64,000 bases of DNA, taken from NCBI GenBank assembly GCA_963663545.1, contig OY760505.1, positions 873,185 to 937,184 of the forward strand. The letters run 5' to 3'. A program made the translations under genes and the position numbers. Numbering within the stretch: position 1 is the first letter of the stretch; every line of letters begins with the position of its first letter. Under the pieces are notes generated by a model. It did not search any database. It saw only the letters and a program-made list of their open reading frames with translations, and was not told the origin of the DNA. The stretch is from Candidatus Delongbacteria bacterium (lineage in GTDB: Bacteria > CAIWAD01). This document shows positions 1 through 64,000 of this stretch, piece after piece.

Positions 1-598
1 GAGCCGCCTGCGGAAGGGTCAGTGCTACTCCGCGCAAGGCGGCCAGCTCGCGTGCTACACCGTGAAGGGAAAGCCAATCACCGCGATTTTGTGTCACCTC
101 AACGTCGATCACCACATCTTGCCAGCCGTGTTCTTCGGCCAGCGGACGACCGGCGGGCCAGACTTCGGCATCCAGGTCCAGAATGCCTGCGTGACTGTCG
201 CTGAGACCCAGCTCTACTTCACTGCAAAGCATGCCACAACTCTCGACGCCGCGAATTTTGGCCTTCTTCAAAGGCTGATTGTCCAGACCAGGCAGTTTGC
301 TTCCCAGCTGAGCCAGCGCCGTGGTCATGCCCAGACGCAGATTCGGTGCGCCGCAGACCAGACGCAGCGGCTCTTCGCCGCCGAAGTCGACGGTGGCCAG
401 ACGCAGTTTGTCGGCGTCCGGATGCGGATCCACCTGTATCACATGCGCCGCAACGACGCCTTCAAGACTACGCTCGATGCGTGTCACGCTTTCCACTTCC
501 AGACCGGCCATGGTCAGTTCGTGAACCAGTTGTGACACGCCCTCTTCGCTGGTATCAATGGCGATGAAATCGCTGAGCCAGTTCAGGGAGATTTTCAT
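1..598 (-). CDS. pheT: phenylalanine--tRNA ligase beta subunit, N-terminal part (truncated by window edge)
   Basis: Minus-strand translation from ATG at 598 gives MKISLNWLSDFIAIDTSEEGVSQLVHELTMAGLEVE..., a typical PheT N-terminus. AGGAGCA RBS precedes it. It lies immediately downstream of pheS. Not in the ORF table because it has no stop inside the window. Confidence 0.8.
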   Translation of the reverse strand, partial: MKISLNWLSDFIAIDTSEEGVSQLVHELTMAGLEVESVTRIERSLEGVVAAHVIQVDPHPDADKLRLATVDFGGEEPLRLVCGAPNLRLGMTTALAQLGSKLPGLDNQPLKKAKIRGVESCGMLCSEVELGLSDSHAGILDLDAEVWPAGRPLAEEHGWQDVVIDVEVTQNRGDWLSLHGVARELAALRGVALTLPQAA

Positions 599-626
599 TC
601 CCATGCTCCTTTTCTATGTGTCACAA

Positions 627-1631
627 CTAGAACTGCTTGAGAAAGCGCAGATCGTTTTCGTAGAAGAGACGGATGTCGTCTACTTCGTAGAGCAACATGG
701 CCATGCGCTCGATGCCAAGACCGAAAGCGAAGCCGCTATACTCGGCAGGATCGATCTCTACACCGCGTAACACATTGGGATGCACCATACCGCTGCCGCC
801 CATTTCCAGCCAGCCGGACTGCTTGCAGACGCGGCAGCCCTGGCCCTTGCAGAAGATGCAGGTCACGTCCACCTCTGCCGAAGGCGTGGTGAAGGGAAAG
901 TAGTGCGGGCGGAAGCGCAGTTGGGTATCAGCGCCAAAAATCTGGCGGTAGAAGCCCAGCAGCGTTCCCTTGAGGTCGGCGAAACTGATGCCGTGATCCA
1001 CGCAAAGTCCCTCGACCTGCATGAACATCGGGCTGTGGGTAGCGTCGGGCTTGTCGTTGCGGTACACGCGTCCGGGAGCGATGATGCGCAGCGGCGGCTT
1101 GACCTTCTGCATCACACGCACCTGCACGGGGCTGGTCTCGGTGCGCAGCATGTGGCCCTGCTCAAGATACAGGCTGTCCTCCTCGGCGCGGGCGGGATGC
1201 CAGAAAGGCGTGTTGAGCATGTCAAAGTTGTAGTGCTCGGTCTCGACTTCCGGGCCGTCCTCGACAGTGAAACCCATGCGGGTGAACACGCTGATGATCA
1301 GCTCGCGCATCTGCTCCAGCGGGTGCAGGCGTCCGCGTGATACAGGATGCCCCGGCAGGCTCAGATCCACACCGGCCACACTCTGGCTGCGCTTCATGTT
1401 GTCCTGGATTTCGTTGAAGGCGGCGGTCAGCTCCTGCTTGAGCTCGTTGAGCTGCTGGCCTAGGCGCGGACGCTCTGCCGCGTCGGCGTCCTTCATCAAC
1501 AAAAAGAGCTTCTGCACTTCGCCTTTGCGGCCTAGCCAGTCAGCGTGGAAGGCCTTGAGTGCGTCAAGGTCTGCAACCGCTTTCAGCTCGGCGGTGAAGC
1601 GCTGGCGCAGCTCGTTCATTCTTTGTTGCAT
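627..1631 (-). CDS. pheS: phenylalanine--tRNA ligase alpha subunit
   Basis: 334-aa ORF with class II aaRS motifs (…FRPHYFPFTTPSAEVDV…GSGMVHPNVL…GFAFGLGIERMAML). Conserved position upstream of pheT. Confidence 0.95.
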   Translation of the reverse strand: MQQRMNELRQRFTAELKAVADLDALKAFHADWLGRKGEVQKLFLLMKDADAAERPRLGQQLNELKQELTAAFNEIQDNMKRSQSVAGVDLSLPGHPVSRGRLHPLEQMRELIISVFTRMGFTVEDGPEVETEHYNFDMLNTPFWHPARAEEDSLYLEQGHMLRTETSPVQVRVMQKVKPPLRIIAPGRVYRNDKPDATHSPMFMQVEGLCVDHGISFADLKGTLLGFYRQIFGADTQLRFRPHYFPFTTPSAEVDVTCIFCKGQGCRVCKQSGWLEMGGSGMVHPNVLRGVEIDPAEYSGFAFGLGIERMAMLLYEVDDIRLFYENDLRFLKQF

Positions 1632-1732
1632 TCTGCTTCCCTCTTCTATCGAAATCGGGATTCTCTACTACGTTCGCGATCAGCTCCGCCTGCGGCGGAA
1701 AGCTCTGGTTCTTTGCTGCGCAAAGAGAAAGC

Positions 1733-1764
1733 CTACTTTTCTTTGTTGCGACAAAGAAAAGTAG
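1733..1764 (-). promoter_or_regulatory. perfect 13-bp inverted repeat (ctacttttctttg / caaagaaaagtag, 6-nt loop). On the minus strand it is followed by GCUUUCUCUUU. Putative pheST leader attenuator/terminator.
   Basis: Seen directly: arms 1733-1745 and 1752-1764 are exact reverse complements. A U-rich tract follows on the pheS-sense strand about 90 nt upstream of the pheS start. In E. coli, pheST is controlled by attenuation at this position. Confidence 0.4.
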
Positions 1765-1937
1765 CAAAAGAAAGCGCTCGCTCCCTCCGACCCGAGGATT
1801 GTTGACCACTGGTCAACAACCGCGGGCGGGCACCACTTGCTTGCTAGAAGGCTACGCTCATTGATTCAGACCTTCGGTCTTCATCACTGGCCTAACGGCC
1901 ATTTATTGAGCGCAACCAGTGATGGAAGGACTCGCTT

Positions 1938-1962
1938 CAAAGAGAAATGTCCCCTTGCGGGG
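1938..1962 (-). terminator. intrinsic-terminator-like hairpin (aaatgtcccc-ttgc-ggggacattt) downstream of rplT
   Basis: 10-bp GC-rich stem. On the minus strand it is followed by UUUCUCUUU. Located about 30 nt after the rplT stop. Confidence 0.45.
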
Positions 1963-1991
1963 ACATTTTGCGTATGCTGAGTCGCGCCGCT

Positions 1992-2336
1992 CTACTTGAC
2001 TGATTCCACGAGGGCGTTAAAAGCCTCGGGATTGCGCACGGCCATGTCAGCCAGCTGCTTGCGGTCGATGTCGATGTTCTTCTCGTCCAGCAGGTGGATG
2101 AAGCGCGAGTAGCTCAGGTCGTGCATGCGCACGGCGGCGTTGATGCGCGTGATCCACAGGCGACGGAAATCACCTTTGCGACGCTTGCGATGAGCAGTCG
2201 AGAAAGCAAGACCACGGTCGATGGCGGCCAGCGTCTGACGAACCAGATTATTACGTCCGCCACGATAGCCCTTGGCGGCGGCAAATGCGCGCTTGCGGCG
2301 AGCCTTGGAGGCGGGATTATTTGTTGCTCTCGGCAT
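1992..2336 (-). CDS. rplT: 50S ribosomal protein L20
   Basis: 114 aa, MPRATNNPASKARRKRAFAAAKGYRGGRNNL... is a canonical L20 sequence. Confidence 0.95.
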   Translation of the reverse strand: MPRATNNPASKARRKRAFAAAKGYRGGRNNLVRQTLAAIDRGLAFSTAHRKRRKGDFRRLWITRINAAVRMHDLSYSRFIHLLDEKNIDIDRKQLADMAVRNPEAFNALVESVK

Positions 2337-2348
2337 GGGACTACCTCC

Positions 2349-2543
2349 TTACTTGCCTAACATAGCCTTCACGCGCGGCTCGTCCACTTCGGCCACGATC
2401 AGGGACTTCCGCAGACCGCGCTTGCGATCAGGGCTTTTCTTGGTCAGAATATGGCTGCCGTAGGCCTGGTTGCGCTTGACGCGCCCGGTTCCGGTCAGCT
2501 TGAAGCGCTTTGCAGCAGCGCGCCGGGTTCTCATCTTGGGCAT
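2349..2543 (-). CDS. rpmI: 50S ribosomal protein L35
   Basis: 64 aa, [36 protein letters not shown]... is canonical L35. Confidence 0.95.
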
Positions 2544-2582
2544 GATATATCCTCCAGTTCTTCTTGTTGACGCTTCGCCAGA

Positions 2583-3137
2583 CTACTTGCGCTTCTTGGG
2601 CGCCAGCAGCAGGGTCATATTGCGCGGCCCATCCATCCGGGGAGCCTGCTCGACGTTGGCCACGTCCTTGACCAGTTCGATGAACTGCTCCAGAATGCCA
2701 GAGCCCAGCTCCTTGTGGGTGATCATGCGACCGCGGAAAATCACAAAGACCTTGACCTTGTTGCCCTCTTCGAGGAACTCCTGCGCACGGGCAGCCTTGG
2801 TCTTGAGATCGTTGGGACCAATCTTCGGCGACAGGCGCACACCCTTTACGGTGACGGTGTGCTGCTTGGCCTTGGCCACTTTTTCCTTTTTGGCCTGCTC
2901 GTACAGAAATTTGCCATAGTCCAGGATCTTGCAGACCGGGGGATCGGCGTTGGGAGAAATCTCAACCAGATCCTGCCCTGCCTCTTCAGCCAGCACCAAA
3001 GCCTCCTGCAAGGAGACGACGCCGCGCTGTTCGCCCTCTTCGTCAATCAGACGCACTTCGGCTGCGCGAATGCCGCCGTTCAACCGATGCTTTTGCGCCT
3101 GTACCTTAGGACGCTGAAAGAACTTGCCTCTGGCGAT
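2583..3137 (-). CDS. infC: translation initiation factor IF-3, probable non-AUG (AUC) start
   Basis: ORF-table protein (…GGIRAAEVRLIDEEGEQRGVVSLQEALVLAEEAGQDLVEISPNADPPVCKILDYGKF…) is IF-3. The frame stays open upstream to a TAG at 3168-3170 with no in-frame ATG. An AGGAG at 3144-3148 is followed 6 nt later by ATC at 3137-3135. That start gives an N-terminus (M)IARGKFFQRPKVQAQKHRLNGGIR…, the same length as E. coli IF-3, which uses AUU. Confidence 0.8.
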   Translation of the reverse strand: MARGKFFQRPKVQAQKHRLNGGIRAAEVRLIDEEGEQRGVVSLQEALVLAEEAGQDLVEISPNADPPVCKILDYGKFLYEQAKKEKVAKAKQHTVTVKGVRLSPKIGPNDLKTKAARAQEFLEEGNKVKVFVIFRGRMITHKELGSGILEQFIELVKDVANVEQAPRMDGPRNMTLLLAPKKRK

Positions 3138-3193
3138 GATGTACTCCTTTAAGGATGACCAACTGACCTATCGCGGCCGCAAAGCGGGAGCCT

Positions 3194-5131
<1,938 letters not shown>

Positions 5132-5259
5132 GGTCCTTTCCTCTTCCTTTCCGGGGTGACGTGCGCCAGCAACGCCTTCCCCTATGGCAGCGAACAAGCC
5201 CCCGCGGGGGCCTGTTGCAGTTTCAATGCAAGCAGCAAGTGGTACTGGCTGCTTTCAAG

Positions 5260-5333
5260 TGGGCGGTACGGGATTCGAACCTGTGACCCCTAGCGTGTCG
5301 AGCTAGTGCTCTAACCAACTGAGCTAACCGCCC
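5260..5333 (-). tRNA. tRNA-Val (anticodon GAC), CCA not encoded
   Basis: Reverse complement reads GGGCGGTTAGCTCAGTTGGTTAGAGCACTAGCTCGACACGCTAGGGGTCACAGGTTCGAATCCCGTACCGCCCA. It has a 7-bp acceptor stem, a D-arm identical to E. coli tRNA-Val, an anticodon loop UCGACAC, and a T-loop TTCGAAT. Unusual features: C33, and an A51·C63 mismatch in the T-stem. Confidence 0.7.
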
Positions 5334-5486
5334 AAGAAAGACCGAGAAGATAGCGTGGGAGGAGCAGCTTGTCAAGTCCACTCCCCCTTAATCGGTATCG
5401 GTGCCCATTCTCCGCGCCGCCCTTTTCCTGTTGTAATATCGAGACACAGATCGCAGATTGGGCGTACACAGATCCGGAGAATAGCG

Positions 5487-7778
5487 ATGAACACGAACAA
5501 GAGTTTCCTGATGGCAGCTGTGCTGATGATTGCAGCATGTGCTGTAGCACAGACGGGTACCTACGCCGACTACGAGTACCTCTCAAGTGCTGAGATCTCA
5601 CCGGAAGGGCACGCATCCACATTTGTATCCGGAGAGGCTCTCTGGGAGCCCATTCACACGAACGGTGCATTCAACATCTCCGACTTATGCTGCCCCATGT
5701 TTATGGGTCTGGCAACTTGTGGCGCAGACTACGTCATCAATCTTACCGAAGACCAATACGAGTATGTCTTCCAGGGTGGCCTGGTGATGCAATCTCCCGG
5801 TGTAAGTCTAGACGTTGAGGATACATTGGAAGAAATACGCAGTGCCGTGCAGGAGCCCCATCACTACACCGGTTTCGCCATTGTCGATGGTGATACACAG
5901 GCCGTTACGACCTATCTGAAGTTTCTTCACAACGAATATGCTGTAGCACAGTATTGTGCCGGACTAGTGCGAGCCGAGCTGGATAGTCTTGACCAACCAA
6001 CCGGCATCTACGACACACTCTACGTGACACAAGCTGAAACGGACTGGCTGATTCAGCCATTGCCAACGACTGCGGGTGAAGAAGTCATTGTAGTTGACGG
6101 CGTCTGTCGACTGGAAGGCTTTGTTGAGGGACGTATCACGGTGCTGGCCTCTGACAGCATGTTCATCATGGATGATCTGGTCACAAGCGATGTCGTCTTG
6201 AGCAACTGCGGCGATAACTCCTTTGGTCGCGTTCCGGAAGGTTCGAGCAACTGCATCGGCCTGATTGGTGAGAAGGATATCATTGTTGCCGCCACAGTCC
6301 CGAACGGTGCTTTCGACGGTGCTTACCTTGGCGAACACTTCTGTGTATCACAGATGGGGCCAGCCTGGCAGGGTGGACCGGCCATGCCGGCAAACATCGA
6401 CTCGTGCTCCGGTGCGTACAAAGATGTTGTTATCACCGCCAGTATCATGGCTCTTGGCTGTACTTTTGAGACCGAATTCTGGCACACATCGGCAACGGCT
6501 TCACCCATTCCGCCCAGTGAAGGGACAGGCATGGGTAGTACCAGCCTTTGCAATGAGGGTTTGAATGATTCCCACGTTGCCTACTGGGACTGTGGATTTT
6601 CAACAACCGCGGATCGCCGCGGCACTCTCTGGTTTGACGGTTCCCTGGTGCAGATCCTGCGCGGCTATCGAGTGCGAAATCCCATTGGCCCTTGGGGAAA
6701 CGCCACCATTGGCTATAGCAGTTTCCTGCGACGCTACGATCGCAACCTGTATCACAGAGCACCGCCGATGTGGCCGCCACTTGAGAACTCGGTGCGCTTC
6801 GAGCTCCTGCTACCTCAGGGGATCTCGGCAACTGGCACCATCAAGCCGTGGAAACTTCGAGGACTCGTGAATAGCGATTCCTGCGGTATCTACCTCCCCA
6901 CAACTCTGGAGAATTGCTTTCTGCCCGACTTCTTCAAATGCTCGATCCGTGCTGAGCTTCTCGACGACGAGTTCGAGATCGAAGCCAGAGAAATATTGCT
7001 GGCTGACTCCAGTGCGGCTGTGATACTGCCCTTCCCCGATGTTCCCTTCATCGAAGAGTATCTCCCGGGCGATGAGTTCTTCTATCAACTGGGCTATGGC
7101 GGCTGGAATCGCAATGGAACTAGGCTCCGCTGGACTCTGCAGGCCGGGCCCGTGGCAGCAGAAGCGGAGGCCCTAGGCGTTACTGAAGGTGTACAGCCCG
7201 TCTTCAGCGAGTTCGTTCAGCAGTGGAATTCCACCACAAGCCGCTTTCGTATCACGGAGCGCGCCGATGTGAACCTGCTCGTCCGGCTGGTGGACGGCAG
7301 TGGAAATGTTCTGTCAGAGAGCGAGTTCAGCGACAATCTCTTCGAGCTGCCAGCGCTGGACTCTGCGCTCTTCAGCGATGATGATGCCTACGAGATTCAC
7401 GTGGAAGTCTACGCTCCCTGGTCCGATCAGACCTGGAGTTCCGCAGGCAGCATCAGCTGGTGGTACAATCCCGACACCGCTGTATCACCCGCCGAACTGC
7501 CGCAGGAGCTAAGCCTGCGCGCCTTCCCCAATCCTTTCAATCCGCGTACTACAGTGGAACTGGCGCTACCATTGGCGGGAGAAGTGTGCGTGGAGCTCTT
7601 CGACCTTACGGGCCGCAGTGCGAGCGTGATACGCCGGGGCGCGATGGCTGCAGGTCTGTATCACATTCCCGTGGACGGACAGAACCTTGCCAGCGGTTTG
7701 TATCTGCTGCGCGTCGAGGCGCCCGATGCAGCCGGGCAGCGTCAGCAGCGGGTGCAGAAGCTGCTGCTGGTGAGGTGA
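5487..7778 (+). CDS. secreted protein with N-terminal signal peptide and C-terminal T9SS (Por) sorting domain; paralog 1 of 3
   Basis: Start ATG 5487 (MNTNKSFLMAAVLMIAACAVAQTG…) after GGAGA. C-terminus …FPNPFNPRTTVELALPLAGEVCVELFDLTGRSASVIRRGAMAAGLYHIPVDGQNLASGLYLLRVEAPDAAGQRQQRVQKLLLVR matches the TIGR04183 Por-secretion-tail consensus. The central conserved block (GVCRLEGFVEGRITVLASDSMFIMDDLVTSDV…NCIGLIGEKDIIVAATVPNGAF…) looks like a parallel beta-helix. Confidence 0.85.
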   Translation: MNTNKSFLMAAVLMIAACAVAQTGTYADYEYLSSAEISPEGHASTFVSGEALWEPIHTNGAFNISDLCCPMFMGLATCGADYVINLTEDQYEYVFQGGLVMQSPGVSLDVEDTLEEIRSAVQEPHHYTGFAIVDGDTQAVTTYLKFLHNEYAVAQYCAGLVRAELDSLDQPTGIYDTLYVTQAETDWLIQPLPTTAGEEVIVVDGVCRLEGFVEGRITVLASDSMFIMDDLVTSDVVLSNCGDNSFGRVPEGSSNCIGLIGEKDIIVAATVPNGAFDGAYLGEHFCVSQMGPAWQGGPAMPANIDSCSGAYKDVVITASIMALGCTFETEFWHTSATASPIPPSEGTGMGSTSLCNEGLNDSHVAYWDCGFSTTADRRGTLWFDGSLVQILRGYRVRNPIGPWGNATIGYSSFLRRYDRNLYHRAPPMWPPLENSVRFELLLPQGISATGTIKPWKLRGLVNSDSCGIYLPTTLENCFLPDFFKCSIRAELLDDEFEIEAREILLADSSAAVILPFPDVPFIEEYLPGDEFFYQLGYGGWNRNGTRLRWTLQAGPVAAEAEALGVTEGVQPVFSEFVQQWNSTTSRFRITERADVNLLVRLVDGSGNVLSESEFSDNLFELPALDSALFSDDDAYEIHVEVYAPWSDQTWSSAGSISWWYNPDTAVSPAELPQELSLRAFPNPFNPRTTVELALPLAGEVCVELFDLTGRSASVIRRGAMAAGLYHIPVDGQNLASGLYLLRVEAPDAAGQRQQRVQKLLLVR
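7441..7778 (+). repeat. near-identical ~340-bp direct repeat (copy 1 of 3) encoding the T9SS C-terminal domain. Copy 1 and copy 3 share about 660 bp.
   Basis: Stretches such as tggtggtacaa(t/c)cccgacaccgctgtatcacccgccgaactgccgcaggagctaagcctgcgcgccttccccaatcc recur at 7460, 10100 and 12440. Confidence 0.85.
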
Positions 7779-7796
7779 GACACAAGGGTGGAATAG

Positions 7797-10418
7797 ATGA
7801 AAACACACAGCATCATCTTGCTGGCTGGAGTGCTGGCAATATGCACCAGCGCATTTGCCCAGACGGGCACTCTGGCCGACTATCAGCTTCTAAGTCAGCG
7901 TGAGAGGACAATGGAAGAGACTTCTCTCTTTCATGGCTGCATTCACGCGATACAAAATCGTTTCCACACCAACGGCAATATTCCCCTTTCCGACCAGCGC
8001 TGTGAAAGATACTTCGGCCTGGCAAGTAGCTGCGAGGATCTGGATGAGATCCCTCTTGAGCAGTGCAGAGCAGTGTTTCAAGGTGGGCTGGTTACGCACG
8101 CACCTGAAGTGAATCTGGATCTGGACGTACTCCTAGAAGAGATTCGTAACACAGTGGCTAGCGAGAATCACTACCAAGGCTTCATGTATACTGAATCTGA
8201 GACACTGGCGGTGACCACCTACCTGAGATTCATGAACACTCAGTACGCCGTGTCACAGTATATCAGTTCCAGCGTCCAGGCTGAGTTGGACGATGACGGT
8301 GATCCAACGGGTGTATATGATACACTCTATGTTACTCCGGGTAACACGGACTGGGTTGTCCACCCCTTGCCGTCACTACAGAACGGAGAGGTCATTGTTG
8401 TAGAGGGCGTCTGCCGTCTTGAAGGCTTTGTCGAAGGACGTATCACAGTACTTTCCGCCGACAGTATGTTCGTCATGGATGACCTCGTGACCAGCGATGT
8501 GATCCTGGAGGAGTATGGGAATCGCGAGGTCTATGGCCTAGTACCAGAGAACTCGCCCAACTGCATTGGTCTGATCAGTGAAAGCAATGTGATCATCGCC
8601 AATACCTTGCCCAATGGAGCCTTCAACGGTGCAAACAGCAGTGATTTTTGCACCTCGGTGATGGGGCCAGCCTGGCAGGGAGGACCGGAGATGCCCGCCA
8701 ACATTCAGGTGGAAAACTCCAGCCGGCAGGATGTGGTGATCACGGCCAGCATTATCGCATTGGGATGCACATTCGAAACTGAGTTCTGGCACACATCGGC
8801 CACAGGAATCCCGCTACCAGAGACAGAGGGGACAGGTATGGGAACCCCAAACCCCCTCTGCGGCGGCATGAACAACTCGCACGTCGCACTCTGGCCTTGT
8901 GAGAACGCATCCCCTACACGGGATATCCGCGGTGCAGTCTGGTTTTGTGGTTCCGTCACACAGGCACTGACTGGCTTCCTTGGCCGTACTCCGCCCGGGC
9001 CATTAGATCCAGTATCAATTGGTTTGGAAATTGTGCGCCGCTACGATGAGAACTTGTATCACCGAGCTCCTCCGATGTGGCCCATCTCAAGTCTCAACCT
9101 ACACTACACGCGGCGTCTTCCCGACGGGCTGGAATCAGGGGATCACATCACGCCGGCGAAGCTCTACGAACTCGCAAGCGATACGACGGCTGGCATCTAT
9201 CTGCCCACAACGCTCGACCACTGTCTACTGCCCGACCACTATCGTCTTCTGCTGAATCACTGCATGTGTTGCGACAGCGTTCCCGTAGTGCAGCAGCCAC
9301 ATGAAATCGTATTGGATGATGCATCGATTGCGGTTCTTCTGCCCTTCCCACGAGTTGACTGCACCACATTTGCCCTTCCCGGTGATACAATTTCTCCTGT
9401 TCTTGGTGTCACTGCCTGGAATAGGAACGGTTCCGATTGTTCTTGGGTGCTAACCACAGGAGATCTGCAACTAGCCCCAGCTAGTATGGATGTTGAATGC
9501 GGCGAGCAGCCATTCTTCGATGAGTTCGTCCAGCGCTGGAATGCCGCCGACCAGCTCTTCCGTGTCGTTGAGAGTCCGGAGGTGGTTCATACCGTTCGCC
9601 TGGTGAATGAGGACGGAAACATCCTGGCCGAGTCATCGGAAGGGACTGTACTCTTCGCCCTGCCCGAGCTGGAAACAGGCGTGTATTTCGACTACCAATC
9701 CTACAAGATTCATGTGGAAGTACTTGGTCCATGGTCCGGCAGTGGCTGGACCTCACTGGACGAGCACACGTGGTGGCACAACGATGCGCCCGAATTCGAA
9801 TGGACACAGGCCCCGCCCGCCTGCGGCCAAGTGACAAGCAGGGAAGCCTTTCTTGCCAATTGGAACTCAGCTCCACCCGTGATACATCTGTTTGATCAAA
9901 ACCATGATTCGATTCATGTGCAGCTCCAGAACCAGGGCATCACATTGCGAGCATGGAGCCTGGCCGCAACACACATACCAACAACCCTTGAGTTAAGCAA
10001 TCTCGCGCCTGCCGACCTTCCCGGCGAAGCCTTCGAGCTCAGCTTGCACATCCATGACCGATTAGGCTTCGCTCCCGAAGGCTACGAGCCACTGGTCTGG
10101 TGGTACAACCCCGACACCGCTGTATCACCCGCCGAACTGCCGCAGGAGCTAAGCCTGCGCGCCTTCCCCAATCCCTTCAATCCGCGTACTACAATTGAAT
10201 TGGCGCTGCCGGTGGCGGGCGAGGTGCGCGTGGAGCTCTTTGACCTTGCGGGCCGCAGTGCGAGCGTGATACGCCGGGGCGAAATGGCTGCAGGTCTGTA
10301 TCACATTCCCGTGGACGGACAGAACCTTGCCAGCGGTTTGTATCTGCTGCGCGTCGAGGCGCCGGATGCAGCCGGGCAGCGGCAGCAGAGGGTGCAGAAG
10401 TTGCTGTTGGTGAAGTAG
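7797..10418 (+). CDS. secreted T9SS-CTD protein; paralog 2 of 3
   Basis: 873 aa, signal peptide MKTHSIILLAGVLAICTSAFAQTG. Shares the conserved central block with paralogs 1 and 3. Its last ~105 aa are near-identical to theirs. Confidence 0.85.
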   Translation: MKTHSIILLAGVLAICTSAFAQTGTLADYQLLSQRERTMEETSLFHGCIHAIQNRFHTNGNIPLSDQRCERYFGLASSCEDLDEIPLEQCRAVFQGGLVTHAPEVNLDLDVLLEEIRNTVASENHYQGFMYTESETLAVTTYLRFMNTQYAVSQYISSSVQAELDDDGDPTGVYDTLYVTPGNTDWVVHPLPSLQNGEVIVVEGVCRLEGFVEGRITVLSADSMFVMDDLVTSDVILEEYGNREVYGLVPENSPNCIGLISESNVIIANTLPNGAFNGANSSDFCTSVMGPAWQGGPEMPANIQVENSSRQDVVITASIIALGCTFETEFWHTSATGIPLPETEGTGMGTPNPLCGGMNNSHVALWPCENASPTRDIRGAVWFCGSVTQALTGFLGRTPPGPLDPVSIGLEIVRRYDENLYHRAPPMWPISSLNLHYTRRLPDGLESGDHITPAKLYELASDTTAGIYLPTTLDHCLLPDHYRLLLNHCMCCDSVPVVQQPHEIVLDDASIAVLLPFPRVDCTTFALPGDTISPVLGVTAWNRNGSDCSWVLTTGDLQLAPASMDVECGEQPFFDEFVQRWNAADQLFRVVESPEVVHTVRLVNEDGNILAESSEGTVLFALPELETGVYFDYQSYKIHVEVLGPWSGSGWTSLDEHTWWHNDAPEFEWTQAPPACGQVTSREAFLANWNSAPPVIHLFDQNHDSIHVQLQNQGITLRAWSLAATHIPTTLELSNLAPADLPGEAFELSLHIHDRLGFAPEGYEPLVWWYNPDTAVSPAELPQELSLRAFPNPFNPRTTIELALPVAGEVRVELFDLAGRSASVIRRGEMAAGLYHIPVDGQNLASGLYLLRVEAPDAAGQRQQRVQKLLLVK
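10081..10418 (+). repeat. direct repeat copy 2 (3' end of paralog 2)
   Basis: Nucleotide-level near-identity with 7441-7778 and 12421-12773. Confidence 0.85.
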
Positions 10419-10436
10419 CACATAGGCTGAGGAAGC

Positions 10437-12773
10437 ATGAAAAAAAGATTTGTTGTCTCTTTGACCGCACTGCTGACACTCAGTGCTGTAGCACAAGCAA
10501 ATACCGGAACACTAGCCGACTATCTCTACCTGACAAATGCAGAAGTATCACCCGAGGGTGAAACAGCTACCTTCCTGCCAGAGAGCTTTCAGGCAGGACA
10601 CACGCATACAAACGGCCAATTCAGCGTAACTGCTGATGATCTGCCTAGGGCCGGAGGCCTTGTCAGCAGCCAGTCCACGGAGATCGCCAATCTGTCTCCG
10701 CAGCAATACCCGGAGGTCTTCCCGGGCGGTCTGGTACTGGGTGCCGAAGGAGTGAGCTTCGACATCTCCGGTTCCCTTCAGCGAATGCGCACCGCAGTCC
10801 AGCCGGAACACCATTTCTCAGGCTATGCAGTTCTGGAAGGGGAGACACTGGCCGTCAGCACCTATCTCAAGTTCAAAGATGGTGATTACTATGTGGCCCA
10901 ATACCTGGCGAATTGTGTCACAGCAGAACTGGATGCCAATGGCAACCCGACCGGCATCTATGACACACTGTATGTGACACCTGGTGATGCGTACTGGAGC
11001 CTGAGGCCGCTTCCTTCCGTCCCGAATGAAGAGGTGATTGTTGTAGAGGGCGTTTGTCGCCTGGAAGGCCGGGTGATGGGCAGGGTAACTGTGCTTTCAG
11101 CCGACACACTGTTCATCATGGATGATGTTTACACGGCGGATGCAAATGTTTGTGCCAATTACGGTACAGAAGACCTCTATGGCATAGTTCCCTGTGGTTC
11201 CAGCAACTGCATCGGCCTGGTGAGTGAGCGGGATGTCGTTATTGCCGCCACACCTGCCAACGGTGCCTGGAACGGCAACGGTGTTTCGGTCAACAGATGT
11301 ACAGCCGTGATGGGCCCCGCCTATACCGGTGGACCTGCATGCGGCGACATTACAGATGTCACGAGTTTCTCCCAGCGAAACAAGGATGTCATTATCACTG
11401 CGGCCATCATCGCCCTGGGTTGCAGCTTCGAAGCAGAGTTCTGGCACACCTCGGCCACCGCATCCCCCTTGCCGGAGAGCGAAGGCAGCGGCCAGGGTAC
11501 ACAGAATCCGGCGATCTGCGGTTGTGAGGGCTTCTACGATTCGCACATCGCCTATTGGCCCTGCTACGGTGATGAATCCGTCCAGGACAATCGCGGGTGC
11601 ATCTGGATGGATGGGTCGCTGATCCAGATGACAAAGGGATACACCTGGCGGCCTGCCGGTGGTCCCTGGGGCCCGTGTGACATCGGCTACTGGCACTTCT
11701 TCCTGCGCTACGACCGCAATCTTGGACACCGGGCGCCACCGATGTGGCCCGTCAGCGCTTCCACGTTGAACTACGAGCTGGTGCTTCCCGCCAACATTGC
11801 AGCGGTGGACACTCTCTCACCTTGGAAACTGCATACCTTCACCGGCAATGGGTCAGTTGGCGTAATACTGCAAACCGGTCTTCCAAACAACACACTGCCG
11901 GAGACATTCTCACTCTACACGATTAACCACTACGGTGACTTTCATCTCATCAACGACAATTGTGTGATACAGCCGGCACCTTTCGAAATCACCCTACCGG
12001 ATTCGAGCACCGCCGTCTACTTCCCCTTCCCCGGATCCGAATACTGGGAAGGCTGCTCACCCGGTTCAACCATCCACTTCGAATTGGGTCCCGGCGCGTG
12101 GAATGAAGACGGCTGCAACAGTCACTGGACTCTGCAGGCCGGGCCCGTGGCAGCAGAAGCGGAGACCCTGGGCGTTACTGAAGGTGTACAGCCCGTCTTC
12201 AGCGAGTTCGTTCAGCAGTGGAATTCCACTACAAGCCGCCTTCGTATCACAGAGCGCGCCGATCTTGTGCTACTGGCGCGATTGGTTGACGGCGAAGGAG
12301 AGATTCTGGCCGAGAGCGAGTTCAGCAACAATCTCTTCGAGCTGCCAGCGCTGGACGCTGCACTCTTCAGCGATGATGATGCCTACGAGATTCACGTGGA
12401 AGTCTACGCTCCCTGGTCTGATCAGACCTGGAGTTCCGCAGGCAGCATCAGCTGGTGGTACAACCCCGACACTGCTGTATCACCCAATGAACTGCCGCAG
12501 GAGCTCAGCCTGCGCGCCTTCCCCAATCCCTTCAATCCGCGTACTACAATTGAGTTGGCGCTGCCGGTGGCGGGCGAGGTGCGCGTGGAGCTTTTCGACC
12601 TTGCGGGCCGCAGCGTGCGCGTGATACGACGGGGCGAAATGGCTGCAGGTCTGTATCACATTCCTGTGGACGGACAGAACCTTGCCAGCGGTTTGTATCT
12701 GCTGCGCGTCGAGGCGCCGGATGCAGCCGGGCAGCGTCAGCAACAGGTGCAAAAGCTACTGCTGGTGAGGTAG
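10437..12773 (+). CDS. secreted T9SS-CTD protein; paralog 3 of 3
   Basis: 778 aa, signal peptide MKKRFVVSLTALLTLSAVAQANTG. Its C-terminal ~215 aa are near-identical to paralog 1. Confidence 0.85.
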   Translation: MKKRFVVSLTALLTLSAVAQANTGTLADYLYLTNAEVSPEGETATFLPESFQAGHTHTNGQFSVTADDLPRAGGLVSSQSTEIANLSPQQYPEVFPGGLVLGAEGVSFDISGSLQRMRTAVQPEHHFSGYAVLEGETLAVSTYLKFKDGDYYVAQYLANCVTAELDANGNPTGIYDTLYVTPGDAYWSLRPLPSVPNEEVIVVEGVCRLEGRVMGRVTVLSADTLFIMDDVYTADANVCANYGTEDLYGIVPCGSSNCIGLVSERDVVIAATPANGAWNGNGVSVNRCTAVMGPAYTGGPACGDITDVTSFSQRNKDVIITAAIIALGCSFEAEFWHTSATASPLPESEGSGQGTQNPAICGCEGFYDSHIAYWPCYGDESVQDNRGCIWMDGSLIQMTKGYTWRPAGGPWGPCDIGYWHFFLRYDRNLGHRAPPMWPVSASTLNYELVLPANIAAVDTLSPWKLHTFTGNGSVGVILQTGLPNNTLPETFSLYTINHYGDFHLINDNCVIQPAPFEITLPDSSTAVYFPFPGSEYWEGCSPGSTIHFELGPGAWNEDGCNSHWTLQAGPVAAEAETLGVTEGVQPVFSEFVQQWNSTTSRLRITERADLVLLARLVDGEGEILAESEFSNNLFELPALDAALFSDDDAYEIHVEVYAPWSDQTWSSAGSISWWYNPDTAVSPNELPQELSLRAFPNPFNPRTTIELALPVAGEVRVELFDLAGRSVRVIRRGEMAAGLYHIPVDGQNLASGLYLLRVEAPDAAGQRQQQVQKLLLVR
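12421..12773 (+). repeat. direct repeat copy 3 (3' end of paralog 3)
   Basis: Nucleotide-level near-identity with 7441-7778. The longer homology with paralog 1 begins near 12112 and 7117. Confidence 0.85.
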
Positions 12774-12859
12774 GTCACTCCAGCACTCTGCTCGTACAGA
12801 CTTGCTGGCCAATAGTGCATCCATTGCACTAAGCAGAAACTGTGTATTAAGTGGCTATA

Positions 12860-13420
12860 CTACTCGCCAAATGTATTCTTAAGCTTCTGATAGATCTCTC
12901 TTTGAACTGCTCTACTGCAGCGCCGGATACGAGCTAAAAGAGATTTTGCATCCTCAGACAAAGGCGTAGAGTTAGCTTTGCCTTGGTTGCATGCTGAGCA
13001 TACTACTTGAAGGTTCTCACGCTTATTGCTTCCACCCTGTTCAATTGGGACTCTATGATCAATCACTAGCCGCACATTGCGTGAAGGATCCAACGGGTCT
13101 TTGTCGTCTTTCCCATTGCCACAAATTTGACAGGTAAAGCCATTTCGCTCTAAAATCTCCGCTCTAAGAGAAGCCGAAACGTTTCGTGATACAGCAGGAA
13201 GTCGTTCTTTGGATATAAGTATATACTCGCCAGGTTTAAGATCAGCCCGATCTTTGTGAGTATATATTTGGTACCCCATTTCGTTTCGTAATTCACGTAC
13301 CCTACGTGCCCATTCGCTAACACCAGCGACTTCGCGGAGTTGTTCGGAATCGACCACCACACCAAGGTGTTCAAGGAAAAACTTCTCAAGTCTCCACTTC
13401 GCGCCTTGCTTGACTGACAT
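12860..13420 (-). CDS. HNH endonuclease, putative restriction component
   Basis: 186 aa. C-terminal HNH motif …CQICGNGKDDKDPLDPSRNVRLVIDHRVPIEQGGSNKRENLQVVCSACN…. Sits immediately downstream of a C5-MTase in a region of reduced GC. Confidence 0.65.
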   Translation of the reverse strand: MSVKQGAKWRLEKFFLEHLGVVVDSEQLREVAGVSEWARRVRELRNEMGYQIYTHKDRADLKPGEYILISKERLPAVSRNVSASLRAEILERNGFTCQICGNGKDDKDPLDPSRNVRLVIDHRVPIEQGGSNKRENLQVVCSACNQGKANSTPLSEDAKSLLARIRRCSRAVQREIYQKLKNTFGE

Positions 13421-13451
13421 CCATCCTCCGTGTACTCACTATCTTGTGACA

Positions 13452-14624
13452 TCATCTCCGACAAGATTCTAGCAAAGCTGTAATGCAATCTGCTACGTGT
13501 GCGGCCAGAACTGGAGGCACTGCATTCCCAATCTGCTTGGCTATCTCAATCTTTGTCCCTTTGAATTCAAACCAATCGGGAAAAGACTGAAATCTCGCTG
13601 CCTCACGCATTGTAATTGGTCTATGCTCACTTGGATGCAGATATCTACCCTTCTCTGGCTTGTAGAACTCGGTTCGGATTGTGACAGCTGGACGATCCCA
13701 CCACAAACGACCAAACAGGTCCGTTCCGCCACTCTTCTTTCGGATCCAGCAGCTAGGAGTCAAGTGTGGAGCCAGTTGCTGGAGATCAAACCGATTCATA
13801 CCCTCATCAGGAATCGCCTGATACCGTGCCAGACTCTTCGCGGTTGGATTTCTACCAAAGTGAAGGTTAAGCGGTGCTGGCTCATCTCTGACTTCTGTCC
13901 CAACTGGCTTGAGTGGTAGATCACGAATCGCATCTCGCACAGTTCGCCACGTCTCTGGATGATCTACATACTGCGACTGAAACAAAGTACTACTGGTTTG
14001 GAAGCCGTTTCTTGCATTGTAGAACCTACGCATGGGTGGGAAGAACTCGCGCGGGTCACCAACGCGGCTGCCCAAAATGAAAGCACGTGATCGTGTCTGT
14101 GGAACACCATAGTCTGCTGCACAGAGCTTCTCAGAATGTGTCACAAAGCCTATCTGTTCCGCATAACCGACAATTTCCCGATGCTCTTCGGAAGCAAGAA
14201 TTTGGGGTACATTTTCTATCAGAAATACTCGAGCTCCAGATCGCTCCACGATTTCCATAAAGGGGCGCCATAGCGTCTTTCGCGGATCATTTTCACGATT
14301 CTTGTTTAGTAGCGAGAAGCCCTGACAGGGTGGTCCACCAATCACAACATCAGCTCTCGGGATCTCCACCCCAGAGGCAAGAATCTCGAGGATATCCCCA
14401 GCAACACAATGAGTACCGAAATTGGCTGAATAAGTCTCGGCGGCTAACTCGCTACTATCATTAGCCCATACTGATTTAAAGTTGTGGCCAAGTCTTGGAT
14501 CAAAGCCAAGAGTTAATCCTCCTGCTCCAGCAAACAAATCAATAAGTGTATATGGTGTTTTTCGCCCTGTGGTTGGCTGACCTTGTAGCCGCCTTTGGGT
14601 AATCTCTTGAGAAGTAGTCTTCAT
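13452..14624 (-). CDS. DNA (cytosine-5)-methyltransferase
   Basis: Motif I (LIDLFAGAGGLTLGF), motif IV (GGPPCQGFS) and ENV motif (FLIENVP). Start set at MKTTSQ (ATG 14624, GGAG upstream). Local GC is lower than the flanks. Confidence 0.85.
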   Translation of the reverse strand: MKTTSQEITQRRLQGQPTTGRKTPYTLIDLFAGAGGLTLGFDPRLGHNFKSVWANDSSELAAETYSANFGTHCVAGDILEILASGVEIPRADVVIGGPPCQGFSLLNKNRENDPRKTLWRPFMEIVERSGARVFLIENVPQILASEEHREIVGYAEQIGFVTHSEKLCAADYGVPQTRSRAFILGSRVGDPREFFPPMRRFYNARNGFQTSSTLFQSQYVDHPETWRTVRDAIRDLPLKPVGTEVRDEPAPLNLHFGRNPTAKSLARYQAIPDEGMNRFDLQQLAPHLTPSCWIRKKSGGTDLFGRLWWDRPAVTIRTEFYKPEKGRYLHPSEHRPITMREAARFQSFPDWFEFKGTKIEIAKQIGNAVPPVLAAHVADCITALLESCRR

Positions 14625-15592
14625 TGCTCCGCTCATACTTTGACGAAATAATAGCGTGCCCCTGAGACATCCTAGGAAAGCTGACATACCGTCGGATAAT
14701 TCAAGCGCCTATGAGATTGGAGTCCCAGCCAAGCGGAACAGCCGGATGGTCAGTTTAACAAATCGGGATCAATCTCTTCCGAAGACTACTGCTGGATCTC
14801 GTGTCCTAGCTAGGCGTCCAGTCACACGCAAACAAGCTGGTGTGTCACACGGGGAATCAGTCGCTCCTTTGGCTGATTTCGCTACTAGTAGTATTCGCAA
14901 CCTTCGTATGACAACCGATTGAAGACCTCGCGTACACGCGCCTTCCTTTGGTGGGAAATTGTGGAATGGGTGGCTTCTTTCATGCTCTTCCAGAAGTGTT
15001 GGTGCAAGCTGGGGACCTCGCTCTTTGATGTTTCACAGTGTGCTCACCTAGTCTGACCCAGGATATAGGGGTGCTCATCATTTCTGGCCGAGTTACTCAC
15101 GTTATTGTGCTTGTGATCCGCCCCAACACCTGCGCCTCAAGGCCATTCGCCAAAGGCGGAACACACATAGACAGAAGGCTCGCAATCTCATCCATGGCGA
15201 TGTTGCAGTCCTTGGGGGCGAGACTTCGTCTCAACCACTTTACGCACGACGTTGTCGAGGGACAAGTAGTCGGGATGGATTTCTTCGGTATCGAAATTGG
15301 CAAGTCACTTCGATTCACTTTCATCATTGGTCAAGAATCACTTCCGCCCATCTCCCAAACAATCGCCCCCGAAAATCATCATCTGGCTTCGGGGGTTCTC
15401 TTTCCCTTCGCGCCCATCGCCCGCTAAATCTAACACCGCTCTTCTTCAGTGCCTCTGTATTCTATAGCACCATCAACGACTTACAAGCGCTTCTGTTGAC
15501 TCCCACGGCCTGGTCCAACTTGCGAATTCAGTCATTTTGTTCTATCCTATCAATCATTCCTGTTGAAATCATTTCGAAGCAAAGAATCCAAA

Positions 15593-16150
15593 ATGCCCAC
15601 CCAAAAATCCATGAATGAGCCGGCACCGCTCGCGGACGAGGTTTTCTTTGAGACCTGCGGCATTCGCGTACTCACCGCGCTACGGCGCATCATTCGCGCT
15701 GTGGACCTGCACTCGCGCAAGCTAAACGGCGATTACCAGATCACGGCACCGCAGATGATCTGCCTCTACAGCCTGGCGCGTCACGGCGAGATGACCCAAA
15801 TCGCGTTGGCCAAGCAGGTCAGCCTGAGCGCCAGCACGGTCAACGGCATCATCGACCGGCTGGAAAAACGCGCCTACGTCCAGCGCAGACGTTGCGACCA
15901 GGATCGTCGCCGCGTTTACGTCAGCATTAGTGAAAGCGGCCGCGAGTTGACTCAGTCTGCGCCCGCGCTGCTGCAGGACAAACTGGCCGCCGCACTGCGC
16001 CGTCTGCCGGAGCTGGAGCAATTCGCCATTGCCACCTCCCTGGAACGCGTGGTGGAGCTGATGAGCGCGTCCGAACTGGACGCCTCGCCCAACCTGCTGC
16101 CGAACGCCGCCATTGAAGAAGCTGGCGCGGCAAACCAAAAGGAACTGTAA
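15593..16150 (+). CDS. MarR-family transcriptional regulator
   Basis: Winged-helix MarR signature …[61 protein letters not shown]…. Exact start uncertain: the table ORF begins at a TTG at 15563. Confidence 0.7.
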
Positions 16151-16151
16151 C

Positions 16152-17456
16152 ATGACCCTGTCTCCCCGTCAGGAGCGGATTTACCAAGAGCTGGAGCATT
16201 CCGAGAACCACAGCAAATGGCGCGACTGGAAATGGCAGCTGCGCAATGAAATCCGTGACCTGGATACCGCAGAGCGTCTATTGGGTGTGACCTTCGATCC
16301 TGAGTTGCGCGAGCAATTCTCACGCACCATCGAAGCCTTCCCCTTTGCGGTGACGCCCTACTACCTGTCGCTGATCAATACCGACGACTACCTGAATGAC
16401 CCGGTCTTTCGCCAGTCCTTCCCTTCGCCGAAAGAGCTGGTGGTGGAGCCTACGGACATGGCGGACCCGCTGCACGAGGATCGCGACAGCCCGGTGCCCG
16501 GCCTGACCCACCGCTACCCTGACCGCGTGCTGCTGCTGGTAAGCAACATGTGTTCGATGTACTGTCGCCATTGCACGCGCAAGCGCCAAGTGGGCGACAA
16601 GGATTCGATTCCGGGCAAGGAGCAGATTCTGCAGGGCATCGAGTACATCCGTAACACGCCGCAGATTCGCGATGTGCTGCTCTCGGGTGGTGATCCGCTG
16701 ATGCTCAGCGACAATCAGATCGACTGGATTCTGACGGAACTGCGCACGATTCCGCACGTCGAAGTGATACGTATCGGTTCCCGCATGCCGGTGGTGCTGC
16801 CCTATCGTATCACGGACGAATTGGTGCAGGTGCTACGCAAGCATCAGCCCGTGTGGTTCAACACGCACTTCAATCATCCGCGCGAACTGACGCAATCTTC
16901 GCGCAAGGCGCTGGCCAAGCTGGCCGACGGCGGCATTCCCTTGGGCAACCAGTCGGTGCTGCTGGCGGGCGTCAACGACTGCCCGCGCATCATGCGCTCG
17001 CTGGTGCAAAAGTTGGTCTACAACCGCGTGCGCCCCTATTACCTCTATCAGTGCGACCAGTCGCGCGGCCTCTCGCACTTCCGCACGCCGGTGGGCAAGG
17101 GCATTGAGATCCTGGAGAGCCTGATCGGCCACACCAGCGGCTTCTGCGTGCCCACCTACGTCATCGACGCGCCGGGCGGCGGCGGTAAAATTCCCGTGAT
17201 GCCCAACTACCTGATCTCCTGGTCCACCAACAAAGTTGTGTTACGCAACTACGAAGGCGTCATTTGCACCTACAAGGAGCCCGACTCCTACGAGCCCACC
17301 TTCTGTGACCGCCACTGTGATCGCTGCGAGCTGCAGCTGGGCCTCGAGGACGCCGACGAGCAGAAATCCCTGGGCATCGAAAAGCTGCTGGCCGACTACG
17401 ACAAGACCATCTCACTAGTACCGCAGGACAACGAACGCTACAGCCGCAGGGAGTAA
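16152..17456 (+). CDS. ablA: lysine 2,3-aminomutase (radical SAM, PLP)
   Basis: Strong similarity along the whole length to KamA/AblA. It has …[35 protein letters not shown]… with the CxxxCxxC motif, and …[17 protein letters not shown]…. ATG 16152 follows AAGGAA and lies 1 nt after the marR stop. Confidence 0.9.
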
Positions 17457-17459
17457 CAC

Positions 17460-18908
17460 GTGCACCCCGTCGACTATTTGATCTTTGGCTTCTACATGGT
17501 GGTGGTCCTTGGCGTCGGCTTCTATTTCTACCGGCGTAACACGGACAGCAAGGACTATTTCATCGGCGGCGGGCGCATGAGTGCCGGCCACGTGGGGCTT
17601 TCCATCGTGGCGACCGATGTGGGCGGCGGCTTCTCCATCGGCCTGGGAGGTGTAGGTTTCACCATGGGGCTGGCAGGAAGCTGGCTGCTCTTCACCGGCC
17701 TGGTGGGCGCCTGGCTTTCTGCCGTGCTTGTGATACCGCGCATCAAAAAGCTGGAACGCGGCCGCACGTTGCTCAGTTACCCGGATTTACTGCGCCTGCG
17801 CTACAAACCCTACGTGGCACTAGCTGCAGCGCTGGTCTCCGGCATCGGCTACTTGGGATTTACTGCGGCCCAGTTGCTGGCGGGTGCCAAGCTCGCTGCG
17901 GGCACGCTTCTGCCCGATGCACAGATTGCGGGTCTCAGTCCGCACGTGCTGGCCTTGCTGATCATTGGCGTGGTCACCATTCTCTACACGGTCTTCGGCG
18001 GCCTGAAAGCGGTGATCTATACCGACACGGTGCAGTGGATCGTGCTGCTGGCGGGATTGATCTTCGTCACCGCACCGGTGGCCCTGTACGAGATCGGCGG
18101 GTTCGCAGCGCTGAAAGCGGCGCTTCCGCCCTCGCACTTCTCACTGACGAACATCGACGCATTGATCTTCATCAACTGGATGCTGACCATTGTTCCCATC
18201 TGGCTGGTAGGCATGACGCTCTATCAGCGCGCTTTTGCCTGTGCCGATGTGAAGACGGCCAAGCGCGCCTGGTACATCGCCGGCATTTTCGAGTACCCGA
18301 TCATGGCGTTCACGGGTGTGTTTCTGGGCATGTGCGCGCGCGTGCTGATGCCGGGCGCAGAAGCCGAAGCGGCGCTGCCGCAGATGATTCACGATGTATT
18401 ACCGCTGGGAGTGGCGGGCATTGTGATTGCCGCCTATTTCTCCGCGATCATGTCGACGGCGGACAGCTGCTTGATGGCGGCATCCGGCAATGTGACAGGA
18501 GACTTGCTGCGCAGATTGCTGCCCGGGTTCGTGACACAAAAACGCGAGATCAAGGTGTCGATGCTGATTACGCTGCTGCTGGGTGTGCTGGCCGTGGCAC
18601 TGGCCGCGCGCTTCACCACGGTGCTGGACGCCATTCTCTACGCCTACGCCTTTATGGTCTCCGGTCTTGTAGCACCAACGCTGGGCGCACTCTTCTGGAA
18701 GCGAGCCAGCTCGACGGGAGCGCTGATCTCCATGATCGGCGGCGGTGGACTCACCCTCTGTCTGCTGTTGAAGCTGTTTCCACTGCCCGAGGCCCTACGT
18801 ATCACGGGCCTGGATTCAGCCGCGTACGGACTTGGTCTGAGCGCAGTTCTCATGGTGGCGGTCTCGCTGCTGTGGCCTGACGCAAGGAAGGAGGAGCAGC
18901 ATGGATAG
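17460..18908 (+). CDS. sodium:solute symporter (SSS family)
   Basis: 482 aa, about 13 TM segments. N-terminal pattern …[35 protein letters not shown]… is typical of SSS transporters. GTG start after AGGGAG. Confidence 0.8.
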
Positions 18909-19761
18909 CATTACGACGTATCACGGTGCTACAATTCAGCACGGCGAGCACAGCCAGCGCATTTACCTGATGAAACTGGGTAAAGCCGACATCCACACCC
19001 TACCCGGCGACCTGCTGCAACTCGCCCGGGATAAGGGCTACAGCAAAATCTTCTGCAAACTGCCCGCAGGTCAGGCCATGCAAATGCTGTCGGCGGGTTA
19101 TAAGCGCGAAGCGCTGATTCCCGGCTACTATCGCGGCGAAGAGGACGCCTGGCTGCTGGGGCTTTTTCTCGACGAAAAGCGCGCGCAGGAATCCCACCCG
19201 GTGGAGGTCGAGGCCTCTCTGGAACTGGCCCAGCAGCGCGCGCTGAATCTTGCGCTCGGCAAGGCAGAGTTGAAGCGGGCGATGATCGCTCCGCTGGCAG
19301 CGGACATAAGGCTGACCGCATGTACTCCAGAGGTGTGCGTTGAGATGGCCGCAGTCTACAAAGAGGTCTTTGCCAGCTACCCCTTCCCCATACACGATCC
19401 GGCCTATCTGCGTGATACAATGGCCAGCCACATCTTCTACATGGGCGTGAGACACGAAGACAGGCTGATCGCGTTGGCCTCTGCCGAGATGGACTTGGAC
19501 GCCCGTGCGGTTGAGATGACCGACTTCGCCACGTTACCCGACTGGCGCGGCAGCAGCCTGGCACGGCATCTTTTGCATGCGCTGGAGGCTGCCATGCCGG
19601 AGCGCGGCATAAAGACCGCCTACACCATCGCCCGCGCTGTGTCACCGGGCATGAACATCACCTTCGCCCAGGAAGGCTACAGCTACACGGGTCGCCTGGT
19701 GAGTAACACGCAAATCAGCGGTGGTATTGAAAGCATGAATGTGTGGGTGAAGCGACTCTGA
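18901..19761 (+). CDS. ablB: AblB-like beta-lysine N-acetyltransferase (GNAT)
   Basis: 286 aa with a C-terminal GNAT fold (…[21 protein letters not shown]…). The size and the N-terminal non-GNAT domain match the AblB family. Overlaps the symporter stop (ATGGATAG). Confidence 0.65.
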
Positions 19762-19918
19762 GGCTTAGGGCAACAGCGACCTTAACGAAGCCAGACTTCA
19801 GGATCCCCTGACAACCAAACACGTGTTAGTCGTGTGTCTACGGATGTACCGTAACAGAACCGACCTCAGAACCTTGTTCTGCGAGCTTGCAAGTCAGCTT
19901 GTCCTCACTTGAGCTGGT

Positions 19919-20113
19919 CTAGAATTGTCGATGAATGCGCGTACTGCGATAAGGTTCGGTGTGCAGCGCGTCCGAACCGCAGTAAAGGCAGCGAAAGTGG
20001 CGCCCTGAAATTACGCGACCACAGTCCTCGCAGCGCTGGACGTCCGTCGGGTGCATTTTGCTGTCCAGGGCACCGTCACGCAAGTGAAAGCCCAAGTCCA
20101 GAAATCTGCGCAC
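19919..20113 (-). CDS. small zinc-ribbon protein (two CxxC pairs), hypothetical
   Basis: 64 aa with CEDCGRV…CLYCGSD. Support comes only from the ORF and the motif. Confidence 0.25.
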   Translation of the reverse strand: MRRFLDLGFHLRDGALDSKMHPTDVQRCEDCGRVISGRHFRCLYCGSDALHTEPYRSTRIHRQF

Positions 20114-20223
20114 CCGGCACCTCGACGAAGTCTCGCGTTCTGCGTCTGCCGCAGATCATCACCACTGATCCGTGAGCAATCGTCTAGAATCCACCAAAGT
20201 TAGCTGCGCTTAGAAGTCAGTGG

Positions 20224-21177
<954 letters not shown>

Positions 21178-21189
21178 AATGGAATCCTT

Positions 21190-22083
21190 TCAGGCTATGG
21201 GCGCGATGTAGTAGCGCGGGGAGATACCCTCGATTTCGTGGTGATAATAGAAGCAGACCGGGTCTGCCGCTTGTACGCTTTCGATCATTTTCGGCAGTTC
21301 TTCGCGCGTAATGATGGTGCGCACCATGCAAAATGTATCACCGCTGCGGCCACCCCGCCCCTCGTGTACAGTGTAGGTACGATGGTTATGGCTGCCGGTG
21401 ATGGCCGCCCCCACCGCATCGCGCTGGCTGGTAATGATGGTCAGAAGGGTCAGCTTGAATTTGTGATACAAGGTATTGAGGGTTTCCGCAGAGACAAAAA
21501 TGTAGATACAGGTGTACATAAGGGTGTTGATCACCGACTCAAATCCGCCCGCCTTCAAGTACACCAACAGCAGACCGAAGGCCGTCGACACCACCGCTGC
21601 TACCACCGCAATGCTACCCACAGGCTTCATATACTTCATTGCGAAGTAGGCGGCCAACACATCCTCATCTCCCGTCGAGCCACGCCGTTTGAAGGCAATT
21701 GCCTTGGCTGCACCCGTCAACAGACCGCCGAAGATCACCAGCAGCATGCGTTCATGCTGTGGTTCCGGCGAGGCGAAACTAAGTTCGGGCAGGTAGAGCA
21801 GCAGAACCACAACGGTCACCACCACCAGCAGCGAGTGCAGGGCAAAGGAAGTGCTGACCTTGAAAATGGCGAAGCCTAGCAGCAAGAGATGAAAACAGAG
21901 GTAGAGCAGCAGAAAGAGCCGGTAACTCGAGAAGTAGTACGAAAGCGCCGTAGCAATGCCCTCGCTACCTGTCAGGATCACCTTGGCCGGCAGCACGAAG
22001 TACTTCAGCGCCAGCGCGTAGAGCAGGCCGGCGAAGAGCAGCAGCACAAAATCGAGCAGACGGCGACCAATGATAGATAGCAT
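21190..22083 (-). CDS. YitT-family membrane protein (DUF161/DUF2179)
   Basis: N-terminal multi-TM domain plus a C-terminal DUF2179-like soluble domain (…TVHEGRGGRSGDTFCMVRTIITREELPKMIESVQAADP…). Confidence 0.7.
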   Translation of the reverse strand: MLSIIGRRLLDFVLLLFAGLLYALALKYFVLPAKVILTGSEGIATALSYYFSSYRLFLLLYLCFHLLLLGFAIFKVSTSFALHSLLVVVTVVVLLLYLPELSFASPEPQHERMLLVIFGGLLTGAAKAIAFKRRGSTGDEDVLAAYFAMKYMKPVGSIAVVAAVVSTAFGLLLVYLKAGGFESVINTLMYTCIYIFVSAETLNTLYHKFKLTLLTIITSQRDAVGAAITGSHNHRTYTVHEGRGGRSGDTFCMVRTIITREELPKMIESVQAADPVCFYYHHEIEGISPRYYIAPIA

Positions 22084-22317
22084 GATGTTCTCCTGGAAGA
22101 ACAGGGTACGCTCCGAGCACAGAAGCGACGGATCCGAGCGACATAGCAGCAGTGCGTATGGTCGGCATGCAGTATGGCAAATCTCCGTCGTCCAAGGATT
22201 GGAAGGACTGCTATCCTCTACTCACAGAACTCCATCGGCAATAGCGCTTGCAATTCTTGTCACAGGATATTCCCTTTGCTTCAACTCGGAACTTGAACCA
22301 GCCACGGGAAAAACTTC

Positions 22318-23334
22318 ATGTTGTTTACATCCCCCCGCCGCGCCACGAGTGCCTTCCTGATGATTGTCACCTCGCTGATTCTGCTGCTAAGTGGCTGCGA
22401 CAAGCCCAAGCTGCTGACTCACTATGAGGTCGTCCGCGAGACCCCCCTGTACAGTCATATCACGCTTTCGATGTACTTCAACTCAGCCGCGCCCGGGGAT
22501 ACGCTGACCGTGCTGAAAACCTTCGACAACTGCATCTCGACCAAAGTACACGGACGCAAGCGCTACGTAAAACTGGAAGACCTGCGCCTGATTGAGGTGG
22601 CTCCCGAGGAGCGCATCATCTCAAATACTTCGCCCCTGCCGCCAGTGGCACAGCAGTTCATGATGAAGTACGCCAATTTCTGGAACTGGCGCTTCTGGGC
22701 CATCATTGCCGGACTGGCGGTGACGCTCTTCCTCATGTTCAGCATAGGCATGGGCACGCAGATCTCGTACAGCGTGGATCACGAGACCGAAGCGCCGGGA
22801 CTGGAGCTCTTCCCCGTCTTCTCCTTCGGCATTGGCGTGCTGATTGGCGTCTGGCATTTCCTGGCACCGGAGACAACGGAGGGCGCCCTCTACCATCTGG
22901 ACTTCCTGCGCGTTTTCGCGGACGAAGATCCTTCGCGCACGGCCTGGTTCCTCTTCGCGATGGGCGGCCTTTTTGTGCTGTTCAATCTCTGGTTGCTGAT
23001 CCGCATGCTGGTGAAGTACTTCAGCTATTCCTGGGTCCTCTATCCTTTCTATACACTGATGGGTGTCACGGCACTACTCAGCGCCGTCTACATGGCCACC
23101 GCCTCGATCGTTGTGCTGATCGCGGGCACGGTGGTCTACTTCGGCTTCAGCATGCTGGGGGGCGCCATGGGTGCGGTGGGAAACATCGGCTCTGGCGGAT
23201 CCGCTTCCAGTTATGACCAGGAGCGGGAGATCACCAGACGCGACCAAGAGGCCCTCAAGCGCCGCCAGCTCAACCAGGCGGAGTGGCACAAGGTGTACAA
23301 GGGCAAGAATATCGATCCCAACGTGTTCAAGTGA
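22318..23334 (+). CDS. membrane lipoprotein, hypothetical
   Basis: Lipobox LLLSGC near the N-terminus. Several TM helices. No recognisable domain. Confidence 0.55.
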   Translation: MLFTSPRRATSAFLMIVTSLILLLSGCDKPKLLTHYEVVRETPLYSHITLSMYFNSAAPGDTLTVLKTFDNCISTKVHGRKRYVKLEDLRLIEVAPEERIISNTSPLPPVAQQFMMKYANFWNWRFWAIIAGLAVTLFLMFSIGMGTQISYSVDHETEAPGLELFPVFSFGIGVLIGVWHFLAPETTEGALYHLDFLRVFADEDPSRTAWFLFAMGGLFVLFNLWLLIRMLVKYFSYSWVLYPFYTLMGVTALLSAVYMATASIVVLIAGTVVYFGFSMLGGAMGAVGNIGSGGSASSYDQEREITRRDQEALKRRQLNQAEWHKVYKGKNIDPNVFK

Positions 23335-23345
23335 AGCCTTGAGCG

Positions 23346-24995
23346 CTACATCCCAGGCAACCAGAGATCGCGGCGTCTCGATCGACGCCCACATGGACGG
23401 CTTCGGCCTCCTCGTGCCGAGGGTGAAACGCTCGCCTTTGTTCTCTCCTGCGTACGCCCTCCGCTCTTCCTGGCAACCGTTTTTCCTCGGCTATCGTTGT
23501 ACTCCCGTTGAAACTGCCGTGCTTGTGTCACCATTTCAGCCCCCGGTTCCGATGGAAGCTGAGGGCGCGTACTTGGTTCATGCAATACCTCATCGCTATC
23601 AAGCGCGCTGACCAGGAATCGCATTTGCCCCCGGCGGCAGCAGGTGTAGGCCAGCATCTGATCGCGCTCGTCACAACGCAATTGCGTGAGACGTCGGGCG
23701 CGCTGCTGAAATCCCGGTGTCCGCTTCACTCCCGTGACACACCACCGGCGGCCCCATTTCCTTACCATGGCAGGCTCTTCCACCGCAAGCAGAGCCAGCG
23801 CCTTCTCGACTTGTCCTTGCGGCAGCTGCATGAAGCGTGCGATTTCTTCGTCGCTGAGTCCCTGCGGATGCCAACTCAGGATCTGCAGAATCGCCGCAAT
23901 CTCAGGCTCGCTGGGAAAGGCCGTTCGAATGAAGAAATCCAAAATGCCCTTGTCGCCCTTGCCGTAGAGCAAAATGCCGTAGGCCGCCTCCAGCGCCCGA
24001 CCGGCCCGTCCAACCTGCTGATAGTAGGCGACCACGGATGCCGGCATCTGATAGTGTATCACAAAGGCAATGTCCGGCTTATCGAAGCCCATACCTAGCG
24101 CAGTAGTAGCCACCAGCACTTTGAGGCGGTTCCTCATTAGTTGGTCTTCAATCTGCTCGCGCTCCGGAGCTCCCGAATAGTAGGCTTTGGCCGTTATGCC
24201 GCAATGCTGCAACCATGCGGCCACTTGCTGTGCGTCCCTGACGGTCAGCGTGTAGACGATGCCGGAGCCAGGCAGCCGGGGAAGCTGCTCCGCCAGCCAG
24301 GCCATGCGCTCACTGCGTTTGGCCAGCTCGATGTTTTGTAGCACAAGACTAGGACGCGCCAGCTCACCGCGCTGCACCTGCAGATCCGGCCCCAGGATCT
24401 GCTCAAGGTCCCGCATCACGCGTGCGTTGGCCGTGGCCGTTGTTGCCAGCAGACGCAGACTGGCAGGTAGCTGTGGTATCACGCGCTCGATCAGCCGATA
24501 GTAGGGCCGGAAGTCGTGGCCCCAGTCGGAAATGCAATGCGCCTCATCTACCACCAGCATGGCGATCTCGCGCAGGATGGGCGACAGCACTGTATCACAG
24601 AAACCCTCGTTGGCCAGCCGCTCCGGTGAGATGAGCAGCAAGTCCGCCTGCCCTTCGCATAGAAGATGCTGGTTATGCACCCACTCCTCCCTGTTGTCCG
24701 AGTGAATGCTTACCGCTCGCAGCCCCATGCGCTCAGCCGCTTGCAACTGATTACGCATCAGCGAAAGCAGCGGCGAGATCAGAATACTTGGCCCCGCACC
24801 GCCCTCTCGCAACAGACGACAGGCAATGAAGTAGACATAGCTCTTGCCCCAGCCGGTACGTTGTATCACCAGGAGACGCCCGCGCCCCTCCACGATGTGC
24901 CGGATCGCCTCTTCCTGTCCCTCACGGAACTCTGCCTTCGCCTGTGCGGTCCCTTCCCGCAACAGCTCGCGCGCTCGCTTCGCATCGTAGTTCAT
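23346..24995 (-). CDS. recQ: RecQ-family ATP-dependent DNA helicase
   Basis: Start set at MNYDAK (ATG 24995, GGAGGGAG upstream). Helicase motifs present: …TGWGKSYVYF…, DEAHCISDWGHDFRPYY. Basic low-complexity C-terminal tail. Confidence 0.85.
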   Translation of the reverse strand: MNYDAKRARELLREGTAQAKAEFREGQEEAIRHIVEGRGRLLVIQRTGWGKSYVYFIACRLLREGGAGPSILISPLLSLMRNQLQAAERMGLRAVSIHSDNREEWVHNQHLLCEGQADLLLISPERLANEGFCDTVLSPILREIAMLVVDEAHCISDWGHDFRPYYRLIERVIPQLPASLRLLATTATANARVMRDLEQILGPDLQVQRGELARPSLVLQNIELAKRSERMAWLAEQLPRLPGSGIVYTLTVRDAQQVAAWLQHCGITAKAYYSGAPEREQIEDQLMRNRLKVLVATTALGMGFDKPDIAFVIHYQMPASVVAYYQQVGRAGRALEAAYGILLYGKGDKGILDFFIRTAFPSEPEIAAILQILSWHPQGLSDEEIARFMQLPQGQVEKALALLAVEEPAMVRKWGRRWCVTGVKRTPGFQQRARRLTQLRCDERDQMLAYTCCRRGQMRFLVSALDSDEVLHEPSTRPQLPSEPGAEMVTQARQFQREYNDSRGKTVARKSGGRTQERTKASVSPSARGGRSRPCGRRSRRRDLWLPGM

Positions 24996-25246
24996 GCTCC
25001 CTCCTTCCCGCTTACCGATGAGCACGCCGGCAACGTGTATCACGGCTCCCTGCGTTCATCCTTGTTTGATGTGCTTTGTGATACAGACTGCGCGGGTTGC
25101 GGTTCCGGGTTTCGAGCGGATCTGGGCATCACTGCATTGCAGTGTCCAGACGCTTGGACACATTAGATCAGGCGATGCGGATAGGCGTAGGACGCACAAG
25201 CTGACCCGAAACCGCGAAGTCATCGGAATGTTGTCACACACACCGC

Positions 25247-25816
25247 CTATTGAAAGCGGAAAAGCAGTGGCAGCACGAAGAAAACGAACGCGGCCCATAT
25301 GACGTAAACCGGAAGATAGCCGGCAGCAGCCTGATGAAGGCTCTGACGGGTGCCCGTTCGCAAATGGACTAGCTGACCACGCAGGATGACGGCAAGATGT
25401 CCAAGGATCACCAGGTTCGCGCCCAGGACCACCACACGGTTTGGCGAAAAGCCGAAGGATGCTAGGCGAAAGACGATGGACGCCAGCGCCTGTAGATCAA
25501 TCAGCATGGTGATGGCAAGCAGGCCAAGCGTGATCCACTCGCCAAAACTCCGCTGCTGATTCGTGCCTTGGTTGGCAATGCTCAGCAGGCTGATCAGTAA
25601 GACAACCAGCAGCAGACCGTTCATGAGAATCAGGAAGTCGCGATCGACGAAGGGATTGCGCCCAAGCTCTAGCGCCACCGTCAGGAAAGCCGTTGACATG
25701 ATTAGAAAGAGCGGGGCGAACACTCGCGCCAGTACCGCGGCGATCTTTGTACGACGTGCGAAGATGCGTTTGAAGAGATATAGGAATGCTAAAAAGTCCT
25801 GTCCGAGACACGGCAC
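25247..25816 (-). CDS. membrane protein, hypothetical
   Basis: 189 aa, about 5 TM helices, no recognisable motif. Confidence 0.5.
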   Translation of the reverse strand: MPCLGQDFLAFLYLFKRIFARRTKIAAVLARVFAPLFLIMSTAFLTVALELGRNPFVDRDFLILMNGLLLVVLLISLLSIANQGTNQQRSFGEWITLGLLAITMLIDLQALASIVFRLASFGFSPNRVVVLGANLVILGHLAVILRGQLVHLRTGTRQSLHQAAAGYLPVYVIWAAFVFFVLPLLFRFQ

Positions 25817-26051
25817 AAAGACCTATGAAAATCTGCAAACTAGAATGACTGAATATCCTGATTAACCTGTTTGCGGATTATATCCCCATCATATCTATCC
25901 ACGACACTTCTATTAACAGTATCTCGCAATCTAACATCTATCATAACACCTTGATTCATCTTGTCACTTCGGCTAATTTATCGAAAACATTCTAACATTC
26001 TATTTTCTTCTGACAGTCCTGCACTTACAACATTTTTGACTATTTCAGATG

Positions 26052-27626
26052 CTAAATATCACAACCACCTCCTGATAATGCTTTTTCCATTTCTGCTAAT
26101 ATTTCTTTCTCTCGCATTTTCGCTTGTTGTATACTTACTAAAATTGATTTAACTAATCGCAGAACTACAATTCCATTTGATTGCACTGAATGCTTAGCTA
26201 TAGTCTCCAAACACCCATTATCATATGTATAGCGTAACTTTGAAATTGATTTTAATTTATAGAATTTACTCCTTGAATCACTTGTGAACGCATAAAGCAT
26301 GTCTACTATTCCTTGTACTAATGGATCTTTAAATTTGTATTTATATGCCATAGTATTGCAATCCAAGTCACCAAGTAGCGACATTATTACCGGACACCTA
26401 CTCATTGCTGTACCAACATTTATTGCTACCGATCTCCAAAACCACTGATTTGATTCTATAAGTCCATTCTTCTCGTAAAAACGTACATTTTCCTCTAATT
26501 CACCTATCGTTACCAACGGATCAAATGCAATATATCCGCAATCAAAACTCATACTAATTTCTTTTAATATTTTTATTGCTACTTCTGCTTGTTCAGCAGT
26601 ATATCCCCTGTTATATCTTTGCAATTGTGAATCTACTCCACTCTCAATTCCAATGTATAGCCTCTTTAATCCTACTGACCTATAGTCATTTAATAAACCT
26701 TTAATTGTTTCTACGTGATTGAAATCACCATTTCCTACTATGAATCCAGGTCTAACAAATATTCGAAACTGAACTTCACGTTTAGATCTCCTTCTTGCTT
26801 CATGAATAAATCTACGTATCTTATTTGCACGATCAAGATTTTGACTACAATATTTGCCAAAAAAATCATCATCACAAAATTCTATAACATCAACCCCTAA
26901 ATCACATATGAGATGGTTAATATCCCTTTCAATTCGGTCAATAGAAAAGCTCTCCCATCCGCGATTTCTAAAGCTATACCTCGTGCAAAACGAACACTTT
27001 CCCCATGAACATCCACGCGAGAGCTGCGCTTGAACAACCTTAATTCCATCAACCTCTTTTGGTGTATACTTTGGCAAATATGGCAGTTTTTGCAATTTCG
27101 GAGTATTTACCGGTAGCTTACTTATACGACCACATCCATTGTCTTCTGAAAAGCTAACAACACCATCAATTTTCCTTATTGTATGGAGATTTTGCACACT
27201 CTTATTCAAACATCCCACAATCAGCTCTATTACACGTTCAGCTTCACCTCCTACACAAAACACTTTTCCAATATCAAGACAGTTTAACGAATTAATTCGA
27301 TTTAAAATCTCTTGTGGTAAATACGTTGGCAGCTGCCCCCCTAATAGCAAAATACCCGTATCTAACAAATTGAGTGTTTTTACAATATTCAAACACAGCT
27401 CGATTGTATTAGTAGAGACACTAATGCCAATAATATCATACTCGACATCAGAAGCATAGTTTTCCACAAAGCAATCAATAGTATCACATTCAATGCGATC
27501 AATAAGAATCGAGTCACCGTAGACACCCAGCAAATGTCCCTCTAACGCATCAAGCGACAACATATTCCAAAATGAATAATGATCAATTGACCTCAAACCT
27601 ACGAACAAAATCCTTATAAAAGGCAT
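26052..27626 (-). CDS. class-B radical SAM enzyme with N-terminal B12-binding domain
   Basis: 524 aa. Rossmann-like N-terminal domain (…DIIGISVSTNT…ILLLGGQ…) is followed by a radical SAM core with SRGCSWGKCSFC, i.e. CxxxxCxxC as in B12-rSAMs. Strongly AT-rich codon usage, unlike the host genes. Confidence 0.8.
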   Translation of the reverse strand: MPFIRILFVGLRSIDHYSFWNMLSLDALEGHLLGVYGDSILIDRIECDTIDCFVENYASDVEYDIIGISVSTNTIELCLNIVKTLNLLDTGILLLGGQLPTYLPQEILNRINSLNCLDIGKVFCVGGEAERVIELIVGCLNKSVQNLHTIRKIDGVVSFSEDNGCGRISKLPVNTPKLQKLPYLPKYTPKEVDGIKVVQAQLSRGCSWGKCSFCTRYSFRNRGWESFSIDRIERDINHLICDLGVDVIEFCDDDFFGKYCSQNLDRANKIRRFIHEARRRSKREVQFRIFVRPGFIVGNGDFNHVETIKGLLNDYRSVGLKRLYIGIESGVDSQLQRYNRGYTAEQAEVAIKILKEISMSFDCGYIAFDPLVTIGELEENVRFYEKNGLIESNQWFWRSVAINVGTAMSRCPVIMSLLGDLDCNTMAYKYKFKDPLVQGIVDMLYAFTSDSRSKFYKLKSISKLRYTYDNGCLETIAKHSVQSNGIVVLRLVKSILVSIQQAKMREKEILAEMEKALSGGGCDI

Positions 27627-27642
27627 TATTTAACTCACTAAT

Positions 27643-28878
27643 TTATTGTTCAATCATTGCTTGTATTTCTTCCGATACTTTATCACAAGAGTATTCGTAT
27701 TCACTAGCTTTATCGCCGTTAGATTTTCGCATCTTCACCTTAAATACTGTGCCGTCGTTACTAAAATTTGGTAGCACGCCACCCATGCGATACGGGACAG
27801 TAAACATAACTTCCACATTGTTACCATCTTGCGACCTTTGAAAATTCAGCAAATCATGAACAACTCTATTATCGTTAACCAGTATTTGCAGCATTAGAGC
27901 TCCTGCAGCCCTGCACCCAGAGAACAAAAATACATATTTGCTATCGTTTTCCTTTGCCCATGGGTTTTTACAGCATGAGATTAACGCATAATCAGTATGT
28001 GTCATGTTTTCCTGCGACTCATTTGAAACAGTAGGACAACACATAATACCATTCGCAATTATACAGGCCATATTTGTTTCACCACATACACCTGTTCTAG
28101 AACCGCTAGTACATTCAGAATTCCCAGGACACTTAATGAAACTTGCGAACAAACCTGGTTGATCGCCCTGTTTTAGCATTTTATCAATAAATCTCTTTGT
28201 TACTGAGTTTGTTTTACTACTGCCAAGAAGTATTAGATTACGGTCGCCTAATTTTTCTTCTTCTGATCCGACTTCACAACTACATTTTATTCTTACTCTC
28301 CTATCACCAAGAACCGATTGAACAACACCATACAGCTTCATTGCCAATAAGCTTTCTTGTAATATTAATGGTATACTAGAAGATGTTTTTGCTAAATCAC
28401 CACGTCTATGTTTTAAATCATTACTAACAACATCACTCCAATAACTATCTTTTTCTGAGTCAATTTTATGTGAGAATATCACATCAACTCTTGCTCCTGA
28501 CGCATAAATCTCATCAAGATGAAGAAATTGTGCCAGAGGCTTATATCCAGCAGTATCGGCCATATGAGTTTCGAGTAACTCAACTATCCTATAACAATTT
28601 TTGTCAATTCTTGAACATTTGGATACATTAGATAACAGTTCACCTATAGCACGCTTGGATTTTGCAATAGCATTATTAAAACGCAAAAACATCACTACAA
28701 CACCTATAACTATATAAATAGTGATTATAATAATCATTAACCACAGAAGTTGGCTATTCACCATCCCGAGTTTAAAATGCGACGCCAAAAGTCCAGATAC
28801 GGCAGTAACCAACGGCGAATAGCGCCAAACAATTTTCCATATCCTCTTCCAGATGGTGTTTTTCCTGTCGTTTGGCAT
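27643..28878 (-). CDS. N-terminally membrane-anchored protein of unknown function, Cys-rich soluble domain
   Basis: 411 aa. N-terminal hydrophobic helix (LWLMIIIITIYIVIGVVVMFL) then about 330 aa of soluble sequence with no motif I can assign. Lies 16 nt upstream of the B12-rSAM gene on the same strand, with the same AT-rich composition. Confidence 0.7.
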   Translation of the reverse strand: MPNDRKNTIWKRIWKIVWRYSPLVTAVSGLLASHFKLGMVNSQLLWLMIIIITIYIVIGVVVMFLRFNNAIAKSKRAIGELLSNVSKCSRIDKNCYRIVELLETHMADTAGYKPLAQFLHLDEIYASGARVDVIFSHKIDSEKDSYWSDVVSNDLKHRRGDLAKTSSSIPLILQESLLAMKLYGVVQSVLGDRRVRIKCSCEVGSEEEKLGDRNLILLGSSKTNSVTKRFIDKMLKQGDQPGLFASFIKCPGNSECTSGSRTGVCGETNMACIIANGIMCCPTVSNESQENMTHTDYALISCCKNPWAKENDSKYVFLFSGCRAAGALMLQILVNDNRVVHDLLNFQRSQDGNNVEVMFTVPYRMGGVLPNFSNDGTVFKVKMRKSNGDKASEYEYSCDKVSEEIQAMIEQ

Positions 28879-29099
28879 ACTTCACACCTGCTGACATTTA
28901 TTCTTAACTACCTTCTGTCTGTTCCGGAGCCAAGCTACTATGTAATGCTGTTTTGAGCCAGCACTTTCGAGTAGATATCAGACAAGCTCTTCTCTCGATA
29001 CTGTAGGAACTCTTCATCTGAGACATCTCAGACCACACAGGGTCGAAATTGAGTTCTAGATCATACACACCAGCTTTGATCGCTAATCCTGATTACCTA

Positions 29100-29700
29100 G
29101 TATCCTCCGATTACCGCAGGCTGCCCAGCGGCCTTTTCGTGGAGCTGGCAGCAGCTCGTAGCAATCTGCATAACAGCCCCTGCTGGTTGAACCTGCAATT
29201 GATGAGAAACAGAAGTAGGCCGAAGTAGCGAGGCAGGTAGCGAGCTTCTGACTTGTGGTGCACACCAACGAGGCTGGTCTTCAGATTGCCCAGGATCGGG
29301 TTCGCCCAGCGAAAGACAATTTCCAGCAAACGCTTTCTACCCTTGACCGCATTCGGAGCGTAATCCTGAGCAGTTTCCTTGATCGCCGGAAAGCCCCCGA
29401 GGGCATCAGAAAACACAAAGGCCTGAGCCGCGAAACGCTGGCTTGCTCAAGCTGAAACAGGGATTCGCGGAAGTTGGGAAGGACGCTATGACAAGATGAC
29501 GCACGCCATTGTTCTCATTACGATCCACAGCAAACACAAAGGGTGTCTTGTACGGGAATCCGCGTCCGGTCTTCTACTCAGGACGTTTTCCTCCATGTAC
29601 GCATCGTCTATTTCAATCGTTTTCATCAAAATGCGACCCACCTCCTGACTGACAACTACGTCCATCAGCTTGTGCATCATCAGCCAGGCGGTGCAGTATG
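29100..29700 (-). pseudogene. decayed IS4/IS5-like DDE transposase fragment
   Basis: Broken minus-strand frames give …LLEIVFRWANPILGNLKTSLVGVHHKSEARYLPRYFGLLLFLI…. This resembles the conserved C-terminal segment of IS4-family transposases (…IELFFKWIKQ…). No intact ORF. Borders the AT-rich island. Confidence 0.4.
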
Positions 29701-29963
29701 TGTCCTATTGTGCAGCCACAACACAGATAGACCAAGTCTCAAGGCCAACGGCATTTGTGATAAATGATCGGGACCAATCTTTAGTAAGCACATAGCAATA
29801 GTACACGCGGATCTGTACCGAAAGTCCTATCTAAGCACAGCCATTCAATTATATAAATATGCCGTCCAGCAAGCGGAACCCGATCCCCGGTGAGTTGATC
29901 GACGCGTAGAAGTCTACTCATCCACAGGATCGACAGCGATAGCAATACCCTGATCCAGAAAGG

Positions 29964-30392
29964 TCAAAGACTAAGCAAGACGATGCCGCCCACGGTCAGC
30001 AGCATGCCGAGCGCCGTTTTCAGAGTCAAGGTCTCGCCGCCCAGCATCAAGCCCATCAAGGCACCGAAGAGTGGAGAAGTAAACGCAATGGGCATCACGC
30101 GATTCAGCGGAGCGCCCTTCAGCGCGGCGTAAAAGCAGAGCATGCCGCCAGCACCGGCCACCACGCCACCGCCGATGACCATCATCCACAAGGCGCGCGG
30201 TGGAGCGGAGAGCAACAACTTCCACTGGGGCGCACTCACCAAGCCCAGGATCAGCAGTGCCACGGCGGTACGAATGCTAATGCCCAGCTGAGGCGACAGA
30301 TGCCCCATGTGCAGGCCCTTTTTCTCGAAGTAGCCGCCAATGCCCCAGGCGGCGGCCGTGAACAGTGCCAGAAGCTGTGGATTGAACTTCAT
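29964..30392 (-). CDS. EamA/DMT-family small membrane transporter
   Basis: 142 aa, 4-5 TM helices, Gly-rich EamA-like pattern. Confidence 0.65.
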   Translation of the reverse strand: MKFNPQLLALFTAAAWGIGGYFEKKGLHMGHLSPQLGISIRTAVALLILGLVSAPQWKLLLSAPPRALWMMVIGGGVVAGAGGMLCFYAALKGAPLNRVMPIAFTSPLFGALMGLMLGGETLTLKTALGMLLTVGGIVLLSL

Positions 30393-30832
30393 CGGGTCAG
30401 CCCTTCTTCGCTCAGAATGCGACTCAGGATATCGGCGGCTCCCAGAACAATGCCCGGGCAGAGCTTGTGCTGCTCCGCCAGCACTTCTTCGCGGCTGCGG
30501 TTCGTTTGGGGAACCAGATGATCGCAGCGGTGCTCGCCATACTGGCTGCGAAACTCCTCGATGAAGTGCTTGGCGGTATTGCGGCAGCGCTGCTTCACGT
30601 CAAGATCACCGGCGCTGACGCGCCCTTGCGCCAGGCCTATGACCAGAAGCGCACCACCGATGGCACCGCACATCTCACCCGTTCCCGCCATGCCGCCACT
30701 CAGAGGATCGGCCAAACGCGAGGCCAGAGTGGGCTCCAGGCCGAACTCGTCTGCCCACGCCATCAGAATGGCCTGACTGCAGGACCACCCCTCTTCGTAC
30801 AACTGTTTCGCTTTCAGTGCGCGGTTGATCAT
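30389..30832 (-). CDS. C_GCAxxG_C_C family protein
   Basis: Start set at MINRALKAKQLYEEGWSCSQAIL (ATG 30832, GAGGA upstream). Conserved C…GEMCGAIGGAL…C…C pattern of the C_GCAxxG_C_C family. Confidence 0.7.
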   Translation of the reverse strand: MINRALKAKQLYEEGWSCSQAILMAWADEFGLEPTLASRLADPLSGGMAGTGEMCGAIGGALLVIGLAQGRVSAGDLDVKQRCRNTAKHFIEEFRSQYGEHRCDHLVPQTNRSREEVLAEQHKLCPGIVLGAADILSRILSEEGLTR

Positions 30833-30833
30833 C

Positions 30834-31565
30834 TCATCCTCTTGTACCGAAGTCGTCCAGAATGCGACGGCAAAGTCCCACCTCCTCCGCGTCACACATG
30901 CGATCGGCACCATAAGCACCCGCATCATGTGTGACACTCGCTCCCACATGCACGGCATGCAGGCCGGAAATGCGCAACAAGGGTTCCAGATTGCCATGTC
31001 TCACGCTGCCAGCGGCAATCAGCTCCAACCCATCGCCCACAGATTCCATCCACTCATGCAGCGTGTGACGGCCGCGATAGGCGGTTTCGGCCATCCCACT
31101 GCTAAGCAGGCGTCGGCAACCAACACGCATCAGCTCCTGCAGAGCTGCTTTCGGATTCTTCAGCTGATCGAAAGCGCGATGAAAAGTAACCGGCAGGGGT
31201 GCCGCCGCCTGTATCACACACTCCAAAGAAGGCAGATCCAACTCGCCTGAAGGAAGAAGCGCGCCAAAGACAAAGCCATTGGCTCCTGCTTTTCGCAGGG
31301 CATTCAAATCCACCATCAGCTGCCCCAGCTCTTCGCGATGGATTGTGAAGGAGCCACCGCGCGGCCTGAGCATGCAAACCAGGTCCGCCGTTGTTGTATC
31401 ACGAAGCGTCTGCACAAAGCCGGGTGTAGGAGTCAGGCCGCCCTCGGAAAGGGCCGAACAGAGCTCAAGTCTGTCGGCACCCGCTCCCAGGGCGGCCTGT
31501 GCTGATGTCAGATTATCAACGCAGACCTCCAGGAGGATCTGCGTCTGCGTATCACGCTGTATCAC
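30834..31565 (-). CDS. cutC: copper homeostasis protein CutC
   Basis: …ILLEVCVDNLTSAQAALGAGADRLELCSALSEGGLTPT… aligns with the E. coli CutC N-terminus. Apparent GTG start. Confidence 0.85.
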   Translation of the reverse strand: MIQRDTQTQILLEVCVDNLTSAQAALGAGADRLELCSALSEGGLTPTPGFVQTLRDTTTADLVCMLRPRGGSFTIHREELGQLMVDLNALRKAGANGFVFGALLPSGELDLPSLECVIQAAAPLPVTFHRAFDQLKNPKAALQELMRVGCRRLLSSGMAETAYRGRHTLHEWMESVGDGLELIAAGSVRHGNLEPLLRISGLHAVHVGASVTHDAGAYGADRMCDAEEVGLCRRILDDFGTRG

Positions 31566-31571
31566 GCGCGA

Positions 31572-32429
31572 TCAATCTCCCGCCTGTACAATGGGTTGTG
31601 TGGCCTTGTCGGAGCAAAGCACCACCATCAGATTGCCCACCAGCCGAGCTTTCTCGTGGTCGTCCATGGCCACCACATTCGTCTCTGCCAACTGGCTAAG
31701 CGCCATCTGCACCATGCCCACGGCGCCGTCAACGATTTTCTGGCGTGCGTCAATGATGGCTTCGGCCTGCTGACGCTGCAGCATGGCACTGGCAATCTCG
31801 CTGGCATAAGCCAGGTGATTGATGCGGGCCTCGACGACTTCCACTCCAGCCGTCTTCACACGCTCCTGGATCTCCCGCTGCAAAGTATCGTTGACTTCGT
31901 CCAGCGAACTGCGCAAGCTGTGGCTCTCGCCCTCGGTGTCGTCGTAGGCATAGCTGGTTGCCAAATGACGCAGCGCGGACTCGGACTGCACAATCACGTA
32001 GTCGCGGAAGTCCTCTACATCAAAGGTCGCCTGAGCGGTTTCTGTAACACGCCATACCACCACCGCCGAGATATCGATGGGGTTGCCCTTCTTGTCGTTG
32101 ACCTTGATTTTCTCGCTGTCGAAGTTGCGTACCCGCAGGCTGATTTTGCGCTTGGTGTAGAAGGGGTTGGCCCAGCGGAAACCCGCCGTCTTCTCCGTCC
32201 CCGCATACTGGCCGAAGAGCAGCATGACAACGGCTTGATTGGGCTCCAGCATGAAGAGACCGCCCAGTACCAGCAGCCCGATGAAGAAAAGCAGAATCAT
32301 GGAAACGAGTAGCGCTATGCTGTGAAAGGCCAGGCCGCATACAAAGCCGGCCACGCTACCCAGTCCCACCAGCACGCCCAGAAAGAGCATGCCCCAGCCA
32401 CTGGCGGTACGTCCCTGTCTTTCCTGCAT
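31572..32429 (-). CDS. SPFH/band-7 (stomatin/prohibitin-like) membrane protein
   Basis: N-terminal TM region then SPFH domain (…PNQAVVMLLFGQYAGTEKTAGFRWANPFY…). Confidence 0.85.
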   Translation of the reverse strand: MQERQGRTASGWGMLFLGVLVGLGSVAGFVCGLAFHSIALLVSMILLFFIGLLVLGGLFMLEPNQAVVMLLFGQYAGTEKTAGFRWANPFYTKRKISLRVRNFDSEKIKVNDKKGNPIDISAVVVWRVTETAQATFDVEDFRDYVIVQSESALRHLATSYAYDDTEGESHSLRSSLDEVNDTLQREIQERVKTAGVEVVEARINHLAYASEIASAMLQRQQAEAIIDARQKIVDGAVGMVQMALSQLAETNVVAMDDHEKARLVGNLMVVLCSDKATQPIVQAGD

Positions 32430-32488
32430 CCGTAATCCTCCTCTTTGCAGGGTAAAAGGGCGGCACCCCCGGCGCCGCCCACTCTGTG

Positions 32489-33667
32489 CTACATCAAACC
32501 CGCCTCGCGGTGTTTGGCGACGATTGCGTCCGCCAACTCTTCGAGGGCGTGATACGCTTCCTCGCGCGGCGCACCCTTGCAGGCAACGCCGGGCAGCGTA
32601 TCCAGCTTCAGGCCCGCCAGCAACGCACCAGCGTCGTCCATGCCCTTCTTGGACCAGCCGTAGGAGCCGACCATGGCGCAGAATTGCGTCTTGGGCTTCA
32701 GTGCATTGGCAATGGTCGCCGCGTAGGCAATCAGCGGATGCGGGCCGCCTAGCAGACTGGAGGCACCCACCACGATGGTCGCTGCGTCCACCAAGTGCAG
32801 AGCCAGTGCATCACCACTGGTCACTGTCAGATCCAGCAGGGCGACTTCTACACCCTGCCTGGTCAGTGCACCTGCCAGATGTTCGACCATGTGACGCACG
32901 CTGCCGTGCATCGAGACAAAGGGAAGCACAACCTTGTTGTGACACGGACCGGAAACCCAGTCGTGATACAAATCAAGGATGAACTTCGGGTTGTCATAGA
33001 CCGGACCGTGCGAAGGCGCGATGATCTTGAAATCCACTTCCGCCAGTTTATCCAGGTTCTTCTTGATGAACTTGGCGTAGGGCATCATGATCTCGGCGTA
33101 GTAGCGTTTGGCGGCGTCTTCCACTAAGGGTAGATTGCGCGCGTAGAGATCGGCACCGGCCACGTGTGATCCAAAAAAATCGCAGCTGAAGAGAATGCCT
33201 TCCTCTTCCAGCAGACTGACCATGGTCTCCGGCCAATGCACCCAAGGCGTATGGAAAAAGCGCAGCGTGCGATCGCCAAGGGAAAGTGTATCACCGTCCT
33301 CGACCACGTCAATGCGATCCGCATCCAGCGGCAGCAGATCCAGCAGCATATCCTTGCACTTGGGGCTGCAGATCACGCGCGCTTCAGGGTAACGCTCCAT
33401 GACCCAGGGTAGCGAGCCGGTGTGATCCTGCTCGGCATGGTGGGCGACGATGTAATCCAGCCGGGGCACATCGGCAAGCTGCTCAAGCAGATCTTCAAAC
33501 TTGGTGGGATCCACAGTTTCCAGCAGGGCCACCTTCTGGCTGCCGCGGATCAAATAGGAGTTGTAGCTCGTGCCGTGCGGAAGGGGCATCAGGGCGTCAA
33601 AAAGACTGCGATCCCAATCCTGGGCGCCGGCCCAGTCCACACGATCCGATATCGGACGTCGTTGCAT
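32489..33667 (-). CDS. flavodiiron protein (FprA-type: metallo-beta-lactamase domain plus flavodoxin domain)
   Basis: …GTSYNSYLIRGSQKVALLETV…HHAEQDHTGSL… aligns with the NorV/FprA N-terminus. Start set at ATG 33667 (GAGG upstream). Confidence 0.85.
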   Translation of the reverse strand: MQRRPISDRVDWAGAQDWDRSLFDALMPLPHGTSYNSYLIRGSQKVALLETVDPTKFEDLLEQLADVPRLDYIVAHHAEQDHTGSLPWVMERYPEARVICSPKCKDMLLDLLPLDADRIDVVEDGDTLSLGDRTLRFFHTPWVHWPETMVSLLEEEGILFSCDFFGSHVAGADLYARNLPLVEDAAKRYYAEIMMPYAKFIKKNLDKLAEVDFKIIAPSHGPVYDNPKFILDLYHDWVSGPCHNKVVLPFVSMHGSVRHMVEHLAGALTRQGVEVALLDLTVTSGDALALHLVDAATIVVGASSLLGGPHPLIAYAATIANALKPKTQFCAMVGSYGWSKKGMDDAGALLAGLKLDTLPGVACKGAPREEAYHALEELADAIVAKHREAGLM

Positions 33668-33757
33668 GCTAAACCTCAATACTAACGGGGGCCGCTCCCT
33701 GCGACCAGGCTTCAAAGGTAATGCATGCAGATCAAGGCGCGCCAGCGGGACGCGCCC

Positions 33758-35374
33758 TTAGTCGTGTTCCGGCTTGCCATCCAACGCTCGGCGAATGGCA
33801 TCGGCGTAGTGCGCCAAATTCACCGGCTTGCGCAGAATACGCAGTCCTTCGATGCGCGACATGCGATTCAAAGCCGCCGACTCCAGCTGTCCCGTGCAGA
33901 TCAGAATGGGCAATTGAGGTCGCAGCGTGCGCACCTCCTCAGCCAGCTCGTCGCCCGTCATGCCCGGCATGGTCAGATCGGTGAGCACCAGATCCACCGC
34001 ATCACGGTTTAGGTTGAACCAGGTCATGGCTTCGGCTGCATCGGTAAAGGCCACGACCTGATAGCCGAGTCGCTTCAACAGGCGCTGATAGAGGCGAACG
34101 ATGACGTCCTCGTCGTCCACCACCAGCAAGCGCTCGCCACCGCGCGGCATGTCCACATTGGAGTCGACCTGTGTATCACTGGCACTAGTCTGCAGGCAGG
34201 GCAGCTGAATGCGAAATGTAGTACCCACGCCAAGTTCGCTGTCCACCGTGATACGTCCCTGGTGACCGCTGATAATGCCGTGCACGACGGCAAGGCCAAG
34301 ACCGGTGCCCTTTCCCTGCTCCTTGGTCGTAAAATAGGGCTCGAAGATGCGCGACAGCAGTTCGGCAGGAATGCCCGTACCTGTATCACGCACTTTCAGC
34401 AGCACCCAGTCGGCGTCCTCTTCGTGCACCTTGTCCAGCACCAGCTCGATGCTTCCGCCCTGTTCCTCCAGCGCGTGGGCCGCATTGGTGCAGAGATTCA
34501 TCAGCACTTGGTGAATCTGCACAGGATCGCCCAGAATCATGTCGCCGGAGCGGTTGAGGCTCAGTCTCAGATCAATGGTGGAGGGCAGACTTGCCCGCAG
34601 CAGTTTGAAGACTTCCTTGGCTAGACTGGAAAGCAGCAGCGGTCGCAGTTCGCTCACATTCTGCCTGCCTAGCGAGAGGATCTGCTGAATCAGCTGTTTG
34701 GCGCGCAGGCTTGCGCTCAGAATCTGGCTCAGTCGCTCATCCTCGCCCTGCACCCGCTCCATGTGCAGTAATTCGGCATTGCCGATGATGGCCGCCAGAA
34801 TGTTGTTGAAGTCGTGGGCGATACCGGCAGCCAGGGTGCCGATGGCCTCCATCTTCTGGGAATGCCAGAGTTGCTGCTCCAGCTCTTTGCGCTCCGCTTC
34901 CATCCGCCAGCGTGCCCGCAGGTCGTGTATCACAAGCATGCCGTAGTATTGCTTGCGGTATTCCACCTTGCCCACCGTCAGTTCAACCGGAAGGTCGTTG
35001 CCGCTTTGCATTGGCAAGACAGCTTCGATGGTTATGCTGTGACGGCGACCGGGTTTGCCCTGATCCAGCCATTGACGCAGGCGTCGTGCCGTTTCCTCAT
35101 CCACCAGATCCATCAGCGTACAATCGCGAAGCTCATCGGCACTCCGCTCCAGCAGCGGCCCCATGGTCTGATTGAAATCCAGCAATCGGCCCGTGTTCAG
35201 GTCCAGCAGCGCAAGTCCTTCATGCGACTGATCCAGCAGAGCGCGAAATCGCTCCAGCTCGCCCAGTTGGCGCTTTAGCTGCGGGAAGTAGCTCTTTTGA
35301 ATCGATTGTTCGCCCAGACCAATGATGCGGTCACGCAGTTGCTCTCGATTCTTATGGTCAGCGGAGTCTCTCAT
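33758..35374 (-). CDS. hybrid sensor histidine kinase/response regulator (PAS-HisKA-HATPase-REC)
   Basis: H-box …[12 protein letters not shown]…, G-boxes, and a C-terminal receiver ([11 protein letters not shown]…[11 protein letters not shown]…). Confidence 0.85.
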
Positions 35375-36536
35375 AGAGTTGTATCACGTCCTCTTGTTGC
35401 GGATTCCTGGGATTGGTCACCAGACACGGGTCGGCCAACGCAGCCCCGGCCAGTCTGGGCAGAAAATCCCGTTCCAGCTCGCTCAGGCTGCGATCAACAC
35501 CGACATCCTTGCGCAAATGATGAATGCTGGCGATCGCTTTGTCTACACTGCTGCCTGTACCCTCTTCCAACCAGGGCACACGGCTGCGCAGGTAGTCCAT
35601 GCGCGCTTCAATAGCAGGGCGGTTGAAATCGATTACGTGTTCCAGCAGCAGCGCGTTGCACTCGCCGTGGGGTAAATCCAGCAGGCCACCCAGCGCGTGT
35701 GCCATGGCGTGCACTAAGCCCAGGCTGGCATTGCTGAAAGCCAGTCCTGCATAAACGCTTGCCAGAAGCATGCGCGCACGCCACTCCTGGTTGCCGGGGT
35801 GATCCAGCGCCTGCCGCAGGCTTTCGCCCACGAGCTGAATGGCGACAATGGCGTTCTCGCTGGTGATGTGGCTGCGGGCGTTTGAACACCAGGCCTCGAT
35901 GGCGTGGGTCAGTGCGTCCAGTCCGGTACACGCTGTCAGATAGTCGGGCATGGAAACGGTCATCTGCGGATCCACCAGCGCGGCGTCCGGAATCACGGTT
36001 TTGGAGATGATGGCTTCCTTGACACGGGTCGTCGTGTTGTTGATAATGGCAAACTGCGAAAGCTCAGCCGCGGTACCGGATGTTGTGGGCAGACAAACCA
36101 AGGGTGGCGAAGGAATGGGCACCCGGTCCACGCCGGTGTAATCGAGGATGTGGCCGCCATTGCTGGCCACCACACCAATGCACTTGGCGCAATCCATTGG
36201 ACTTCCGCCGCCGAGAGCGACAATGCCGTCCGCGCCCGTGTCGGCAAAGACCTTCACTCCTTCCATCACCTCAAAATCGCGCGGATTGGCACTGACCTTG
36301 TCGAACACATCCGCACTGATACCCGCTTTGCGTAGATGGGCCAGAACCTCGTCCACCATGCCGGTTTGACGCACACCCTCATCCGTGACCAACAGGACGT
36401 GATTCAGCCCCAGGTTGTGGCAATAGCGGCCGCTTAGTTCGGCTGCACCCGCACCGAAGACAAACTCGGGCGCCACAAATTTACGCAGCTCGAGCAGCTC
36501 GCGGGTTTCTCCGGGATTCTTTGCTCCAGTGGGCAT
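35358..36536 (-). CDS. iron-containing alcohol dehydrogenase
   Basis: Fe-ADH family signature …GGGSPMDCAKCIGVV… and overall similarity. Confidence 0.85.
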   Translation of the reverse strand: MPTGAKNPGETRELLELRKFVAPEFVFGAGAAELSGRYCHNLGLNHVLLVTDEGVRQTGMVDEVLAHLRKAGISADVFDKVSANPRDFEVMEGVKVFADTGADGIVALGGGSPMDCAKCIGVVASNGGHILDYTGVDRVPIPSPPLVCLPTTSGTAAELSQFAIINNTTTRVKEAIISKTVIPDAALVDPQMTVSMPDYLTACTGLDALTHAIEAWCSNARSHITSENAIVAIQLVGESLRQALDHPGNQEWRARMLLASVYAGLAFSNASLGLVHAMAHALGGLLDLPHGECNALLLEHVIDFNRPAIEARMDYLRSRVPWLEEGTGSSVDKAIASIHHLRKDVGVDRSLSELERDFLPRLAGAALADPCLVTNPRNPQQEDVIQLYERLR

Positions 36537-36737
36537 GAGCTTCCACCTCTCCTTGAGTCCTGGGCGTGGCCCGGACCAATCTCGCGCGGGCGGTTCTCCC
36601 GTTACGAATGCCCTGCGCGCACGTCAAAGCTACCCCTGCTATCGGCAATAGTAGCCATAGTATTGAACAGCGTCAATCATGAGCTGCTGGAGTTCTCGCT
36701 CTATGCAAACTCAGTCTGAACAGGCGCATGTCGGCCC

Positions 36738-38726
36738 TCAGTCCAGACAGATCACACGATAAAACGAAAGCGGACCCTCGAGCGAAAGAAGAAGTTCGGT
36801 GGAGGTAGTGAGGGTCAAGGGAAGCCAGGGTCCGTAAGCCGACTCGGCAATTTCAACACGATAGGCATGTGCAACACTCAGCGGCTGCCACTGCAAAAAC
36901 AAGCTCCCGCCGTTTAGGGAAAGATGCAACTCCGGCGCAGGCGGGGCCAGGCGGCGCAGACAGTCGAGCACCGGCAGGCCGCGCCCCAAGGCGTCAAAGT
37001 GCGAAAGGTTTTCATGCCCAGTACAAAGAGCGGAGGCCTGGACCGCTGGCTCCCAGAAACAGAAGCCCAAACCAAGGCCATTGGGCAGAGTGCGTATCAG
37101 CTCCAGCACATCGCCAGCCAAGGCCGCTTGCCCAATTGGCGTAGCCGGATACCCCGACAGCAACTGGCTTTCCAGCCCGACAATGTTGCCGCAGTCGTCC
37201 CACCAGCCTAGCGAGAAGGGATAGGCGTGTTCGACCACCAGCAGGCGCTTGCCGTAGCGCGTGGCCAGGTCGCTGAGATTGGCACTCAACGCAGCCAGAT
37301 CACCGTGCCACCAGGGATACCAGGAAAGCGCAATGACGTCGAAGTCGCACAGAGGCGAAAGACTGTCGATGAAGTGACGCACAAGCTCATTCTGCCCGCC
37401 AGCCGCCAAGTGCAGCAGTAGTTGTGGACGGTGCTCGCCGTCGCAGACCGCGTCCACACCCGCCATGGCATGCAGCAGCAGATTGGAGAGTGACGCCCAC
37501 TGCGCAGGCGTGTCCTGCTGCACACTGCCCGCTGGCCAGAGCATGCCTCCGTTGATCTCGTTCCCCAGCTGCAGATACTGCGGTAGACAGTCCGCGTTGG
37601 CAAAAGCGCTGAGCACATCGGCGGTGTAAGCCTCCACCGAATCCGCCAGCGTCGCTTCGTCCAGGCCTTGCCAGACAGCGGGCGGCGTTTGTTGTCCCGG
37701 ATCAGCCCATGTATCACTGTAGTGCAAATCAAGTAGCAATTGAAAACCAAGTGACCGGGCGCGCAGCGCATGAGCCAGTGTGCTATCCAGACCCTGCCAG
37801 GCTTCAGCGGGTGTGTGCCACAAACGCAGACGCAGCAAATTGAAATCATGTCGCCGATAGATCACTTCGGCGCTGCTGGCGCTGCCCAGGCTGTCACTCC
37901 AGCTCGCGCCGGCAGCCTCCATTTGCGGGCCCCAGGAATTATCCAGGCCCAACAAGAGCTGGTCGACCGGTGTTACAGCACCGCTGCTTCCGAAACGCAC
38001 CTCGACGGAGGCCAGCTCCAGTAGCCCGTTTCCGTCTTCGTCCATCTCGCCGCAGGTGCGCCGAAGCTCACGATCATCGCCACTTTCCCACACCACAGTC
38101 TCTGGATCGTCGCGGTCTTCGAGCACCAGCTTCCAGGGTTGAGTTGTGCCACTCAGCGAGTCCAGTTCGAGCTGCAAGTGATACAACTCTCCCGCCAGCG
38201 ACTCGAACTGCGGTCCCGGTCCCCAGCTGCCCATTCCAGGATGGGCACCGCGCAGGGTCAGCGCCTGTAGCGCCGGATCAAAGAGCCCGGTGATACGCGC
38301 GCTTGTCATGTCGGCGAGTATTTCTACTTCCACAGCGGCTACCGGGCACGCCAGGCTATCGTCATTGAACCATACACTCGGTAATTGTAGCTCATCGTCC
38401 TGGGCATAAAAGCTACGGTTTGCACCTTCCTCCCAGAGTAGTTCCTGCCCGTCGTGGATCACAAATTTGTATTCGTGCGCTCCTTGTGACAGCTCTATGC
38501 TTCCGTGATACAGGCTGTCACCCGTAGTCCACAGACCTTGCCCTTCCCAGCCGGACCAGTCGCCATGAACACAGACAGAGTCCGTTGCCGGGTTAAAAAG
38601 CCCGTTCTGTGCTGCCACAGCCATCTGCAATTCAAAGTGAACCGTAGTGCAAAGGGCCACCTTCATACAGGCCAGTATGCAAAGTAGGCGTATCACGACA
38701 GCACCACTCCAGTAATCCAATGCCAC
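36738..38726 (-). CDS. GH53 arabinogalactan endo-beta-1,4-galactanase with N-terminal CBM-like domain and C-terminal Fn3-like domain
   Basis: GH53 signatures DLHYSDTWADPG and LQLGNEINGG. N-terminal …GDWSGWEG…HEYKFVI… is starch/CBM-like. The C-terminal 60 aa resemble the C-terminus of the S8 protease. Confidence 0.85.
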   Translation of the reverse strand: MALDYWSGAVVIRLLCILACMKVALCTTVHFELQMAVAAQNGLFNPATDSVCVHGDWSGWEGQGLWTTGDSLYHGSIELSQGAHEYKFVIHDGQELLWEEGANRSFYAQDDELQLPSVWFNDDSLACPVAAVEVEILADMTSARITGLFDPALQALTLRGAHPGMGSWGPGPQFESLAGELYHLQLELDSLSGTTQPWKLVLEDRDDPETVVWESGDDRELRRTCGEMDEDGNGLLELASVEVRFGSSGAVTPVDQLLLGLDNSWGPQMEAAGASWSDSLGSASSAEVIYRRHDFNLLRLRLWHTPAEAWQGLDSTLAHALRARSLGFQLLLDLHYSDTWADPGQQTPPAVWQGLDEATLADSVEAYTADVLSAFANADCLPQYLQLGNEINGGMLWPAGSVQQDTPAQWASLSNLLLHAMAGVDAVCDGEHRPQLLLHLAAGGQNELVRHFIDSLSPLCDFDVIALSWYPWWHGDLAALSANLSDLATRYGKRLLVVEHAYPFSLGWWDDCGNIVGLESQLLSGYPATPIGQAALAGDVLELIRTLPNGLGLGFCFWEPAVQASALCTGHENLSHFDALGRGLPVLDCLRRLAPPAPELHLSLNGGSLFLQWQPLSVAHAYRVEIAESAYGPWLPLTLTTSTELLLSLEGPLSFYRVICLD

Positions 38727-39607
38727 ATCGGCAGTGTTACAAGTGACAGCACAATGCCCACACCCGCCAGTGAAGCCGCCAGCTCGGGTTCCAGATCCGC
38801 TTCAGCCGCCAGTACACTGGCGGTTACCATGGCGGGCATGCCAGCCTGAAACACGCTGATCTGAGCGGGAAGGCCTTGCCAACCAAAGAGCAGGCAGTAC
38901 AGAAGACAGAGCGCCGGAACCACCAGCAGCTTCAAGCCCAGCCCCAGTGCCAGCATGCGTTTGCGGCCTTTGGCCAGACGCAGTTTGAGCTGCAAGCCAA
39001 CGGCAAACATCACCACCGGCACCATAGAATTCTCGGCCAGCTCGAGCACTTCCGCGATGGGTCCCGGCCATTGGTGACCGCGCATTGCCAAGCCGATGAG
39101 TAGCGCAACAAAGGGTGGAAAGGTGAAAATGCGACGCAGCAGCAGCAGCGCTGTCGGTCGCTGTTCGCCCGAATAGTACGCGGAGGCCATGGTCGCGTAA
39201 ATGCTGACCCCCAGGAAGGACCCCAGCTGGTCGTAGAGCAGCGCCGGTAGCAGGTTGTCCGGACCGTACCAGACACGCGTCATCGGAATGCCCAGGAAAC
39301 CCGTGTTGCCCAGTGGTACAACCAGCATCAGTGCGCCTGTGACACTGCGCGGTAATTTGAGCATGCGTGATACAAGCCAGACCAGCAGAACCGATCCTGC
39401 CTGTGTCATCCAGGCAGCGATCACCGGCGTCAGCATGCCGGATTCCAACTCCAGCCCGGGCATCTTGTGCATCACCAGCGCGGGCAGGGAAACCCAGATC
39501 ACGAAGCGGTTCAGGGTCTGCGCACTCTGCGGCAGAAAAGTGCCGGACACGCGTAGCGCCTTTCCCAGGCCAATCAGTGCGAGGATGAGTAGAAAGGTGG
39601 CGATGAT
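38693..39607 (-). CDS. AEC-family (auxin efflux carrier-like) transporter; start codon uncertain, probably non-AUG
   Basis: The table ORF starts at a GTG inside the conserved N-terminus. The upstream frame stays open to a TGA at 39656-39658 with no ATG. It encodes …IIATFLLILALIGLGKALRVSGTFL…, typical of AEC N-termini. AGAGGAGAG is followed 5 nt later by ATC at 39607. Confidence 0.65.
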   Translation of the reverse strand: MIATFLLILALIGLGKALRVSGTFLPQSAQTLNRFVIWVSLPALVMHKMPGLELESGMLTPVIAAWMTQAGSVLLVWLVSRMLKLPRSVTGALMLVVPLGNTGFLGIPMTRVWYGPDNLLPALLYDQLGSFLGVSIYATMASAYYSGEQRPTALLLLRRIFTFPPFVALLIGLAMRGHQWPGPIAEVLELAENSMVPVVMFAVGLQLKLRLAKGRKRMLALGLGLKLLVVPALCLLYCLLFGWQGLPAQISVFQAGMPAMVTASVLAAEADLEPELAASLAGVGIVLSLVTLPMWHWITGVVLS

Positions 39608-39618
39608 CGGCTCTCCTC

Positions 39619-40539
39619 TTACTTGGCCCTGCTTCCCAGTAGAAATCGGATAGGCTCATCGATGCGCGCAGACCAGGAGCGTTCGGAGTGCTCGTGTCCA
39701 GGATAGTGGCGGTTGGTGAAGTCACGATCGGGCACCCAACCCATGTGCATCAGGGCCAGGTTGGCGCGCATCTGGTACGGCAGATAGGCCGCATCCAGCG
39801 TTTGATCACCATGATCGAAATACAGACGACGCCCCTGCGGCTCTTGTGGATGCTGCTCGAGGAAGTTGACCAATGCGCCATCGCCAGCAGGCCAGTGCGT
39901 GGAGACACAAGCGGCGGCTCCGTAAATCTGCGGCCTCTGCCACAGCGCGTAACACGAGATCAAGCCACCCATGCTGCTGCCGAGGAGCCAGGTGTGCTCA
40001 CGATCAGGCAGTGTACGCCAATGCTCGTCCACCCACGGTTTCAGGATCTCGCTCATCCAGACGAGGTAGGCGTTTCCCTCCATCGGCTGATAGCGTTGCA
40101 GGTCCTGCTGGCCCGTTTCCGTTGTGATACAACACTCAAGCGCCTCTTGCGGGGTCAACTCCTGCAATCGCTTCGGTGTGTTACAAATGCCGACAACGAT
40201 GGGAACCAGCTCACCTGCAGCAGAAAAGCGGTTGAGACACTCATCAAGCTGCCATTCCACTCCGATGAAGCTGCTGTCCGCGATGAACAGATTCTGGGCA
40301 TCCTGTGCGTACAGAACGGGCCAGTGTTTGTCGGGCTGCTGCTCATAGCCTGGAGGTAGCCAGATCATCAGGGGGCGTGGATCGATATCCCTGAAAGGCG
40401 CATTTGTGATGTAGAGCAGTGTGTCGCTGGAAGTCTGTGTCACACCGGGGTCCTCCGGCGTCTTCGCGCAGACTTGCAGCGAAAGTACAACTCCGGTCAG
40501 CAGGTAGAGCAGGGCTCGGGAATAAAGCGGAGCCATCAT
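39619..40539 (-). CDS. secreted esterase (alpha/beta hydrolase, putative-esterase family)
   Basis: Signal peptide, GSSMGG nucleophile elbow, esterase-family layout. Confidence 0.8.
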   Translation of the reverse strand: MMAPLYSRALLYLLTGVVLSLQVCAKTPEDPGVTQTSSDTLLYITNAPFRDIDPRPLMIWLPPGYEQQPDKHWPVLYAQDAQNLFIADSSFIGVEWQLDECLNRFSAAGELVPIVVGICNTPKRLQELTPQEALECCITTETGQQDLQRYQPMEGNAYLVWMSEILKPWVDEHWRTLPDREHTWLLGSSMGGLISCYALWQRPQIYGAAACVSTHWPAGDGALVNFLEQHPQEPQGRRLYFDHGDQTLDAAYLPYQMRANLALMHMGWVPDRDFTNRHYPGHEHSERSWSARIDEPIRFLLGSRAK

Positions 40540-41240
40540 GCAACAGTCCTTTCGTATTGCAGGGCATTGCCCTCCTTACCGGCAATGCTGAGCAGATCCA
40601 GTTTACGCAGACAGTAGCAGACTTGCTGCGACAAGCGTCTGCTGCAAGCAAGCGCCTGCGCCAGTTCCTTGGTGCCAAAGGGCTCCTTCAACCCGGTCGG
40701 CAACAAGGCCAGCAGATCGACAGGATCGGCGAAGATGTGACTGCGCTCGATTGAAAGCAGACGACGTTCAACCACTTCCCAGCCACCACGACGCCGGCAA
40801 CGCTTGCTGGTACTGGGCCTGCGCACTTCTTCCTCGTGAATCAAGAGCACTTGCAGACGAAAATTCTGCTCGGCCAGCAACTCCGGTGCCGCCACCAATT
40901 CGCGACACACTGAAATCAGCTCATCGTGCAGAGGACTACGACGTCGGCTCAGCTCCTTGCCGGATTCGTCCTCGCGAACGATGACACGCTCGGCGGCCAG
41001 CGGCATCACAACACGCACGACGTGATTCGGCAGGAGGCGTGCCAGTTTGCGCCGCATCTGCCCCAGACCGCGCGTCTGAACCTCAATCAGTTCTCCGTCG
41101 CGCAGAATGTCGATCACATGCCCGTCCAGCGGTTGTTCAAACAAGTCACCGCGCACGGCCAACCACTGCTTCAACGACGAGTGCAAGCCTCGTTCATTCA
41201 GGGTGCCAATCAAGGGGCTATCTGCAGTGGCACGTGTCAC
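40536..41240 (-). CDS. hypothetical protein, possible PD-(D/E)xK-like nuclease fold with C-terminal winged helix
   Basis: GTG start at 41240 overlaps the upstream stop (GTGA) and follows GGAGGA. Has …GTLNERGLHSSLKQW…HVIDILRDGELIEVQTR…. Family not identified. Confidence 0.45.
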   Translation of the reverse strand: MTRATADSPLIGTLNERGLHSSLKQWLAVRGDLFEQPLDGHVIDILRDGELIEVQTRGLGQMRRKLARLLPNHVVRVVMPLAAERVIVREDESGKELSRRRSPLHDELISVCRELVAAPELLAEQNFRLQVLLIHEEEVRRPSTSKRCRRRGGWEVVERRLLSIERSHIFADPVDLLALLPTGLKEPFGTKELAQALACSRRLSQQVCYCLRKLDLLSIAGKEGNALQYERTVA

Positions 41241-42508
41241 GCATTCCTCCGCGAAAAATCGGGATCGTGTATCACACAGGCGCTTGCTGCTGCACGACCG
41301 GCCATGGTCCCTGAGGACCAAGCCCATTGCAGATTGAAGCCGCCCTCGCGGCCGTCGACGTCCAGCATCTCGCCGCAGAGGTACAGGCCGGGCTGGTCCT
41401 TCAACTCCAGGCTCTTCAAACTGCAAGCCGAAAGTGGAACTCCTCCTGCGGTGACTTTGGCCACACTCCAGCCCAGATCGCTGCGCAACGGGAGTTCACC
41501 CGCGCTAAGCTCCTCGTACAGGCGCCTGCGTTGCTCGCGCTTCAGTTGACTCCCCTGTTGAGTGGATTCCAGTCCGGCCAACCTCAGCAGACAGTCCAGC
41601 AGGCGCGCAGGCAGAAGACCGTCCAGCTGGGCTGCCAGGGATTTTGCCCCTTGCAGACGCTGTTCCAGATCCTCGCGGTCCAGGAGGCACCAGCGCGTGC
41701 GTATCACGGCATGTTCTCCGCGCGAACGTGACACAAGCACATGGCGGCTGAGATCAAGCACGGCAGGCCCGGAGGCGCCCTGATGCGTCAGTAGCAGTGG
41801 ACCCCTGCTGCGAGCCAACACTTTACCGCTCGCCAAAACAAGGCTGAGCTCGACCTCCTGTGTCACACCGGAAAGCGTAGTCAGCGGATGTCGCGCTGGC
41901 AAGCGAAAGGGCACAAGTCCTGGTAACAAAGGTTCGTTCAGCGGGAGCTTGAGTTGGCGCAAGAAGCCGAAAGCCTTCCCATCACTTCCCGTGCGTGGCA
42001 GGCTGCATCCACCACAGGCCAGAATGACTCTCTGAGCGCTGTAGTCACCGTTACTGCATCGTAGTACGAAACCACCCGCCACGGGCAGTACTTGTAACAC
42101 GCATTCCTCGAAGAGCAAGCGCACTCCGGCAGCACGCGCCTGCTTCAATAGGGCATTCAATACGTCGCCGGCTCGGTCGCTCGTGGGAAAGAGCTTGCCC
42201 GCGTCCTCCTCATAGCAGTCGACGCCGGACTCGGCAAAGAAGCGCAGGGTTTGCTCGACCGTCAGAGCGCGTAACACGCGGTCGATTTCTTTGGGTTCGG
42301 CCCCCGCGAAATCCGCAGGGCGTACGATGGTGTTGCTAAGATTACAGCGCCCGCCGCCGCTGAGCAGCAGTTTGCGTCCGGGTCGCGGGCCGCGCTCCAG
42401 TACCGTGACACGACACCCCGGTTGCTGACGAGCCGCCTGAATGGCCGCCATCAGTCCGGCTGGACCGGCTCCGACCACGAAAAGGCCGGGTTCATTCCTC
42501 GTACACAT
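41237..42508 (-). CDS. HI0933-like (YhiN/aminoacetone-oxidase family) FAD-binding flavoprotein
   Basis: Start set at MCTRNEPGLFVVGAGPAGLMAA… (ATG 42508). GxGxxG dinucleotide motif and family-wide similarity (…LLSGGGRCN…). Confidence 0.85.
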   Translation of the reverse strand: MCTRNEPGLFVVGAGPAGLMAAIQAARQQPGCRVTVLERGPRPGRKLLLSGGGRCNLSNTIVRPADFAGAEPKEIDRVLRALTVEQTLRFFAESGVDCYEEDAGKLFPTSDRAGDVLNALLKQARAAGVRLLFEECVLQVLPVAGGFVLRCSNGDYSAQRVILACGGCSLPRTGSDGKAFGFLRQLKLPLNEPLLPGLVPFRLPARHPLTTLSGVTQEVELSLVLASGKVLARSRGPLLLTHQGASGPAVLDLSRHVLVSRSRGEHAVIRTRWCLLDREDLEQRLQGAKSLAAQLDGLLPARLLDCLLRLAGLESTQQGSQLKREQRRRLYEELSAGELPLRSDLGWSVAKVTAGGVPLSACSLKSLELKDQPGLYLCGEMLDVDGREGGFNLQWAWSSGTMAGRAAASACVIHDPDFSRRNA

Positions 42509-42581
42509 TCGCGCTCCCACAAGGCAGAGAAAGGGGACGACGGAAAAACCGCCGCCCCCATCAACAAACTTCAAGCTACAA

Positions 42582-43199
42582 TCAGTCGCCGAACTCTTCG
42601 TTGTAGTCGGCCATGGAAGCCTCTACTACTTGCAGCGCGTGATCCAGGCCGTAGACCTTCTCGATGGAGGTCGTGCTCTCCTGTCCCGGAATCAGCTTGT
42701 AGGTACTGAAGTAGTGGGTCAGACGGTCTACCAGAGCGCTTGGCAGATCCTCCAGATCGTGCACCTGTCCCCAGATATTGTCCTTCTCCAGAATGGCGAT
42801 GATTTTGTCGTCGGCCTCGCCCTGATCGATCATCTGCAAACCGCCCACCACTCGCGCCTGCAACAGAATTTCCGCCTGGCTGATGGGACGCTCGCTGATG
42901 ACACAGATATCCAGCGGATCACCGTCGCCGCTTTTTGCCACTGGCGAAAGTGATTTCACGCGCCGTCCGCAGTAGGTGCGGGGAATGAACCCGTACAGCG
43001 CGGGAGGATGATTGCTGGAACGCTGGGGCCGGTCGACTTTCAGGTAGCCCGTCTCTTTATCAACCTCGTACTTCACCAGGTCGAAGGGTGTAATCTCGAT
43101 GTAGGCCGTTACCACTCGCGGTGCTTGCTCACCGGCTCCCAGGCCGTGCCAGGGATGCGGTCGCCAGCGGTAGAAGGGCTTTGGAAAGGACACGTTCAC
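42582..43199 (-). CDS. ppa: inorganic pyrophosphatase (family I)
   Basis: …HPWHGL…AYIEITP…DGDPLDI… motifs. A GTG start at 43199 gives a GTGA overlap with the upstream cytochrome gene stop. Confidence 0.85.
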
Positions 43200-45859
43200 C
43201 TCATCACACTCGCCGTTTGCAGACCCATGTTGGGATGATGCATCGGCATGGTCATCTTCTTCTTGTGACACAGCGCGCAGTTCTCTTCTGCACCGATGCT
43301 CCTGGTGTTCCCCTGATACTGCAGGGGCTGCAGGTTGTCACGATTCGCCTCAAAGATATTGTGTGCCGGGTAAACAGCGTGAGTCGAGCCGTGGCAGGCT
43401 TCGCACATCAGCTTGCCGGTGCCGTCGTGACTCATGCGATAGAGTTTGCTGCCGTCGGGCGTCCACTGGTTGAAGGCACTGGCGTTCTCGGCGGCGGGAT
43501 TGAAATCCTTGTGACAGCCACTGCAATCAGGCTCGTTCAACCAGGGCTGGCGCGCGTTGATTTGGGCGACATCGCTCACCTTGCGCGGACGCAGGTTGGC
43601 CATCAGACGGGCAGCGCCCTTCTTGCCATGCTCGTGCTCGTACTTCAGCAGACTCAGGGCGTGATCCTCAAGCGTGCCATGGCAACTGGTGCAGTCGGTG
43701 GCGTCGCGATGGGCACCACGCAGGCAGTGCGTTGATCCCGTGGGAGACGAAGGATGGCAGCGCGCACAGGCATCGGCCCCCGCGTCGCTCAAGTAATTGG
43801 CATGCCAACCGTGCATGGCAGCGGGGAAGGATAGCAGCTCGGGTTGTCCCTGGGTTCCCAGCACCGGATCGGCATGGCAGCTCTGGCAAAGATGGGGTTC
43901 ACCCGCTTGCGCCTGCTCCAGCAGATTGGTGCGGCTGTAGCGATCATGGGCAAACAGGATGTCGGCCGAAGTGGCATCGCTGAAACCGGCCACACCATCG
44001 ACGCGCCAGGGCCCCCCGTGGCAATTTCGACATCCCATCTCGGTCGAGTTGGGCGCCACTACCTTGGTGCGCGCCAAGAGGGCCCCCTCTGTATCACGCG
44101 CCGTCACTTCAAAGACCGGGAAGGGATTGTACTTGCCGTCCTGGTAGCAGGTCACCGGAATCAGATTGGCACCAAAGGCGTGATGCGCCTCTTCGTACTT
44201 CATGTCGCCACTGACGCCATTGCCGGACAGACCGACGCCCACCGGCAGATCCTTGGCCCCGAAATTGGAGTGGGCGAATTCCCAGAAGCGTACATCGTCC
44301 TGTGGAGTGCGGAAGCCCTCTTCCACTTCATAGCTGATGGTGACACCTTCGCTGACCACCTCTGGCTTGGCACCGCGACGAATGAGTTGAGCGAAAAGGT
44401 CGTTGGCCGGCGGCAGCAGGACCCAGTAGGGATCGCTGTCGCTGATGCAGTGCATGCCCAGATTGTTCCAGGCCAGCAACACGTAATCGTCCTTCTTTGG
44501 GTCAAAGGGCGGAATCTCGGTGTGCAGCTGAGGCGGCGTCCACGCAGGCGCTTCCGGTCGCGGCTTAGCCTGTAGCTCGTATACGACGTAGGCGGCCAAC
44601 GCTTCCTTTTCCTCCTGTGTGCCCACAAAAGGCGGCATGTAGCGATTAACCTTGCCCTGGCCCGTCATCTGGGCCTGCAGACCGAAGCTGCTGTATTTGG
44701 CCGTGAGGGGCAGGATGTCATTGAGCACACCGTTCACGCTGTGACACGCGGCGCACTCGAGCTGAAACAGCCGACGCCCCATCTCGATCTGGTTGTCCGG
44801 CGTGATACGACGCTCGGGCAGCCAGCGCGCATGGGCCAGCACGCCTTCCTGATTGATCTGCTGCACCTGCGAGGGCATAACGTTGCTGGAATAGAGGTAA
44901 TCGTAGATCACGAAGGGGCGACGTCCCGCCTCACGGATGTACTCGAAGCTGCCGATCCAGGAAAGCCCGACAAGCAGCATTACAGCCGCCAACAGACCAT
45001 GAATCAGCTTGGGCGGACGCAGCCAGCCCAGTACCGTAGCCAGCAGACTGGCAAGGCCCAGCGCTCCGCCCACCATGACGATACGGCCCAGCCACACGTA
45101 GATTTCAGGCGAGCGCTGCAAAATGATCTCACGAACTTCAGGCGGAGTGGCATGTAAGTACCACCACGCAGCAGGCAGGCTGAGCAGGAAGGGCGGCAGC
45201 AGCCAGGTGGCGCAGGCCTTCATGGCACGCAGCCGCAGCTCGCGATCGCGCAGGAAAGCCGAGGTGAAGAAGCCGAACAGACCGGCGATGGTGAGCGCCA
45301 GGAAGGTGCGGAAGACCAGCGCAGGCAGGAAGCCCGGGTTGAAGAAGCCCAGCCAGAAGTTGCCGTTTTGCAACCAACCACCAGGCGTGAGCATGAAGGT
45401 CAGAATGCCATTGATGATGAAGAGCGAGGCCCAGGCGGCACCGAAGTAGATCCAGCCGATCTTGATGTGCGTCTTCGGATTCATCTTGTCGAAAGTGGCC
45501 ACGTAAATCAGCAGCGCGGCGATCTCGACAAAAAAGAAGACCCACTCCGTAGCCCAGCCGAAGACGAAGTTGTGAATCAGCACCGAGGTCGCGGCGGGAT
45601 TGAGCAGCGAAATCGTAAACCAGATGCCCACGCCCGTCAGACCACCGAAAACCATTGTCAACAGCAGGAAGAACTTGGCGTGAACGCGTACGAAGTCCAG
45701 CAGCCCCTTGTCCTGCGTGTTACGCGCCTTGGACTCCAGCAGCACCAGAAAGAGACCGCCGCCCACGGCAAAATGTGATACAAAGACATGCACGATGGCG
45801 ATCAGCGCAATCCAGAAGCCGCCGCCCGTTGTCCAGAGTTCCCAGTAGGGGTAATTCAT
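43196..45859 (-). CDS. cytochrome bd (CydA)-like membrane domain fused to a C-terminal octaheme c-type cytochrome domain
   Basis: Start set at MNYPYWELW (ATG 45859, GGGAGGGA upstream). The N-terminal helix …[23 protein letters not shown]… aligns with the CydA heme-ligand helix (…MYHFLFVPLTLGLAFLLAIMET…). About 10 TM helices. The C-terminal ~480 aa carry eight CxxCH motifs: CAACH, CRNCH, CQSCH, CARCH, CTSCH, CSGCH, CEACH, CALCH. Confidence 0.8.
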
Positions 45860-45860
45860 G

Positions 45861-46907
45861 TTATCCCTCCCGGACCGCGGCTGCGGCCTGCTTGAGCATC
45901 CAACCAAGAACCACCAGTCCACCCACGAAGGTCACAAGGAAAAGGATCATCGGGCTGTACTGTGTCACCTGCGGCAAATCAGCCAGCGAAAAATCGGGCA
46001 GATAACCGCCGCGCACGGCGTCGCGCATCAGCGCCATGACGGCTACCAGCAGCGCCAGCATACTCACCGTCGGCCAGACCCTTTTGCGGAAGCCAGTCAC
46101 TAGCACACCGACTGCCAGCACAACGCCCAGCAGCAGCAGAATGGTGGCGTAAAGGCTGTCCCCCATGAAGAGCAATAAAATCGGCCGCGGCAGCGCAATG
46201 AGGAACCAGAGGCCGATGAAGATTTGTATCACGGTAGCATAGCTGAATATGTTCATGCCGTAATCGACGACCGCCCTCATCTCGGGCTTCTTGGCCAGCT
46301 GGCGCTGGGCCAGTAGTGCGCGTGTCAGACCACCAACAGCAAGGGAAGCAATGACAAAGTGCAGCCAGCGCGGCCACAGAGTGGAATCTCCCAGCAGCAG
46401 TGTACCGGAAGCATCACTGAACCAGGCACCCCAGTCACCGGGGCGCAGCATGAGCGTCATGTTGGTGGTAAAGAAGAAGGAAACCACCAGCAAGAGTGCG
46501 CATACGAGTAGTAGCACAAACGTGCGCCCGACACCTGGCTCACTCAGCTTGTAGCGCAGAATGTACAAGCCATAGTAGGCCGTCATCAGCAGCACAATAA
46601 TCGACAGCCACCACACAGCCATCATGATGGAGCTAACGTAGATATAGTGGCCGAAGAGCACCTGGACGAAGAGCAGAGGAGCCACACCCAGATTGATAGT
46701 GAAAGCCATCAACCAGGGAAGCTGGCGCCCCATTCCCGCGTCACGGTTCTGTCCGCGAACGCTGTCGGCAAAGGCCAGCAGCACGCCGCCCAGCATGGCG
46801 TTCATCACCAGTAGATGCAGGACGAAGGTCAGGATCAGTAAGAGTTGAAACCAGCCCCACGCCACCGGAATGGCATCGGGAGTTGGAATCAGATCGCCTG
46901 GAGTCAT
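45861..46907 (-). CDS. cytochrome bd (CydA)-like integral membrane protein, no heme-c domain
   Basis: 348 aa, about 9 TM helices. N-terminal helix …LTFVLHLLVMNAMLGGVLLAFAD… resembles CydA helix 1. Its stop lies 1 nt upstream of the fused gene. Confidence 0.6.
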   Translation of the reverse strand: MTPGDLIPTPDAIPVAWGWFQLLLILTFVLHLLVMNAMLGGVLLAFADSVRGQNRDAGMGRQLPWLMAFTINLGVAPLLFVQVLFGHYIYVSSIMMAVWWLSIIVLLMTAYYGLYILRYKLSEPGVGRTFVLLLVCALLLVVSFFFTTNMTLMLRPGDWGAWFSDASGTLLLGDSTLWPRWLHFVIASLAVGGLTRALLAQRQLAKKPEMRAVVDYGMNIFSYATVIQIFIGLWFLIALPRPILLLFMGDSLYATILLLLGVVLAVGVLVTGFRKRVWPTVSMLALLVAVMALMRDAVRGGYLPDFSLADLPQVTQYSPMILFLVTFVGGLVVLGWMLKQAAAAVREG

Positions 46908-47104
46908 GAGTCTCTCCTTTGCGGATGCAACTCGAGCAGGCGCAGTTTACCCGTCGAGTCTGTGGAAGGAGTCTATGCTTGGTTCACGTTTCCCATCGAA
47001 GCGCCGCAGGATCCAATGCATGTGGTGGCGCACGACACCAAGGAAGTATATCCCTGCTATGAGACCAAGATCTTTATCGTGTTAGATTTGATGCATCTTC
47101 ATGA

Positions 47105-47794
47105 TCAGAGCAGAAAAGCACTGCTTATCTCAATATGCGCAGCTTGCAGCCCCTCGCGTAAAGGATGACCGGATTGGTCCTGATTGAGGTGCTCGCCACG
47201 ACCGTCCTGCAGCCAACGTGCAAAGCCCGACGCATTGAGCCAGTACCACAAGCCCCAGTTGGGGAAGTTCCACTCTTCGGAATATGGGTTGGTCTCGTAG
47301 TCGATGTAGTACAGCCGTTTGTCACGCAGTACAAAATTGGCGGGAAACCAATCCAGGTTCAGCCCTGCATCACGGCAGATACGATGCAGCTCCGCTAACT
47401 GGGCAAAGCACTCCTGCGGTACGCGGTCCTGGGCAATCAACTCCGGCGCATCCTCGCCGTGGATATACTCCTTGAGCAACCAGTCTTTGTCCACGCTGTA
47501 TGACAACAGTTCGGGCATGGGAACACCAAGTCTGCGCAGCCGCTGTTCTGCATCCAACTCGCAGCCCAGCTTGTCTGCGTCGAACCGATAGAAGGAATTG
47601 GGCTGATGATGAATCAGCTTCAACACGCGCTCGACACCGGCGCACTTGACCAGCCATGAAATGCCGGACTTCCCGCGCCCAAGCTCGCGCACAGCTTGGC
47701 AGTGTGTATCACCAATCAGAAGGCTCTGAGCGCTCTCGAGTGAGGGCAGAAGTGGATGTAGCGGAGCGGACTCAGCGTGTATCACGTGCGACAC
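47105..47794 (-). CDS. lipopolysaccharide kinase (Kdo/WaaP)-family protein kinase-like protein
   Basis: Gly-rich loop LGRGKSGISWLV, catalytic-loop-like LDWFPANFVL, and YYIDYE. Confidence 0.6.
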   Translation of the reverse strand: MSHVIHAESAPLHPLLPSLESAQSLLIGDTHCQAVRELGRGKSGISWLVKCAGVERVLKLIHHQPNSFYRFDADKLGCELDAEQRLRRLGVPMPELLSYSVDKDWLLKEYIHGEDAPELIAQDRVPQECFAQLAELHRICRDAGLNLDWFPANFVLRDKRLYYIDYETNPYSEEWNFPNWGLWYWLNASGFARWLQDGRGEHLNQDQSGHPLREGLQAAHIEISSAFLL

Positions 47795-48983
47795 GCCTCC
47801 AGATGGCGATCATACGTCCGGCCAACGCTGACCAGCCGAAGCGCTCAACCAGTTCTGCTCCAGCAGATCCAGCGGGCCCCAAAGACATCGCGTGTGCGAG
47901 TGTGTTACACAGCTCACTCACAAAGACCGAGCGGTATTCTCCTACAGGTTCATCTACGCTGGCCATCGGCGGCTGTGTCACAAGATGCAGACTATCTCCA
48001 AGCCAGGGGGCCAAGCCCTGGCGGATACCGGGCAGCCCCGTAGCCACGAGACGACAGCCACAGGCGCGGGCTTCCGCCAGTACCAGTGGAAGCCCTTCGT
48101 AGAAGGAGGGCAAAACCAGCAAATCGCTCTGGCGCATCAATCCAGCCAGCTCCGACTGGGCTAACTGTCCGTGCTGAATCACATTTGGCATCTGCTCCGT
48201 GCGCGCCGCCAGCGTTTCCGCCTCTTCTCCGGCACCGGCCCCGGCGATGTGCAGCTCCCACTTTCCTGGCAGTCGCTCAATAGCGTCCAGTAGCTCGGGC
48301 AGGCCCTTGGCACGGCTGTATTTGCCAACGTAGAGCATGCGTCCCGTGGATGTGTCACAGCGGCCTTCGCTATGGAAGATGCGATCGCTGTAGCCCGTTC
48401 CCGCCACCTGGACTTCTTCAAGGGGCACGTTCAATGTTTGCGCGACCTGTCTGCGCTGCTCATCGTGCAGAACCAGCCAGGCGTTGGCCTTCCGGCAGCC
48501 GTGTATCACTTCCTCTGCAAGATGGGGGCAGAGCACAAGCTGTCGCAGGCCGGTTGCATGGCTGTAGATCACCAGCGGTATGGATCCGCGCAACTCCGCT
48601 ACCGTGGCGCTAAGCAGCCAGATGTGGTTGCTCTGAATCAGATCCGGTTGCCAGTCGCGCAAGATCTGTATCACGCAGGCGCGCCAGGCTTGGCGATACG
48701 ATTCCAACTGTGGGGATGTCAGCTGAGCAAAACGGCTGCTCTTGTAGGGCATCACATCGCTCATGCCCGGTAGCGCAAAAGGCAACTCTTCCCCACCAAA
48801 TCGCAGTGCGTAAACATCCTCGTGCGTCAGGCCCCCCACCTGAGGGACAGCGGCCTCAGCGGGAAGTCCCACCAGCACACGCTGCTCGATTCCCTGACGG
48901 CGAGCCTGGTCCACCACTTCGTGCAGAGCAACACCGCTGCCAGTATAAGCAGGCTGCTGGGAAAGCAGGTGTAGTACACGCAT
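47772..48983 (-). CDS. glycosyltransferase family 4
   Basis: GT4 C-terminal signature …LVLPSFYEGLPLVLAEARACGCRLVATG…. Confidence 0.85.
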   Translation of the reverse strand: MRVLHLLSQQPAYTGSGVALHEVVDQARRQGIEQRVLVGLPAEAAVPQVGGLTHEDVYALRFGGEELPFALPGMSDVMPYKSSRFAQLTSPQLESYRQAWRACVIQILRDWQPDLIQSNHIWLLSATVAELRGSIPLVIYSHATGLRQLVLCPHLAEEVIHGCRKANAWLVLHDEQRRQVAQTLNVPLEEVQVAGTGYSDRIFHSEGRCDTSTGRMLYVGKYSRAKGLPELLDAIERLPGKWELHIAGAGAGEEAETLAARTEQMPNVIQHGQLAQSELAGLMRQSDLLVLPSFYEGLPLVLAEARACGCRLVATGLPGIRQGLAPWLGDSLHLVTQPPMASVDEPVGEYRSVFVSELCNTLAHAMSLGPAGSAGAELVERFGWSALAGRMIAIWRRVARDTR

Positions 48984-48995
48984 GGTCAGGATTCC

Positions 48996-49727
48996 TTAAA
49001 CAATGACCGTGATCCACTGCCAGCACAGCAGTCCACCCAGTAGAAGCAGACTTAGAAAAACGCCACGACGAAACAGCTGTTGGGGTAGACGGGTGGCCAG
49101 ACGCCCTCCCAACCAAACTCCTGCGATCGTGCAAGGAAGGGCGAAGACGAAATAGCGAAAGAGCCCCATGCTCCACAAACCGCCCAGGCCGTGTGACACA
49201 GCAATAGATAGCGCAGCAGGCAGAAAGTAACCTTGGAGCGTGGCGCGAAAGCGCTGACTGTTGTAGCCGCGTAGTGTGCACCACACCACCACCGGGGGAC
49301 CATTAACATTGGCGGCACCGCCCAACAATCCGGCAATGAATCCCGTTGGGTAAATCGACCACGTATCACGCAGCTCGCATTCCCGTGTGCTGAAAAGCTG
49401 CCAAAGCGTGTACCACACCAATAGCAGGCCAAGACCGCCCAGGATCCAGCTCTCCGGTGCACGCCGAAGCAGCACAACTCCCAGCGGCAGTCCCAATAGT
49501 GTTCCTGCCACCAGGCGCAGGGCCGAAGGCCAGTCCACGTCACTGCGCGTGTGACGCAGCATCAGCAGCACAATACTCAGTGATCCCAGAGCGACCAGCG
49601 GAGTCGCCAGGCGTGGCCCTAGCACCAGTCCCAGTAAAGGCATGGCTAGCAGGGCATCACCAAAACCCAGCGCTCCACGTACACAGGCAGCCACCAGGCT
49701 GATCAGGCAGACGGCGAGGATCTCCAT
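48996..49727 (-). CDS. TSUP (TauE/SafE, DUF81) family membrane protein
   Basis: 243 aa, about 8 TM helices, duplicated Gly-rich halves typical of TSUP. Confidence 0.75.
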   Translation of the reverse strand: MEILAVCLISLVAACVRGALGFGDALLAMPLLGLVLGPRLATPLVALGSLSIVLLMLRHTRSDVDWPSALRLVAGTLLGLPLGVVLLRRAPESWILGGLGLLLVWYTLWQLFSTRECELRDTWSIYPTGFIAGLLGGAANVNGPPVVVWCTLRGYNSQRFRATLQGYFLPAALSIAVSHGLGGLWSMGLFRYFVFALPCTIAGVWLGGRLATRLPQQLFRRGVFLSLLLLGGLLCWQWITVIV

Positions 49728-50992
49728 CAGTCACACTTGCCCAACTCACCGGCCAACCCACGCAAATCCTGTCCGCTGGGCTGCTGGAACACATGCAGAT
49801 CGAAGACCGGCACCATGGCCAACACGCGGTCGAAGATGTCTGCCTGAATGGCCTCGTACTGTGCCCATTCTGTAGTACGCGTGAAGACATAGATCTCGAT
49901 GGGAAGCCCGGTGGGGCCGGGCTGCAGTTGCCGGATGAGAAAGGTCATGTCCTGATGCACGGCGGGATGCTGCCGCAGCCAGAGTTGCAGCCAGGCGCGA
50001 AAGCAGCCGATGTTGGTCAAGCCGCGGCCATTGACGGCGTCCTGCGCCTGCAAACCCAGGCGTGCATGTTCTTCGCCGATTTCCTGCAACTTGCCCTGCA
50101 TGTACTCCTTGAGCAGGCCAATGCTCAGCAGTCGCTGGCGCAAGGCTTCATCGAGGAAACGAATGCTGCCCTGGTCGATGTGAATCGCGCGCTTGATGCG
50201 ACGACCACCGGATTGCTCCATGCCGCGCCAATTGCGGAAGCTTCCGGAGATCAGCTGGTACGTAGGAATGGTGACAATGGTCTTGTCCCAGTTCTGCACT
50301 TTGACCGTGGTCAGTGATACATCAATCACCGTTCCGTCGGCGCCCGCCTGGGGTTGTTCTATCCAATCGCCACGCGCCACCATTTGATTGGCAGAGAGTT
50401 GCACGCCTGCCACCAGGCCTAGAATGGCATCACGAAAAACGAGCATCAGTACAGCAGCAAACGCCCCCAGCCCGGAAAGCAACACCAGAGGACTACGCCC
50501 CAGCAGCTGTGATACAAAGAGAATCAGACACACGCTCCAGGCAAGTATCTGCAGCACTTGAATGAAGCCCTTCAGAGGGACTTCGCGGGCGCGGTCACGC
50601 TGATCGTAAATCTGTAACACGGTGCGCAGTAGAGCTGTGGCAATAGTCGTACCGACGATGATCAACCACAGGCGCAGCAATAACAGAAGCAGGCTGTGCA
50701 GCGCACTGCCTTCATCCAGCACAAGCGGTAACAGCATGTAGATGCTGAGCAAAGGAACCACGCGAAAGACCTGCTGGGGCACACGGTTTTCCAGGAGCGC
50801 GTCGTCCCAATTCGTTTCGGTGCGCAGGATAAAGCGCTTCAGAACTGCCAACACAGGGCGCCAGAGCACCCAGTGTATCACAACGGCCAGTAGCAGCAGA
50901 AACAACACACCGCCGGCCATGCCCAAATGATCTGCCGTTGTAGACAACAATCCCTGCTCCTGCAGCAATCGACTGAAATAGCTCTGCATCAC
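49727..50992 (-). CDS. MscS-family mechanosensitive channel
   Basis: TM region followed by an MscS beta-domain signature (…TVIDVSLTTVKVQNWDKTIVTIPTYQLISGSFRNW…). Confidence 0.85.
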   Translation of the reverse strand: MMQSYFSRLLQEQGLLSTTADHLGMAGGVLFLLLLAVVIHWVLWRPVLAVLKRFILRTETNWDDALLENRVPQQVFRVVPLLSIYMLLPLVLDEGSALHSLLLLLLRLWLIIVGTTIATALLRTVLQIYDQRDRAREVPLKGFIQVLQILAWSVCLILFVSQLLGRSPLVLLSGLGAFAAVLMLVFRDAILGLVAGVQLSANQMVARGDWIEQPQAGADGTVIDVSLTTVKVQNWDKTIVTIPTYQLISGSFRNWRGMEQSGGRRIKRAIHIDQGSIRFLDEALRQRLLSIGLLKEYMQGKLQEIGEEHARLGLQAQDAVNGRGLTNIGCFRAWLQLWLRQHPAVHQDMTFLIRQLQPGPTGLPIEIYVFTRTTEWAQYEAIQADIFDRVLAMVPVFDLHVFQQPSGQDLRGLAGELGKCD

Positions 50993-51099
50993 GCCTCCAA
51001 CTTCACCTGCTGCAAATGTAGGGATCGCCGGGGCGGCCCCAAAGAAAAGCCGGCGCCACTTCTGAAGCGACGCCGGCCTGTGTTTTGTGATACGTGATC

Positions 51100-54000
51100 T
51101 TAGTTCGTGGCAATCACGCGATAGAAGCGCAGCTGGTCTGCGGCCACCTCGCCCAGACTATAGCTGAGGTCCGTTGTCGTAGCCAGCGTGCTCCAGCTTC
51201 CGCCAAACACAGTGGCCACTTCAATGCGATAAGCGCTGGCACCGGCAATGGCCTCCCACTGCAGACTCACCAGACCCGCATCGTTCTGGATCACCGTAAC
51301 AGGCGTTTCCAACTCAAGCGAACCCACGGTCAGCGTCACCGGCACTACGATGGTGGCATTGTCCGGATCGTTGCAGCTAATGGTGATGCTGCCGGTGTAC
51401 TCACCTTCCAGCATGTCGGTGGTGTCGAAGTCAACCAGCAGATTCTGGCTGCTGCCAATGCCCACAGTACCCGAAGTCGGTGAAATGGTGAACCAAGGCT
51501 CCTTCTCAGGAACTGCGGTGATGAGAATGGCCATGCTTCCCGTCAGGTAGCTGCCAGTATCGTAGAGGATCTGCAGGCCGTTCGAACCCGCGGAATTCTC
51601 GATACCCACCGTGGCGCTGTTGTCCAGACCGATGGCCTGATACTGGAAGAGAATGCTGTTGTCGCTGTTTAAGATTGCCTGGAAGGTGAAGACCTCACCA
51701 CTGCTGTAATGCGGAATGGAGTCCCACTGCGCGATGAAGCGATTGGCATCGACGTAGTAATAGACTTCACCACCCAGGTTCGGGCTCAGGTCATCCCAGC
51801 AGACGGCGACAAGATTGTTCGGCTCGCTACTGGTGGGAATCGGGTCGTTCGAGTAGTCCGTGGAAGTACTGGTGAAGGAAAGGAATCCGTTCGACATCAC
51901 ACGCACGGTACTGAAGGTGTTATCGTAGAAGTCGAATTCGAAGCCCATCTCGATTTCGTCACTGTAATCATCATCGGCGAAACCCAGCGGAGTACCGATG
52001 CTGCTGATATCAACCCAGTTGTACGTGGGACCGCCGGTCTCATTGCTATCCATCCAGGTGTAGCCGTAGTAATCAGGGCCACCAGCGTCGCGAATCGCTG
52101 CGGGCTCACGTGTATCGGCCTCGCCCTTGGCGAGTTTCAGCTCGGCGCGTACAACCAGCGCAGGATCATCAATGGCCATGTCCGCCGACCAGTTCAACAC
52201 ATTTTCGCCGTCGTTGGCGATGTTCAGCGAGCGCTGTGCGGTGGTGTTGGGTTCCATGACCTGGGCAATAGACGAGGGCGTCACCAGGATTTCCGGGAAG
52301 GTGGGAACTCCCATGCTCGGCATCTGGACGAAGTCCACCCAGGCGCAATCCGAACCGCTACTAAGGCTTACATCCTTGTCGTACACCCAGCTCAGCGTGT
52401 GACTTCCAGTGCTGAGGGCGTACTCAGCATAGGTCCAGTCGATGGTGCCCGCCCACTGATCCTGCACGACGCCGTCGATCTGGAATTGCAGGTAATCGTA
52501 GCCGGATTCCGAACTCACCTTGTACCAAAAGTCCACCGTGGAAGCGGCGGTGACTTCCAGCGCCACGCTCATGGTGCTGATCTCATTGTCATCAATGTCG
52601 CCGCTGCGTGCGCACTGGCTGCCACTGTAATACTCGGCGTCGTCAATCACCCAGATGGCATCACCGCTGAACTCCCAGGGGAAGTTATTGAAGCCGGTCT
52701 CAAAGTCCTCGTGCAGGCGGATGGGCATCACGAAGTTCAGCGTGGCCGCCGCATCGAAATGGAGGCTGGATTCCTGCGTGGAGTAGCCGGACTTCAGGGC
52801 CTGCACCGTATAGGTCGCGCCCGTGGGCAGACTTAGCGAGTACTGGCCATAGGCATTGGTGTAGACCGTGCTCAGCGGCGTATCCAGAGCGCTGATGGCC
52901 ACATTGGAAAGCAGCGTACCCTCTGTGTCCATGACGGTTCCAGTCAGCAGGGCGGCCGGTGCGGGAGTCAAGCTGACGTTGTTGGTCACGGTGCCGTCTT
53001 CGGGCACGATCACTACATCGGTTGCCGAGACATAGCCAAAGGCCTCGTAGGACAGGGTGTAGGTGGCAGCGGGCAGGTACATGCTGTACTCGCCGCTGGC
53101 GTTGCTGGTAGTACGCTCGCTACCCGCAGTGTTGCTGATGATCGCATCGGCAATGGTGCCGCCGCTGGTGGAACTCACCGTTCCCGCAACAACGCCGTAG
53201 CCGTCCATGATTTGTGACACAGCGGCAAAGGCGTCGATCAGGCCCCAGCCCCAGGTATTGTCTTCGCCAGTGGTACCGCGATCAAGGGCGGTATCCATCA
53301 GGATCTGCTTGATGGTGGTCACATCGGCATCAGGAGCCGCGGCGCGCATCAGCGCCACAACGCCAGCCACGTGCGGACCGGCCATGGAAGTTCCGCTCAT
53401 CTCCACGTAGTCGCCATAGGCGTCAATACTGTAGATGTCGTCACCGGGCGCTGTCACTTCGGGCTTGACGGCGTAATCGCCACCGCAACCGGAAGGCCCG
53501 CGGCTCGAGAAGTAACTGATGGTGTTGCCGTCCGTGCTGCAGCTGCCCACGGAGAAGCAATTGGTGGCTGTGGTAGCGCGATCGGCGGGACTGCGCAAGG
53601 TGCCGCTGGTGGAGCCTTCGTTGCCCGCAGACCAGGTCAGCACAACGCCAGCAGCCTCGCAATTGTCGATGGCCGACCACCAGCGTGTATCACAATCGAG
53701 GTAGCCAAAGCTCTCGTTGACGCCCCAGGAGTTCTGCACGACGTCGGGCATGTCGTCCACCGTGCCGGAATTACCGTCGGGATCGGCAAACCACTGCAGA
53801 CAGGTAACGACCGCATTATCAAAGGATGTGCCCGCGTTCATCATGATGGGATTGGCGGCAATCCACTCGGCACCCGGCGCCACGCCGATGCTGTCGTTGG
53901 GTGCCAGACCGCAGATAGTGCCCATGACGTGGGAACCGTGGCCGTCGCCGTCACCGGGCGTGGAATAGCCAAGTCCGGCCACATCCAGCCAGCACTCGGA

Positions 54001-54642
54001 AGCGGGCTCATGATTGCCGCGCCAGCGACTGCTGATGGCTTCGTGAGATCCATCCACGCCGGTGTCCATGTTGCCCACCAGCGCGCCGGTGCCGTCAATG
54101 CCCAGCTCGTACCAGACGCGGTCGGCTTGAATGGCCTCCAGACCTGGAGTGATACCAATATCGCTGCGGCTAGCGGGTGCGTGAATGTCAACCGGATCAA
54201 TGAGGCTGGCCTGGAAATTCGCTTCGGCAATGTCGACATCGGGACGCGCGGCCAGTGTGCGAATGACCTCGGCAGGAGCACTCACCAGTACGCCGTTCAC
54301 CAGCCAGTAGGAGGTGAAGCCTTCAATTTTGCCCGCATCCGCCAGGTTCTGCAACTCAGCCAGCAACGAAGCCTGACTCTCATCGGCAGTATCGCGCAGC
54401 GCGTCGATCACGGCTTTGTGACGCTTGGCCAGCGGAGCACGACTCTGATGCAGGTCTGCGTCCAGTCCGGCGATATCGGCCTGCGCCTTCATGGCAAGCA
54501 GAGCGCTGACGTTCTCGCCAGTTTTAGCCTCGCTTAGTACACGCTCCAGGCCAGGACTCAGGGTTCCGGCCAGAGCGCTGCCACTGAACATGGTGCCGCA
54601 GAAGGCGGCGCCCAGCAATACAGCAGTCAGCATACGCTTCAT
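51100..54642 (-). CDS. secreted subtilisin-like serine protease (S8) with long C-terminal beta-rich extension ending in an Fn3-like domain
   Basis: Signal peptide; S8 catalytic Ser motif GTSMAGPHVAGVVALM plus Asp/His regions. 1180 aa. Confidence 0.9.
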   Translation of the reverse strand: MKRMLTAVLLGAAFCGTMFSGSALAGTLSPGLERVLSEAKTGENVSALLAMKAQADIAGLDADLHQSRAPLAKRHKAVIDALRDTADESQASLLAELQNLADAGKIEGFTSYWLVNGVLVSAPAEVIRTLAARPDVDIAEANFQASLIDPVDIHAPASRSDIGITPGLEAIQADRVWYELGIDGTGALVGNMDTGVDGSHEAISSRWRGNHEPASECWLDVAGLGYSTPGDGDGHGSHVMGTICGLAPNDSIGVAPGAEWIAANPIMMNAGTSFDNAVVTCLQWFADPDGNSGTVDDMPDVVQNSWGVNESFGYLDCDTRWWSAIDNCEAAGVVLTWSAGNEGSTSGTLRSPADRATTATNCFSVGSCSTDGNTISYFSSRGPSGCGGDYAVKPEVTAPGDDIYSIDAYGDYVEMSGTSMAGPHVAGVVALMRAAAPDADVTTIKQILMDTALDRGTTGEDNTWGWGLIDAFAAVSQIMDGYGVVAGTVSSTSGGTIADAIISNTAGSERTTSNASGEYSMYLPAATYTLSYEAFGYVSATDVVIVPEDGTVTNNVSLTPAPAALLTGTVMDTEGTLLSNVAISALDTPLSTVYTNAYGQYSLSLPTGATYTVQALKSGYSTQESSLHFDAAATLNFVMPIRLHEDFETGFNNFPWEFSGDAIWVIDDAEYYSGSQCARSGDIDDNEISTMSVALEVTAASTVDFWYKVSSESGYDYLQFQIDGVVQDQWAGTIDWTYAEYALSTGSHTLSWVYDKDVSLSSGSDCAWVDFVQMPSMGVPTFPEILVTPSSIAQVMEPNTTAQRSLNIANDGENVLNWSADMAIDDPALVVRAELKLAKGEADTREPAAIRDAGGPDYYGYTWMDSNETGGPTYNWVDISSIGTPLGFADDDYSDEIEMGFEFDFYDNTFSTVRVMSNGFLSFTSTSTDYSNDPIPTSSEPNNLVAVCWDDLSPNLGGEVYYYVDANRFIAQWDSIPHYSSGEVFTFQAILNSDNSILFQYQAIGLDNSATVGIENSAGSNGLQILYDTGSYLTGSMAILITAVPEKEPWFTISPTSGTVGIGSSQNLLVDFDTTDMLEGEYTGSITISCNDPDNATIVVPVTLTVGSLELETPVTVIQNDAGLVSLQWEAIAGASAYRIEVATVFGGSWSTLATTTDLSYSLGEVAADQLRFYRVIATN

Positions 54643-54981
54643 CAGGATGTCCTCTCGTCTTTATTCGAACTTGTTCAAGTTCAGTCACTTCGAGCAGCCG
54701 GGAAGCCGGCCGACGACACGCTATCCGCGCTGATCCTCAACTCGGATTCACTTTCAGGGGGATGATTTCACGTCTTTGTTTTGGTTGATCCGGACCTTGT
54801 GCTTGAACGCAATTGCTGTGCCGTCCTTCCCGACAGCGCACCCTGTGTCCCCCCTCCTGAAAAGAGTGACTAGAAAGGACGAAAAGGAGACGTGAAAATG
54901 TGTGCGGTGTCTGTGCGCGTGCTGTTCCAATTCCTATCTTGGACGCCGTTCTGTGTATCACAAATCAAACAAGGAATGGTC

Positions 54982-55167
54982 ATGAAGTTCAAAGTTAATC
55001 CGAATGACTGCATCGGGTGCGGTGCCTGCGAGGCTGAGTGTCCCGAAGTCTTCCAGTTGGATGATGATATTTCGACGGTCGTCGTGGACGATGTCCCGGA
55101 AGATCTGGTAGACAGCGCCCTGGCCGCCGAGGAGAACTGTCCCGCCGACGCGATCTCCCACAAGTAG
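54982..55167 (+). CDS. small [4Fe-4S] ferredoxin
   Basis: MKFKVNPNDCIGCGACEAECP…NCPADAI. ATG 54982 lies 5 nt after AAGGAA. The table ORF is extended upstream artificially. Confidence 0.8.
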   Translation: MKFKVNPNDCIGCGACEAECPEVFQLDDDISTVVVDDVPEDLVDSALAAEENCPADAISHK

Positions 55168-55211
55168 AATTGCTGCAGCGGGACGCCGGCTTGTACGCCG
55201 TCCCGCTCCTC

Positions 55212-56180
55212 TCACACCGGAAGCCGCCCAAGGCAGCCCGCCTCGATTCTCCGCTTCATCAGCAGCTGCAAGAAGCTTTCATTGGCCGGGACCTTCATCC
55301 CTTTCCGCTCAGCCATTTCCACGATTGTAGAATGATAGTGCAGCGGTTCAAGTTCTTGTCCGCGCACAAGCGCCGTGTACACCGAGTTGTGAATCTGCGT
55401 GACGGACGGCTCTCCTGATGTAGTACGAGCCTGGACCGGAAGCGCTTGTCGCTCGATCATCTCCTCCAGACTCAAATCCTGGCCATCGCAGGATCGTGCA
55501 AGAATGCCATGGGCCGCCAGTGTATCACGCGCTTCGACCAGCAGATTTCGGCGGAACTCCCAGTAGGCGCTGCTCGCCTTCAGCTCTGTGGTCGCGAGCA
55601 CATTGATGGCACTAAGCAGATTGGTGCAAAGCTTCAGCCAAAGGTCCTGCCGGATCTCGGCAGAGAGTGCAGTGTTGAAGCCAGCATGCGTCAACTGCAA
55701 AATCGCCCGTGTTACGCGCTCGTCATCAACTGTTGGATGCAATCCAAGTACTACACGACCTGCACCGCGGTGATACAAACAATTCTCCTGAAGCATGCAG
55801 GTCTGGCGCCAGACTCCGCCGAGCGCTGTCCCCCCAGCCGCTAGCGTTTCCACATTGCCTATTCCGTTCTGCAAGGATAGCGGAAGAGCTTCAGGAGCGT
55901 ATTTGATGAGCAAGGAAGCGGCATTGGAAGTATCTGCTCTGCGCCAGCACACAGCGGCAATTCCGTCTTCGAGCCACTTCGTCGCTGACTTGATGCTGTC
56001 GCTCAGCGGAAGCTGTATCACCTCTTCGTTGCCGGAGGAATCTACACATCTGATTCCCTTCGACAACAAAAAAAGCGCCGCAGATCTGCGACTGTAGACG
56101 AGTACAGGCACACCAGCAGTATGCAGGCGTGTCGCCAGGCGAAGCCCGACAGCACCGGCGCCAAGAATCAACCAACGCAT
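55212..56180 (-). CDS. panE: 2-dehydropantoate 2-reductase (ApbA/PanE family)
   Basis: N-terminal Rossmann motif MRWLILGAGAVGLRLATRL… and ApbA-family length. Start position approximate. Confidence 0.7.
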   Translation of the reverse strand: MRWLILGAGAVGLRLATRLHTAGVPVLVYSRRSAALFLLSKGIRCVDSSGNEEVIQLPLSDSIKSATKWLEDGIAAVCWRRADTSNAASLLIKYAPEALPLSLQNGIGNVETLAAGGTALGGVWRQTCMLQENCLYHRGAGRVVLGLHPTVDDERVTRAILQLTHAGFNTALSAEIRQDLWLKLCTNLLSAINVLATTELKASSAYWEFRRNLLVEARDTLAAHGILARSCDGQDLSLEEMIERQALPVQARTTSGEPSVTQIHNSVYTALVRGQELEPLHYHSTIVEMAERKGMKVPANESFLQLLMKRRIEAGCLGRLPV

Positions 56181-56193
56181 GTCATGCATGGAA

Positions 56194-56835
56194 TCACTCA
56201 AATTGTGCACGGAACTCTTCCAGCGTATCACGCAGCTGACGGACTTCCGCTTCCAGCGCCTCGACCCGGCTCAGCAGATCCGCCTGATCGCTTGGTGCTT
56301 GCTCTTCAGGAGCGTCTTCTGCGGACCTCAGGTTGGTTGCTGCTTCTTCGGTGAGCGTTTGACGCCATCGGGCTTCCTTCTGTCCCGGTTGTCTCTCCAT
56401 TCGCTGCACCAGCAGCTCTTCGCGCTGACTGAGGCCAAGCAGCAGTTCTTCAACCTCAGCTGTTGATGCCATGGAAAACATGCGTGAGGCACGGCCCCGC
56501 AGCTCTCCAGGAGTCTGGGCACCACGCAGCAGCAGCTCAGAGATCAGGGCAGCTTCTCGTTCACCCAGCTCATAGCCTTGCCGCAGAAGCTGATCATACT
56601 TGCGTGCACGTTGTCCCGCTCCTTCAACATGTCTCACAAGCCCGCGACGCCAAAGGTGATCCAACGCATCCAACACTTCCTGCTCAACCAGTTCCAGCAC
56701 TGGATCGCGGTTGGACTTCTGGTTGCAAGCCGCCAGCAGGGAATTCAGCGTCAGCGGATAGTAATCGGGGGTGGTGGTCTTCTTCTCGTAGAGGCTGGCC
56801 AGTACACGAGCCTCCACAGCACTCAACAATTCCAT
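56194..56835 (-). CDS. yceH: YceH (DUF480/UPF0502) family protein
   Basis: Aligns along its length with E. coli YceH (…LTALEARV…LEKQ.TTP..YPL…N.KTNR.PV…LLLRGAQTPGELR.RA.RM…). Confidence 0.85.
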   Translation of the reverse strand: MELLSAVEARVLASLYEKKTTTPDYYPLTLNSLLAACNQKSNRDPVLELVEQEVLDALDHLWRRGLVRHVEGAGQRARKYDQLLRQGYELGEREAALISELLLRGAQTPGELRGRASRMFSMASTAEVEELLLGLSQREELLVQRMERQPGQKEARWRQTLTEEAATNLRSAEDAPEEQAPSDQADLLSRVEALEAEVRQLRDTLEEFRAQFE

Positions 56836-56844
56836 TCCAGACTC

Positions 56845-57507
56845 CTATTCAGGCAGAACGTGCAACAGCATGGCGAAGAAGTGACACACGCTCCCGCCAA
56901 GTACAAAGAGATGCCAGACGGGATGCGACCAGGGCAGCTTCTTCCAAGCGTAAAAGACAATGCCTCCCGTGTAGCACAGGCCGCCAACGCCTAACCACAT
57001 CATACCCATGCCGCCCAAGGCGTGCAGCATGGGACGCAGGGCGATCAGCACCAACCACCCCATGCCCAGATAGGTCATCACGGACAGGATGCGCCAGCGG
57101 CCGATGAATAGCGTTTCCAGTAGAATGCCCACCAGCGCCAGTCCCCAAACGAGGCCGAAAAGCGTCCAGCCCCAGGGACCGCGCAATGAGACCAGCGTGA
57201 AGGGAGTATAGGTGCCAGCGATCAATAGATGAATAGCGGCATGATCCAGACGACGCATTACCGCGCGCACACGCGGGTAAGGTATGGCGTGATACAAGGT
57301 GGAGGCCAGATAGAGCAGCACCAGACTGGTGCCGTAGATACTGAAAGCCGTGATACGCCAGGGATCTCCCTGTCCGGCGGCCATCACGACCAGGATCACC
57401 AGTCCTGCCACACCCAGCAAGGCACCGATGCCGTGACTCACGCTACTGGCAATTTCTTCGCCTATCGTATAGTTCTTCGTTGTCATGCGTTTCTCATCTG
57501 CTCCCAT
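56845..57507 (-). CDS. hemolysin-III (PAQR) family membrane protein
   Basis: 7-TM PAQR topology with conserved His residues in an HlyIII-like arrangement. Confidence 0.8.
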   Translation of the reverse strand: MGADEKRMTTKNYTIGEEIASSVSHGIGALLGVAGLVILVVMAAGQGDPWRITAFSIYGTSLVLLYLASTLYHAIPYPRVRAVMRRLDHAAIHLLIAGTYTPFTLVSLRGPWGWTLFGLVWGLALVGILLETLFIGRWRILSVMTYLGMGWLVLIALRPMLHALGGMGMMWLGVGGLCYTGGIVFYAWKKLPWSHPVWHLFVLGGSVCHFFAMLLHVLPE

Positions 57508-58508
57508 TCAGCCAACAGTTTATCCTCGCGCACAGAGTCCAGTCCGGCGCGCCATTTCCACGACACTCCGCGCTCTTGCAGTGACCAGGCTTCACGCTCC
57601 TCGATGAAAGCTGCTGTATCACGAAGAGTCTCCGCCAGGGGTCGGAAGCGCAGGCCAGCTTCTATCGCTAAGCGGCAATTCACACGATTATGTCCAGCGT
57701 ATCCCTCCTGCGGAACCCATAGCGGCAACTCCATGTAGGGGGCTACTTCGCGCTCCAAAAGCCAGGTTTCCTCCGCCCAGACCGGTTCGATCTGCGTGCC
57801 CAGGGACTCGGCTCCTGCCCGCAGAAAGGAACCCATCGACAACGTGTCTTCAGGACCTGTGGCGTGATACACTCCGCCACACTGCCGTTCAAGCAGGTCC
57901 AGACACCACTCAGCCAAATCGCGACCATCGATGAACTGCACGGGGTCCTGCGGCTTTCCGGGTGCCAGCAGTCTGCCGCCTTGTTGCAGCCGGCGTATCC
58001 AATAACTGAAGCGATCGCTTGGATCACGGGGGCCGACAATCAGTCCGGGGCGCACAATCAGAGCACGTTCACCAAATGCCTGCAGCACTTCTTGCTCGCA
58101 AATGGCTTTGTAGGGACCGTAGGTCTCGCCGGTAATCGTCTCTTCAGCGCCATCGGGGAGCTGCCCCAGCGGCGCATCTTCCGTGGCACCGACAGGAATG
58201 GGCTCGGCATACACGGAGATGGAGGAAACAAAAAGGTATCGTGACACACGCGATTTCAGCGTCTGCGCGCTCTGTCGCACAATGCGCGGAAAATACCCGC
58301 ACGTATCTACAACGGCGTCCCAACAACTTTCGCCCAGTGCATCCAAGCCTCCGTCGCGGTTTCCGTGTATCACCTCGGCTCCCGTAGGCGCGTACCCAGG
58401 ATTGGATTTCCCTCTGTGGAATAGGCTCACTTCGTGCCCACGCGCCAAGGCCAACTCAGCCATGTGCCGCCCCAGAAAAAGGCTACCGCCAAGAATCAGA
58501 ATACGCAT
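57483..58508 (-). CDS. NAD-dependent epimerase/dehydratase (SDR family)
   Basis: Start set at MRILILGGSLFLGRHM (ATG 58508, GGGAG upstream). Rossmann GxxGxxG. Confidence 0.8.
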   Translation of the reverse strand: MRILILGGSLFLGRHMAELALARGHEVSLFHRGKSNPGYAPTGAEVIHGNRDGGLDALGESCWDAVVDTCGYFPRIVRQSAQTLKSRVSRYLFVSSISVYAEPIPVGATEDAPLGQLPDGAEETITGETYGPYKAICEQEVLQAFGERALIVRPGLIVGPRDPSDRFSYWIRRLQQGGRLLAPGKPQDPVQFIDGRDLAEWCLDLLERQCGGVYHATGPEDTLSMGSFLRAGAESLGTQIEPVWAEETWLLEREVAPYMELPLWVPQEGYAGHNRVNCRLAIEAGLRFRPLAETLRDTAAFIEEREAWSLQERGVSWKWRAGLDSVREDKLLAEWEQMRNA

Positions 58509-58510
58509 TG

Positions 58511-60331
58511 TCAGCTCCCATGCTTGTTGCTTGCTCTGCTTCCTTTTCCCTTTGGCCACCTCTGATTCTTTGACCTCGTCACGCTACCGCCTTGCCCGGG
58601 TTTGCGTCGCCCGGCTTCGCCTTCGGGCTTCATCACATCCTTCTGTCGTTGACGAGCAGCCCAGGACCGTTCAACGTAGATTTCACTTCCCGTCGCGGGA
58701 TCGATACCTGTGTGATACATGGTGGCAGACCATGTTCCAGGCAATGGTGTGTAGATCTGTATTTCGTCTGGCAACAGGCCCAACTCACTTTTACACCAGT
58801 CGCGCAGTTCGCGGGCGTGATCCATTGTGCAAGCAGGGTGTGCGGCCATGAGGTAATACACCAGTCCGCGCTTGATCCGCAAAGCAGAAAGCCTTTTGCG
58901 AAAGAGTTGGTGAAAACGCTCCACTAATTCCTTGCCGGGTTTCCCCATTGCCTGTAGCACGGCATGGCTGCAATGCTCAGGCGCCAGTCGCAGGCGACCT
59001 CCCGTGTGATGCAGCAGCAGTTCATCCAGGCATGTTGCGGGATCACGATCCGCCAGCAGCAGATCGTGACGCAGACCGGAGGCAACGCGCACCTGTTTTA
59101 CGCCAGGCAGCTGTCGCAATTGACGAAGCAGCTCAATCCAAGGTTTGTGATTCACACCAAGCGAACTGCATGCTGCTGGAAACAAGCACCGTTTGTCGGC
59201 ACAAGCTCCTTTGCGCACTTTCAACGCACACTCGTAGCCGTACATGTTGGCGGTGGGACCGGAAAGGTCCTGTATCACACCCTTGAAATCCTTGCGCTTG
59301 CTCAGGACGCGCGCTTCACGTAGCAGACTGGCCGGACTGCGGAAATGCACGCGCCGTCCTTCGTGAGCGGCTACCGCGCAGAAGTTGCATTCGCCATAGC
59401 AACCCCGATGGCTGACCAGTGAATGTCGGATGGTCTCAATGGCGCGCACCTCTCCCTGTGCTGCATCACGCGGATGCACCTCGCGCGTGAAGGGCAGTTC
59501 GTGAATGCGATCCAGCTCAGCCTGCTCGGGGACCTGCGGAGGTGGATTCTGCACCAGCCAGCGCGTGTCCTGTCGCTGTGCCAGACGACGTCCGCGAACG
59601 GGATCGCAGTTCTCGTACCAGCTACGAAAGGCTCGCAGATAGGCCTGTTTGTCCACGCGCACTTCCTCGTATGAGGGCAACTCAAGTGCATCAGCGGGCA
59701 GCTCCGTCGACAGGGTACACAAACCGCGAATTGTGCTTGTATCACAAGCATCTCGCAGCGATGCTGCCAACTCCAGGACACTGCCCTCAGCCATGCCATA
59801 GAGCAGGAAATCGGCGCGCGCGTCCACCAGCAGACTACGACGTACTTTGTCACTCCAGTAGTCGTAATGCGCGACACGCCGCAGACTAGCCTCAAGCCCA
59901 CCCAACACGATCGGTACACCGGCTTTCGTGTGACGCCGGATCAAATTGGCGTAGATCAAACTGGCTCGATCGGGACGCCGCTCATTGCGCCCGCCGGGCG
60001 TGTAATCGTCGCTGCGTCGCGGTTTGCCTTGGGCCGTGCGATTGGCCACCATGCTATCCAAACAGCCAGCGGTGATCCCCCAGAAGAGTCGCGGTTCGCC
60101 CAGTCGCAAGATGTCCGTGTCACTGTTCACATCGGGTTGCGCAATCACACCAACCCGATATCCAGCGGCCTCGAGCACGCGAGCAATGACGGCTACTCCT
60201 ACCTGTGGAGAATCGATGAAAGCGTCGCCGGTCACCAGAATCACATCCAGACGATCCCAGTTGCGAGCTTTCAGCTCTGCGCCATCAACGGGTGGAAACC
60301 GGAATTGTGTCACACTGCACCTTCGCTGCAT
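58511..60331 (-). CDS. ygiQ: YgiQ-family radical SAM protein (UPF0313)
   Basis: N-terminal …DVILVTGDAFIDSPQVGVAVIARVL… and radical SAM motif CYGECNFC. Lys/Arg-rich C-terminal tail typical of YgiQ. Confidence 0.85.
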   Translation of the reverse strand: MQRRCSVTQFRFPPVDGAELKARNWDRLDVILVTGDAFIDSPQVGVAVIARVLEAAGYRVGVIAQPDVNSDTDILRLGEPRLFWGITAGCLDSMVANRTAQGKPRRSDDYTPGGRNERRPDRASLIYANLIRRHTKAGVPIVLGGLEASLRRVAHYDYWSDKVRRSLLVDARADFLLYGMAEGSVLELAASLRDACDTSTIRGLCTLSTELPADALELPSYEEVRVDKQAYLRAFRSWYENCDPVRGRRLAQRQDTRWLVQNPPPQVPEQAELDRIHELPFTREVHPRDAAQGEVRAIETIRHSLVSHRGCYGECNFCAVAAHEGRRVHFRSPASLLREARVLSKRKDFKGVIQDLSGPTANMYGYECALKVRKGACADKRCLFPAACSSLGVNHKPWIELLRQLRQLPGVKQVRVASGLRHDLLLADRDPATCLDELLLHHTGGRLRLAPEHCSHAVLQAMGKPGKELVERFHQLFRKRLSALRIKRGLVYYLMAAHPACTMDHARELRDWCKSELGLLPDEIQIYTPLPGTWSATMYHTGIDPATGSEIYVERSWAARQRQKDVMKPEGEAGRRKPGQGGSVTRSKNQRWPKGKGSRASNKHGS

Positions 60332-60648
60332 TCGCGCTGCTGGCGTTTGGAAAGGCTTGAGAAGATCAACTCGTGGCTATGCGTCACCAACTCGCGAACC
60401 AGGTCATCCGGCAGCGGCTGCTCAAGATCCAGCGTGTTCCAGTGTTCCTTGTTGAGATGATAGCCCGGTGTGATGGCGGCAAACTGACCGCGCAGCAATT
60501 GAGCACGTTCAGGATTGCACTTCAACGATAGGCGAAAGCCCTGAGTCGGCTCCGTAAGCAGCGCAAAGATTTTACCGCCGCATTTGTAGACGAGCACATC
60601 CGGTCCGAAGGGACAACACTCTTCCGCCGCCAGGCACTCCATCAGCAT
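60310..60648 (-). CDS. MmcQ/YjbR-family DNA-binding protein
   Basis: MLMECLAAEECCPFGPDVLVYKCGGKIFALL… is an MmcQ/YjbR family pattern. Confidence 0.7.
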   Translation of the reverse strand: MLMECLAAEECCPFGPDVLVYKCGGKIFALLTEPTQGFRLSLKCNPERAQLLRGQFAAITPGYHLNKEHWNTLDLEQPLPDDLVRELVTHSHELIFSSLSKRQQRECSEGAV

Positions 60649-60668
60649 AGTGCGCACTTCTGTGTGTG

Positions 60669-61490
60669 TCACTTTGCAACCTCCTTGACGGCACACAGGG
60701 AGAACATCAACGGCAGTCCTCCCTTGGGTTCGGGTGACACATACATGCCATCGTCCCGTCTCACCAGAAAGCCATGGGAACGGTAGGGCAGGTAGTTATG
60801 CTCATGAAAGAAGACCAGACGGAGGCCGGCGTCCAGCACAGCCTGTATCACATCGGCAAGGCCGAATTCCCACTCGTAGCTGGTGCCGCTTACTTCGGCG
60901 TTAGCATCGGCGTAACTTCCCTCAACGGGGTAGATACTTGGCTCCTGCTGACGAAAGTATGGATTGGCCAATGCAGCGGGAAGAGACTTTGTGTCCATAT
61001 CCAACATGGTTGCGGCGGGATGAAACTCGCGCAAGTAGAGCCTTCCGCCGGGTTTGATGCAGGCGGTCAGATTTCGTGCCCATGCTTTCAAATCGTGCAA
61101 CCAGCATAACACGCCGGCGCTGGTGAACACCAGATCAAAGCGCCCATGCAGTGTGGTTGGCAATTCCAAGACGTTGGCCTCGATGAACTCGGCTTGCAGA
61201 TTTGTATCACAGCTCAGTTGTCTGGCAAAAGCAATGGCACGCGGAGAAAAGTCAAGGCCTGTGACACGTGCTCCGCGTCTGGCCCAGGAAAGGGTATCCA
61301 TGCCGAAATGACACTGGGTGTGAAGCAGCTCCAAGCCCTGCACCGGACCGACTTCTTCTACTTCGACAGGCAGAAGTGAACACGAACCGGCCAGGAAAGC
61401 GGCTAGATCGTAGAACTCGCTGTTGACGTGGATGTCCGTCCAGGCGTCCCAAAGTGCCCGATTGGCGTGCAAGCCCTCACCTACGCTCAT
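60669..61490 (-). CDS. class I SAM-dependent methyltransferase
   Basis: Motif I …RVTGLDFSPRAIAF… and overall MTase fold pattern. Confidence 0.8.
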   Translation of the reverse strand: MSVGEGLHANRALWDAWTDIHVNSEFYDLAAFLAGSCSLLPVEVEEVGPVQGLELLHTQCHFGMDTLSWARRGARVTGLDFSPRAIAFARQLSCDTNLQAEFIEANVLELPTTLHGRFDLVFTSAGVLCWLHDLKAWARNLTACIKPGGRLYLREFHPAATMLDMDTKSLPAALANPYFRQQEPSIYPVEGSYADANAEVSGTSYEWEFGLADVIQAVLDAGLRLVFFHEHNYLPYRSHGFLVRRDDGMYVSPEPKGGLPLMFSLCAVKEVAK

Positions 61491-62476
61491 TCTTCATTCT
61501 CCCCGGAAAAGAGCATCTCAAAATCCGCCCACAATGGATCACGCCTGCTGATGCTTGACATCGTCTCCGTGACACGCTCAAGCACCATCGGATCGGCACG
61601 CAGGGTTGCAAGTGCTTCCAATGTTTCAAGTGCCGTAGGGCCGCCACCCAGCAGAAGACCACAGAGCAGGCTCATGGCCTCATCGTGTCTCAGTAGAGCG
61701 AGCGCGGTCAGTAAAGGACGCCGTTCGTCCGGCAGCATCGCCTCCTGCCATAGTTCTCGCAGAAGCGGCCATGCCGCAGGCAAGCGGCTTGCCCCCAGAG
61801 CGAGCACCAAAGACTCGCGAAGCAAGTCATCTTGACCGGCAGCTTTTAGTAGGCGTTTGAGGGCAGGTAGTGCCAACTCTGCATCTAGTGCAAGCAGGGC
61901 GGCAGCGCATTCGCCTACCACCTCGGGCACAACATCTCCGCTCTTGAGCTTGTGATACAAAAGTGCGCGGGCGCCTTCGCTGTCATGGCGACTCAACTGC
62001 CTAGCGGCACCGGCACGCGCACTCGCTTCGTGATCCGCCAGCAATCCACCTAACTCTACCAGCGCCGACATATTGCCATCCAGCAAGGCGGAAGCCGCCT
62101 GCACGCGAACTTCTGCGGCGGTATCCACACTTCCGCCCCAGACGGGCTCCCATTGTTCGTAACACACAGCCATGCGCAAGAGATCTTCGTCGTACCAACT
62201 CAGCTCTTCCAGCGCCGCAAGAATTGCTGACAGCGCCTTGCAGCCAGGATCACGCTTGCGCCCGAATTTCATGCAGGTTTCTGCCGCCTGAACCAGCTGC
62301 GGAATCAGTGTCTCCAGGTCGTGCTCTCCCACTAAAACAGCAGCACCAGCGATCACCGTACCGCTGGTTGCTTTCAGCAGGCGGGTGCACTCCTGTACTA
62401 CACGATCATCGCCCATTGGCAGTTGCCGCAGTTCCTTCAGCAGATCCAGCTGCTGTTGCGTGGTCTCGCGTGCCAT
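61487..62476 (-). CDS. HEAT-repeat protein
   Basis: Repetitive Ala/Leu-rich helical pairs typical of HEAT/PBS lyase repeats. Confidence 0.65.
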   Translation of the reverse strand: MARETTQQQLDLLKELRQLPMGDDRVVQECTRLLKATSGTVIAGAAVLVGEHDLETLIPQLVQAAETCMKFGRKRDPGCKALSAILAALEELSWYDEDLLRMAVCYEQWEPVWGGSVDTAAEVRVQAASALLDGNMSALVELGGLLADHEASARAGAARQLSRHDSEGARALLYHKLKSGDVVPEVVGECAAALLALDAELALPALKRLLKAAGQDDLLRESLVLALGASRLPAAWPLLRELWQEAMLPDERRPLLTALALLRHDEAMSLLCGLLLGGGPTALETLEALATLRADPMVLERVTETMSSISRRDPLWADFEMLFSGENEE

Positions 62477-62477
62477 C

Positions 62478-63215
62478 CTACTTGCGTCCTATGGCCAGCA
62501 GAGCGCAAGGAAACTCTACACCGACAGTGTGCAATCGCGTGCGCAGTTCTTCTCCCTGCGCTGCGAGCTCCTGCAGCTCATCGTGCTCAGCAATACGCTT
62601 CAGATACTGGTCAAGGCCCTGTTCCATGCGGGCGATTAGTTCGGAATTGTGCGGATCACAAGGCGGCGCGTCGTGCTCCAGGATCTCCATGGAATTGCAA
62701 GGGAGATCACGCAAGAAGGATTCCAGTGCTGCTCGCGTCCACGTGGGATTGTGTATCACGCCCAGGGCGGTGTCCACGCGTCCCCACCAGTGATGCAGCA
62801 GCACCTGGGTTTGCTGTGTATCACGCAGCTGGTCCGCATACATTTCCAGCACAATCAGATGTCCGCCCGGTTTGAGCACGCGTAGGGCTTCCAGCAGAAC
62901 AGGTCGCGCCTCCTCCAGGTGATGCAGCGAACAGGAAATGCCCACCGTGTCGAAACTCTCATCGGGAAAATCGAGGTGCAGAATATCCATTTCCATGAAT
63001 CGAACCCGGGGATCGCCTATGCTACGCTCAGCGGCAGCCAAGGCCGGCGTGCTGTGATCCACCGCGATGATCTCGTCAATTTCGGCAAGAGCACTCAAGA
63101 GCGTTGCTACGAACTGACCCGCGCCCGTGGCCAGGTCAAGCACGCGTCCACCGTGAATATTCCCTAGTGGATTGGAATCCTGCACGATCTCCTCCTCAGT
63201 TGTTTCCGGTGACAC
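62478..63215 (-). CDS. class I SAM-dependent methyltransferase
   Basis: …VLDLATGAGQFV… motif I, and …LKPGGHLIVLE… motif. Confidence 0.75.
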   Translation of the reverse strand: MSPETTEEEIVQDSNPLGNIHGGRVLDLATGAGQFVATLLSALAEIDEIIAVDHSTPALAAAERSIGDPRVRFMEMDILHLDFPDESFDTVGISCSLHHLEEARPVLLEALRVLKPGGHLIVLEMYADQLRDTQQTQVLLHHWWGRVDTALGVIHNPTWTRAALESFLRDLPCNSMEILEHDAPPCDPHNSELIARMEQGLDQYLKRIAEHDELQELAAQGEELRTRLHTVGVEFPCALLAIGRK

Positions 63216-63449
63216 GATTTCACCCTACGCCAGCGGTTTGGATTGCACATCTGTCGCGGCCACTGGGCAAAATCTTCTGTGTTGCCCTGCCTTGAATATT
63301 GCGAAGTTGTGCCGCGAGTCACACTCCCATCGTGGCAGCAAAAGCCTTCTGACGGCTCCAGAAGCGCTCTGCGATGGCGGTATCTGAGTCTTCCGGAGTG
63401 GCCCCGTGCCGAGGTTCCGGCCGACTCTCAGCTAATGCGGAGAGATCCG

Positions 63450-64000
63450 ATGCAGTTCAACGGACGCGAGTACAAAGCTTTCGCAGGTGCTTTCAACACA
63501 CCTGAGTATACCAGCACCCTGGTGGCCCGACGCGGTGCCGCCCCCATTCCCCACCGTGGCAACAAGGTCACGACCCTGGACGCAGTCATGGAACTGATCC
63601 AGGATGGTGATACAATCAGCTACCCGCACTATTATCGCACCGGCGATCAGGGTCTGCAGATGGTGGTGGACACTCTGCGCCGTCACGGTAAGCGCGGCAT
63701 CATTCTTTACGGCAATGCCTTCTTCGACAACGCGGACCCCTGGCTGATCGACGCTTTCGCCGACGGTACGCTGGCCGGCTTGTATGGCAACCCCTACCGC
63801 ATGGTGGGTGGACGCATTCTGAAGGGTGAGATTCGCCCCTGGGTCAGCGTTGGCGTGAGTCACGGCAATCGCGTCCGCAAGCTGCAAACGGGCGAAGTGC
63901 ACGTCAAGATGGCCTTCGGTCCGGTCCCGATGGCCGACCGCTACGGCAACGCCAGTGGTTGCATGGGCAAGCCGGAACACTACTGCGGACCTCTGGGCCT
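63450..64000 (+). CDS. citF: citrate lyase alpha chain (citrate CoA-transferase), N-terminal part, truncated by window end
   Basis: My own translation from ATG 63450 gives MQFNGREYKAFAGAFNTPEY…DGDTISYPHYYRTGDQ…VRKLQTGEVHVKMAFGPVPMADRYGNASGCMGKPEHYCGPLG. It aligns with E. coli CitF: …DGMTVSFHHAFRGGD… and …[47 protein letters not shown] RBS upstream. Not in the ORF table because it has no stop in the window. Confidence 0.8.
   Translation, partial: MQFNGREYKAFAGAFNTPEYTSTLVARRGAAPIPHRGNKVTTLDAVMELIQDGDTISYPHYYRTGDQGLQMVVDTLRRHGKRGIILYGNAFFDNADPWLIDAFADGTLAGLYGNPYRMVGGRILKGEIRPWVSVGVSHGNRVRKLQTGEVHVKMAFGPVPMADRYGNASGCMGKPEHYCGPLG

Follow-up and report, generated by a model that had tools for sequence, protein, structure and literature searches.

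The word GTATCAC (GTGATAC on the other strand), with the extended consensus YGTATCACR, is a signal at the DNA level that is actively maintained within ordinary genes of this bacterium, even where proteins must change; its most likely role, by analogy with known systems, would be that of a self-recognition word for natural transformation. In the window (the whole stretch of DNA analyzed, 64 kb), its over-representation is a real observation.

Abundance and consensus of the word

An exact count of the plus strand gives 98 copies, 60 as GTATCAC and 38 as GTGATAC (the original prediction had estimated by eye about 59 and 36), where 4–12 are expected. Markov models of orders 0–3 predict 4.3–12.1 copies and order 4 predicts 27, while dinucleotide shuffles give 4.2 ± 2.3 with a maximum of 13 (100 shuffles). 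GTATCAC/GTGATAC is the most frequent 7-mer of the window with the highest z-score. In this bacterium and its close relatives, the 7–9 base word is spaced at about one per 650 bases. The GC content of the window is 57.0%, and not about 62% as had been claimed. The example positions given earlier were right to within a few bases, the exact ones being 436, 1337, 6133, 6345, 7482, 7658, 20289, 24863, 41269, 47779, and 62818.

The base 5′ of GTATCAC is T in 69 and C in 23 of the 98 copies, the preference noted at first sight; the base 3′ is G (43), A (32), C (16), or T (7).

Reading frames and codon cost

The word occupies all five stop-free frames and both strands, as had been predicted, and none of the coding copies in the window uses the TGA-containing frame. 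From protein sequence and codon usage 10.7 copies are predicted, versus 96 seen. Within the word fall 46% of all ATA codons, and the tripeptides able to encode it are in 2.5- to 3-fold excess. Below, each copy is given with its strand, its sequence, and the residues coded across it, sense or antisense being relative to the named ORF.

In ORF 16113-17456(+), an antisense copy (16764..16770(-), CGTATCACT, VIR) precedes a sense one (16807..16813(+), CGTATCACG, RIT), as in ORF 17460-18908(+) (17730..17736(-), GGTATCACA, VIP; 18799..18805(+), CGTATCACG, RIT). The order is reversed in ORF 18901-19761(+), with 18918..18924(+) (CGTATCACG, TYH) in sense and 19412..19418(-) (TGTATCACG, RDT) in antisense. 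ORF 20224-21177(-) has one antisense (20289..20295(+), TGTATCACG, VIQ) and two sense copies (20922..20928(-), TGTATCACG, VSR; 20948..20954(-), CGTATCACG, RIT), and ORF 21190-22083(-) one of each (antisense 21335..21341(+), TGTATCACC, GDT; sense 21463..21469(-), TGTATCACA, LYH). All five copies in the RecQ-family ORF 23346-25043(-) are antisense (24056..24062(+), TGTATCACA, VIH; 24476..24482(+), GGTATCACG, VIP; 24592..24598(+), TGTATCACA, CDT; 24863..24869(+), TGTATCACC, VIQ; 25037..25043(+), TGTATCACG, VIH), and an intergenic copy follows at 25078..25084(-) (TGTATCACA).

The cutC ORF 30834-31565(-) contains antisense copies at 31211..31217(+) (TGTATCACA, VIQ) and 31396..31402(+) (TGTATCACG, RDT). 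The tandem pair reported over its start is real: CGTATCACGCTGTATCACGCG (31549-31565) is found where the ORF has its 5′ end, and comprises 31549..31555(+) (CGTATCACG) and 31559..31565(+) (TGTATCACG). In ORF 32489-33715(-), sense copies at 32549..32555(-) (CGTATCACG, AYH) and 32963..32969(-) (TGTATCACG, LYH) occur with an antisense copy at 33288..33294(+) (TGTATCACC, GDT). ORF 33758-35374(-) has a single sense copy (34248..34254(-), CGTATCACG, RIT) and antisense copies at 34173..34179(+) (TGTATCACT, SDT), 34383..34389(+) (TGTATCACG, RDT), and 34927..34933(+) (TGTATCACA, VIH); ORF 35358-36536(-) has only 35381..35387(+) (antisense, TGTATCACG, VIQ). Both orientations recur in ORF 36738-38726(-), in sense at 38178..38184(-) (TGTATCACT, LYH), 38290..38296(-) (CGTATCACC, RIT), and 38505..38511(-) (TGTATCACG, LYH), and in antisense at 37711..37717(+) (TGTATCACT, SDT) and 38690..38696(+) (CGTATCACG, VIR).

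Single copies are found in sense in ORFs 38693-39550(-) (39367..39373(-), TGTATCACG, VSR) and 39619-40539(-) (40124..40130(-), TGTATCACA, CIT), and in antisense in ORFs 40536-41426(-) (41269..41275(+), TGTATCACA, CDT), 41237-42574(-) (41701..41707(+), CGTATCACG, VIR), 45861-46907(-) (46226..46232(+), TGTATCACG, VIQ), and 48996-49727(-) (49363..49369(+), CGTATCACG, RDT). ORF 43196-45922(-) carries 44091..44097(+) (antisense, TGTATCACG, RDT), 44802..44808(-) (sense, CGTATCACG, RIT), and 45775..45781(-) (sense, TGTATCACA, VSH). Antisense pairs occur in ORFs 47105-47794(-) (47706..47712(+), TGTATCACC, GDT; 47779..47785(+), TGTATCACG, VIH) and 47772-48983(-) (48503..48509(+), TGTATCACT, VIH; 48668..48674(+), TGTATCACG, VIQ). 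ORF 49727-50992(-) has two sense copies (50314..50320(-), TGTATCACT, VSL; 50509..50515(-), TGTATCACA, VSQ) and an antisense one (50875..50881(+), TGTATCACA, VIH).

The S8 protease ORF 51100-54642(-), for which one copy had been claimed, holds two (53687..53693(+), antisense, TGTATCACA, CDT; 54149..54155(-), sense, GGTATCACT, GIT). An intergenic copy at 51087..51093(-) (CGTATCACA) directly follows a GC-rich hairpin downstream of this gene, and another is at 54955..54961(+) (TGTATCACA). Further on, ORF 55212-56231(-) has antisense copies at 55522..55528(+) (TGTATCACG, RDT), 56015..56021(+) (TGTATCACC, VIQ), and 56225..56231(+) (CGTATCACG, VIR) and a sense copy at 55770..55776(-) (TGTATCACC, LYH), and ORF 56845-57507(-) has sense copies at 57289..57295(-) (TGTATCACG, LYH) and 57350..57356(-) (CGTATCACG, RIT). 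A sense copy is combined with two antisense ones in ORF 57483-58559(-) (sense 57864..57870(-), TGTATCACG, VYH; antisense 57616..57622(+), TGTATCACG, RDT, and 58367..58373(+), TGTATCACC, VIH) and in ORF 58511-60331(-) (sense 58712..58718(-), TGTATCACA, MYH; antisense 59272..59278(+), TGTATCACA, VIQ, and 59739..59745(+), TGTATCACA, CDT). The last copies are those of ORFs 60669-61490(-) (antisense, 60845..60851(+), TGTATCACA, VIQ; 61204..61210(+), TGTATCACA, CDT), 61487-62476(-) (sense, 61952..61958(-), TGTATCACA, LYH), 62478-63215(-) (antisense, 62753..62759(+), TGTATCACG, VIH; 62818..62824(+), TGTATCACG, RDT), and 63243-63998(+) (antisense, 63607..63613(-), TGTATCACC, GDT).

Regions dense in the word or devoid of it

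The word is densest in genes under weak constraint. Its density is highest (2.6–3.7 per kb) in three paralogs arranged in tandem (5355..12773, plus strand), which carry C-terminal sorting domains of the T9SS. In ORF 5355-7778(+), sense copies are at 6133..6139(+) (CGTATCACG, RIT), 6345..6351(+) (TGTATCACA, VSQ), and 6749..6755(+) (TGTATCACA, LYH), antisense copies at 5890..5896(-) (TGTATCACC, GDT) and 7020..7026(-) (AGTATCACA, VIL), and paralog copies at 7249..7255(+) (sense, CGTATCACG, RIT), 7482..7488(+) (sense, TGTATCACC, VSP), 7626..7632(-) (antisense, CGTATCACG, VIR), and 7658..7664(+) (sense, TGTATCACA, LYH). ORF 7797-10418(+) has 8440..8446(+) (CGTATCACA, RIT) and 9056..9062(+) (TGTATCACC, LYH) in sense, 9382..9388(-) (TGTATCACC, GDT) and 9879..9885(-) (TGTATCACG, VIH) in antisense, and paralog copies at 10122..10128(+) (sense, TGTATCACC, VSP), 10266..10272(-) (antisense, CGTATCACG, VIR), and 10298..10304(+) (sense, TGTATCACA, LYH). 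ORF 10437-12773(+) has 10545..10551(+) (sense, AGTATCACC, VSP) and 11964..11970(-) (antisense, TGTATCACA, VIQ), with paralog copies at 12244..12250(+) (sense, CGTATCACA, RIT), 12477..12483(+) (sense, TGTATCACC, VSP), 12621..12627(-) (antisense, CGTATCACG, VIR), and 12653..12659(+) (sense, TGTATCACA, LYH). This trio is the sole source of the seven duplicate copies; the other 91 of the 98 are independent contexts.

Two low-GC islets lack the excess, each with the one copy attributed to it. The restriction–modification (R-M) islet (12800..15000, 48% GC; HNH endonuclease and C5 cytosine methyltransferase) has 13186..13192(-) (TGTATCACG, VSR), in sense in the HNH endonuclease ORF 12860-13420(-). 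The AT-rich island (25850..29500, 38% GC; a B12-binding radical SAM gene, an unknown 411-aa gene, and an IS1595-type transposase fragment) has 27481..27487(+) (AGTATCACA, CDT), in antisense in the radical SAM ORF 26052-27626(-). At host density, the two together would be expected to hold 9.7 copies, against the 2 seen (P = 0.004); island base composition alone predicts 0.8. The depletion predicted for acquired islets stands, but not its restriction to foreign DNA: the native block 1344..5889 (rplT, rpmI, infC, thrS), 4.5 kb long, has no copy at all (P = 0.0005). These highly expressed native genes with strong codon bias are also without the word; scarcity of copies does not always mark foreign DNA. 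In none of the relatives examined do thrS and infC contain a copy.

Conservation in relatives

Two relatives show the same excess: one shares about 73% nucleotide identity and has 33 copies within 22.6 kb, and the other shares about 70% PheS identity. The excess is weaker in three other relatives. No excess was found in the sister subgroup and the more distant phyla examined. The relatives that share it come from independent assemblies, and the word is a signature of the clade, in agreement with the host-lineage signature first proposed. Word sites are conserved three times as much as background 7-mers; half of them nonetheless differ between close relatives. With the relative at 92% (L001), the copy at 436..442(+) (TGTATCACA, VIQ; antisense in ORF 2-604(-)) is shared, and that at 1337..1343(-) (TGTATCACG, VSR; sense in pheS, 627-1631(-)) is absent from L001.

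Orientation and likely function

The original prediction left uptake signals (USS), HIP1-like elements, and Chi or architecture motifs side by side. A Chi-like or architecture (KOPS-like) element is argued against by the near-balanced orientation of the word, 55:36 after removal of paralog copies; a share of about 58% is already expected from base composition alone, and the same share is seen in pooled relatives. With these options disfavored, a USS/DUS-like or a HIP1-like element is left.

A full-text search of a literature library returned no paper containing the word, in line with the initial view that it is not a described element. To our knowledge, DNA uptake signals are so far known only from Haemophilus and Neisseria relatives; here, an evolutionary signature of that type is present in an uncultured bacterium and its close relatives. 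The word has most likely spread through these genomes by molecular drive. Point by point, YGTATCACR of this bacterium and its relatives matches the published USS/DUS signatures, and its maintenance within genes resembles that of cyanobacterial HIP1.

Abundance and form of the word

On the plus strand of the window, GTATCAC occurs 60 times and GTGATAC 38 times, which makes by exact count 98 copies in 64,000 bases. The original prediction had put these numbers at ~59 and ~36 (~95 in all) with a more than 10-fold excess, and the exact figures agree with it, the excess over expectation being 13- to 23-fold. In 100 dinucleotide-preserving shuffles of the window, the chance level for the 7-mer is 4.2 ± 2.3 copies (maximum 13); Markov models of orders 0 to 3 lead to 4.3 to 12.1 copies, and a model of order 4 to 27. 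The GC content of the window is 57%, and not ~62% as first noted. GTATCAC is the top 7-mer of the window both by count and by z-score, and the lists of 8- and 9-mers are headed by its extensions. The density is 1.5–1.65 per kb (~1 copy per 650 bases).

The base 5′ of the core is T in 69 and C in 23 of the 98 copies; at the 3′ side, G (43 copies) and A (32) predominate over C (16) and T (7). These flank preferences define the word as Y-GTATCAC-R; outside positions −1 and +8, no conservation is found in the 98 copies. Within the core, positions G1, C5, A6, and C7 are strict, and positions 2–4 are tolerant, chiefly for A3>G and T4>A. Words that differ from the core at one of positions 1, 5, 6, or 7 are depleted (40 observed vs. 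64.8 expected), whereas those that differ at positions 2 to 4 are enriched (171 vs. 79.6), mainly as GTGTCAC (41 vs. 7.6) and GTAACAC (20 vs. 2.8). This position-wise pattern fits a graded recognition together with a conversion toward the word. The outer bases YGT...ACR are symmetric and the center is asymmetric. GTATCAC differs from its reverse complement GTGATAC and is thus not a perfect palindrome, and in the window its symmetric variants, GTATTAC and GTGTCAC, fall far short of it in number. A full-text search of the literature for the word, in either orientation, gave no paper containing it.

The probability that the excess arose artificially, be it through miscounting, repetition of genes, the use of codons or peptides, or errors of the assemblers where a motif is modified, is negligible. 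Seven copies do stem from the three tandem paralogs at 5355–12773 (+), where they duplicate other copies; the remaining 91 contexts are independent, so that, as had been argued, a few repeated genes do not account for the number. Two tools agree on the exact count, and systematic errors converting a normally frequent word could add only ~10 copies. A dispersed repeat of the REP or MITE type is ruled out, with 95 of the 98 copies in ORFs and no similarity beyond −1 and +8. Regular spacing is ruled out as well: the coefficient of variation is 1.25 and the copies are clustered. A DnaA box, a CRP half-site, and an IHF-like site were considered and rejected, because each would fit the word only with an indel or a mismatch and is not known to occur at such a density.

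Reading frames and the encoded proteins

The window is 91% coding according to our own ORF-plus-codon-score gene calls, most of them checked against Pfam. All five stop-free frames are occupied (sense 12, 13, and 16; antisense 31 and 23) and the sixth frame (xxG-TGA-TAC) has no copy in the window, which bears out the frame-independent, two-strand spread first noted, with only the TGA frame empty. The same frame usage is found in L003, a relative with ~70% PheS identity. A peptide motif is ruled out, because five frames on both strands are used. With the proteins fixed and host codon usage, 10.7 copies are expected vs. 96 observed, which rules out a codon-usage artefact too. The word is a DNA-level signal and not a peptide or codon effect.

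The footprint on the proteome is large. The word is carried at 32 of the 45 V-I-[LPHQR] sites, 24 of the 30 [CRSG]-D-T sites, 16 of the 18 x-Y-H sites, and 13 of the 19 [CRSG]-I-T sites, and 46% of the ATA codons of host genes lie inside it. More of these tripeptides are present than expected, with 45 VI[LPHQR] vs. 17.7 expected (11 in the reversed-order control) and 30 [CRSG]DT vs. 10.6 expected (4 in the control). Overall, the encodable tripeptides are 2.5–3 times enriched and the reversed controls are not. Since the codon expectation is exceeded and the tripeptides are in excess, the word overrides codon preference and has altered amino-acid sequences.

Distribution within the window

In its gene content, the window resembles any ordinary stretch of chromosome: besides pheT-pheS-rplT-rpmI-infC-thrS, it codes for transporters, methyltransferases, a sensor kinase, a RecQ-family helicase, a GH53 glycosidase, a large S8 protease, an oxidase-like protein rich in cytochrome, and three tandem paralogs with T9SS tails. 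The S8 protease ORF carries two copies, where one had been noted. The gene at 43196–45922 (−) codes for an ~890-aa fusion of a cytochrome bd subunit I-like membrane domain with c-type cytochrome domains, and its homologs (53–61% identity) are widespread in Desulfobacterota and other anaerobes.

The two low-GC islets (12800–15000 and 25850–29500) hold 2 copies where 9.7 are expected at the host density of 1.65 per kb (P = 0.004); their own base composition predicts 0.8 copies, so that the islets are at chance level. The depletion first noted in the islets therefore stands, but it is not limited to foreign DNA: the native rplT-rpmI-infC-thrS block is also empty, with 0 copies in 4.5 kb (P = 0.0005), and thrS and infC have no copy in any genome examined. 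In the first islet (48% GC), an HNH endonuclease of 186 aa and a C5 cytosine DNA methyltransferase of 411 aa (dcm superfamily) form a pair at 12860–14687 (−) that is likely a Type II restriction–modification system. A tie between the word and this adjacent pair was rejected, the pair being in a foreign low-GC islet and not expected clade-wide. The second islet (38% GC) contains a B12-binding radical SAM enzyme (26052–27626), a 411-aa protein without family match (27643–28878), and an IS1595-type transposase fragment (29111–29416), and is probably a recent insertion.

The density of the word drops with codon adaptation (rho = −0.43, P = 0.003), and it is greatest in the paralogs with T9SS tails (2.6–3.7 per kb). 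These paralogs at 5355–12773 (+), of 807, 873, and 778 aa, have T9SS C-terminal sorting domains (Por_Secre_tail) and no further recognizable domain; they combine the lowest codon adaptation with the highest word density of the window. The RecQ-family helicase gene at 23346–25043 (−) has 5 copies (2.9 per kb), and its product scores above the recQ_fam subfamily cutoff and below the RecQ equivalog cutoff. Copies in such a gene recall the reported enrichment of DUS in genome-maintenance genes, here for one gene only.

Distribution among relatives

The PheS sequence places the host in an uncultured clade of the FCB group, related to Calditrichota/KSB1, in a single-gene neighbor-joining tree without support values. 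The nearest named MAGs by PheS are labeled Calditrichaeota, KSB1, and Electryoneota, and the records of several relatives bear unreliable “Bacteroidaceae” labels. The relatives are represented by samples of 15–23 kb each, and all inferences are drawn from the 64 kb and from such samples.

In the species with 92% PheS identity (L001, L082, and L083), the excess equals that of the window, with 17 copies in 15.1 kb in L001 (1.9 expected), 33 in 22.6 kb in L082, and 30 in 18.6 kb in L083. L003 has 23 copies in 21 kb (2.9 expected). A weak excess is seen in other relatives (7 copies in L002/L085, 6 in L077, and 4 in L086 vs. ~1 expected), and the word is absent from the subgroup of L004, L005, L084, and L087, with 65–71% GC. 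The weakly positive genomes are CAZMSD01, JAUIFJ01, and JACKCN01, and the word-free ones are DYSB01, CAIWAD01, and the bins of L084 and L087. Among more distant groups (Calditrichia, Acidobacteriota, Aminicenantes, Desulfobacterota, and others), the word is no more frequent than chance predicts in some 70 loci. The idea of a host-lineage signature is thus upheld: the excess is common to relatives and absent from distant lineages. The assemblies with an excess are independent (ERZ21878212 for L001/L083, ERZ21831093 for L082, CAYFPS01 for L003), and an assembly artefact is excluded because the excess is found across different samples and assemblers.

The copies of L003 are almost all TGTATCAC, with T at −1 in 22 of 23, unlike the lineage of the window, which permits C at −1. 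The one-off word GTGTCAC is enriched in the window (5-fold), in L082, and in L077, where it is as frequent as GTATCAC, but not in L003. Judged from these sequences, a difference of dialect between the sister lineages (L003 vs. the window, L082, and L077) is possible. In L086 (JACKCN010000002.1), the segment 1–6278 contains a Type I restriction–modification locus (HsdR and an HsdS-like protein) with an SMC_N/AAA ATPase and a Schlafen/AlbA_2 protein; this defense island lies directly upstream of thrS, a position at which no island of this type is present in the window.

Conservation and turnover of the sites

Fifteen orthologous genes of the window and of L082 were aligned codon-wise (mean nucleotide identity 0.73). 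They contain 30 sites in the window and 29 in L082, with 14 in common, where 4.6 shared sites are expected from 7-mers of the same gene and the same frame (z = 4.9). The combination that characterizes words of the HIP1 type, hyper-abundance with site conservation above background, is therefore present (14/30 vs. 4.6). The identity per position is 0.70–0.93 inside the word and ~0.62, below the gene mean, in the 9 bases on each side of it. One site in two is found in one lineage only; the non-shared sites are mostly one or two substitutions apart, often A3↔G3, and new sites fall at residues that are variable among lineages. In the pheS-pheT block, no site is common to the window and the relatives with ~70% PheS identity. 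The excess of shared sites, together with the private sites, implies that the word is both preserved and continually re-created in weakly constrained sequence. The best account of this is a sequence-specific force, acting across the genome, by which the word arises and is kept within ordinary genes of the clade.

A functionless origin, in which mutation or mismatch repair (very-short-patch-like) is biased in certain contexts and the word results neutrally, would agree with the observation that one or two point changes separate sites from non-sites in close relatives, with a commonest neighbor word that is one transition away (A3↔G3), and with the depletion of one-off words at some positions. 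That depletion, however, affects four positions and not a single repaired base, and conservation is three times the background at the sites and below average in their flanks. Known repair biases shift word frequencies by less than about 2-fold, to be compared with 13- to 23-fold here, and the bias would have to be missing in sister lineages of similar divergence. Such an origin is very improbable.

Orientation of the copies

The GC skew is negative over almost the entire window, and from its sign the window probably lies on a single replichore. The two orientations occur 60:38, or 55:36 without the paralog repeats (P = 0.06), and the composition of the plus strand alone predicts ~58% in the observed direction. 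With one chromosomal region sampled per genome, the ratios are 9:8 in L001, 12:21 in L082, 9:14 in L003, and 7:0 in L002 (in the opposite sense), and the pooled relatives have ~58% GTGATAC on the G-rich strand. Along the window, the two orientations follow each other at random (runs test, z = 1.4). An orientation linked to transcription is ruled out by the ratios of 17:12 in plus-strand genes and 42:24 in minus-strand genes. In the regions sampled there is no replication polarity: with 55:36, the asymmetry is far below the skew of KOPS or other architecture-imparting sequences (above 80%–90%), and at 58%–61% on the G-rich strand, no more than composition predicts, it is weaker than the strong co-orientation of Chi.

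Chi (in E. coli, GCTGGTGG) and KOPS/AIMS are, like the word, short and asymmetric, and the core genome is enriched in them. As a Chi-like signal for RecBCD or AddAB, the word would be a marker of self, host DNA being repaired and word-less foreign DNA degraded, which would agree with its absence from the acquired islets, with the mild excess of GTGATAC (58%–61%) on the G-rich, presumably leading, strand, and with the five copies in the RecQ-family gene. But KOPS/AIMS and Chi are much sparser and strongly co-oriented, known Chi sites roughly 75% or more with replication, whereas the word is near-balanced at ~1.5 per kb. The E. coli Chi occurs roughly once per 4.5 kb, vs. once per 0.65 kb for the word, the excess of which is far above that of known Chi. 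A saturating density at the cost of amino acids is also hard to explain with Chi, the fitness gain per site being negligible. A Chi-like role is therefore improbable.

Comparison with uptake sequences and HIP1

The USS core of Pasteurellaceae (AAGTGCGGT / ACAAGCGGT) has 9 bp plus flanks, and the DUS of Neisseriaceae (GCCGTCTGAA) and its dialects, of 10–12 bp, are read by the minor pilin ComP. H. influenzae has 1,471 copies of USS and N. meningitidis 1,892 of DUS (PMC2817400), a density range into which the window falls. The word, in the window and in the samples of the relatives, shares with them a frequency of about one copy per kb on both strands, far above composition. Like USS, it is non-palindromic and mostly genic, occupies all usable frames, favors poorly conserved positions, has position-graded one-off words, and is without polarity with respect to replication. 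In Haemophilus, Actinobacillus, and Neisseria, the tripeptides encoded by USS or DUS are roughly doubled, a counterpart to the excess found here; USS and DUS also favor poorly conserved genes and residues and have no copies in genes without homologs in relatives (PMC2817400), just as the word is lacking in acquired genes. The absence of DUS from mobile DNA has been used to find integrative conjugative elements (PMC7371117), and the word is similarly missing from mobile or acquired DNA. Further points in common with DUS are hyper-abundance, restriction to a clade, and sister differences resembling dialects (TGTATCAC in L003; additional GTGTCAC in the window and L082).

The differences are as follows. 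The word is unrelated in sequence to USS and occurs in a different phylum (an uncultured FCB-group lineage); its core has 7 bp with single-base Y/R flanks and without AT-rich flanking segments. A strict core shorter than that of USS or DUS counts against an uptake signal. So does the most-used frame, GTG-ATA-C, which requires the rare codon ATA, whereas the reading frames of USS are reported to follow preferred codons (PMC2817400). Many DUS form inverted pairs that act as terminators, and only ~35% of the copies are in ORFs (PMC2817400), while only 3 of the 98 copies of the word are intergenic and no inverted pairs forming terminators are found among the copies, those three included. The sparse intergenic copies and the lack of terminator pairs, which are typical of Neisseria and not required of an uptake sequence, also weigh against this reading, as do the mild strand asymmetry that remains (58%–61%) and the lack of genes for competence, pili, recombination initiation, or RecBCD/AddAB within the 64-kb window.

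HIP1 provides a second model. Its sites, too, lie inside ORFs and are heavily over-represented. In cyanobacteria, HIP1 (GCGATCGC) is a perfect palindrome recognized by two orphan methyltransferases; its over-representation is 15- to 300-fold, up to more than one copy per gene. On this model, the word would be recognized by some protein of the lineage that binds or modifies DNA, for instance a nucleoid protein or an orphan methyltransferase, and would be kept for chromosome structure, repair, or protection and recombination after uptake, and not for uptake itself. The palindromic outer frame YGT...ACR would suit a dimeric binder of double-stranded DNA, and a neighboring lineage (L006) has a true hyper-abundant palindrome, ACTTCCGGAAGT, inside genes. 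The hyper-abundance in genes with conservation of sites between orthologs is the argument that Xu et al. made for HIP1, the sites of which are conserved between genomes beyond background (PMC5861425); HIP1 also has patchy exceptions within its clade (PMC4390886). Unlike HIP1, the word is asymmetric at its center, and its symmetric forms are the rare ones. The window has no methyltransferase gene of host-like composition, its only DNA methyltransferase being the C5 enzyme of the foreign islet. Moreover, structural selection per site should be tiny, and yet codon usage is overridden and amino acids are changed. We regard a HIP1-like role as rather unlikely, though it ranks second among the explanations. 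In its favor, HIP1 itself now appears to have a link to transformation, which it is reported to raise in a methylation-dependent manner (10.1101/2024.09.10.611283), and it has been proposed as an uptake sequence (10.64898/2026.06.24.733823). Its function is debated between methylation, nucleoid structure, and transformation (PMC5861425; 10.1101/2024.09.10.611283), and that a word with the same evolutionary signatures has a debated function counts against the uptake reading.

With these reservations, we tentatively favor reading YGTATCACR as a USS/DUS-like word for self-recognition in transformation, spread by molecular drive, an account that is plausible rather than probable. Biased transmission explains a force that occupies 70%–90% of the encodable sites, against codon preference, more easily than selection per site does, because with a copy every 650 bases each further one could contribute almost nothing to a structural or repair role. 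Biased DNA uptake or transformation would most likely be that force. The uptake or transformation machinery would favor fragments bearing the word; alleles gaining it by point mutation would then enter other genomes more frequently by uptake and recombination, which constitutes the molecular drive, and the word would build up wherever protein constraint permits. Recent DNA, not yet exposed to the drive, would be without the word, and likewise the genes under strong coding or codon constraint.

Implications

Only for two families of proteobacteria has DNA uptake been demonstrated to be sequence-specific, with cyanobacterial HIP1 recently suggested as a third case, and in the recent literature USS and DUS are still confined to Pasteurellaceae and Neisseriaceae. 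What is found here is a hyper-abundant, lineage-specific, actively maintained genomic word in a distant, uncultured lineage of phylum level. If the uptake reading is true, it would be the first uptake or self-recognition sequence in the FCB superphylum and the first in an uncultured lineage. Self-preferring gene exchange, or some other strong genome-wide drive, would have an independent origin far from the known cases, and sequence-biased transformation would have evolved repeatedly, be widespread in environmental bacteria, and be detectable from MAG sequence alone. The word would also serve as a computational marker of native vs. acquired DNA in MAGs (for binning, islands, and mobile elements), and the positive, weak, and negative sister lineages would form a comparison set for the phylogenetic profiling of the cognate receptor or enzyme. 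It would, finally, show how far such a word can reshape a proteome: in the window, nearly half of the ATA codons are due to it, as are most sites of the types x-Y-H, x-D-T, and V-I-x.

Other over-represented words

In L006 (CAZCRT010000043.1, 5240–19960), from a neighboring FCB lineage with 61% identical PheS and 47% GC, 20.4 kb contain 10 exact copies of the 12-bp palindrome ACTTCCGGAAGT and 12 copies of CTTCCGGAAG. The palindrome is usually flanked as S-...-S, with A-rich sequence 5′ and T-rich sequence 3′, and several copies are within long ORFs, pheS and pheT among them. As a HIP-like element, it may correspond to the word of the window. A broader reading, in which the word is a genuine self-recognition sequence of uptake or transformation with dialects in the sister lineages and ACTTCCGGAAGT has the same role in the neighboring one, is possible, though we hold it with some doubt. 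In L007, another of the loci compared, GTGATCAC was considered as a palindromic dialect and rejected, having only 4 sites, a number that is not significant.

The palindromic octamer CCTGCAGG has 131 sites in 399 kb vs. 27 expected (order-3 model) in 19 loci of Vicinamibacterales (L021, L029, L033, L034, L039, L041, L042, L044, L048, L049, L054, L058, L061, L062, L068, L071, L076, L078, and L081). The excess, roughly 5-fold, is consistent across many Vicinamibacterales genomes. A long poly-C run in the locus L018 is probably an assembly artefact or a simple repeat. Two further words are in local excess: CGTTGGAC occurs 9 times (0.3 expected) in the 4.1 kb of L032 (1–4101), and AGTTTCGC 9 times (0.5 expected) in L033.

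Follow-up and report, generated by a model that had tools for sequence, protein, structure and literature searches.

The present study shows that ~3 kb of AT-rich DNA within the 64-kb window (the whole stretch of Candidatus Delongbacteria DNA analyzed, 64,000 nucleotides) is an imported, horizontally acquired two-gene operon. Comparison with homologues indicates that its gene pair is one instance of a very rare, conserved, and mobile cassette. The upstream gene (gene A) encodes a membrane-anchored member of a new, undescribed protein family and is, across the loci compared, the constant component of the cassette, the variable component being a single downstream tailoring enzyme. In the window, this enzyme (gene B) is a predicted cobalamin-type radical SAM protein. 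We tentatively favor a reading in which the cassette is a mobile membrane-tethered module that may tailor a nucleotide or nucleotide sugar, and may thereby change an envelope glycan or glycolipid.

Composition and borders of the island

In 300-nt windows, the GC content falls from 0.52-0.57 to 0.32-0.40 from ~25850 to ~29000 and then rises again. At 1-kb resolution, the three island bins (GC 0.335, 0.378, and 0.371) deviate from the remaining 59 bins of the window (mean 0.583, sd 0.027) with z values of -7.7 to -9.3. The AT-rich core as a whole (~25850-29050) has a GC of 0.36 versus ~0.58 outside, so the foreign composition recognized in the earlier note is confirmed, albeit against flanks of about 0.58 and not above 60% as it had stated. 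The GC3 values of genes A and B (0.27-0.30) likewise differ from those of the neighboring genes (0.59-0.77). The sole other GC dip in the window, at 12.9-14.7 kb, is shallower (0.46-0.49) and coincides with a methylase and HNH pair. Therefore, within these 64 kb, the AT-rich stretch is an island and not a habit of this DNA, the possibility against which the earlier note had asked its claim to be checked. Furthermore, the 8-mer YGTATCAC, present in 92 copies in the window where 2.2 would be expected, does not occur between 25078 and 31210. This is the longest gap free of the motif in the window (P ~0.014 for such a length), in keeping with its previously noticed near absence from the island.

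The whole island extends over 25850..29960 and comprises the AT-rich core, the spacer upstream of gene A, and the remnant of an insertion sequence, the part at 29100-29960 having a GC of 0.52. Host-like genes, both on the minus strand, flank it at 25247..25816 and 29964..30392. Direct or inverted repeats flanking the island were looked for and not found. The upstream spacer (28879..29110, minus strand) is the presumed promoter site and contains a 54-codon GTG ORF (28904..29068). At the island edge lies a decayed transposase (29111..29680, minus strand), read in one frame that two stop codons interrupt. Of its DDE domain, nothing but a C-terminal portion is left, which matches Pfam PF12762 at profile positions 82-150 of 153 (E 1.1e-5, 26.0 bits, cutoff 27). 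Neither an N-terminal part (Zn-ribbon) nor terminal inverted repeats were found at 29111-29680, so the element does not qualify as an intact IS1595. Thus, the transposase is dead as had been described, and its profile match makes it an IS1595/ISXO2-like remnant, not an IS4-like one. The import of the operon follows from the contrast in GC and GC3, the missing host 8-mer, and this remnant.

Gene A, a membrane protein outside described families

Gene A (27643..28878, minus strand) is an intact ORF of 411 aa. Three parts are predicted, namely a hairpin in the membrane, a long helix spanning residues 42-107, and, over residues ~111-411, a flavodoxin-like domain. In the hydropathy profile, a weak hydrophobic helix precedes a strong transmembrane one (residues 20-66; 28681..28821, minus strand). 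Since the relatives carry two hydrophobic helices, we read the anchor as an N-in/C-in hairpin, of which the single transmembrane helix reported earlier is the stronger half. The 25 residues after the last helix have a charge of +6/-1 (+7/-1 or +7/-2 in four relatives), and because of this charge and the positive-inside rule, the soluble domain is probably cytoplasmic.

This domain (residues 111-411; 27646..28548, minus strand) is predicted to adopt a flavodoxin-like alpha/beta fold, in models of only moderate confidence (pLDDT 69). In fold comparison, it comes closest to domains of proteins that handle carbohydrates, namely BcsB, an S-layer cell-wall anchor, GH115, and GH67; the top match is a non-enzymatic domain with 10% identity. 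The conserved motifs, i.e., FSH(K/R) with H137, E175, C199-x-C201, G219-S220-x3-N224, D296-Y297, and G321-C322-(K/R)-A-A-G, fall at the C-terminal ends of beta strands in the predicted fold. Among relatives, C199, C201, C322, and H137 show little or no variation. The segment YVFLFSGCRAAGA (27898..27936, minus strand) leads from a strand through the invariant G-C into a helix, and the modeled geometry around the invariant C322 recalls a nucleophile elbow. From this position, and not from a family match, C322 may be proposed as a putative catalytic or ligand-binding cysteine. The Cys-rich character ascribed to the domain before is due mostly to a lineage-specific insertion (residues ~242-285; 28024..28155, minus strand) that is absent from all relatives and modeled with a pLDDT below 50, the conserved cysteines being C199, C201, and C322.

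Gene A matched nothing in Pfam, NCBIfam, PADLOC, or PHROGs (Pfam stayed empty even at E<=10), nor in a PDB sequence search, and it has no recognizable catalytic family or sensor-type domain. An exhaustive search recovered only ~10 true relatives among 1.84 billion cluster representatives. The earlier failure to assign the protein to any family is thus borne out. BcsB was considered and rejected as an identity for gene A, as the likeness concerns the fold of a single flavodoxin-like domain at 10% identity, with no Pfam or PDB sequence match and no relation at the sequence level. The topology is also opposite: BcsB is periplasmic, with a C-terminal anchor and a CBD-FD-CBD-FD arrangement, whereas gene A has an N-terminal anchor and is predicted to be cytoplasmic. 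To our knowledge, an invariant His/Cys/Asp-Tyr set such as that of gene A is not a described feature of BcsB.

Gene B, a predicted cobalamin-type radical SAM enzyme

Gene B (26052..27626, minus strand), an intact ORF of 524 aa, is separated from gene A by a 16-nt spacer (27627..27642, minus strand) with a GTGAG Shine-Dalgarno-like element, and hence the operon junction is tight. The island does therefore hold exactly two co-directional genes 16 nt apart. Residues 202-360 of gene B (26547..27023, minus strand) match Radical_SAM PF04055 with an E value of 1.2e-11 and 45.5 bits (cutoff 29.5), which places the protein in the superfamily. A B12-binding match (PF02310, residues 54-110) scores 27.1 bits, under the cutoff of 32.1; homologues have precomputed PF02310 matches. 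The putative cobalamin-binding Rossmann domain spans residues ~41-150 (27177..27506, minus strand). The sequence SRGCSWGKCSFC occurs in gene B, the cysteine motif proper, C206-x4-C211-x2-C214, lying at 26985-27011. These cysteines are invariant in 14 family members, whose alignment has more than 90 invariant columns, and their spacing is CX4CX2C instead of the CX3CX2C of the more distant B12 radical SAM proteins recovered. Gene B is thus best described as a radical SAM enzyme of predicted cobalamin type (class B) that belongs to a small CX4CX2C subgroup, in agreement with the earlier assignment.

The only PDB sequence match of gene B is OxsB (5ul2; E 4.7e-19), aligned across the cobalamin-binding and radical SAM domains (residues 41-388). 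CX4CX2C occurs in OxsB and not in TsrM or TokK (PMC9204698). Gene B and OxsB have in common this motif, its FC(P/T)R continuation, and an acidic GGE-equivalent; the core identity is ~25-30% only. OxsB has four domains in ~744 aa, whereas gene B lacks the N-terminal domain I, the alignment beginning at OxsB residue 157. The case for the OxsB analogy is made mainly by the CX4CX2C motif, together with a crude distance tree, and gene B is roughly equidistant from OxsB (72 bits), BchE (61), and ArsL (58). With class B enzymes such as BchE, ArsL, HpnR, PhpK, and the Mmp10 type, gene B shares its predicted domain order, in which an N-terminal B12-type Rossmann domain precedes the radical SAM core. 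Eighteen curated NCBIfam models match gene B, all far under their cutoffs (best 23-61 bits versus 250-750; BchE 60.7 with a cutoff of 481, ArsL 57.6 with a cutoff of 450). BchE, ArsL, HpnR, PhpK, KedN5, and MCR Gln C-methyltransferase were accordingly rejected as equivalogs. Characterized orthologues, which the earlier note had named as grounds for abandoning the idea of a novel pair, were found for neither gene.

A rare cassette with an exchangeable enzyme

In a Bacteroidetes MAG, a radical SAM homologue is preceded by a gene with 29% identity to gene A (E 9e-31). Wherever the context of a gene A relative was resolved, an enzyme gene follows directly downstream, after 8-91 nt, as the neighborhood-conservation check proposed in the earlier note revealed. 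The pairing noted there as matching no described system is thus real, being conserved at other loci. The partner is a B12 radical SAM protein in the window and at three other loci (L001, L011, and L014) and a DegT_DnrJ_EryC1 protein at four (L010, L013, L015, and L033). The distinct cassettes with resolved contexts number only eight, the window included, and the statistics are consequently thin. Gene A clades mostly follow the partner type. Only the window copy departs from this pattern: in the distance tree, it is a long branch that clusters with a pair of DegT-associated copies. The flanks differ at every locus, each cassette lies 5-22 GC points under its flanks, and ~170-nt direct repeats stand on both sides of the L011 cassette; these features mark the cassette as mobile. 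No homologues of the cassette were found in phage records, BFVD, PHROGs, or plasmid collections.

The catalytic Lys is retained in the DegT partners, and their highest scores are to DesI (272-280 bits), PseC, and ArnB, yet they are not orthologues of these enzymes, because all scores are below the equivalog cutoffs. No aminotransferase of the DesI/PseC/ArnB type is encoded in the window, for which these partners in four lineages are relevant only as a pointer to the kind of substrate handled by the module. One DegT cassette has an extra NUDIX hydrolase of the ADP-compound/NDP-sugar type. Radical SAM homologues without gene A (35-37% identity) are found among glycosyltransferases, an NDP-sugar dehydratase/reductase fusion, and Pel-like genes (L007), and among GT2, Mur-ligase, and methyltransferase genes (L004). 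In an Altiarchaeales genome (L020), the upstream partner has a HIT nucleotide-hydrolase domain (22.1 bits, cutoff 21.5), and SurE and NUDIX genes surround a distantly related radical SAM gene on a Sphingobium plasmid (CX3CX2C, 25% identical).

A possible nucleotide-sugar tailoring module

The membrane-tethered tailoring module, the explanation that we prefer while holding it tentatively, would work as follows. Gene A would be held at the inner membrane face by its two-helix hairpin, and, beyond the long helix, its cytoplasmic flavodoxin-like domain would offer a predicted pocket of invariant His, Glu, Cys, and Asp-Tyr residues. The partner enzyme would take a nucleotide-activated substrate (NDP-sugar or nucleotide) and work on its sugar ring, the gene B step being a C-methylation or skeletal rearrangement by 5'-deoxyadenosyl-radical/cobalamin chemistry. 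As an obligate membrane-proximal partner, gene A may serve to bind the nucleotide-linked intermediate, to retain it, or to hand it on.

The nucleotide-sugar theme is suggested by the DegT/DesI-like partners, the NUDIX and HIT proteins, the homologues in polysaccharide loci, and OxsB as the nearest characterized enzyme. The membrane and carbohydrate side is suggested by the predicted cytoplasmic location of the gene A domain and its fold matches. Against the envelope part of this reading, the cassette has no glycosyltransferase, flippase, or sugar-activating gene, so an envelope output would need host pathways. Besides, a soluble NDP-sugar aminotransferase has no obvious need of a membrane partner, gene A lacks a recognizable catalytic family, with a non-enzymatic, distant fold match, and several toxin-antitoxin neighbors are equally compatible with a role in defense.

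Such a role, anti-phage or by abortive infection, is in our view unlikely but accounts for several features. Gene A would then be a membrane effector, with its two-helix hairpin, an oligomerizing helix, and a ligand-sensing flavodoxin-like domain, and the adjacent enzyme would make or consume a small molecule that switches this effector on or holds it off. CBASS, Pycsar, and Hailong are immune pairs of an enzyme and a transmembrane effector. Like the window pair, they are mobile and patchy two-gene systems that combine a small-molecule-making enzyme with a protein of N-terminal transmembrane helices and a C-terminal globular domain. This is an analogy only, as no component of the window pair is homologous to theirs, no phage link was found, and their enzymes are nucleotidyltransferases or cyclases where those here are radical SAM or PLP enzymes. 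The rarity of the family, its patchy occurrence across phyla, its AT shift and mobility, and the swapping of enzymes around a constant membrane protein would all suit a defense module. So would a neighboring PsyrT-like helicase gene (23346..25043; 637.6 bits in PADLOC), the methylase and HNH restriction-modification pair ~11 kb away, the MNT/HepT, PIN/MazE, and HicB genes at other loci, and an N6/N4 methylase in L011. The ORFs tested beside the PsyrT-like gene contained no PsyrA-like match. The window neighborhood, however, is mostly housekeeping (aldo-keto reductase, YitT, EamA, and CutC), while the neighbors elsewhere are mainly toxin-antitoxin genes and not recognized defense systems. The radical SAM proteins match PADLOC PDC-M51A weakly (gene B 22.9 bits, E 8e-6; L011 29.2 bits), but PADLOC 2.0 contains no match to gene A and no significant match to gene B. 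The absence of homologues from phage records, BFVD, and PHROGs, the lack of a recognized sensor-type domain in gene A, and the slowness and cost of B12 and Fe-S radical chemistry for making a signal also argue against this role.

Rather improbable is a minimal cassette for a nucleoside analogue or nucleotide-derived antimetabolite. Its substrate would be a (deoxy)nucleotide that gene B rearranges or methylates, and gene A would fill the role of OxsA, a partner that cannot be dispensed with; it might, for example, process or detoxify the product at the membrane or deliver it there. OxsB acts on dAMP, dADP, and dATP, whose deoxyribose it rearranges, and its adjacent partner OxsA must be physically present (PMC7074753, PMC13331322). 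OxsB/OxsA and AlsB/AlsA resemble the window pair as compact cassettes with a radical SAM enzyme beside one dedicated partner, and in those systems two genes suffice for the antiviral nucleoside oxetanocin and for albucidin. The unusual CX4CX2C shared with the closest characterized relative, the nucleotide hydrolases beside related radical SAM proteins (HIT, and SurE with NUDIX), and a pentapeptide-repeat protein gene after the L001 cassette point the same way. Nevertheless, gene B lacks the N-terminal domain of OxsB and has low core identity to it, and the Sphingobium enzyme is a distant CX3CX2C protein. In contrast to OxsA, an HD phosphohydrolase, and AlsA, a second radical SAM protein, gene A, the only operon partner of gene B, is a membrane-anchored flavodoxin-like protein with no HD or radical SAM signature, and its gene comes first in the operon, unlike the partner gene in oxsAB and alsAB. 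Moreover, the closest homologues without gene A stand in polysaccharide loci and not in nucleoside clusters.

Modification of gene A, or of a small unannotated peptide, by gene B in a RiPP- or Mmp10-like manner is very improbable: B12 radical SAM enzymes methylate peptides and proteins, RiPP operons typically place the substrate gene before the enzyme gene, some Cys residues of gene A are invariant, and ApyD, MCR glutamine C-methyltransferase, and RiPP C-methyltransferase models match weakly, but RiPP-type models reach only 16-24 bits against cutoffs of 280-750, half of the cassettes have an NDP-sugar-type PLP aminotransferase in place of the radical SAM enzyme, and the gene A family consists of folded membrane proteins of 350-430 aa and not of leader-core peptides. 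The flanks of the four radical-SAM-type cassettes share no conserved small ORF of at least 15 codons (best cross-locus E 0.028 over 16 residues), and the 54-codon GTG ORF is not conserved across the other cassettes, so the RiPP idea of the earlier note finds no footing. Equally remote is a function of gene A as a membrane-bound redox partner whose three Cys and His bind a metal or Fe-S center and pass electrons to the radical SAM cluster or cobalamin; class B radical SAM enzymes do need a reductant and these residues are invariant or nearly so, but the alternative partners are Lys-retaining PLP aminotransferases that need no electrons, and gene A has no flavodoxin FMN-binding signature or Pfam match at the permissive threshold.

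For the membrane-tethered tailoring module, the most probable output would be a changed envelope glycan or glycolipid, and the cassette would then serve its hosts in niche adaptation or surface variation.

Composition and anatomy of the island

In 300-nt windows, the GC content falls from 0.52-0.57 to 0.32-0.40 at ~25850 and recovers after ~29000. The three 1-kb bins of the island have GC contents of 0.335, 0.378, and 0.371, against a mean of 0.583 (sd 0.027) for the remaining 59 bins, which places them at z = -7.7 to -9.3. Likewise, GC3 is 0.27-0.30 in the two island genes versus 0.59-0.77 in the adjoining genes. These values bear out the sharply AT-rich island claimed in the earlier note. 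The sole further GC dip in the window is milder (0.46-0.49 at 12.9-14.7 kb) and carries an HNH endonuclease (12860-13420) and a C5 cytosine DNA methylase (13452-14687), both on the minus strand and probably constituting a type II restriction-modification pair. Since the only other dip is made up of this pair, low GC marks imported DNA and is not a habit of the genome; the alternative that GC dips are common in this organism found only this one milder instance within the window.

The 8-mer YGTATCAC, proposed as a host signature missing from the island, is strikingly frequent in the window. It is non-palindromic and present in 92 copies on both strands of the 64 kb, where 2.2 copies are expected (~40-fold over-representation). 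Its longest free interval, 25078-31210, encloses the island (with Poisson spacing, P about 0.014 for a gap of such length). Other gaps lie at 1337-5890 and 13186-16764, and compositionally foreign DNA overlaps both gaps examined (25078-31210 and 13186-16764). A small ORF at 15563-16150 on the plus strand has a weak CARF/Csa3-like match. The 8-mer may serve in DNA uptake or impart architecture, or it may be the core of a repeat. The island itself is foreign by origin.

The AT-rich core is taken up by two intact, co-directional ORFs on the minus strand, gene A (27643..28878, 411 aa) and gene B (26052..27626, 524 aa). They are only 16 nt apart, as had been noted before, and a Shine-Dalgarno-like GTGAG precedes gene B; the two genes form an operon. 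Upstream of gene A, a 230-nt spacer leads to a decayed transposase (29111-29680), whose single reading frame is interrupted by two in-frame stops. The earlier note was right about this remnant at the island edge and wrong about its family: it matches the ISXO2/IS1595 DDE domain (E 1.1e-5, slightly below the Pfam cutoff) and is IS1595-like, not IS4-like. Flanking or boundary repeats, tRNA genes, and att-like features were sought at the island ends and none was found; Rfam elements, e.g., a cobalamin riboswitch, were also absent from the island. The bounding genes, encoding a 189-aa membrane protein (25247..25816) and a small EamA protein (29964..30392), are host-like in composition. Next to the latter, 30389-30997 (minus strand) encodes a C_GCAxxG_C_C protein with a secondary, below-cutoff match to the DVU_1555 model, a hint that the host may resemble sulfate reducers.

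Gene A founds an undescribed protein family

Gene A has no match in Pfam, NCBIfam, PADLOC, or PHROGs, and none in the PDB by sequence or profile. A Pfam search with all family members at E<=10 was equally blank, and Foldseek against BFVD gave nothing informative. When 5.8 billion proteins were searched through a word index, the single sequence retrieved gene A alone, and the family profile retrieved gene A plus one relative (P0049). The family could be recovered only by exhaustive phmmer, which found ten true relatives (P0040-P0049) and two marginal long proteins among 1.84 billion cluster representatives. A profile search of genome, metagenome, and viral collections yielded no related loci; a re-ordered profile gave one metagenome locus, the arrangement of which repeats that of L013, a cassette described below. 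Thus, this undescribed family, with gene A as its founder, is absent from every library searched, in line with the earlier failure to assign gene A.

Most relatives carry two N-terminal hydrophobic helices. The charge directly after the last helix is +6/-1 in gene A and +7/-1 or +7/-2 in four relatives. Because basic residues follow the last helix, the positive-inside rule predicts a cytoplasmic soluble domain, and from these sequence features we infer an N-in/C-in hairpin anchor. AlphaFold2 models (pLDDT 69; pTM 0.62 full-length, 0.75 for the domain) comprise a long helix spanning residues 42-107 and, after it, an alpha/beta domain that points to no particular enzyme family. Invariant, or almost so, are H137 in FSH(K/R), E175, C199-x-C201, G219-S220-x3-N224, D296-Y297, and G321-C322 within (A/S)GC(K/R)AAG. 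All of them come after beta strands, the ends of which are the ligand-binding place in Rossmann-like and flavodoxin-like folds. The strand-turn-helix that contains C322 resembles a nucleophile elbow. The Cys-rich character previously ascribed to the soluble domain comes mostly from an eye-catching stretch (residues 242-285) that is a low-confidence insertion found only in the window copy.

Gene B is a divergent relative of OxsB

Gene B matches Radical_SAM significantly and B12-binding slightly below the cutoff. OxsB of oxetanocin A biosynthesis is the sole solved structure matched by its sequence (E 4.7e-19), and the match spans both the cobalamin and the radical SAM domains. These matches speak for the proposed class-B radical SAM identity, with a putative cobalamin-binding domain. 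All 18 matching curated NCBIfam models (BchE, ArsL, HpnR, PhpK, and others) score far under their cutoffs. A CX4CX2C motif is shared by gene B, ~12 homologues (33-38% identity), and a small number of more remote homologues; all other B12 radical SAMs that were recovered show the canonical CX3CX2C. CX4CX2C has been singled out as a peculiarity of OxsB, absent from TsrM and TokK (PMC9204698). A crude distance tree places OxsB beside the CX4CX2C clade. However, gene B is without the N-terminal domain of OxsB and the core identity is only about 25-30%, so that gene B is, as judged from its sequence, a relative and not an orthologue of OxsB. The search for a characterised orthologue of gene B thus returned none, and gene B adds a new and divergent member to a known enzyme class. 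To our knowledge, few enzyme classes are as poorly assigned as the cobalamin-dependent radical SAM enzymes, and the only two characterised members of the CX4CX2C subgroup are OxsB and AlsB, the products of which are antiviral or herbicidal nucleosides.

A mobile cassette with a swappable enzyme

A Bacteroidetes MAG encodes, directly ahead of its radical SAM homologue, a protein with 29% identity to gene A (E 9e-31), and a gene A homologue followed by a radical SAM gene also occurs in a Deltaproteobacteria MAG (L011) and another metagenomic lineage (L014). In four other lineages (L010, L013, L015, and L033), a DegT/DnrJ/EryC1 PLP enzyme follows the gene A homologue, with a NUDIX hydrolase coming next in L033. 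These DegT partners score highest as the NDP-sugar aminotransferases DesI, PseC, and ArnB; since they keep the catalytic lysine, a reductase-requiring E1/ColD-type partner is ruled out. The gene A proteins group largely by partner type, and residues ~160-176 differ between the two groups; in a distance tree, window gene A is a long branch next to a DegT-paired pair. The constant co-occurrence of both genes, a question raised earlier, is therefore only partly true: the pair recurs, but the enzyme alternates, and radical SAM homologues exist elsewhere without gene A. The pair is shown to be conserved and mobile as a module whose enzyme can be swapped, and the family assignments of its proteins hold at the superfamily level. 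No description of the gene A/gene B pairing or of the radical SAM/PLP alternation was found in the libraries or literature searched.

The flanks are unlike in every genome, and each cassette lies 5-22 GC points under its surroundings. The L011 cassette (GCA_016931625.1) is flanked by ~170-nt direct repeats (7586-7754 and 10902-11077; identity 81-84%), present in only two copies within 17 kb and neither matching Rfam, which may be an insertion signature. In L033, the gene A homologue/DegT/NUDIX cassette sits between pieces of a PGM_PMM phosphohexomutase (3-1043, 346 aa, and 4137-4382, 81 aa) and looks as if it had been inserted into or beside that gene. Plasmid and phage collections held no copy of the cassette, plasmids carrying only distant radical SAMs (25-30% identity). 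Evidently, the cassette moves between phyla. Directly downstream of the Bacteroidetes cassette, a pentapeptide-repeat protein is encoded (L001, 5389-5970; Qnr/MfpA-like, with a weak HalA match). The oxetanocin cluster likewise carries resistance genes.

The homologues without gene A have varied surroundings. One adjoins a glycosyltransferase and, on its other side, an NDP-sugar dehydratase/reductase-type fusion in a Pel-like exopolysaccharide locus (L007); another accompanies GT2, Mur-ligase-like, and methyltransferase genes and a second B12 radical SAM (L004). In an Altiarchaeales genome (L020), the homologue adjoins a HIT nucleotide-hydrolase domain protein, and in Accumulibacter (L022) it has an N-terminal extension. 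In Omnitrophica WOR_2 GWF2_43_52 (L018, MHGF01000016.1), it is a domain inside a giant fusion protein with N-terminal HEAT repeats, encoded by one unbroken reading frame across all 9.1 kb (1-9102, >3034 aa). By hhalign against the gene A profile, the upstream partners in L004, L022, and L020, either unannotated or HIT-bearing, are unrelated to gene A. A Sphingobium yanoikuyae conjugative plasmid (L036, NZ_CP139981.1) carries, at 5003-8164, a GntR-regulated operon in which a distant B12-type radical SAM (25% identity, CX3CX2C) is flanked by a SurE 5'/3'-nucleotidase and a NUDIX hydrolase, a further uncharacterised radical SAM cassette with a nucleotide link.

Possible function of the cassette

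The alternative NDP-sugar aminotransferase partners, the NDP-sugar and polysaccharide genes around gene-A-free homologues, the neighbouring nucleotide hydrolases (HIT, NUDIX), and the action of OxsB on deoxyribose point to a common denominator, the sugar ring of a nucleotide-activated molecule. The substrate of OxsB is the deoxyribose of dAMP, dADP, and dATP, and OxsB requires its adjacent partner to be physically present (PMC7074753, PMC13331322). This shared theme leads us to propose, tentatively, that gene A and gene B tailor an NDP-sugar or nucleotide at the membrane. Gene B would use 5'-deoxyadenosyl-radical/cobalamin chemistry to methylate or rearrange the substrate. Gene A would be its obligate partner, tethered to the cytoplasmic membrane face, and its conserved Cys/His/Asp pocket may serve to bind the nucleotide-linked intermediate, to retain it, or to hand it on. 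The end point would probably be an altered envelope glycan or glycolipid.

Anti-phage defence or abortive infection would suit a rare and mobile cassette that couples a TM-anchored protein to an enzyme and has toxin-antitoxin neighbours. One gene away in the window lies a RecQ-family helicase (23346-25043, minus strand) scoring 637 bits against PADLOC PsyrT versus 265 bits against TIGR recQ; it has no recognisable PsyrA partner, and the adjoining 338-aa ORF (22318-23334, plus strand) matches nothing in any library. However, the cassette gives no significant match to any defence model, has no phage link, and sits mostly among housekeeping genes, and we regard defence as unlikely. An oxetanocin-like nucleoside analogue cassette is suggested by the kinship of gene B with OxsB and by the nucleotide hydrolases nearby, but the low identity, the missing OxsB domain, and the polysaccharide contexts of homologues make it still less likely. 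Equally doubtful is that the gene A family represents a novel kind of two-gene conflict system, in which an interchangeable enzyme, a cobalamin radical SAM or a PLP aminotransferase depending on lineage, would make a modified nucleotide or nucleotide-sugar signal controlling a membrane effector, gene A, through its flavodoxin-like ligand pocket. If true, this would be immune signalling or toxin control via radical-SAM/B12 chemistry, for which we know of no described precedent. Protein or peptide modification is very improbable, as the suspected RiPP precursor was searched for and no conserved small ORF was found around the four radical-SAM-type cassettes, and the PLP-aminotransferase alternative does not fit. 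The same slim chance applies to gene A as a redox partner: its fold and cysteines are compatible, but Lys-retaining aminotransferase partners need no electrons.

Significance

The gene A/gene B pair, in which a radical SAM enzyme has its own partner encoded next to it within a mobile tailoring cassette, is not categorically new. The finding is real, rare, and tractable and carries a natural substrate clue; the mechanism, from topology and substrate class to the partnership and its cellular output, is inferential. The cassette reveals a second, unexplored clade of the CX4CX2C subgroup, hard-wired to a dedicated partner whose family is described in no database. Because gene A also pairs with NDP-sugar aminotransferases, the substrate class is constrained. 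Being only ~2.8 kb long and evidently mobile between phyla, the module is open to heterologous expression. The possible gains are novel radical reactions of nucleotide-linked sugars, a fold new among membrane-anchored enzymes or sensors, and a new mechanism of surface variation or defence. Even a mundane function would provide annotation for a currently blank family.

Follow-up and report, generated by a model that had tools for sequence, protein, structure and literature searches.

An OR-C1-type gene pair of the cytochrome bd superfamily with an eight-haem C-terminal tail

Described relatives and organisation of the locus

The closest described system is the OR-C1 family of the cytochrome bd superfamily, which is known from genomes. 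OR-C1a was described as a protein of eight helices with a C-terminal haem c part containing up to eight motifs, and OR-C1b as its adjacent eight-helix partner (Murali, Gennis and Hemp, 2021; bioRxiv 10.1101/2021.01.16.426971). The same authors assigned the family as an oxygen reductase, proposed cytochrome c as the electron donor to OR-C1, and counted 532 OR-C in the GTDB. Judged by its conserved residues, a gene pair in the 64-kb stretch of DNA analysed here (the window) is a member of the OR-C1a/OR-C1b family (Table 1). It has in common with the described pairs an eight-helix CydA-like subunit without a quinol site and a haem-c-free eight-helix partner, and it shares with the OR-C1 members from Desulfovibrionia the same C-terminal haem c part with eight CxxCH motifs. 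Ten of the 11 OR-C1a signature residues are identical, at the same residue numbers (F183, H24, E105, E112, S145, H131, L153, Y119, V77, and W80), the sole exception being A121 instead of Y121. This substitution and the probable co-transcription of a pyrophosphatase gene (ppa) distinguish the window locus from OR-C1 as published. In addition, weak hints suggest a host outside the Desulfobacterota; no rRNA occurs in the window.

Canonical CydAB (5doq/5ir6, 6rko, 7d5i) has the equivalents of H19, E99, E107, and E445 as well as the pseudo-symmetric two-subunit design in common with the window pair, but the window subunit a has eight helices instead of nine and neither a Q-loop nor b558 ligands, its partner is a CydA-like paralogue without a CydB Pfam match, and covalently attached c haems are the presumed point of electron entry. 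With the cbb3-type (CcoP/CcoO) and caa3 oxidases only the principle is common, namely that attached His/Met c haems feed a membrane O2-reducing site, whereas the catalytic subunit is unrelated (theirs belongs to the haem-copper superfamily) and the window enzyme has no copper site. The MtrC/OmcA-type cytochromes (PF22113) also have a multihaem domain behind a beta-sandwich, but in the window protein the module is attached to an enzyme of the inner membrane and not to an outer-membrane porin complex.

Table 1. Features of the OR-C1 locus and their positions in the window.
Feature	Position	Strand	Description
OR-C1b (gene b)	45861..46907	-	348 aa, haem-c-free membrane subunit, 8 long helices
OR-C1a (gene a)	43196..45859	-	887 aa, ATG start
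OR-C1a membrane domain, residues 1-315	44915..45859	-	8 helices, CydA-like, without Q-loop
Class I monohaem cytochrome c domain, residues ~345-430	44570..44827	-	C369AACH motif
Beta-sandwich domain, residues ~455-601	44057..44497	-	between monohaem and multihaem parts
Seven-haem module, residues 603-887 and stop codon	43196..44053	-	seven CxxCH
ppa, family I soluble inorganic pyrophosphatase	42582..43193	-	203 aa; PF00719, NF001886
Terminator-like hairpin 3' of ppa	42533..42559	-	11 pairs, 9 G-C; consensus scan

The genes are arranged in the order b, a, and ppa, the latter beginning 2 nt after the stop codon of gene a and being followed by the strong hairpin, which as a pattern match only likely marks the end of a three-gene transcript. 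Gene b starts with ATG and has AGGAG 8 nt upstream; a single nucleotide separates its stop codon from the start of gene a (TAAcATG), just upstream of which GGAGGG is located. An alternative GTG start of gene a, which would yield a product of 908 aa, was rejected and the 887-aa version retained because all 30 aligned homologues begin with MNYP or MEYP. Gene layout, Pfam matches, and fold confirm the tandem of bd-like membrane genes, the second with a multihaem tail, that was reported in a preliminary description of this DNA.

The two membrane subunits

Profile-profile and fold comparisons were needed because single-sequence comparisons were too weak (phmmer with the membrane domain of subunit a against the PDB gave no match, and BLASTP of b against a an E of 0.11). 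Pfam Cyt_bd_oxida_I (PF01654) matches residues 17-214 of the gene a product with 38.6 bits (cut-off 26.2), the profile of subunit a matches CydA in the PDB (E 2.8e-5), and the AF2 model, like all AF2 models used here calculated without haems, shows eight helices within residues 14-313. An hhalign comparison with a shallow profile of four canonical CydA sequences yielded consistent residue pairings at non-significant scores (E 0.037 and 0.98). NrfD, PsrC, ActC, or ActF were in no case the best sequence or fold match of the membrane proteins. An NrfD/PsrC-like affiliation, which the preliminary description had named as a finding that would overturn its reading, was thus not encountered.

In E. 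coli numbering, H24 of subunit a corresponds to H19, E105 to E99, and E310 to E445. The equivalents of H19, E99, and E107 are kept, with six residues separating the two glutamates (E105 and E112). H24, E105, E112, S145, and E310 are present in all 68 sequences compared (identity range 41-100%), and H131, the equivalent of H126, differs in four of them. The pairing of E310 with E445 comes from a weak alignment segment (5.2 bits) together with the conserved motif R-E-x-G-R-R-P. Its position is blank in Supplementary Table 6 of Murali et al. (2021), beyond which the present alignments go by pairing these two residues and by placing retained histidines of subunit b at the positions of H19 and H186. 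The helix-1 histidines that had been pointed out earlier in both proteins correspond to H31 of subunit b and to H24/H29 of subunit a, of which H24 aligns with the H19 equivalent of the solved CydA.

The canonical Q-loop, which had already escaped recognition at first reading, is indeed absent: helices 6 and 7 are connected by about 13 residues in both AF2 models, compared with about 150 residues in the canonical CydA genes of related loci (CydA of locus L068 served for comparison). At the position of the haem b558 histidine (H186), subunit a carries F183 according to the alignment and to Supplementary Table 6 of Murali et al. (2021). The Q-loop and the H186/M393-ligated haem b558 of the qOR (CydAB) are therefore not represented in subunit a, which lacks both the loop and the two ligands as OR-C1a does. 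Of CydA, subunit a keeps the four-helix core, the residues that putatively ligate the high-spin haem pair, and those of the proton channel facing the cytoplasm (E105, E112, S145, and H131), but has lost haem b558, the Q-loop, and helix 9. The loss of helix 9 would leave its C-terminus in the periplasm.

By profile and fold comparison, subunit b is a paralogue that has diverged from the CydA-like domain encoded by gene a and stands in the place of CydB. The hhalign comparison of subunit b with the membrane domain of subunit a gave 95.8%, and in fold subunit b is slightly closer to CydA than to CydB. The profile of subunit b had no match in the PDB and no Pfam family matched the protein, so no CydB match was obtained either. 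A CydB partner as in the qOR is thus missing, and what adjoins gene a is an eight-helix CydA-derived protein without the proton-channel glutamates, as in OR-C1b. Residues that are specific to OR-C and invariant (H29, E42, and H60 in a; H31, H183, and M291 in b) could bind further haems and alter the electron route.

Some of these residues bear on the idea that electrons flow inward to the menaquinone pool, the enzyme being a periplasmic cytochrome c:quinone oxidoreductase. The logic would resemble that of the Qrc of sulfate reducers, in which a multihaem c subunit is joined to a membrane module. The hosts of OR-C1 are mostly anaerobes with c3 networks, the conserved cytoplasmic proton path would suit quinone reduction equally well, and H31, H183, and M291 of subunit b could make a haem and quinone site. 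Nevertheless, we consider such a function decidedly unlikely: the His/Glu ligation kept here, which in CydA yields high-spin haems that bind gas, is known for gas binding and not for quinone reduction, a quinone-site motif could not be recognised, and the published assignment is that of an oxygen reductase.

The haem-bearing tail and the distribution of the gene pair

CxxCH occurs eight times in the gene a product (residues 369, 610, 658, 698, 723, 779, 819, and 861), compared with 0.018 occurrences expected from the protein's own Cys/His content, and no such motif occurs in the other open reading frames of at least 80 aa in the window. All eight motifs and M408 are invariant in the 68 sequences, and 65 of the 67 relatives share the motif count of eight. 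Motif count and conservation thus agree with the eight-CxxCH periplasmic tail initially ascribed to the second protein. Pfam Cytochrome_CBB3 matches residues 357-425 with 29.3 bits (cut-off 27), and the profile of this monohaem domain matches cytochrome c6 chains (E 1e-4). C369, C372, and H373 are kept together with M408, which likely is the sixth ligand of the C369AACH haem and would make the domain a His/Met class I cytochrome c. Cytochromes of this class occur as donors to oxidases.

The beta-sandwich (AF2 strands at 459-601, pLDDT mostly 82-95) gave no significant match to solved structures; together with the first haems it co-occurs in many unrelated architectures. The seven-haem module was matched by Pfam Cytochrome_C7 (36.5 bits) and gave a weak NrfH-like match. 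H638, H683, H686, H717, H827, and H874 are kept in 67-68 of the 68 sequences; the invariant histidines suffice in number for bis-His ligation, which is probably realised in this module. Stand-alone relatives of the module exist, and others are fused to PASTA, cohesin/dockerin, DUF11, or CARDB. The window protein had no match to PF22113 (MtrC/MtrF II/IV) at E <= 1, but many homologues of the gene a product carry a precomputed match to this family, and the stand-alone relatives P0365, P0374, and P0363 reach 34-36 bits (cut-off 30). Multihaem modules with relatives fused to cell-surface domains can pass electrons either way.

More than 3800 homologues were found among the candidates scored, with 581 confirmed genomic matches. 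According to the genome matches the hosts are mostly strict anaerobes and include metal reducers of the Desulfuromonadales type; Pseudodesulfovibrio aespoeensis and Desulfogranum mediterraneum are hosts available in culture. The b-a pairing is kept in 74 of 80 loci, in many cases with the two genes overlapping by 4 nt, whereas the neighbouring genes are variable (126 Pfam families among 95 neighbours) and no conserved accessory genes were found around the related loci. Because its neighbours are otherwise so variable, the b-a pair is regarded as a self-contained module. Canonical cydAB adjoins the pair in four to five loci; no other respiratory neighbour was encountered more than twice. In two loci, ODP and Flavodoxin_1 matches of neighbour proteins are read here as a putative flavodiiron-type protein. 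As oxygen-related genes, these neighbours and cydAB count in favour of O2 reduction. Monohaem relatives in D. vulgaris may be located in the fdh2 (DVU2485-2481) operon; were DVU2484/DVU2485 monohaem OR-C1a/b, the O2-insensitive tungsten formate dehydrogenase FDH2 would be a natural donor.

The ppa product is an ordinary family I enzyme (PF00719, 157.5 bits; NCBIfam NF001886, 304.7 bits with a cut-off of 247) that is 70-76% identical to enzymes of many phyla. A stop/start overlap of gene a and ppa had been proposed, and a GTGA in the ppa reading frame is in fact found at 43199-43196. Either start leaves the genes closely packed, but the overlapping one was rejected in favour of the likelier GTG at 43193, which has GAGG 5 nt upstream and yields a product whose length is that of the database entry and common to most homologues. 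The additional view of ppa as a meaningful operon partner did not hold up, since ppa is next to the b-a pair in none of the 80 other related loci and is also absent in L081; only two close relatives (L082 and L083; gene b product 86% identical) have it there. A functional link, such as a coupling of the respiratory module to the hydrolysis of pyrophosphate, could be read from the 2-nt gap (or 4-nt overlap), from the lack of a terminator until past ppa, and from the retention of the arrangement in the two close relatives. Given an enzyme so ordinary and so widely shared, and its absence beside the pair elsewhere, synteny nearly refutes this link, which we find scarcely credible. Instead, ppa is probably a lineage-specific neighbour that is co-transcribed with the pair, and this co-transcription would be owed to a chance arrangement of neighbouring genes.

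Direction of electron flow and significance

Slightly better than even, in our estimate, are the chances that OR-C1 is a two-subunit oxidoreductase of the cytochrome bd superfamily in which electrons from periplasmic donors pass through haems c and a membrane haem pair to O2. Low-potential periplasmic donors would reduce the seven-haem module, which would pass the electrons to the His/Met haem c and from there to the membrane haem pair, where cytoplasmic protons would be consumed as O2 is converted to water. Oxygen would thereby be detoxified and a contribution made to the proton-motive force. A missing quinol site, combined with the retained ligands of the O2 haem pair and the retained proton channel, makes flow from a periplasmic donor to O2 the likelier direction. 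Fold, homology, residue conservation, gene pairing, and family assignment are shown by the analysis, and from them we infer haem loading, electron-flow direction, and O2 as the substrate; O2 reduction rests on conserved residues, since no purification, knockout, or functional study of an OR-C was found in the literature, in keeping with the sparse experimental characterisation remarked on in the preliminary description.

That description had suggested a quinol-interacting module with outward electron flow rather than O2 reduction. Quinol would be oxidised by the bd-like part and the eight haems would conduct electrons outward, as in CymA, CbcL, and ImcH, the acceptor being periplasmic or extracellular. 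The relatives of the tail that stand alone or are fused to surface domains, some of them above the MtrC/MtrF II/IV Pfam cut-off, and the Desulfuromonadales-type metal reducers among the hosts fit such a model. We consider it quite improbable, however, as the Q-loop is missing and F183 occupies the b558 histidine position, while the gas-binding haem pair and the cytoplasmic proton-uptake residues, neither of which a quinol dehydrogenase needs, are conserved (H24, E105, E112, S145, and E310 throughout). Moreover, the His/Met haem c is nearest to the membrane domain in sequence and is expected to have a high potential, so that transfer from it to the bis-His haems would be uphill, and no conserved outer-membrane or acceptor genes were seen near the related loci. 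The published reading with cytochrome c as donor likewise speaks against this model.

As most hosts are strict anaerobes, the place of O2 may be taken by the quinone pool or by an oxidant such as NO or H2O2. Inward flow with NO, H2O2, or nitrite as the physiological substrate appears unlikely to us. It would be in line with the anaerobic hosts, the variation at H131, the replacement of Y121 in the window protein, and the two loci with putative flavodiiron-type neighbours, and side activities towards peroxide and NO have been described for canonical bd oxidases. On the other hand, the sequence indicates no specific alternative substrate, and the recurrent respiratory neighbour is canonical cydAB and not a set of nitrogen-oxide genes. 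A broader version, to which we assign a rather low probability, would treat OR-C1 as an inward gate in which an MtrC-like seven-haem antenna takes up electrons from donors in the periplasm or outside the cell and passes them to haems of both subunits (with extra ones at H29/H60 in a and H31/H183 in b), with the quinone pool or an oxidant other than O2 as final acceptor; anaerobic respiration would then have re-used the bd scaffold.

No new principle emerges from the window locus itself, but it provides a clean two-gene example with the full eight-haem tail that is usable for expression and structural work. The OR-C branch is widespread, and its substrate, haem content, and direction of electron flow are predictions from sequence. 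Should the family indeed use electrons of periplasmic cytochromes for O2 reduction, it would represent a third route, next to the haem-copper oxidases, by which cytochrome c is oxidised, and a main protection of sulfate and metal reducers against oxygen.

Gene organization and genomic neighborhood

Gene b (encoding the OR-C1b partner subunit), gene a (encoding the OR-C1a CydA-like subunit with its heme-c tail), and ppa, which codes for an ordinary family I soluble inorganic pyrophosphatase, form a tight three-gene array on the minus strand, and the location given in the preliminary description was confirmed. The stop codon of gene b is separated from the ATG of gene a by a 1-nt gap (TAAcATG), with GGAGGG immediately 5'. 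A 908-aa reading of gene a was rejected, as 30 of 30 aligned homologues start with MNYP or MEYP. The GTGA overlap of gene a and ppa described earlier is present at 43199-43196 and lies in the ppa frame, but ppa translation more likely begins at the GTG at 43193, because that codon is preceded by GAGG 5 nt upstream and because the resulting product corresponds to the protein-collection entry and is common to most homologues. The best named matches of ppa were Calditrichia-like.

Features of the three-gene array (window positions)
Feature	Position	Strand	Details
gene b	45861..46907	minus	348 aa
gene a	43196..45859	minus	887 aa
ppa	42582..43193	minus	203 aa
terminator-like hairpin	42559..42533		3' of ppa, 11 pairs

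Gene b immediately precedes gene a in 74 of 80 related loci, and the two often overlap by 4 nt. Conservation beyond this pair is nil, the 95 flanking genes spanning 126 Pfam families. The ppa gene, the downstream gene for an FAD protein, and the upstream genes adjoin the pair in none of the 80 loci and are absent from the nearest relative locus (61% identical); the order b-a-ppa is shared only by two close relatives, in which the product of gene b has 86% identity. Canonical cydAB genes adjoin the pair in four or five loci. In the loci L068, L070, L074, and L077, from Desulfobulbaceae and related genomes, they are situated about 1–4 kb upstream and encode a CydA of 510 aa with a long Q-loop and a CydB of about 377 aa. 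Neighbor proteins in two loci matched ODP and Flavodoxin_1, which we read as a putative flavodiiron-type protein.

Elsewhere in the window, a low-GC island (26001-30000; GC 0.36–0.44, compared with about 0.59 in the rest) has a strongly negative GC skew and looks horizontally acquired; it holds a radical SAM/B12-binding protein (26052-27626) and a 411-aa ORF without Pfam match (27643-28878). A second GC dip (0.52; 12001-16000) contains a C-5 cytosine DNA methylase (13452-14687). Three successive large ORFs of 807, 873, and 778 aa (5355-12773) have no Pfam match, and the last one scores just short of the threshold for a type IX secretion C-terminal sorting domain (26.6 bits versus a cut-off of 27). 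Taken with the Calditrichia-like ppa matches, this is a hint that the host may belong to the Fibrobacteres-Chlorobi-Bacteroidetes group and not to the sulfate reducers.

Membrane domains

Residues 17-214 of the gene a product match Pfam Cyt_bd_oxida_I (38.6 bits versus a curated cut-off of 26.2), and its family profile finds the Geobacillus CydA structure 5doq_A (E 2.8e-5). Gene b has no match in Pfam or NCBIfam, and its homologues are all annotated as hypothetical; its family profile can be aligned to the membrane domain of gene a (95.8% probability, E 7.9e-9, 274 columns). On these profile comparisons both products are thus bd-type, as previously proposed, and membership in the NrfD/PsrC family does not hold.

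The alignments showed that gene a keeps the equivalents of several Escherichia coli CydA residues, namely H24 (H19 in E. coli), E105 (E99), E112 (E107), H131 (H126), and S145 (S140). Invariant in all 68 sequences are H24, H29, E105, W106, E112, Y119, S145, R184, E306, R309, E310, and R313, and H131 is kept in 64. A conserved 11-residue motif aligns with G-W-x-x-A-E-x-G-R-Q-P-W of CydA, so that E310 may correspond to E445, based on a weak alignment segment and 100% conservation. The position of the heme b558 histidine is occupied by Phe (F183). The Q-loop is absent, as had been noticed from the sequence: helices 6 and 7 are joined by 13 residues, and by about 150 in the canonical CydA of related loci. 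Gene a has 8 helices versus 9 in CydA, which with CydA topology would place its C-terminus in the periplasm, the site of c-type heme attachment.

In two chained alignments, the invariant H31 of gene b aligned with gene a H24 (the H19 position) and the invariant H183 with F183 (the H186 position of b558); M291, R295, and R299 are also invariant, and the proton-channel glutamates have no counterpart. The heme-c-free gene b subunit may therefore bind its own heme(s). Residues invariant specifically in OR-C are H29, E42, and H60 in gene a and H31, H183, and M291 in gene b.

Periplasmic heme-c tail

The product of gene a contains eight CxxCH motifs (residues 369, 610, 658, 698, 723, 779, 819, and 861), versus 0.018 expected from its own composition, and none occurs in any other ORF of at least 80 aa in the window. 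All eight are invariant across 30 homologues and kept in 67–68 of 68 sequences with identities down to 41%, and exactly eight are found in 65 of 67 relatives; the fusion to a bd-like membrane part had been recognized correctly. A class I cytochrome c (Pfam Cytochrome_CBB3) occupies residues from about 345 to 430 and matches cytochrome c6 in the PDB (E 1e-4), and the invariant Met408 indicates His/Met ligation of this monoheme. A predicted beta-sandwich (residues 455-601) is followed by seven CxxCH motifs within residues 603-887. Of the 68 sequences, 67–68 keep H638, H683, H686, H717, H827, and H874, 66 keep H875, and 64 keep H733. These histidines would suffice to give each of the seven hemes bis-His ligation, and no site is obviously left open.

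Residues 434-887 (window 43199-44560) served as query for an exhaustive phmmer search, which retrieved 1106 representatives (E ≤ 0.001). Many are stand-alone proteins of about 470–600 aa, several of which exceed the cut-off of the Pfam MtrC/MtrF II/IV model, and others are fusions with PASTA, cohesin/dockerin, DUF11, or CARDB surface domains. These many architectures suggest that the tail is a mobile electron-exchange module grafted onto a bd core.

Affiliation with OR-C1 and proposed electron flow

Murali et al. (bioRxiv 10.1101/2021.01.16.426971) distinguished qOR, OR-C, and OR-N within the bd superfamily and described OR-C1a as an 8-helix CydA without quinol site whose C-terminal heme-c extension has up to 8 motifs in Desulfovibrionia, whose gene adjoins that of an 8-helix OR-C1b, and whose likely electron donor is cytochrome c. 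Of the 11 residues in their OR-C1a signature (F183, H24, E105, E112, S145, H131, L153, Y119, Y121, V77, W80), gene a has 10, identically numbered. Two eight-heme members in their list lie on the same contigs as our related loci L035 and L060, and their OR-C1b list has heme-free hypothetical proteins resembling gene b. Their residue table omits this subunit. The locus thus belongs to a known family, which is described from genomes and experimentally untouched: no biochemical or genetic study of OR-C1 was found in the literature, where later papers just cite the classification. As a guess from gene order and protein size (47.7 kDa), the monoheme OR-C1a Dvul_0759 of D. vulgaris DP4 may be DVU2484 of strain Hildenborough in the fdh2 operon (DVU2485-2481), whose formate dehydrogenase is reported to be O2-insensitive.

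The preliminary description had proposed outward electron transfer from quinol to a periplasmic acceptor. Such a quinol dehydrogenase appears unlikely, since the quinol entry is gone and the gas-binding heme pair is kept, and we consider a Qrc-like quinone reductase improbable to the same degree. Loss of quinol entry, retention of the gas-binding heme pair and proton path, and attachment of a His/Met heme c rather point to inward electron flow to a catalytic membrane site, which we regard as probable. Periplasmic donors would feed electrons into the seven low-potential hemes of the tail, from which they would pass to the His/Met monoheme next to the membrane domain and on to the membrane heme pair, where O2 would be reduced; for O2 specifically as the substrate our preference is only slight.
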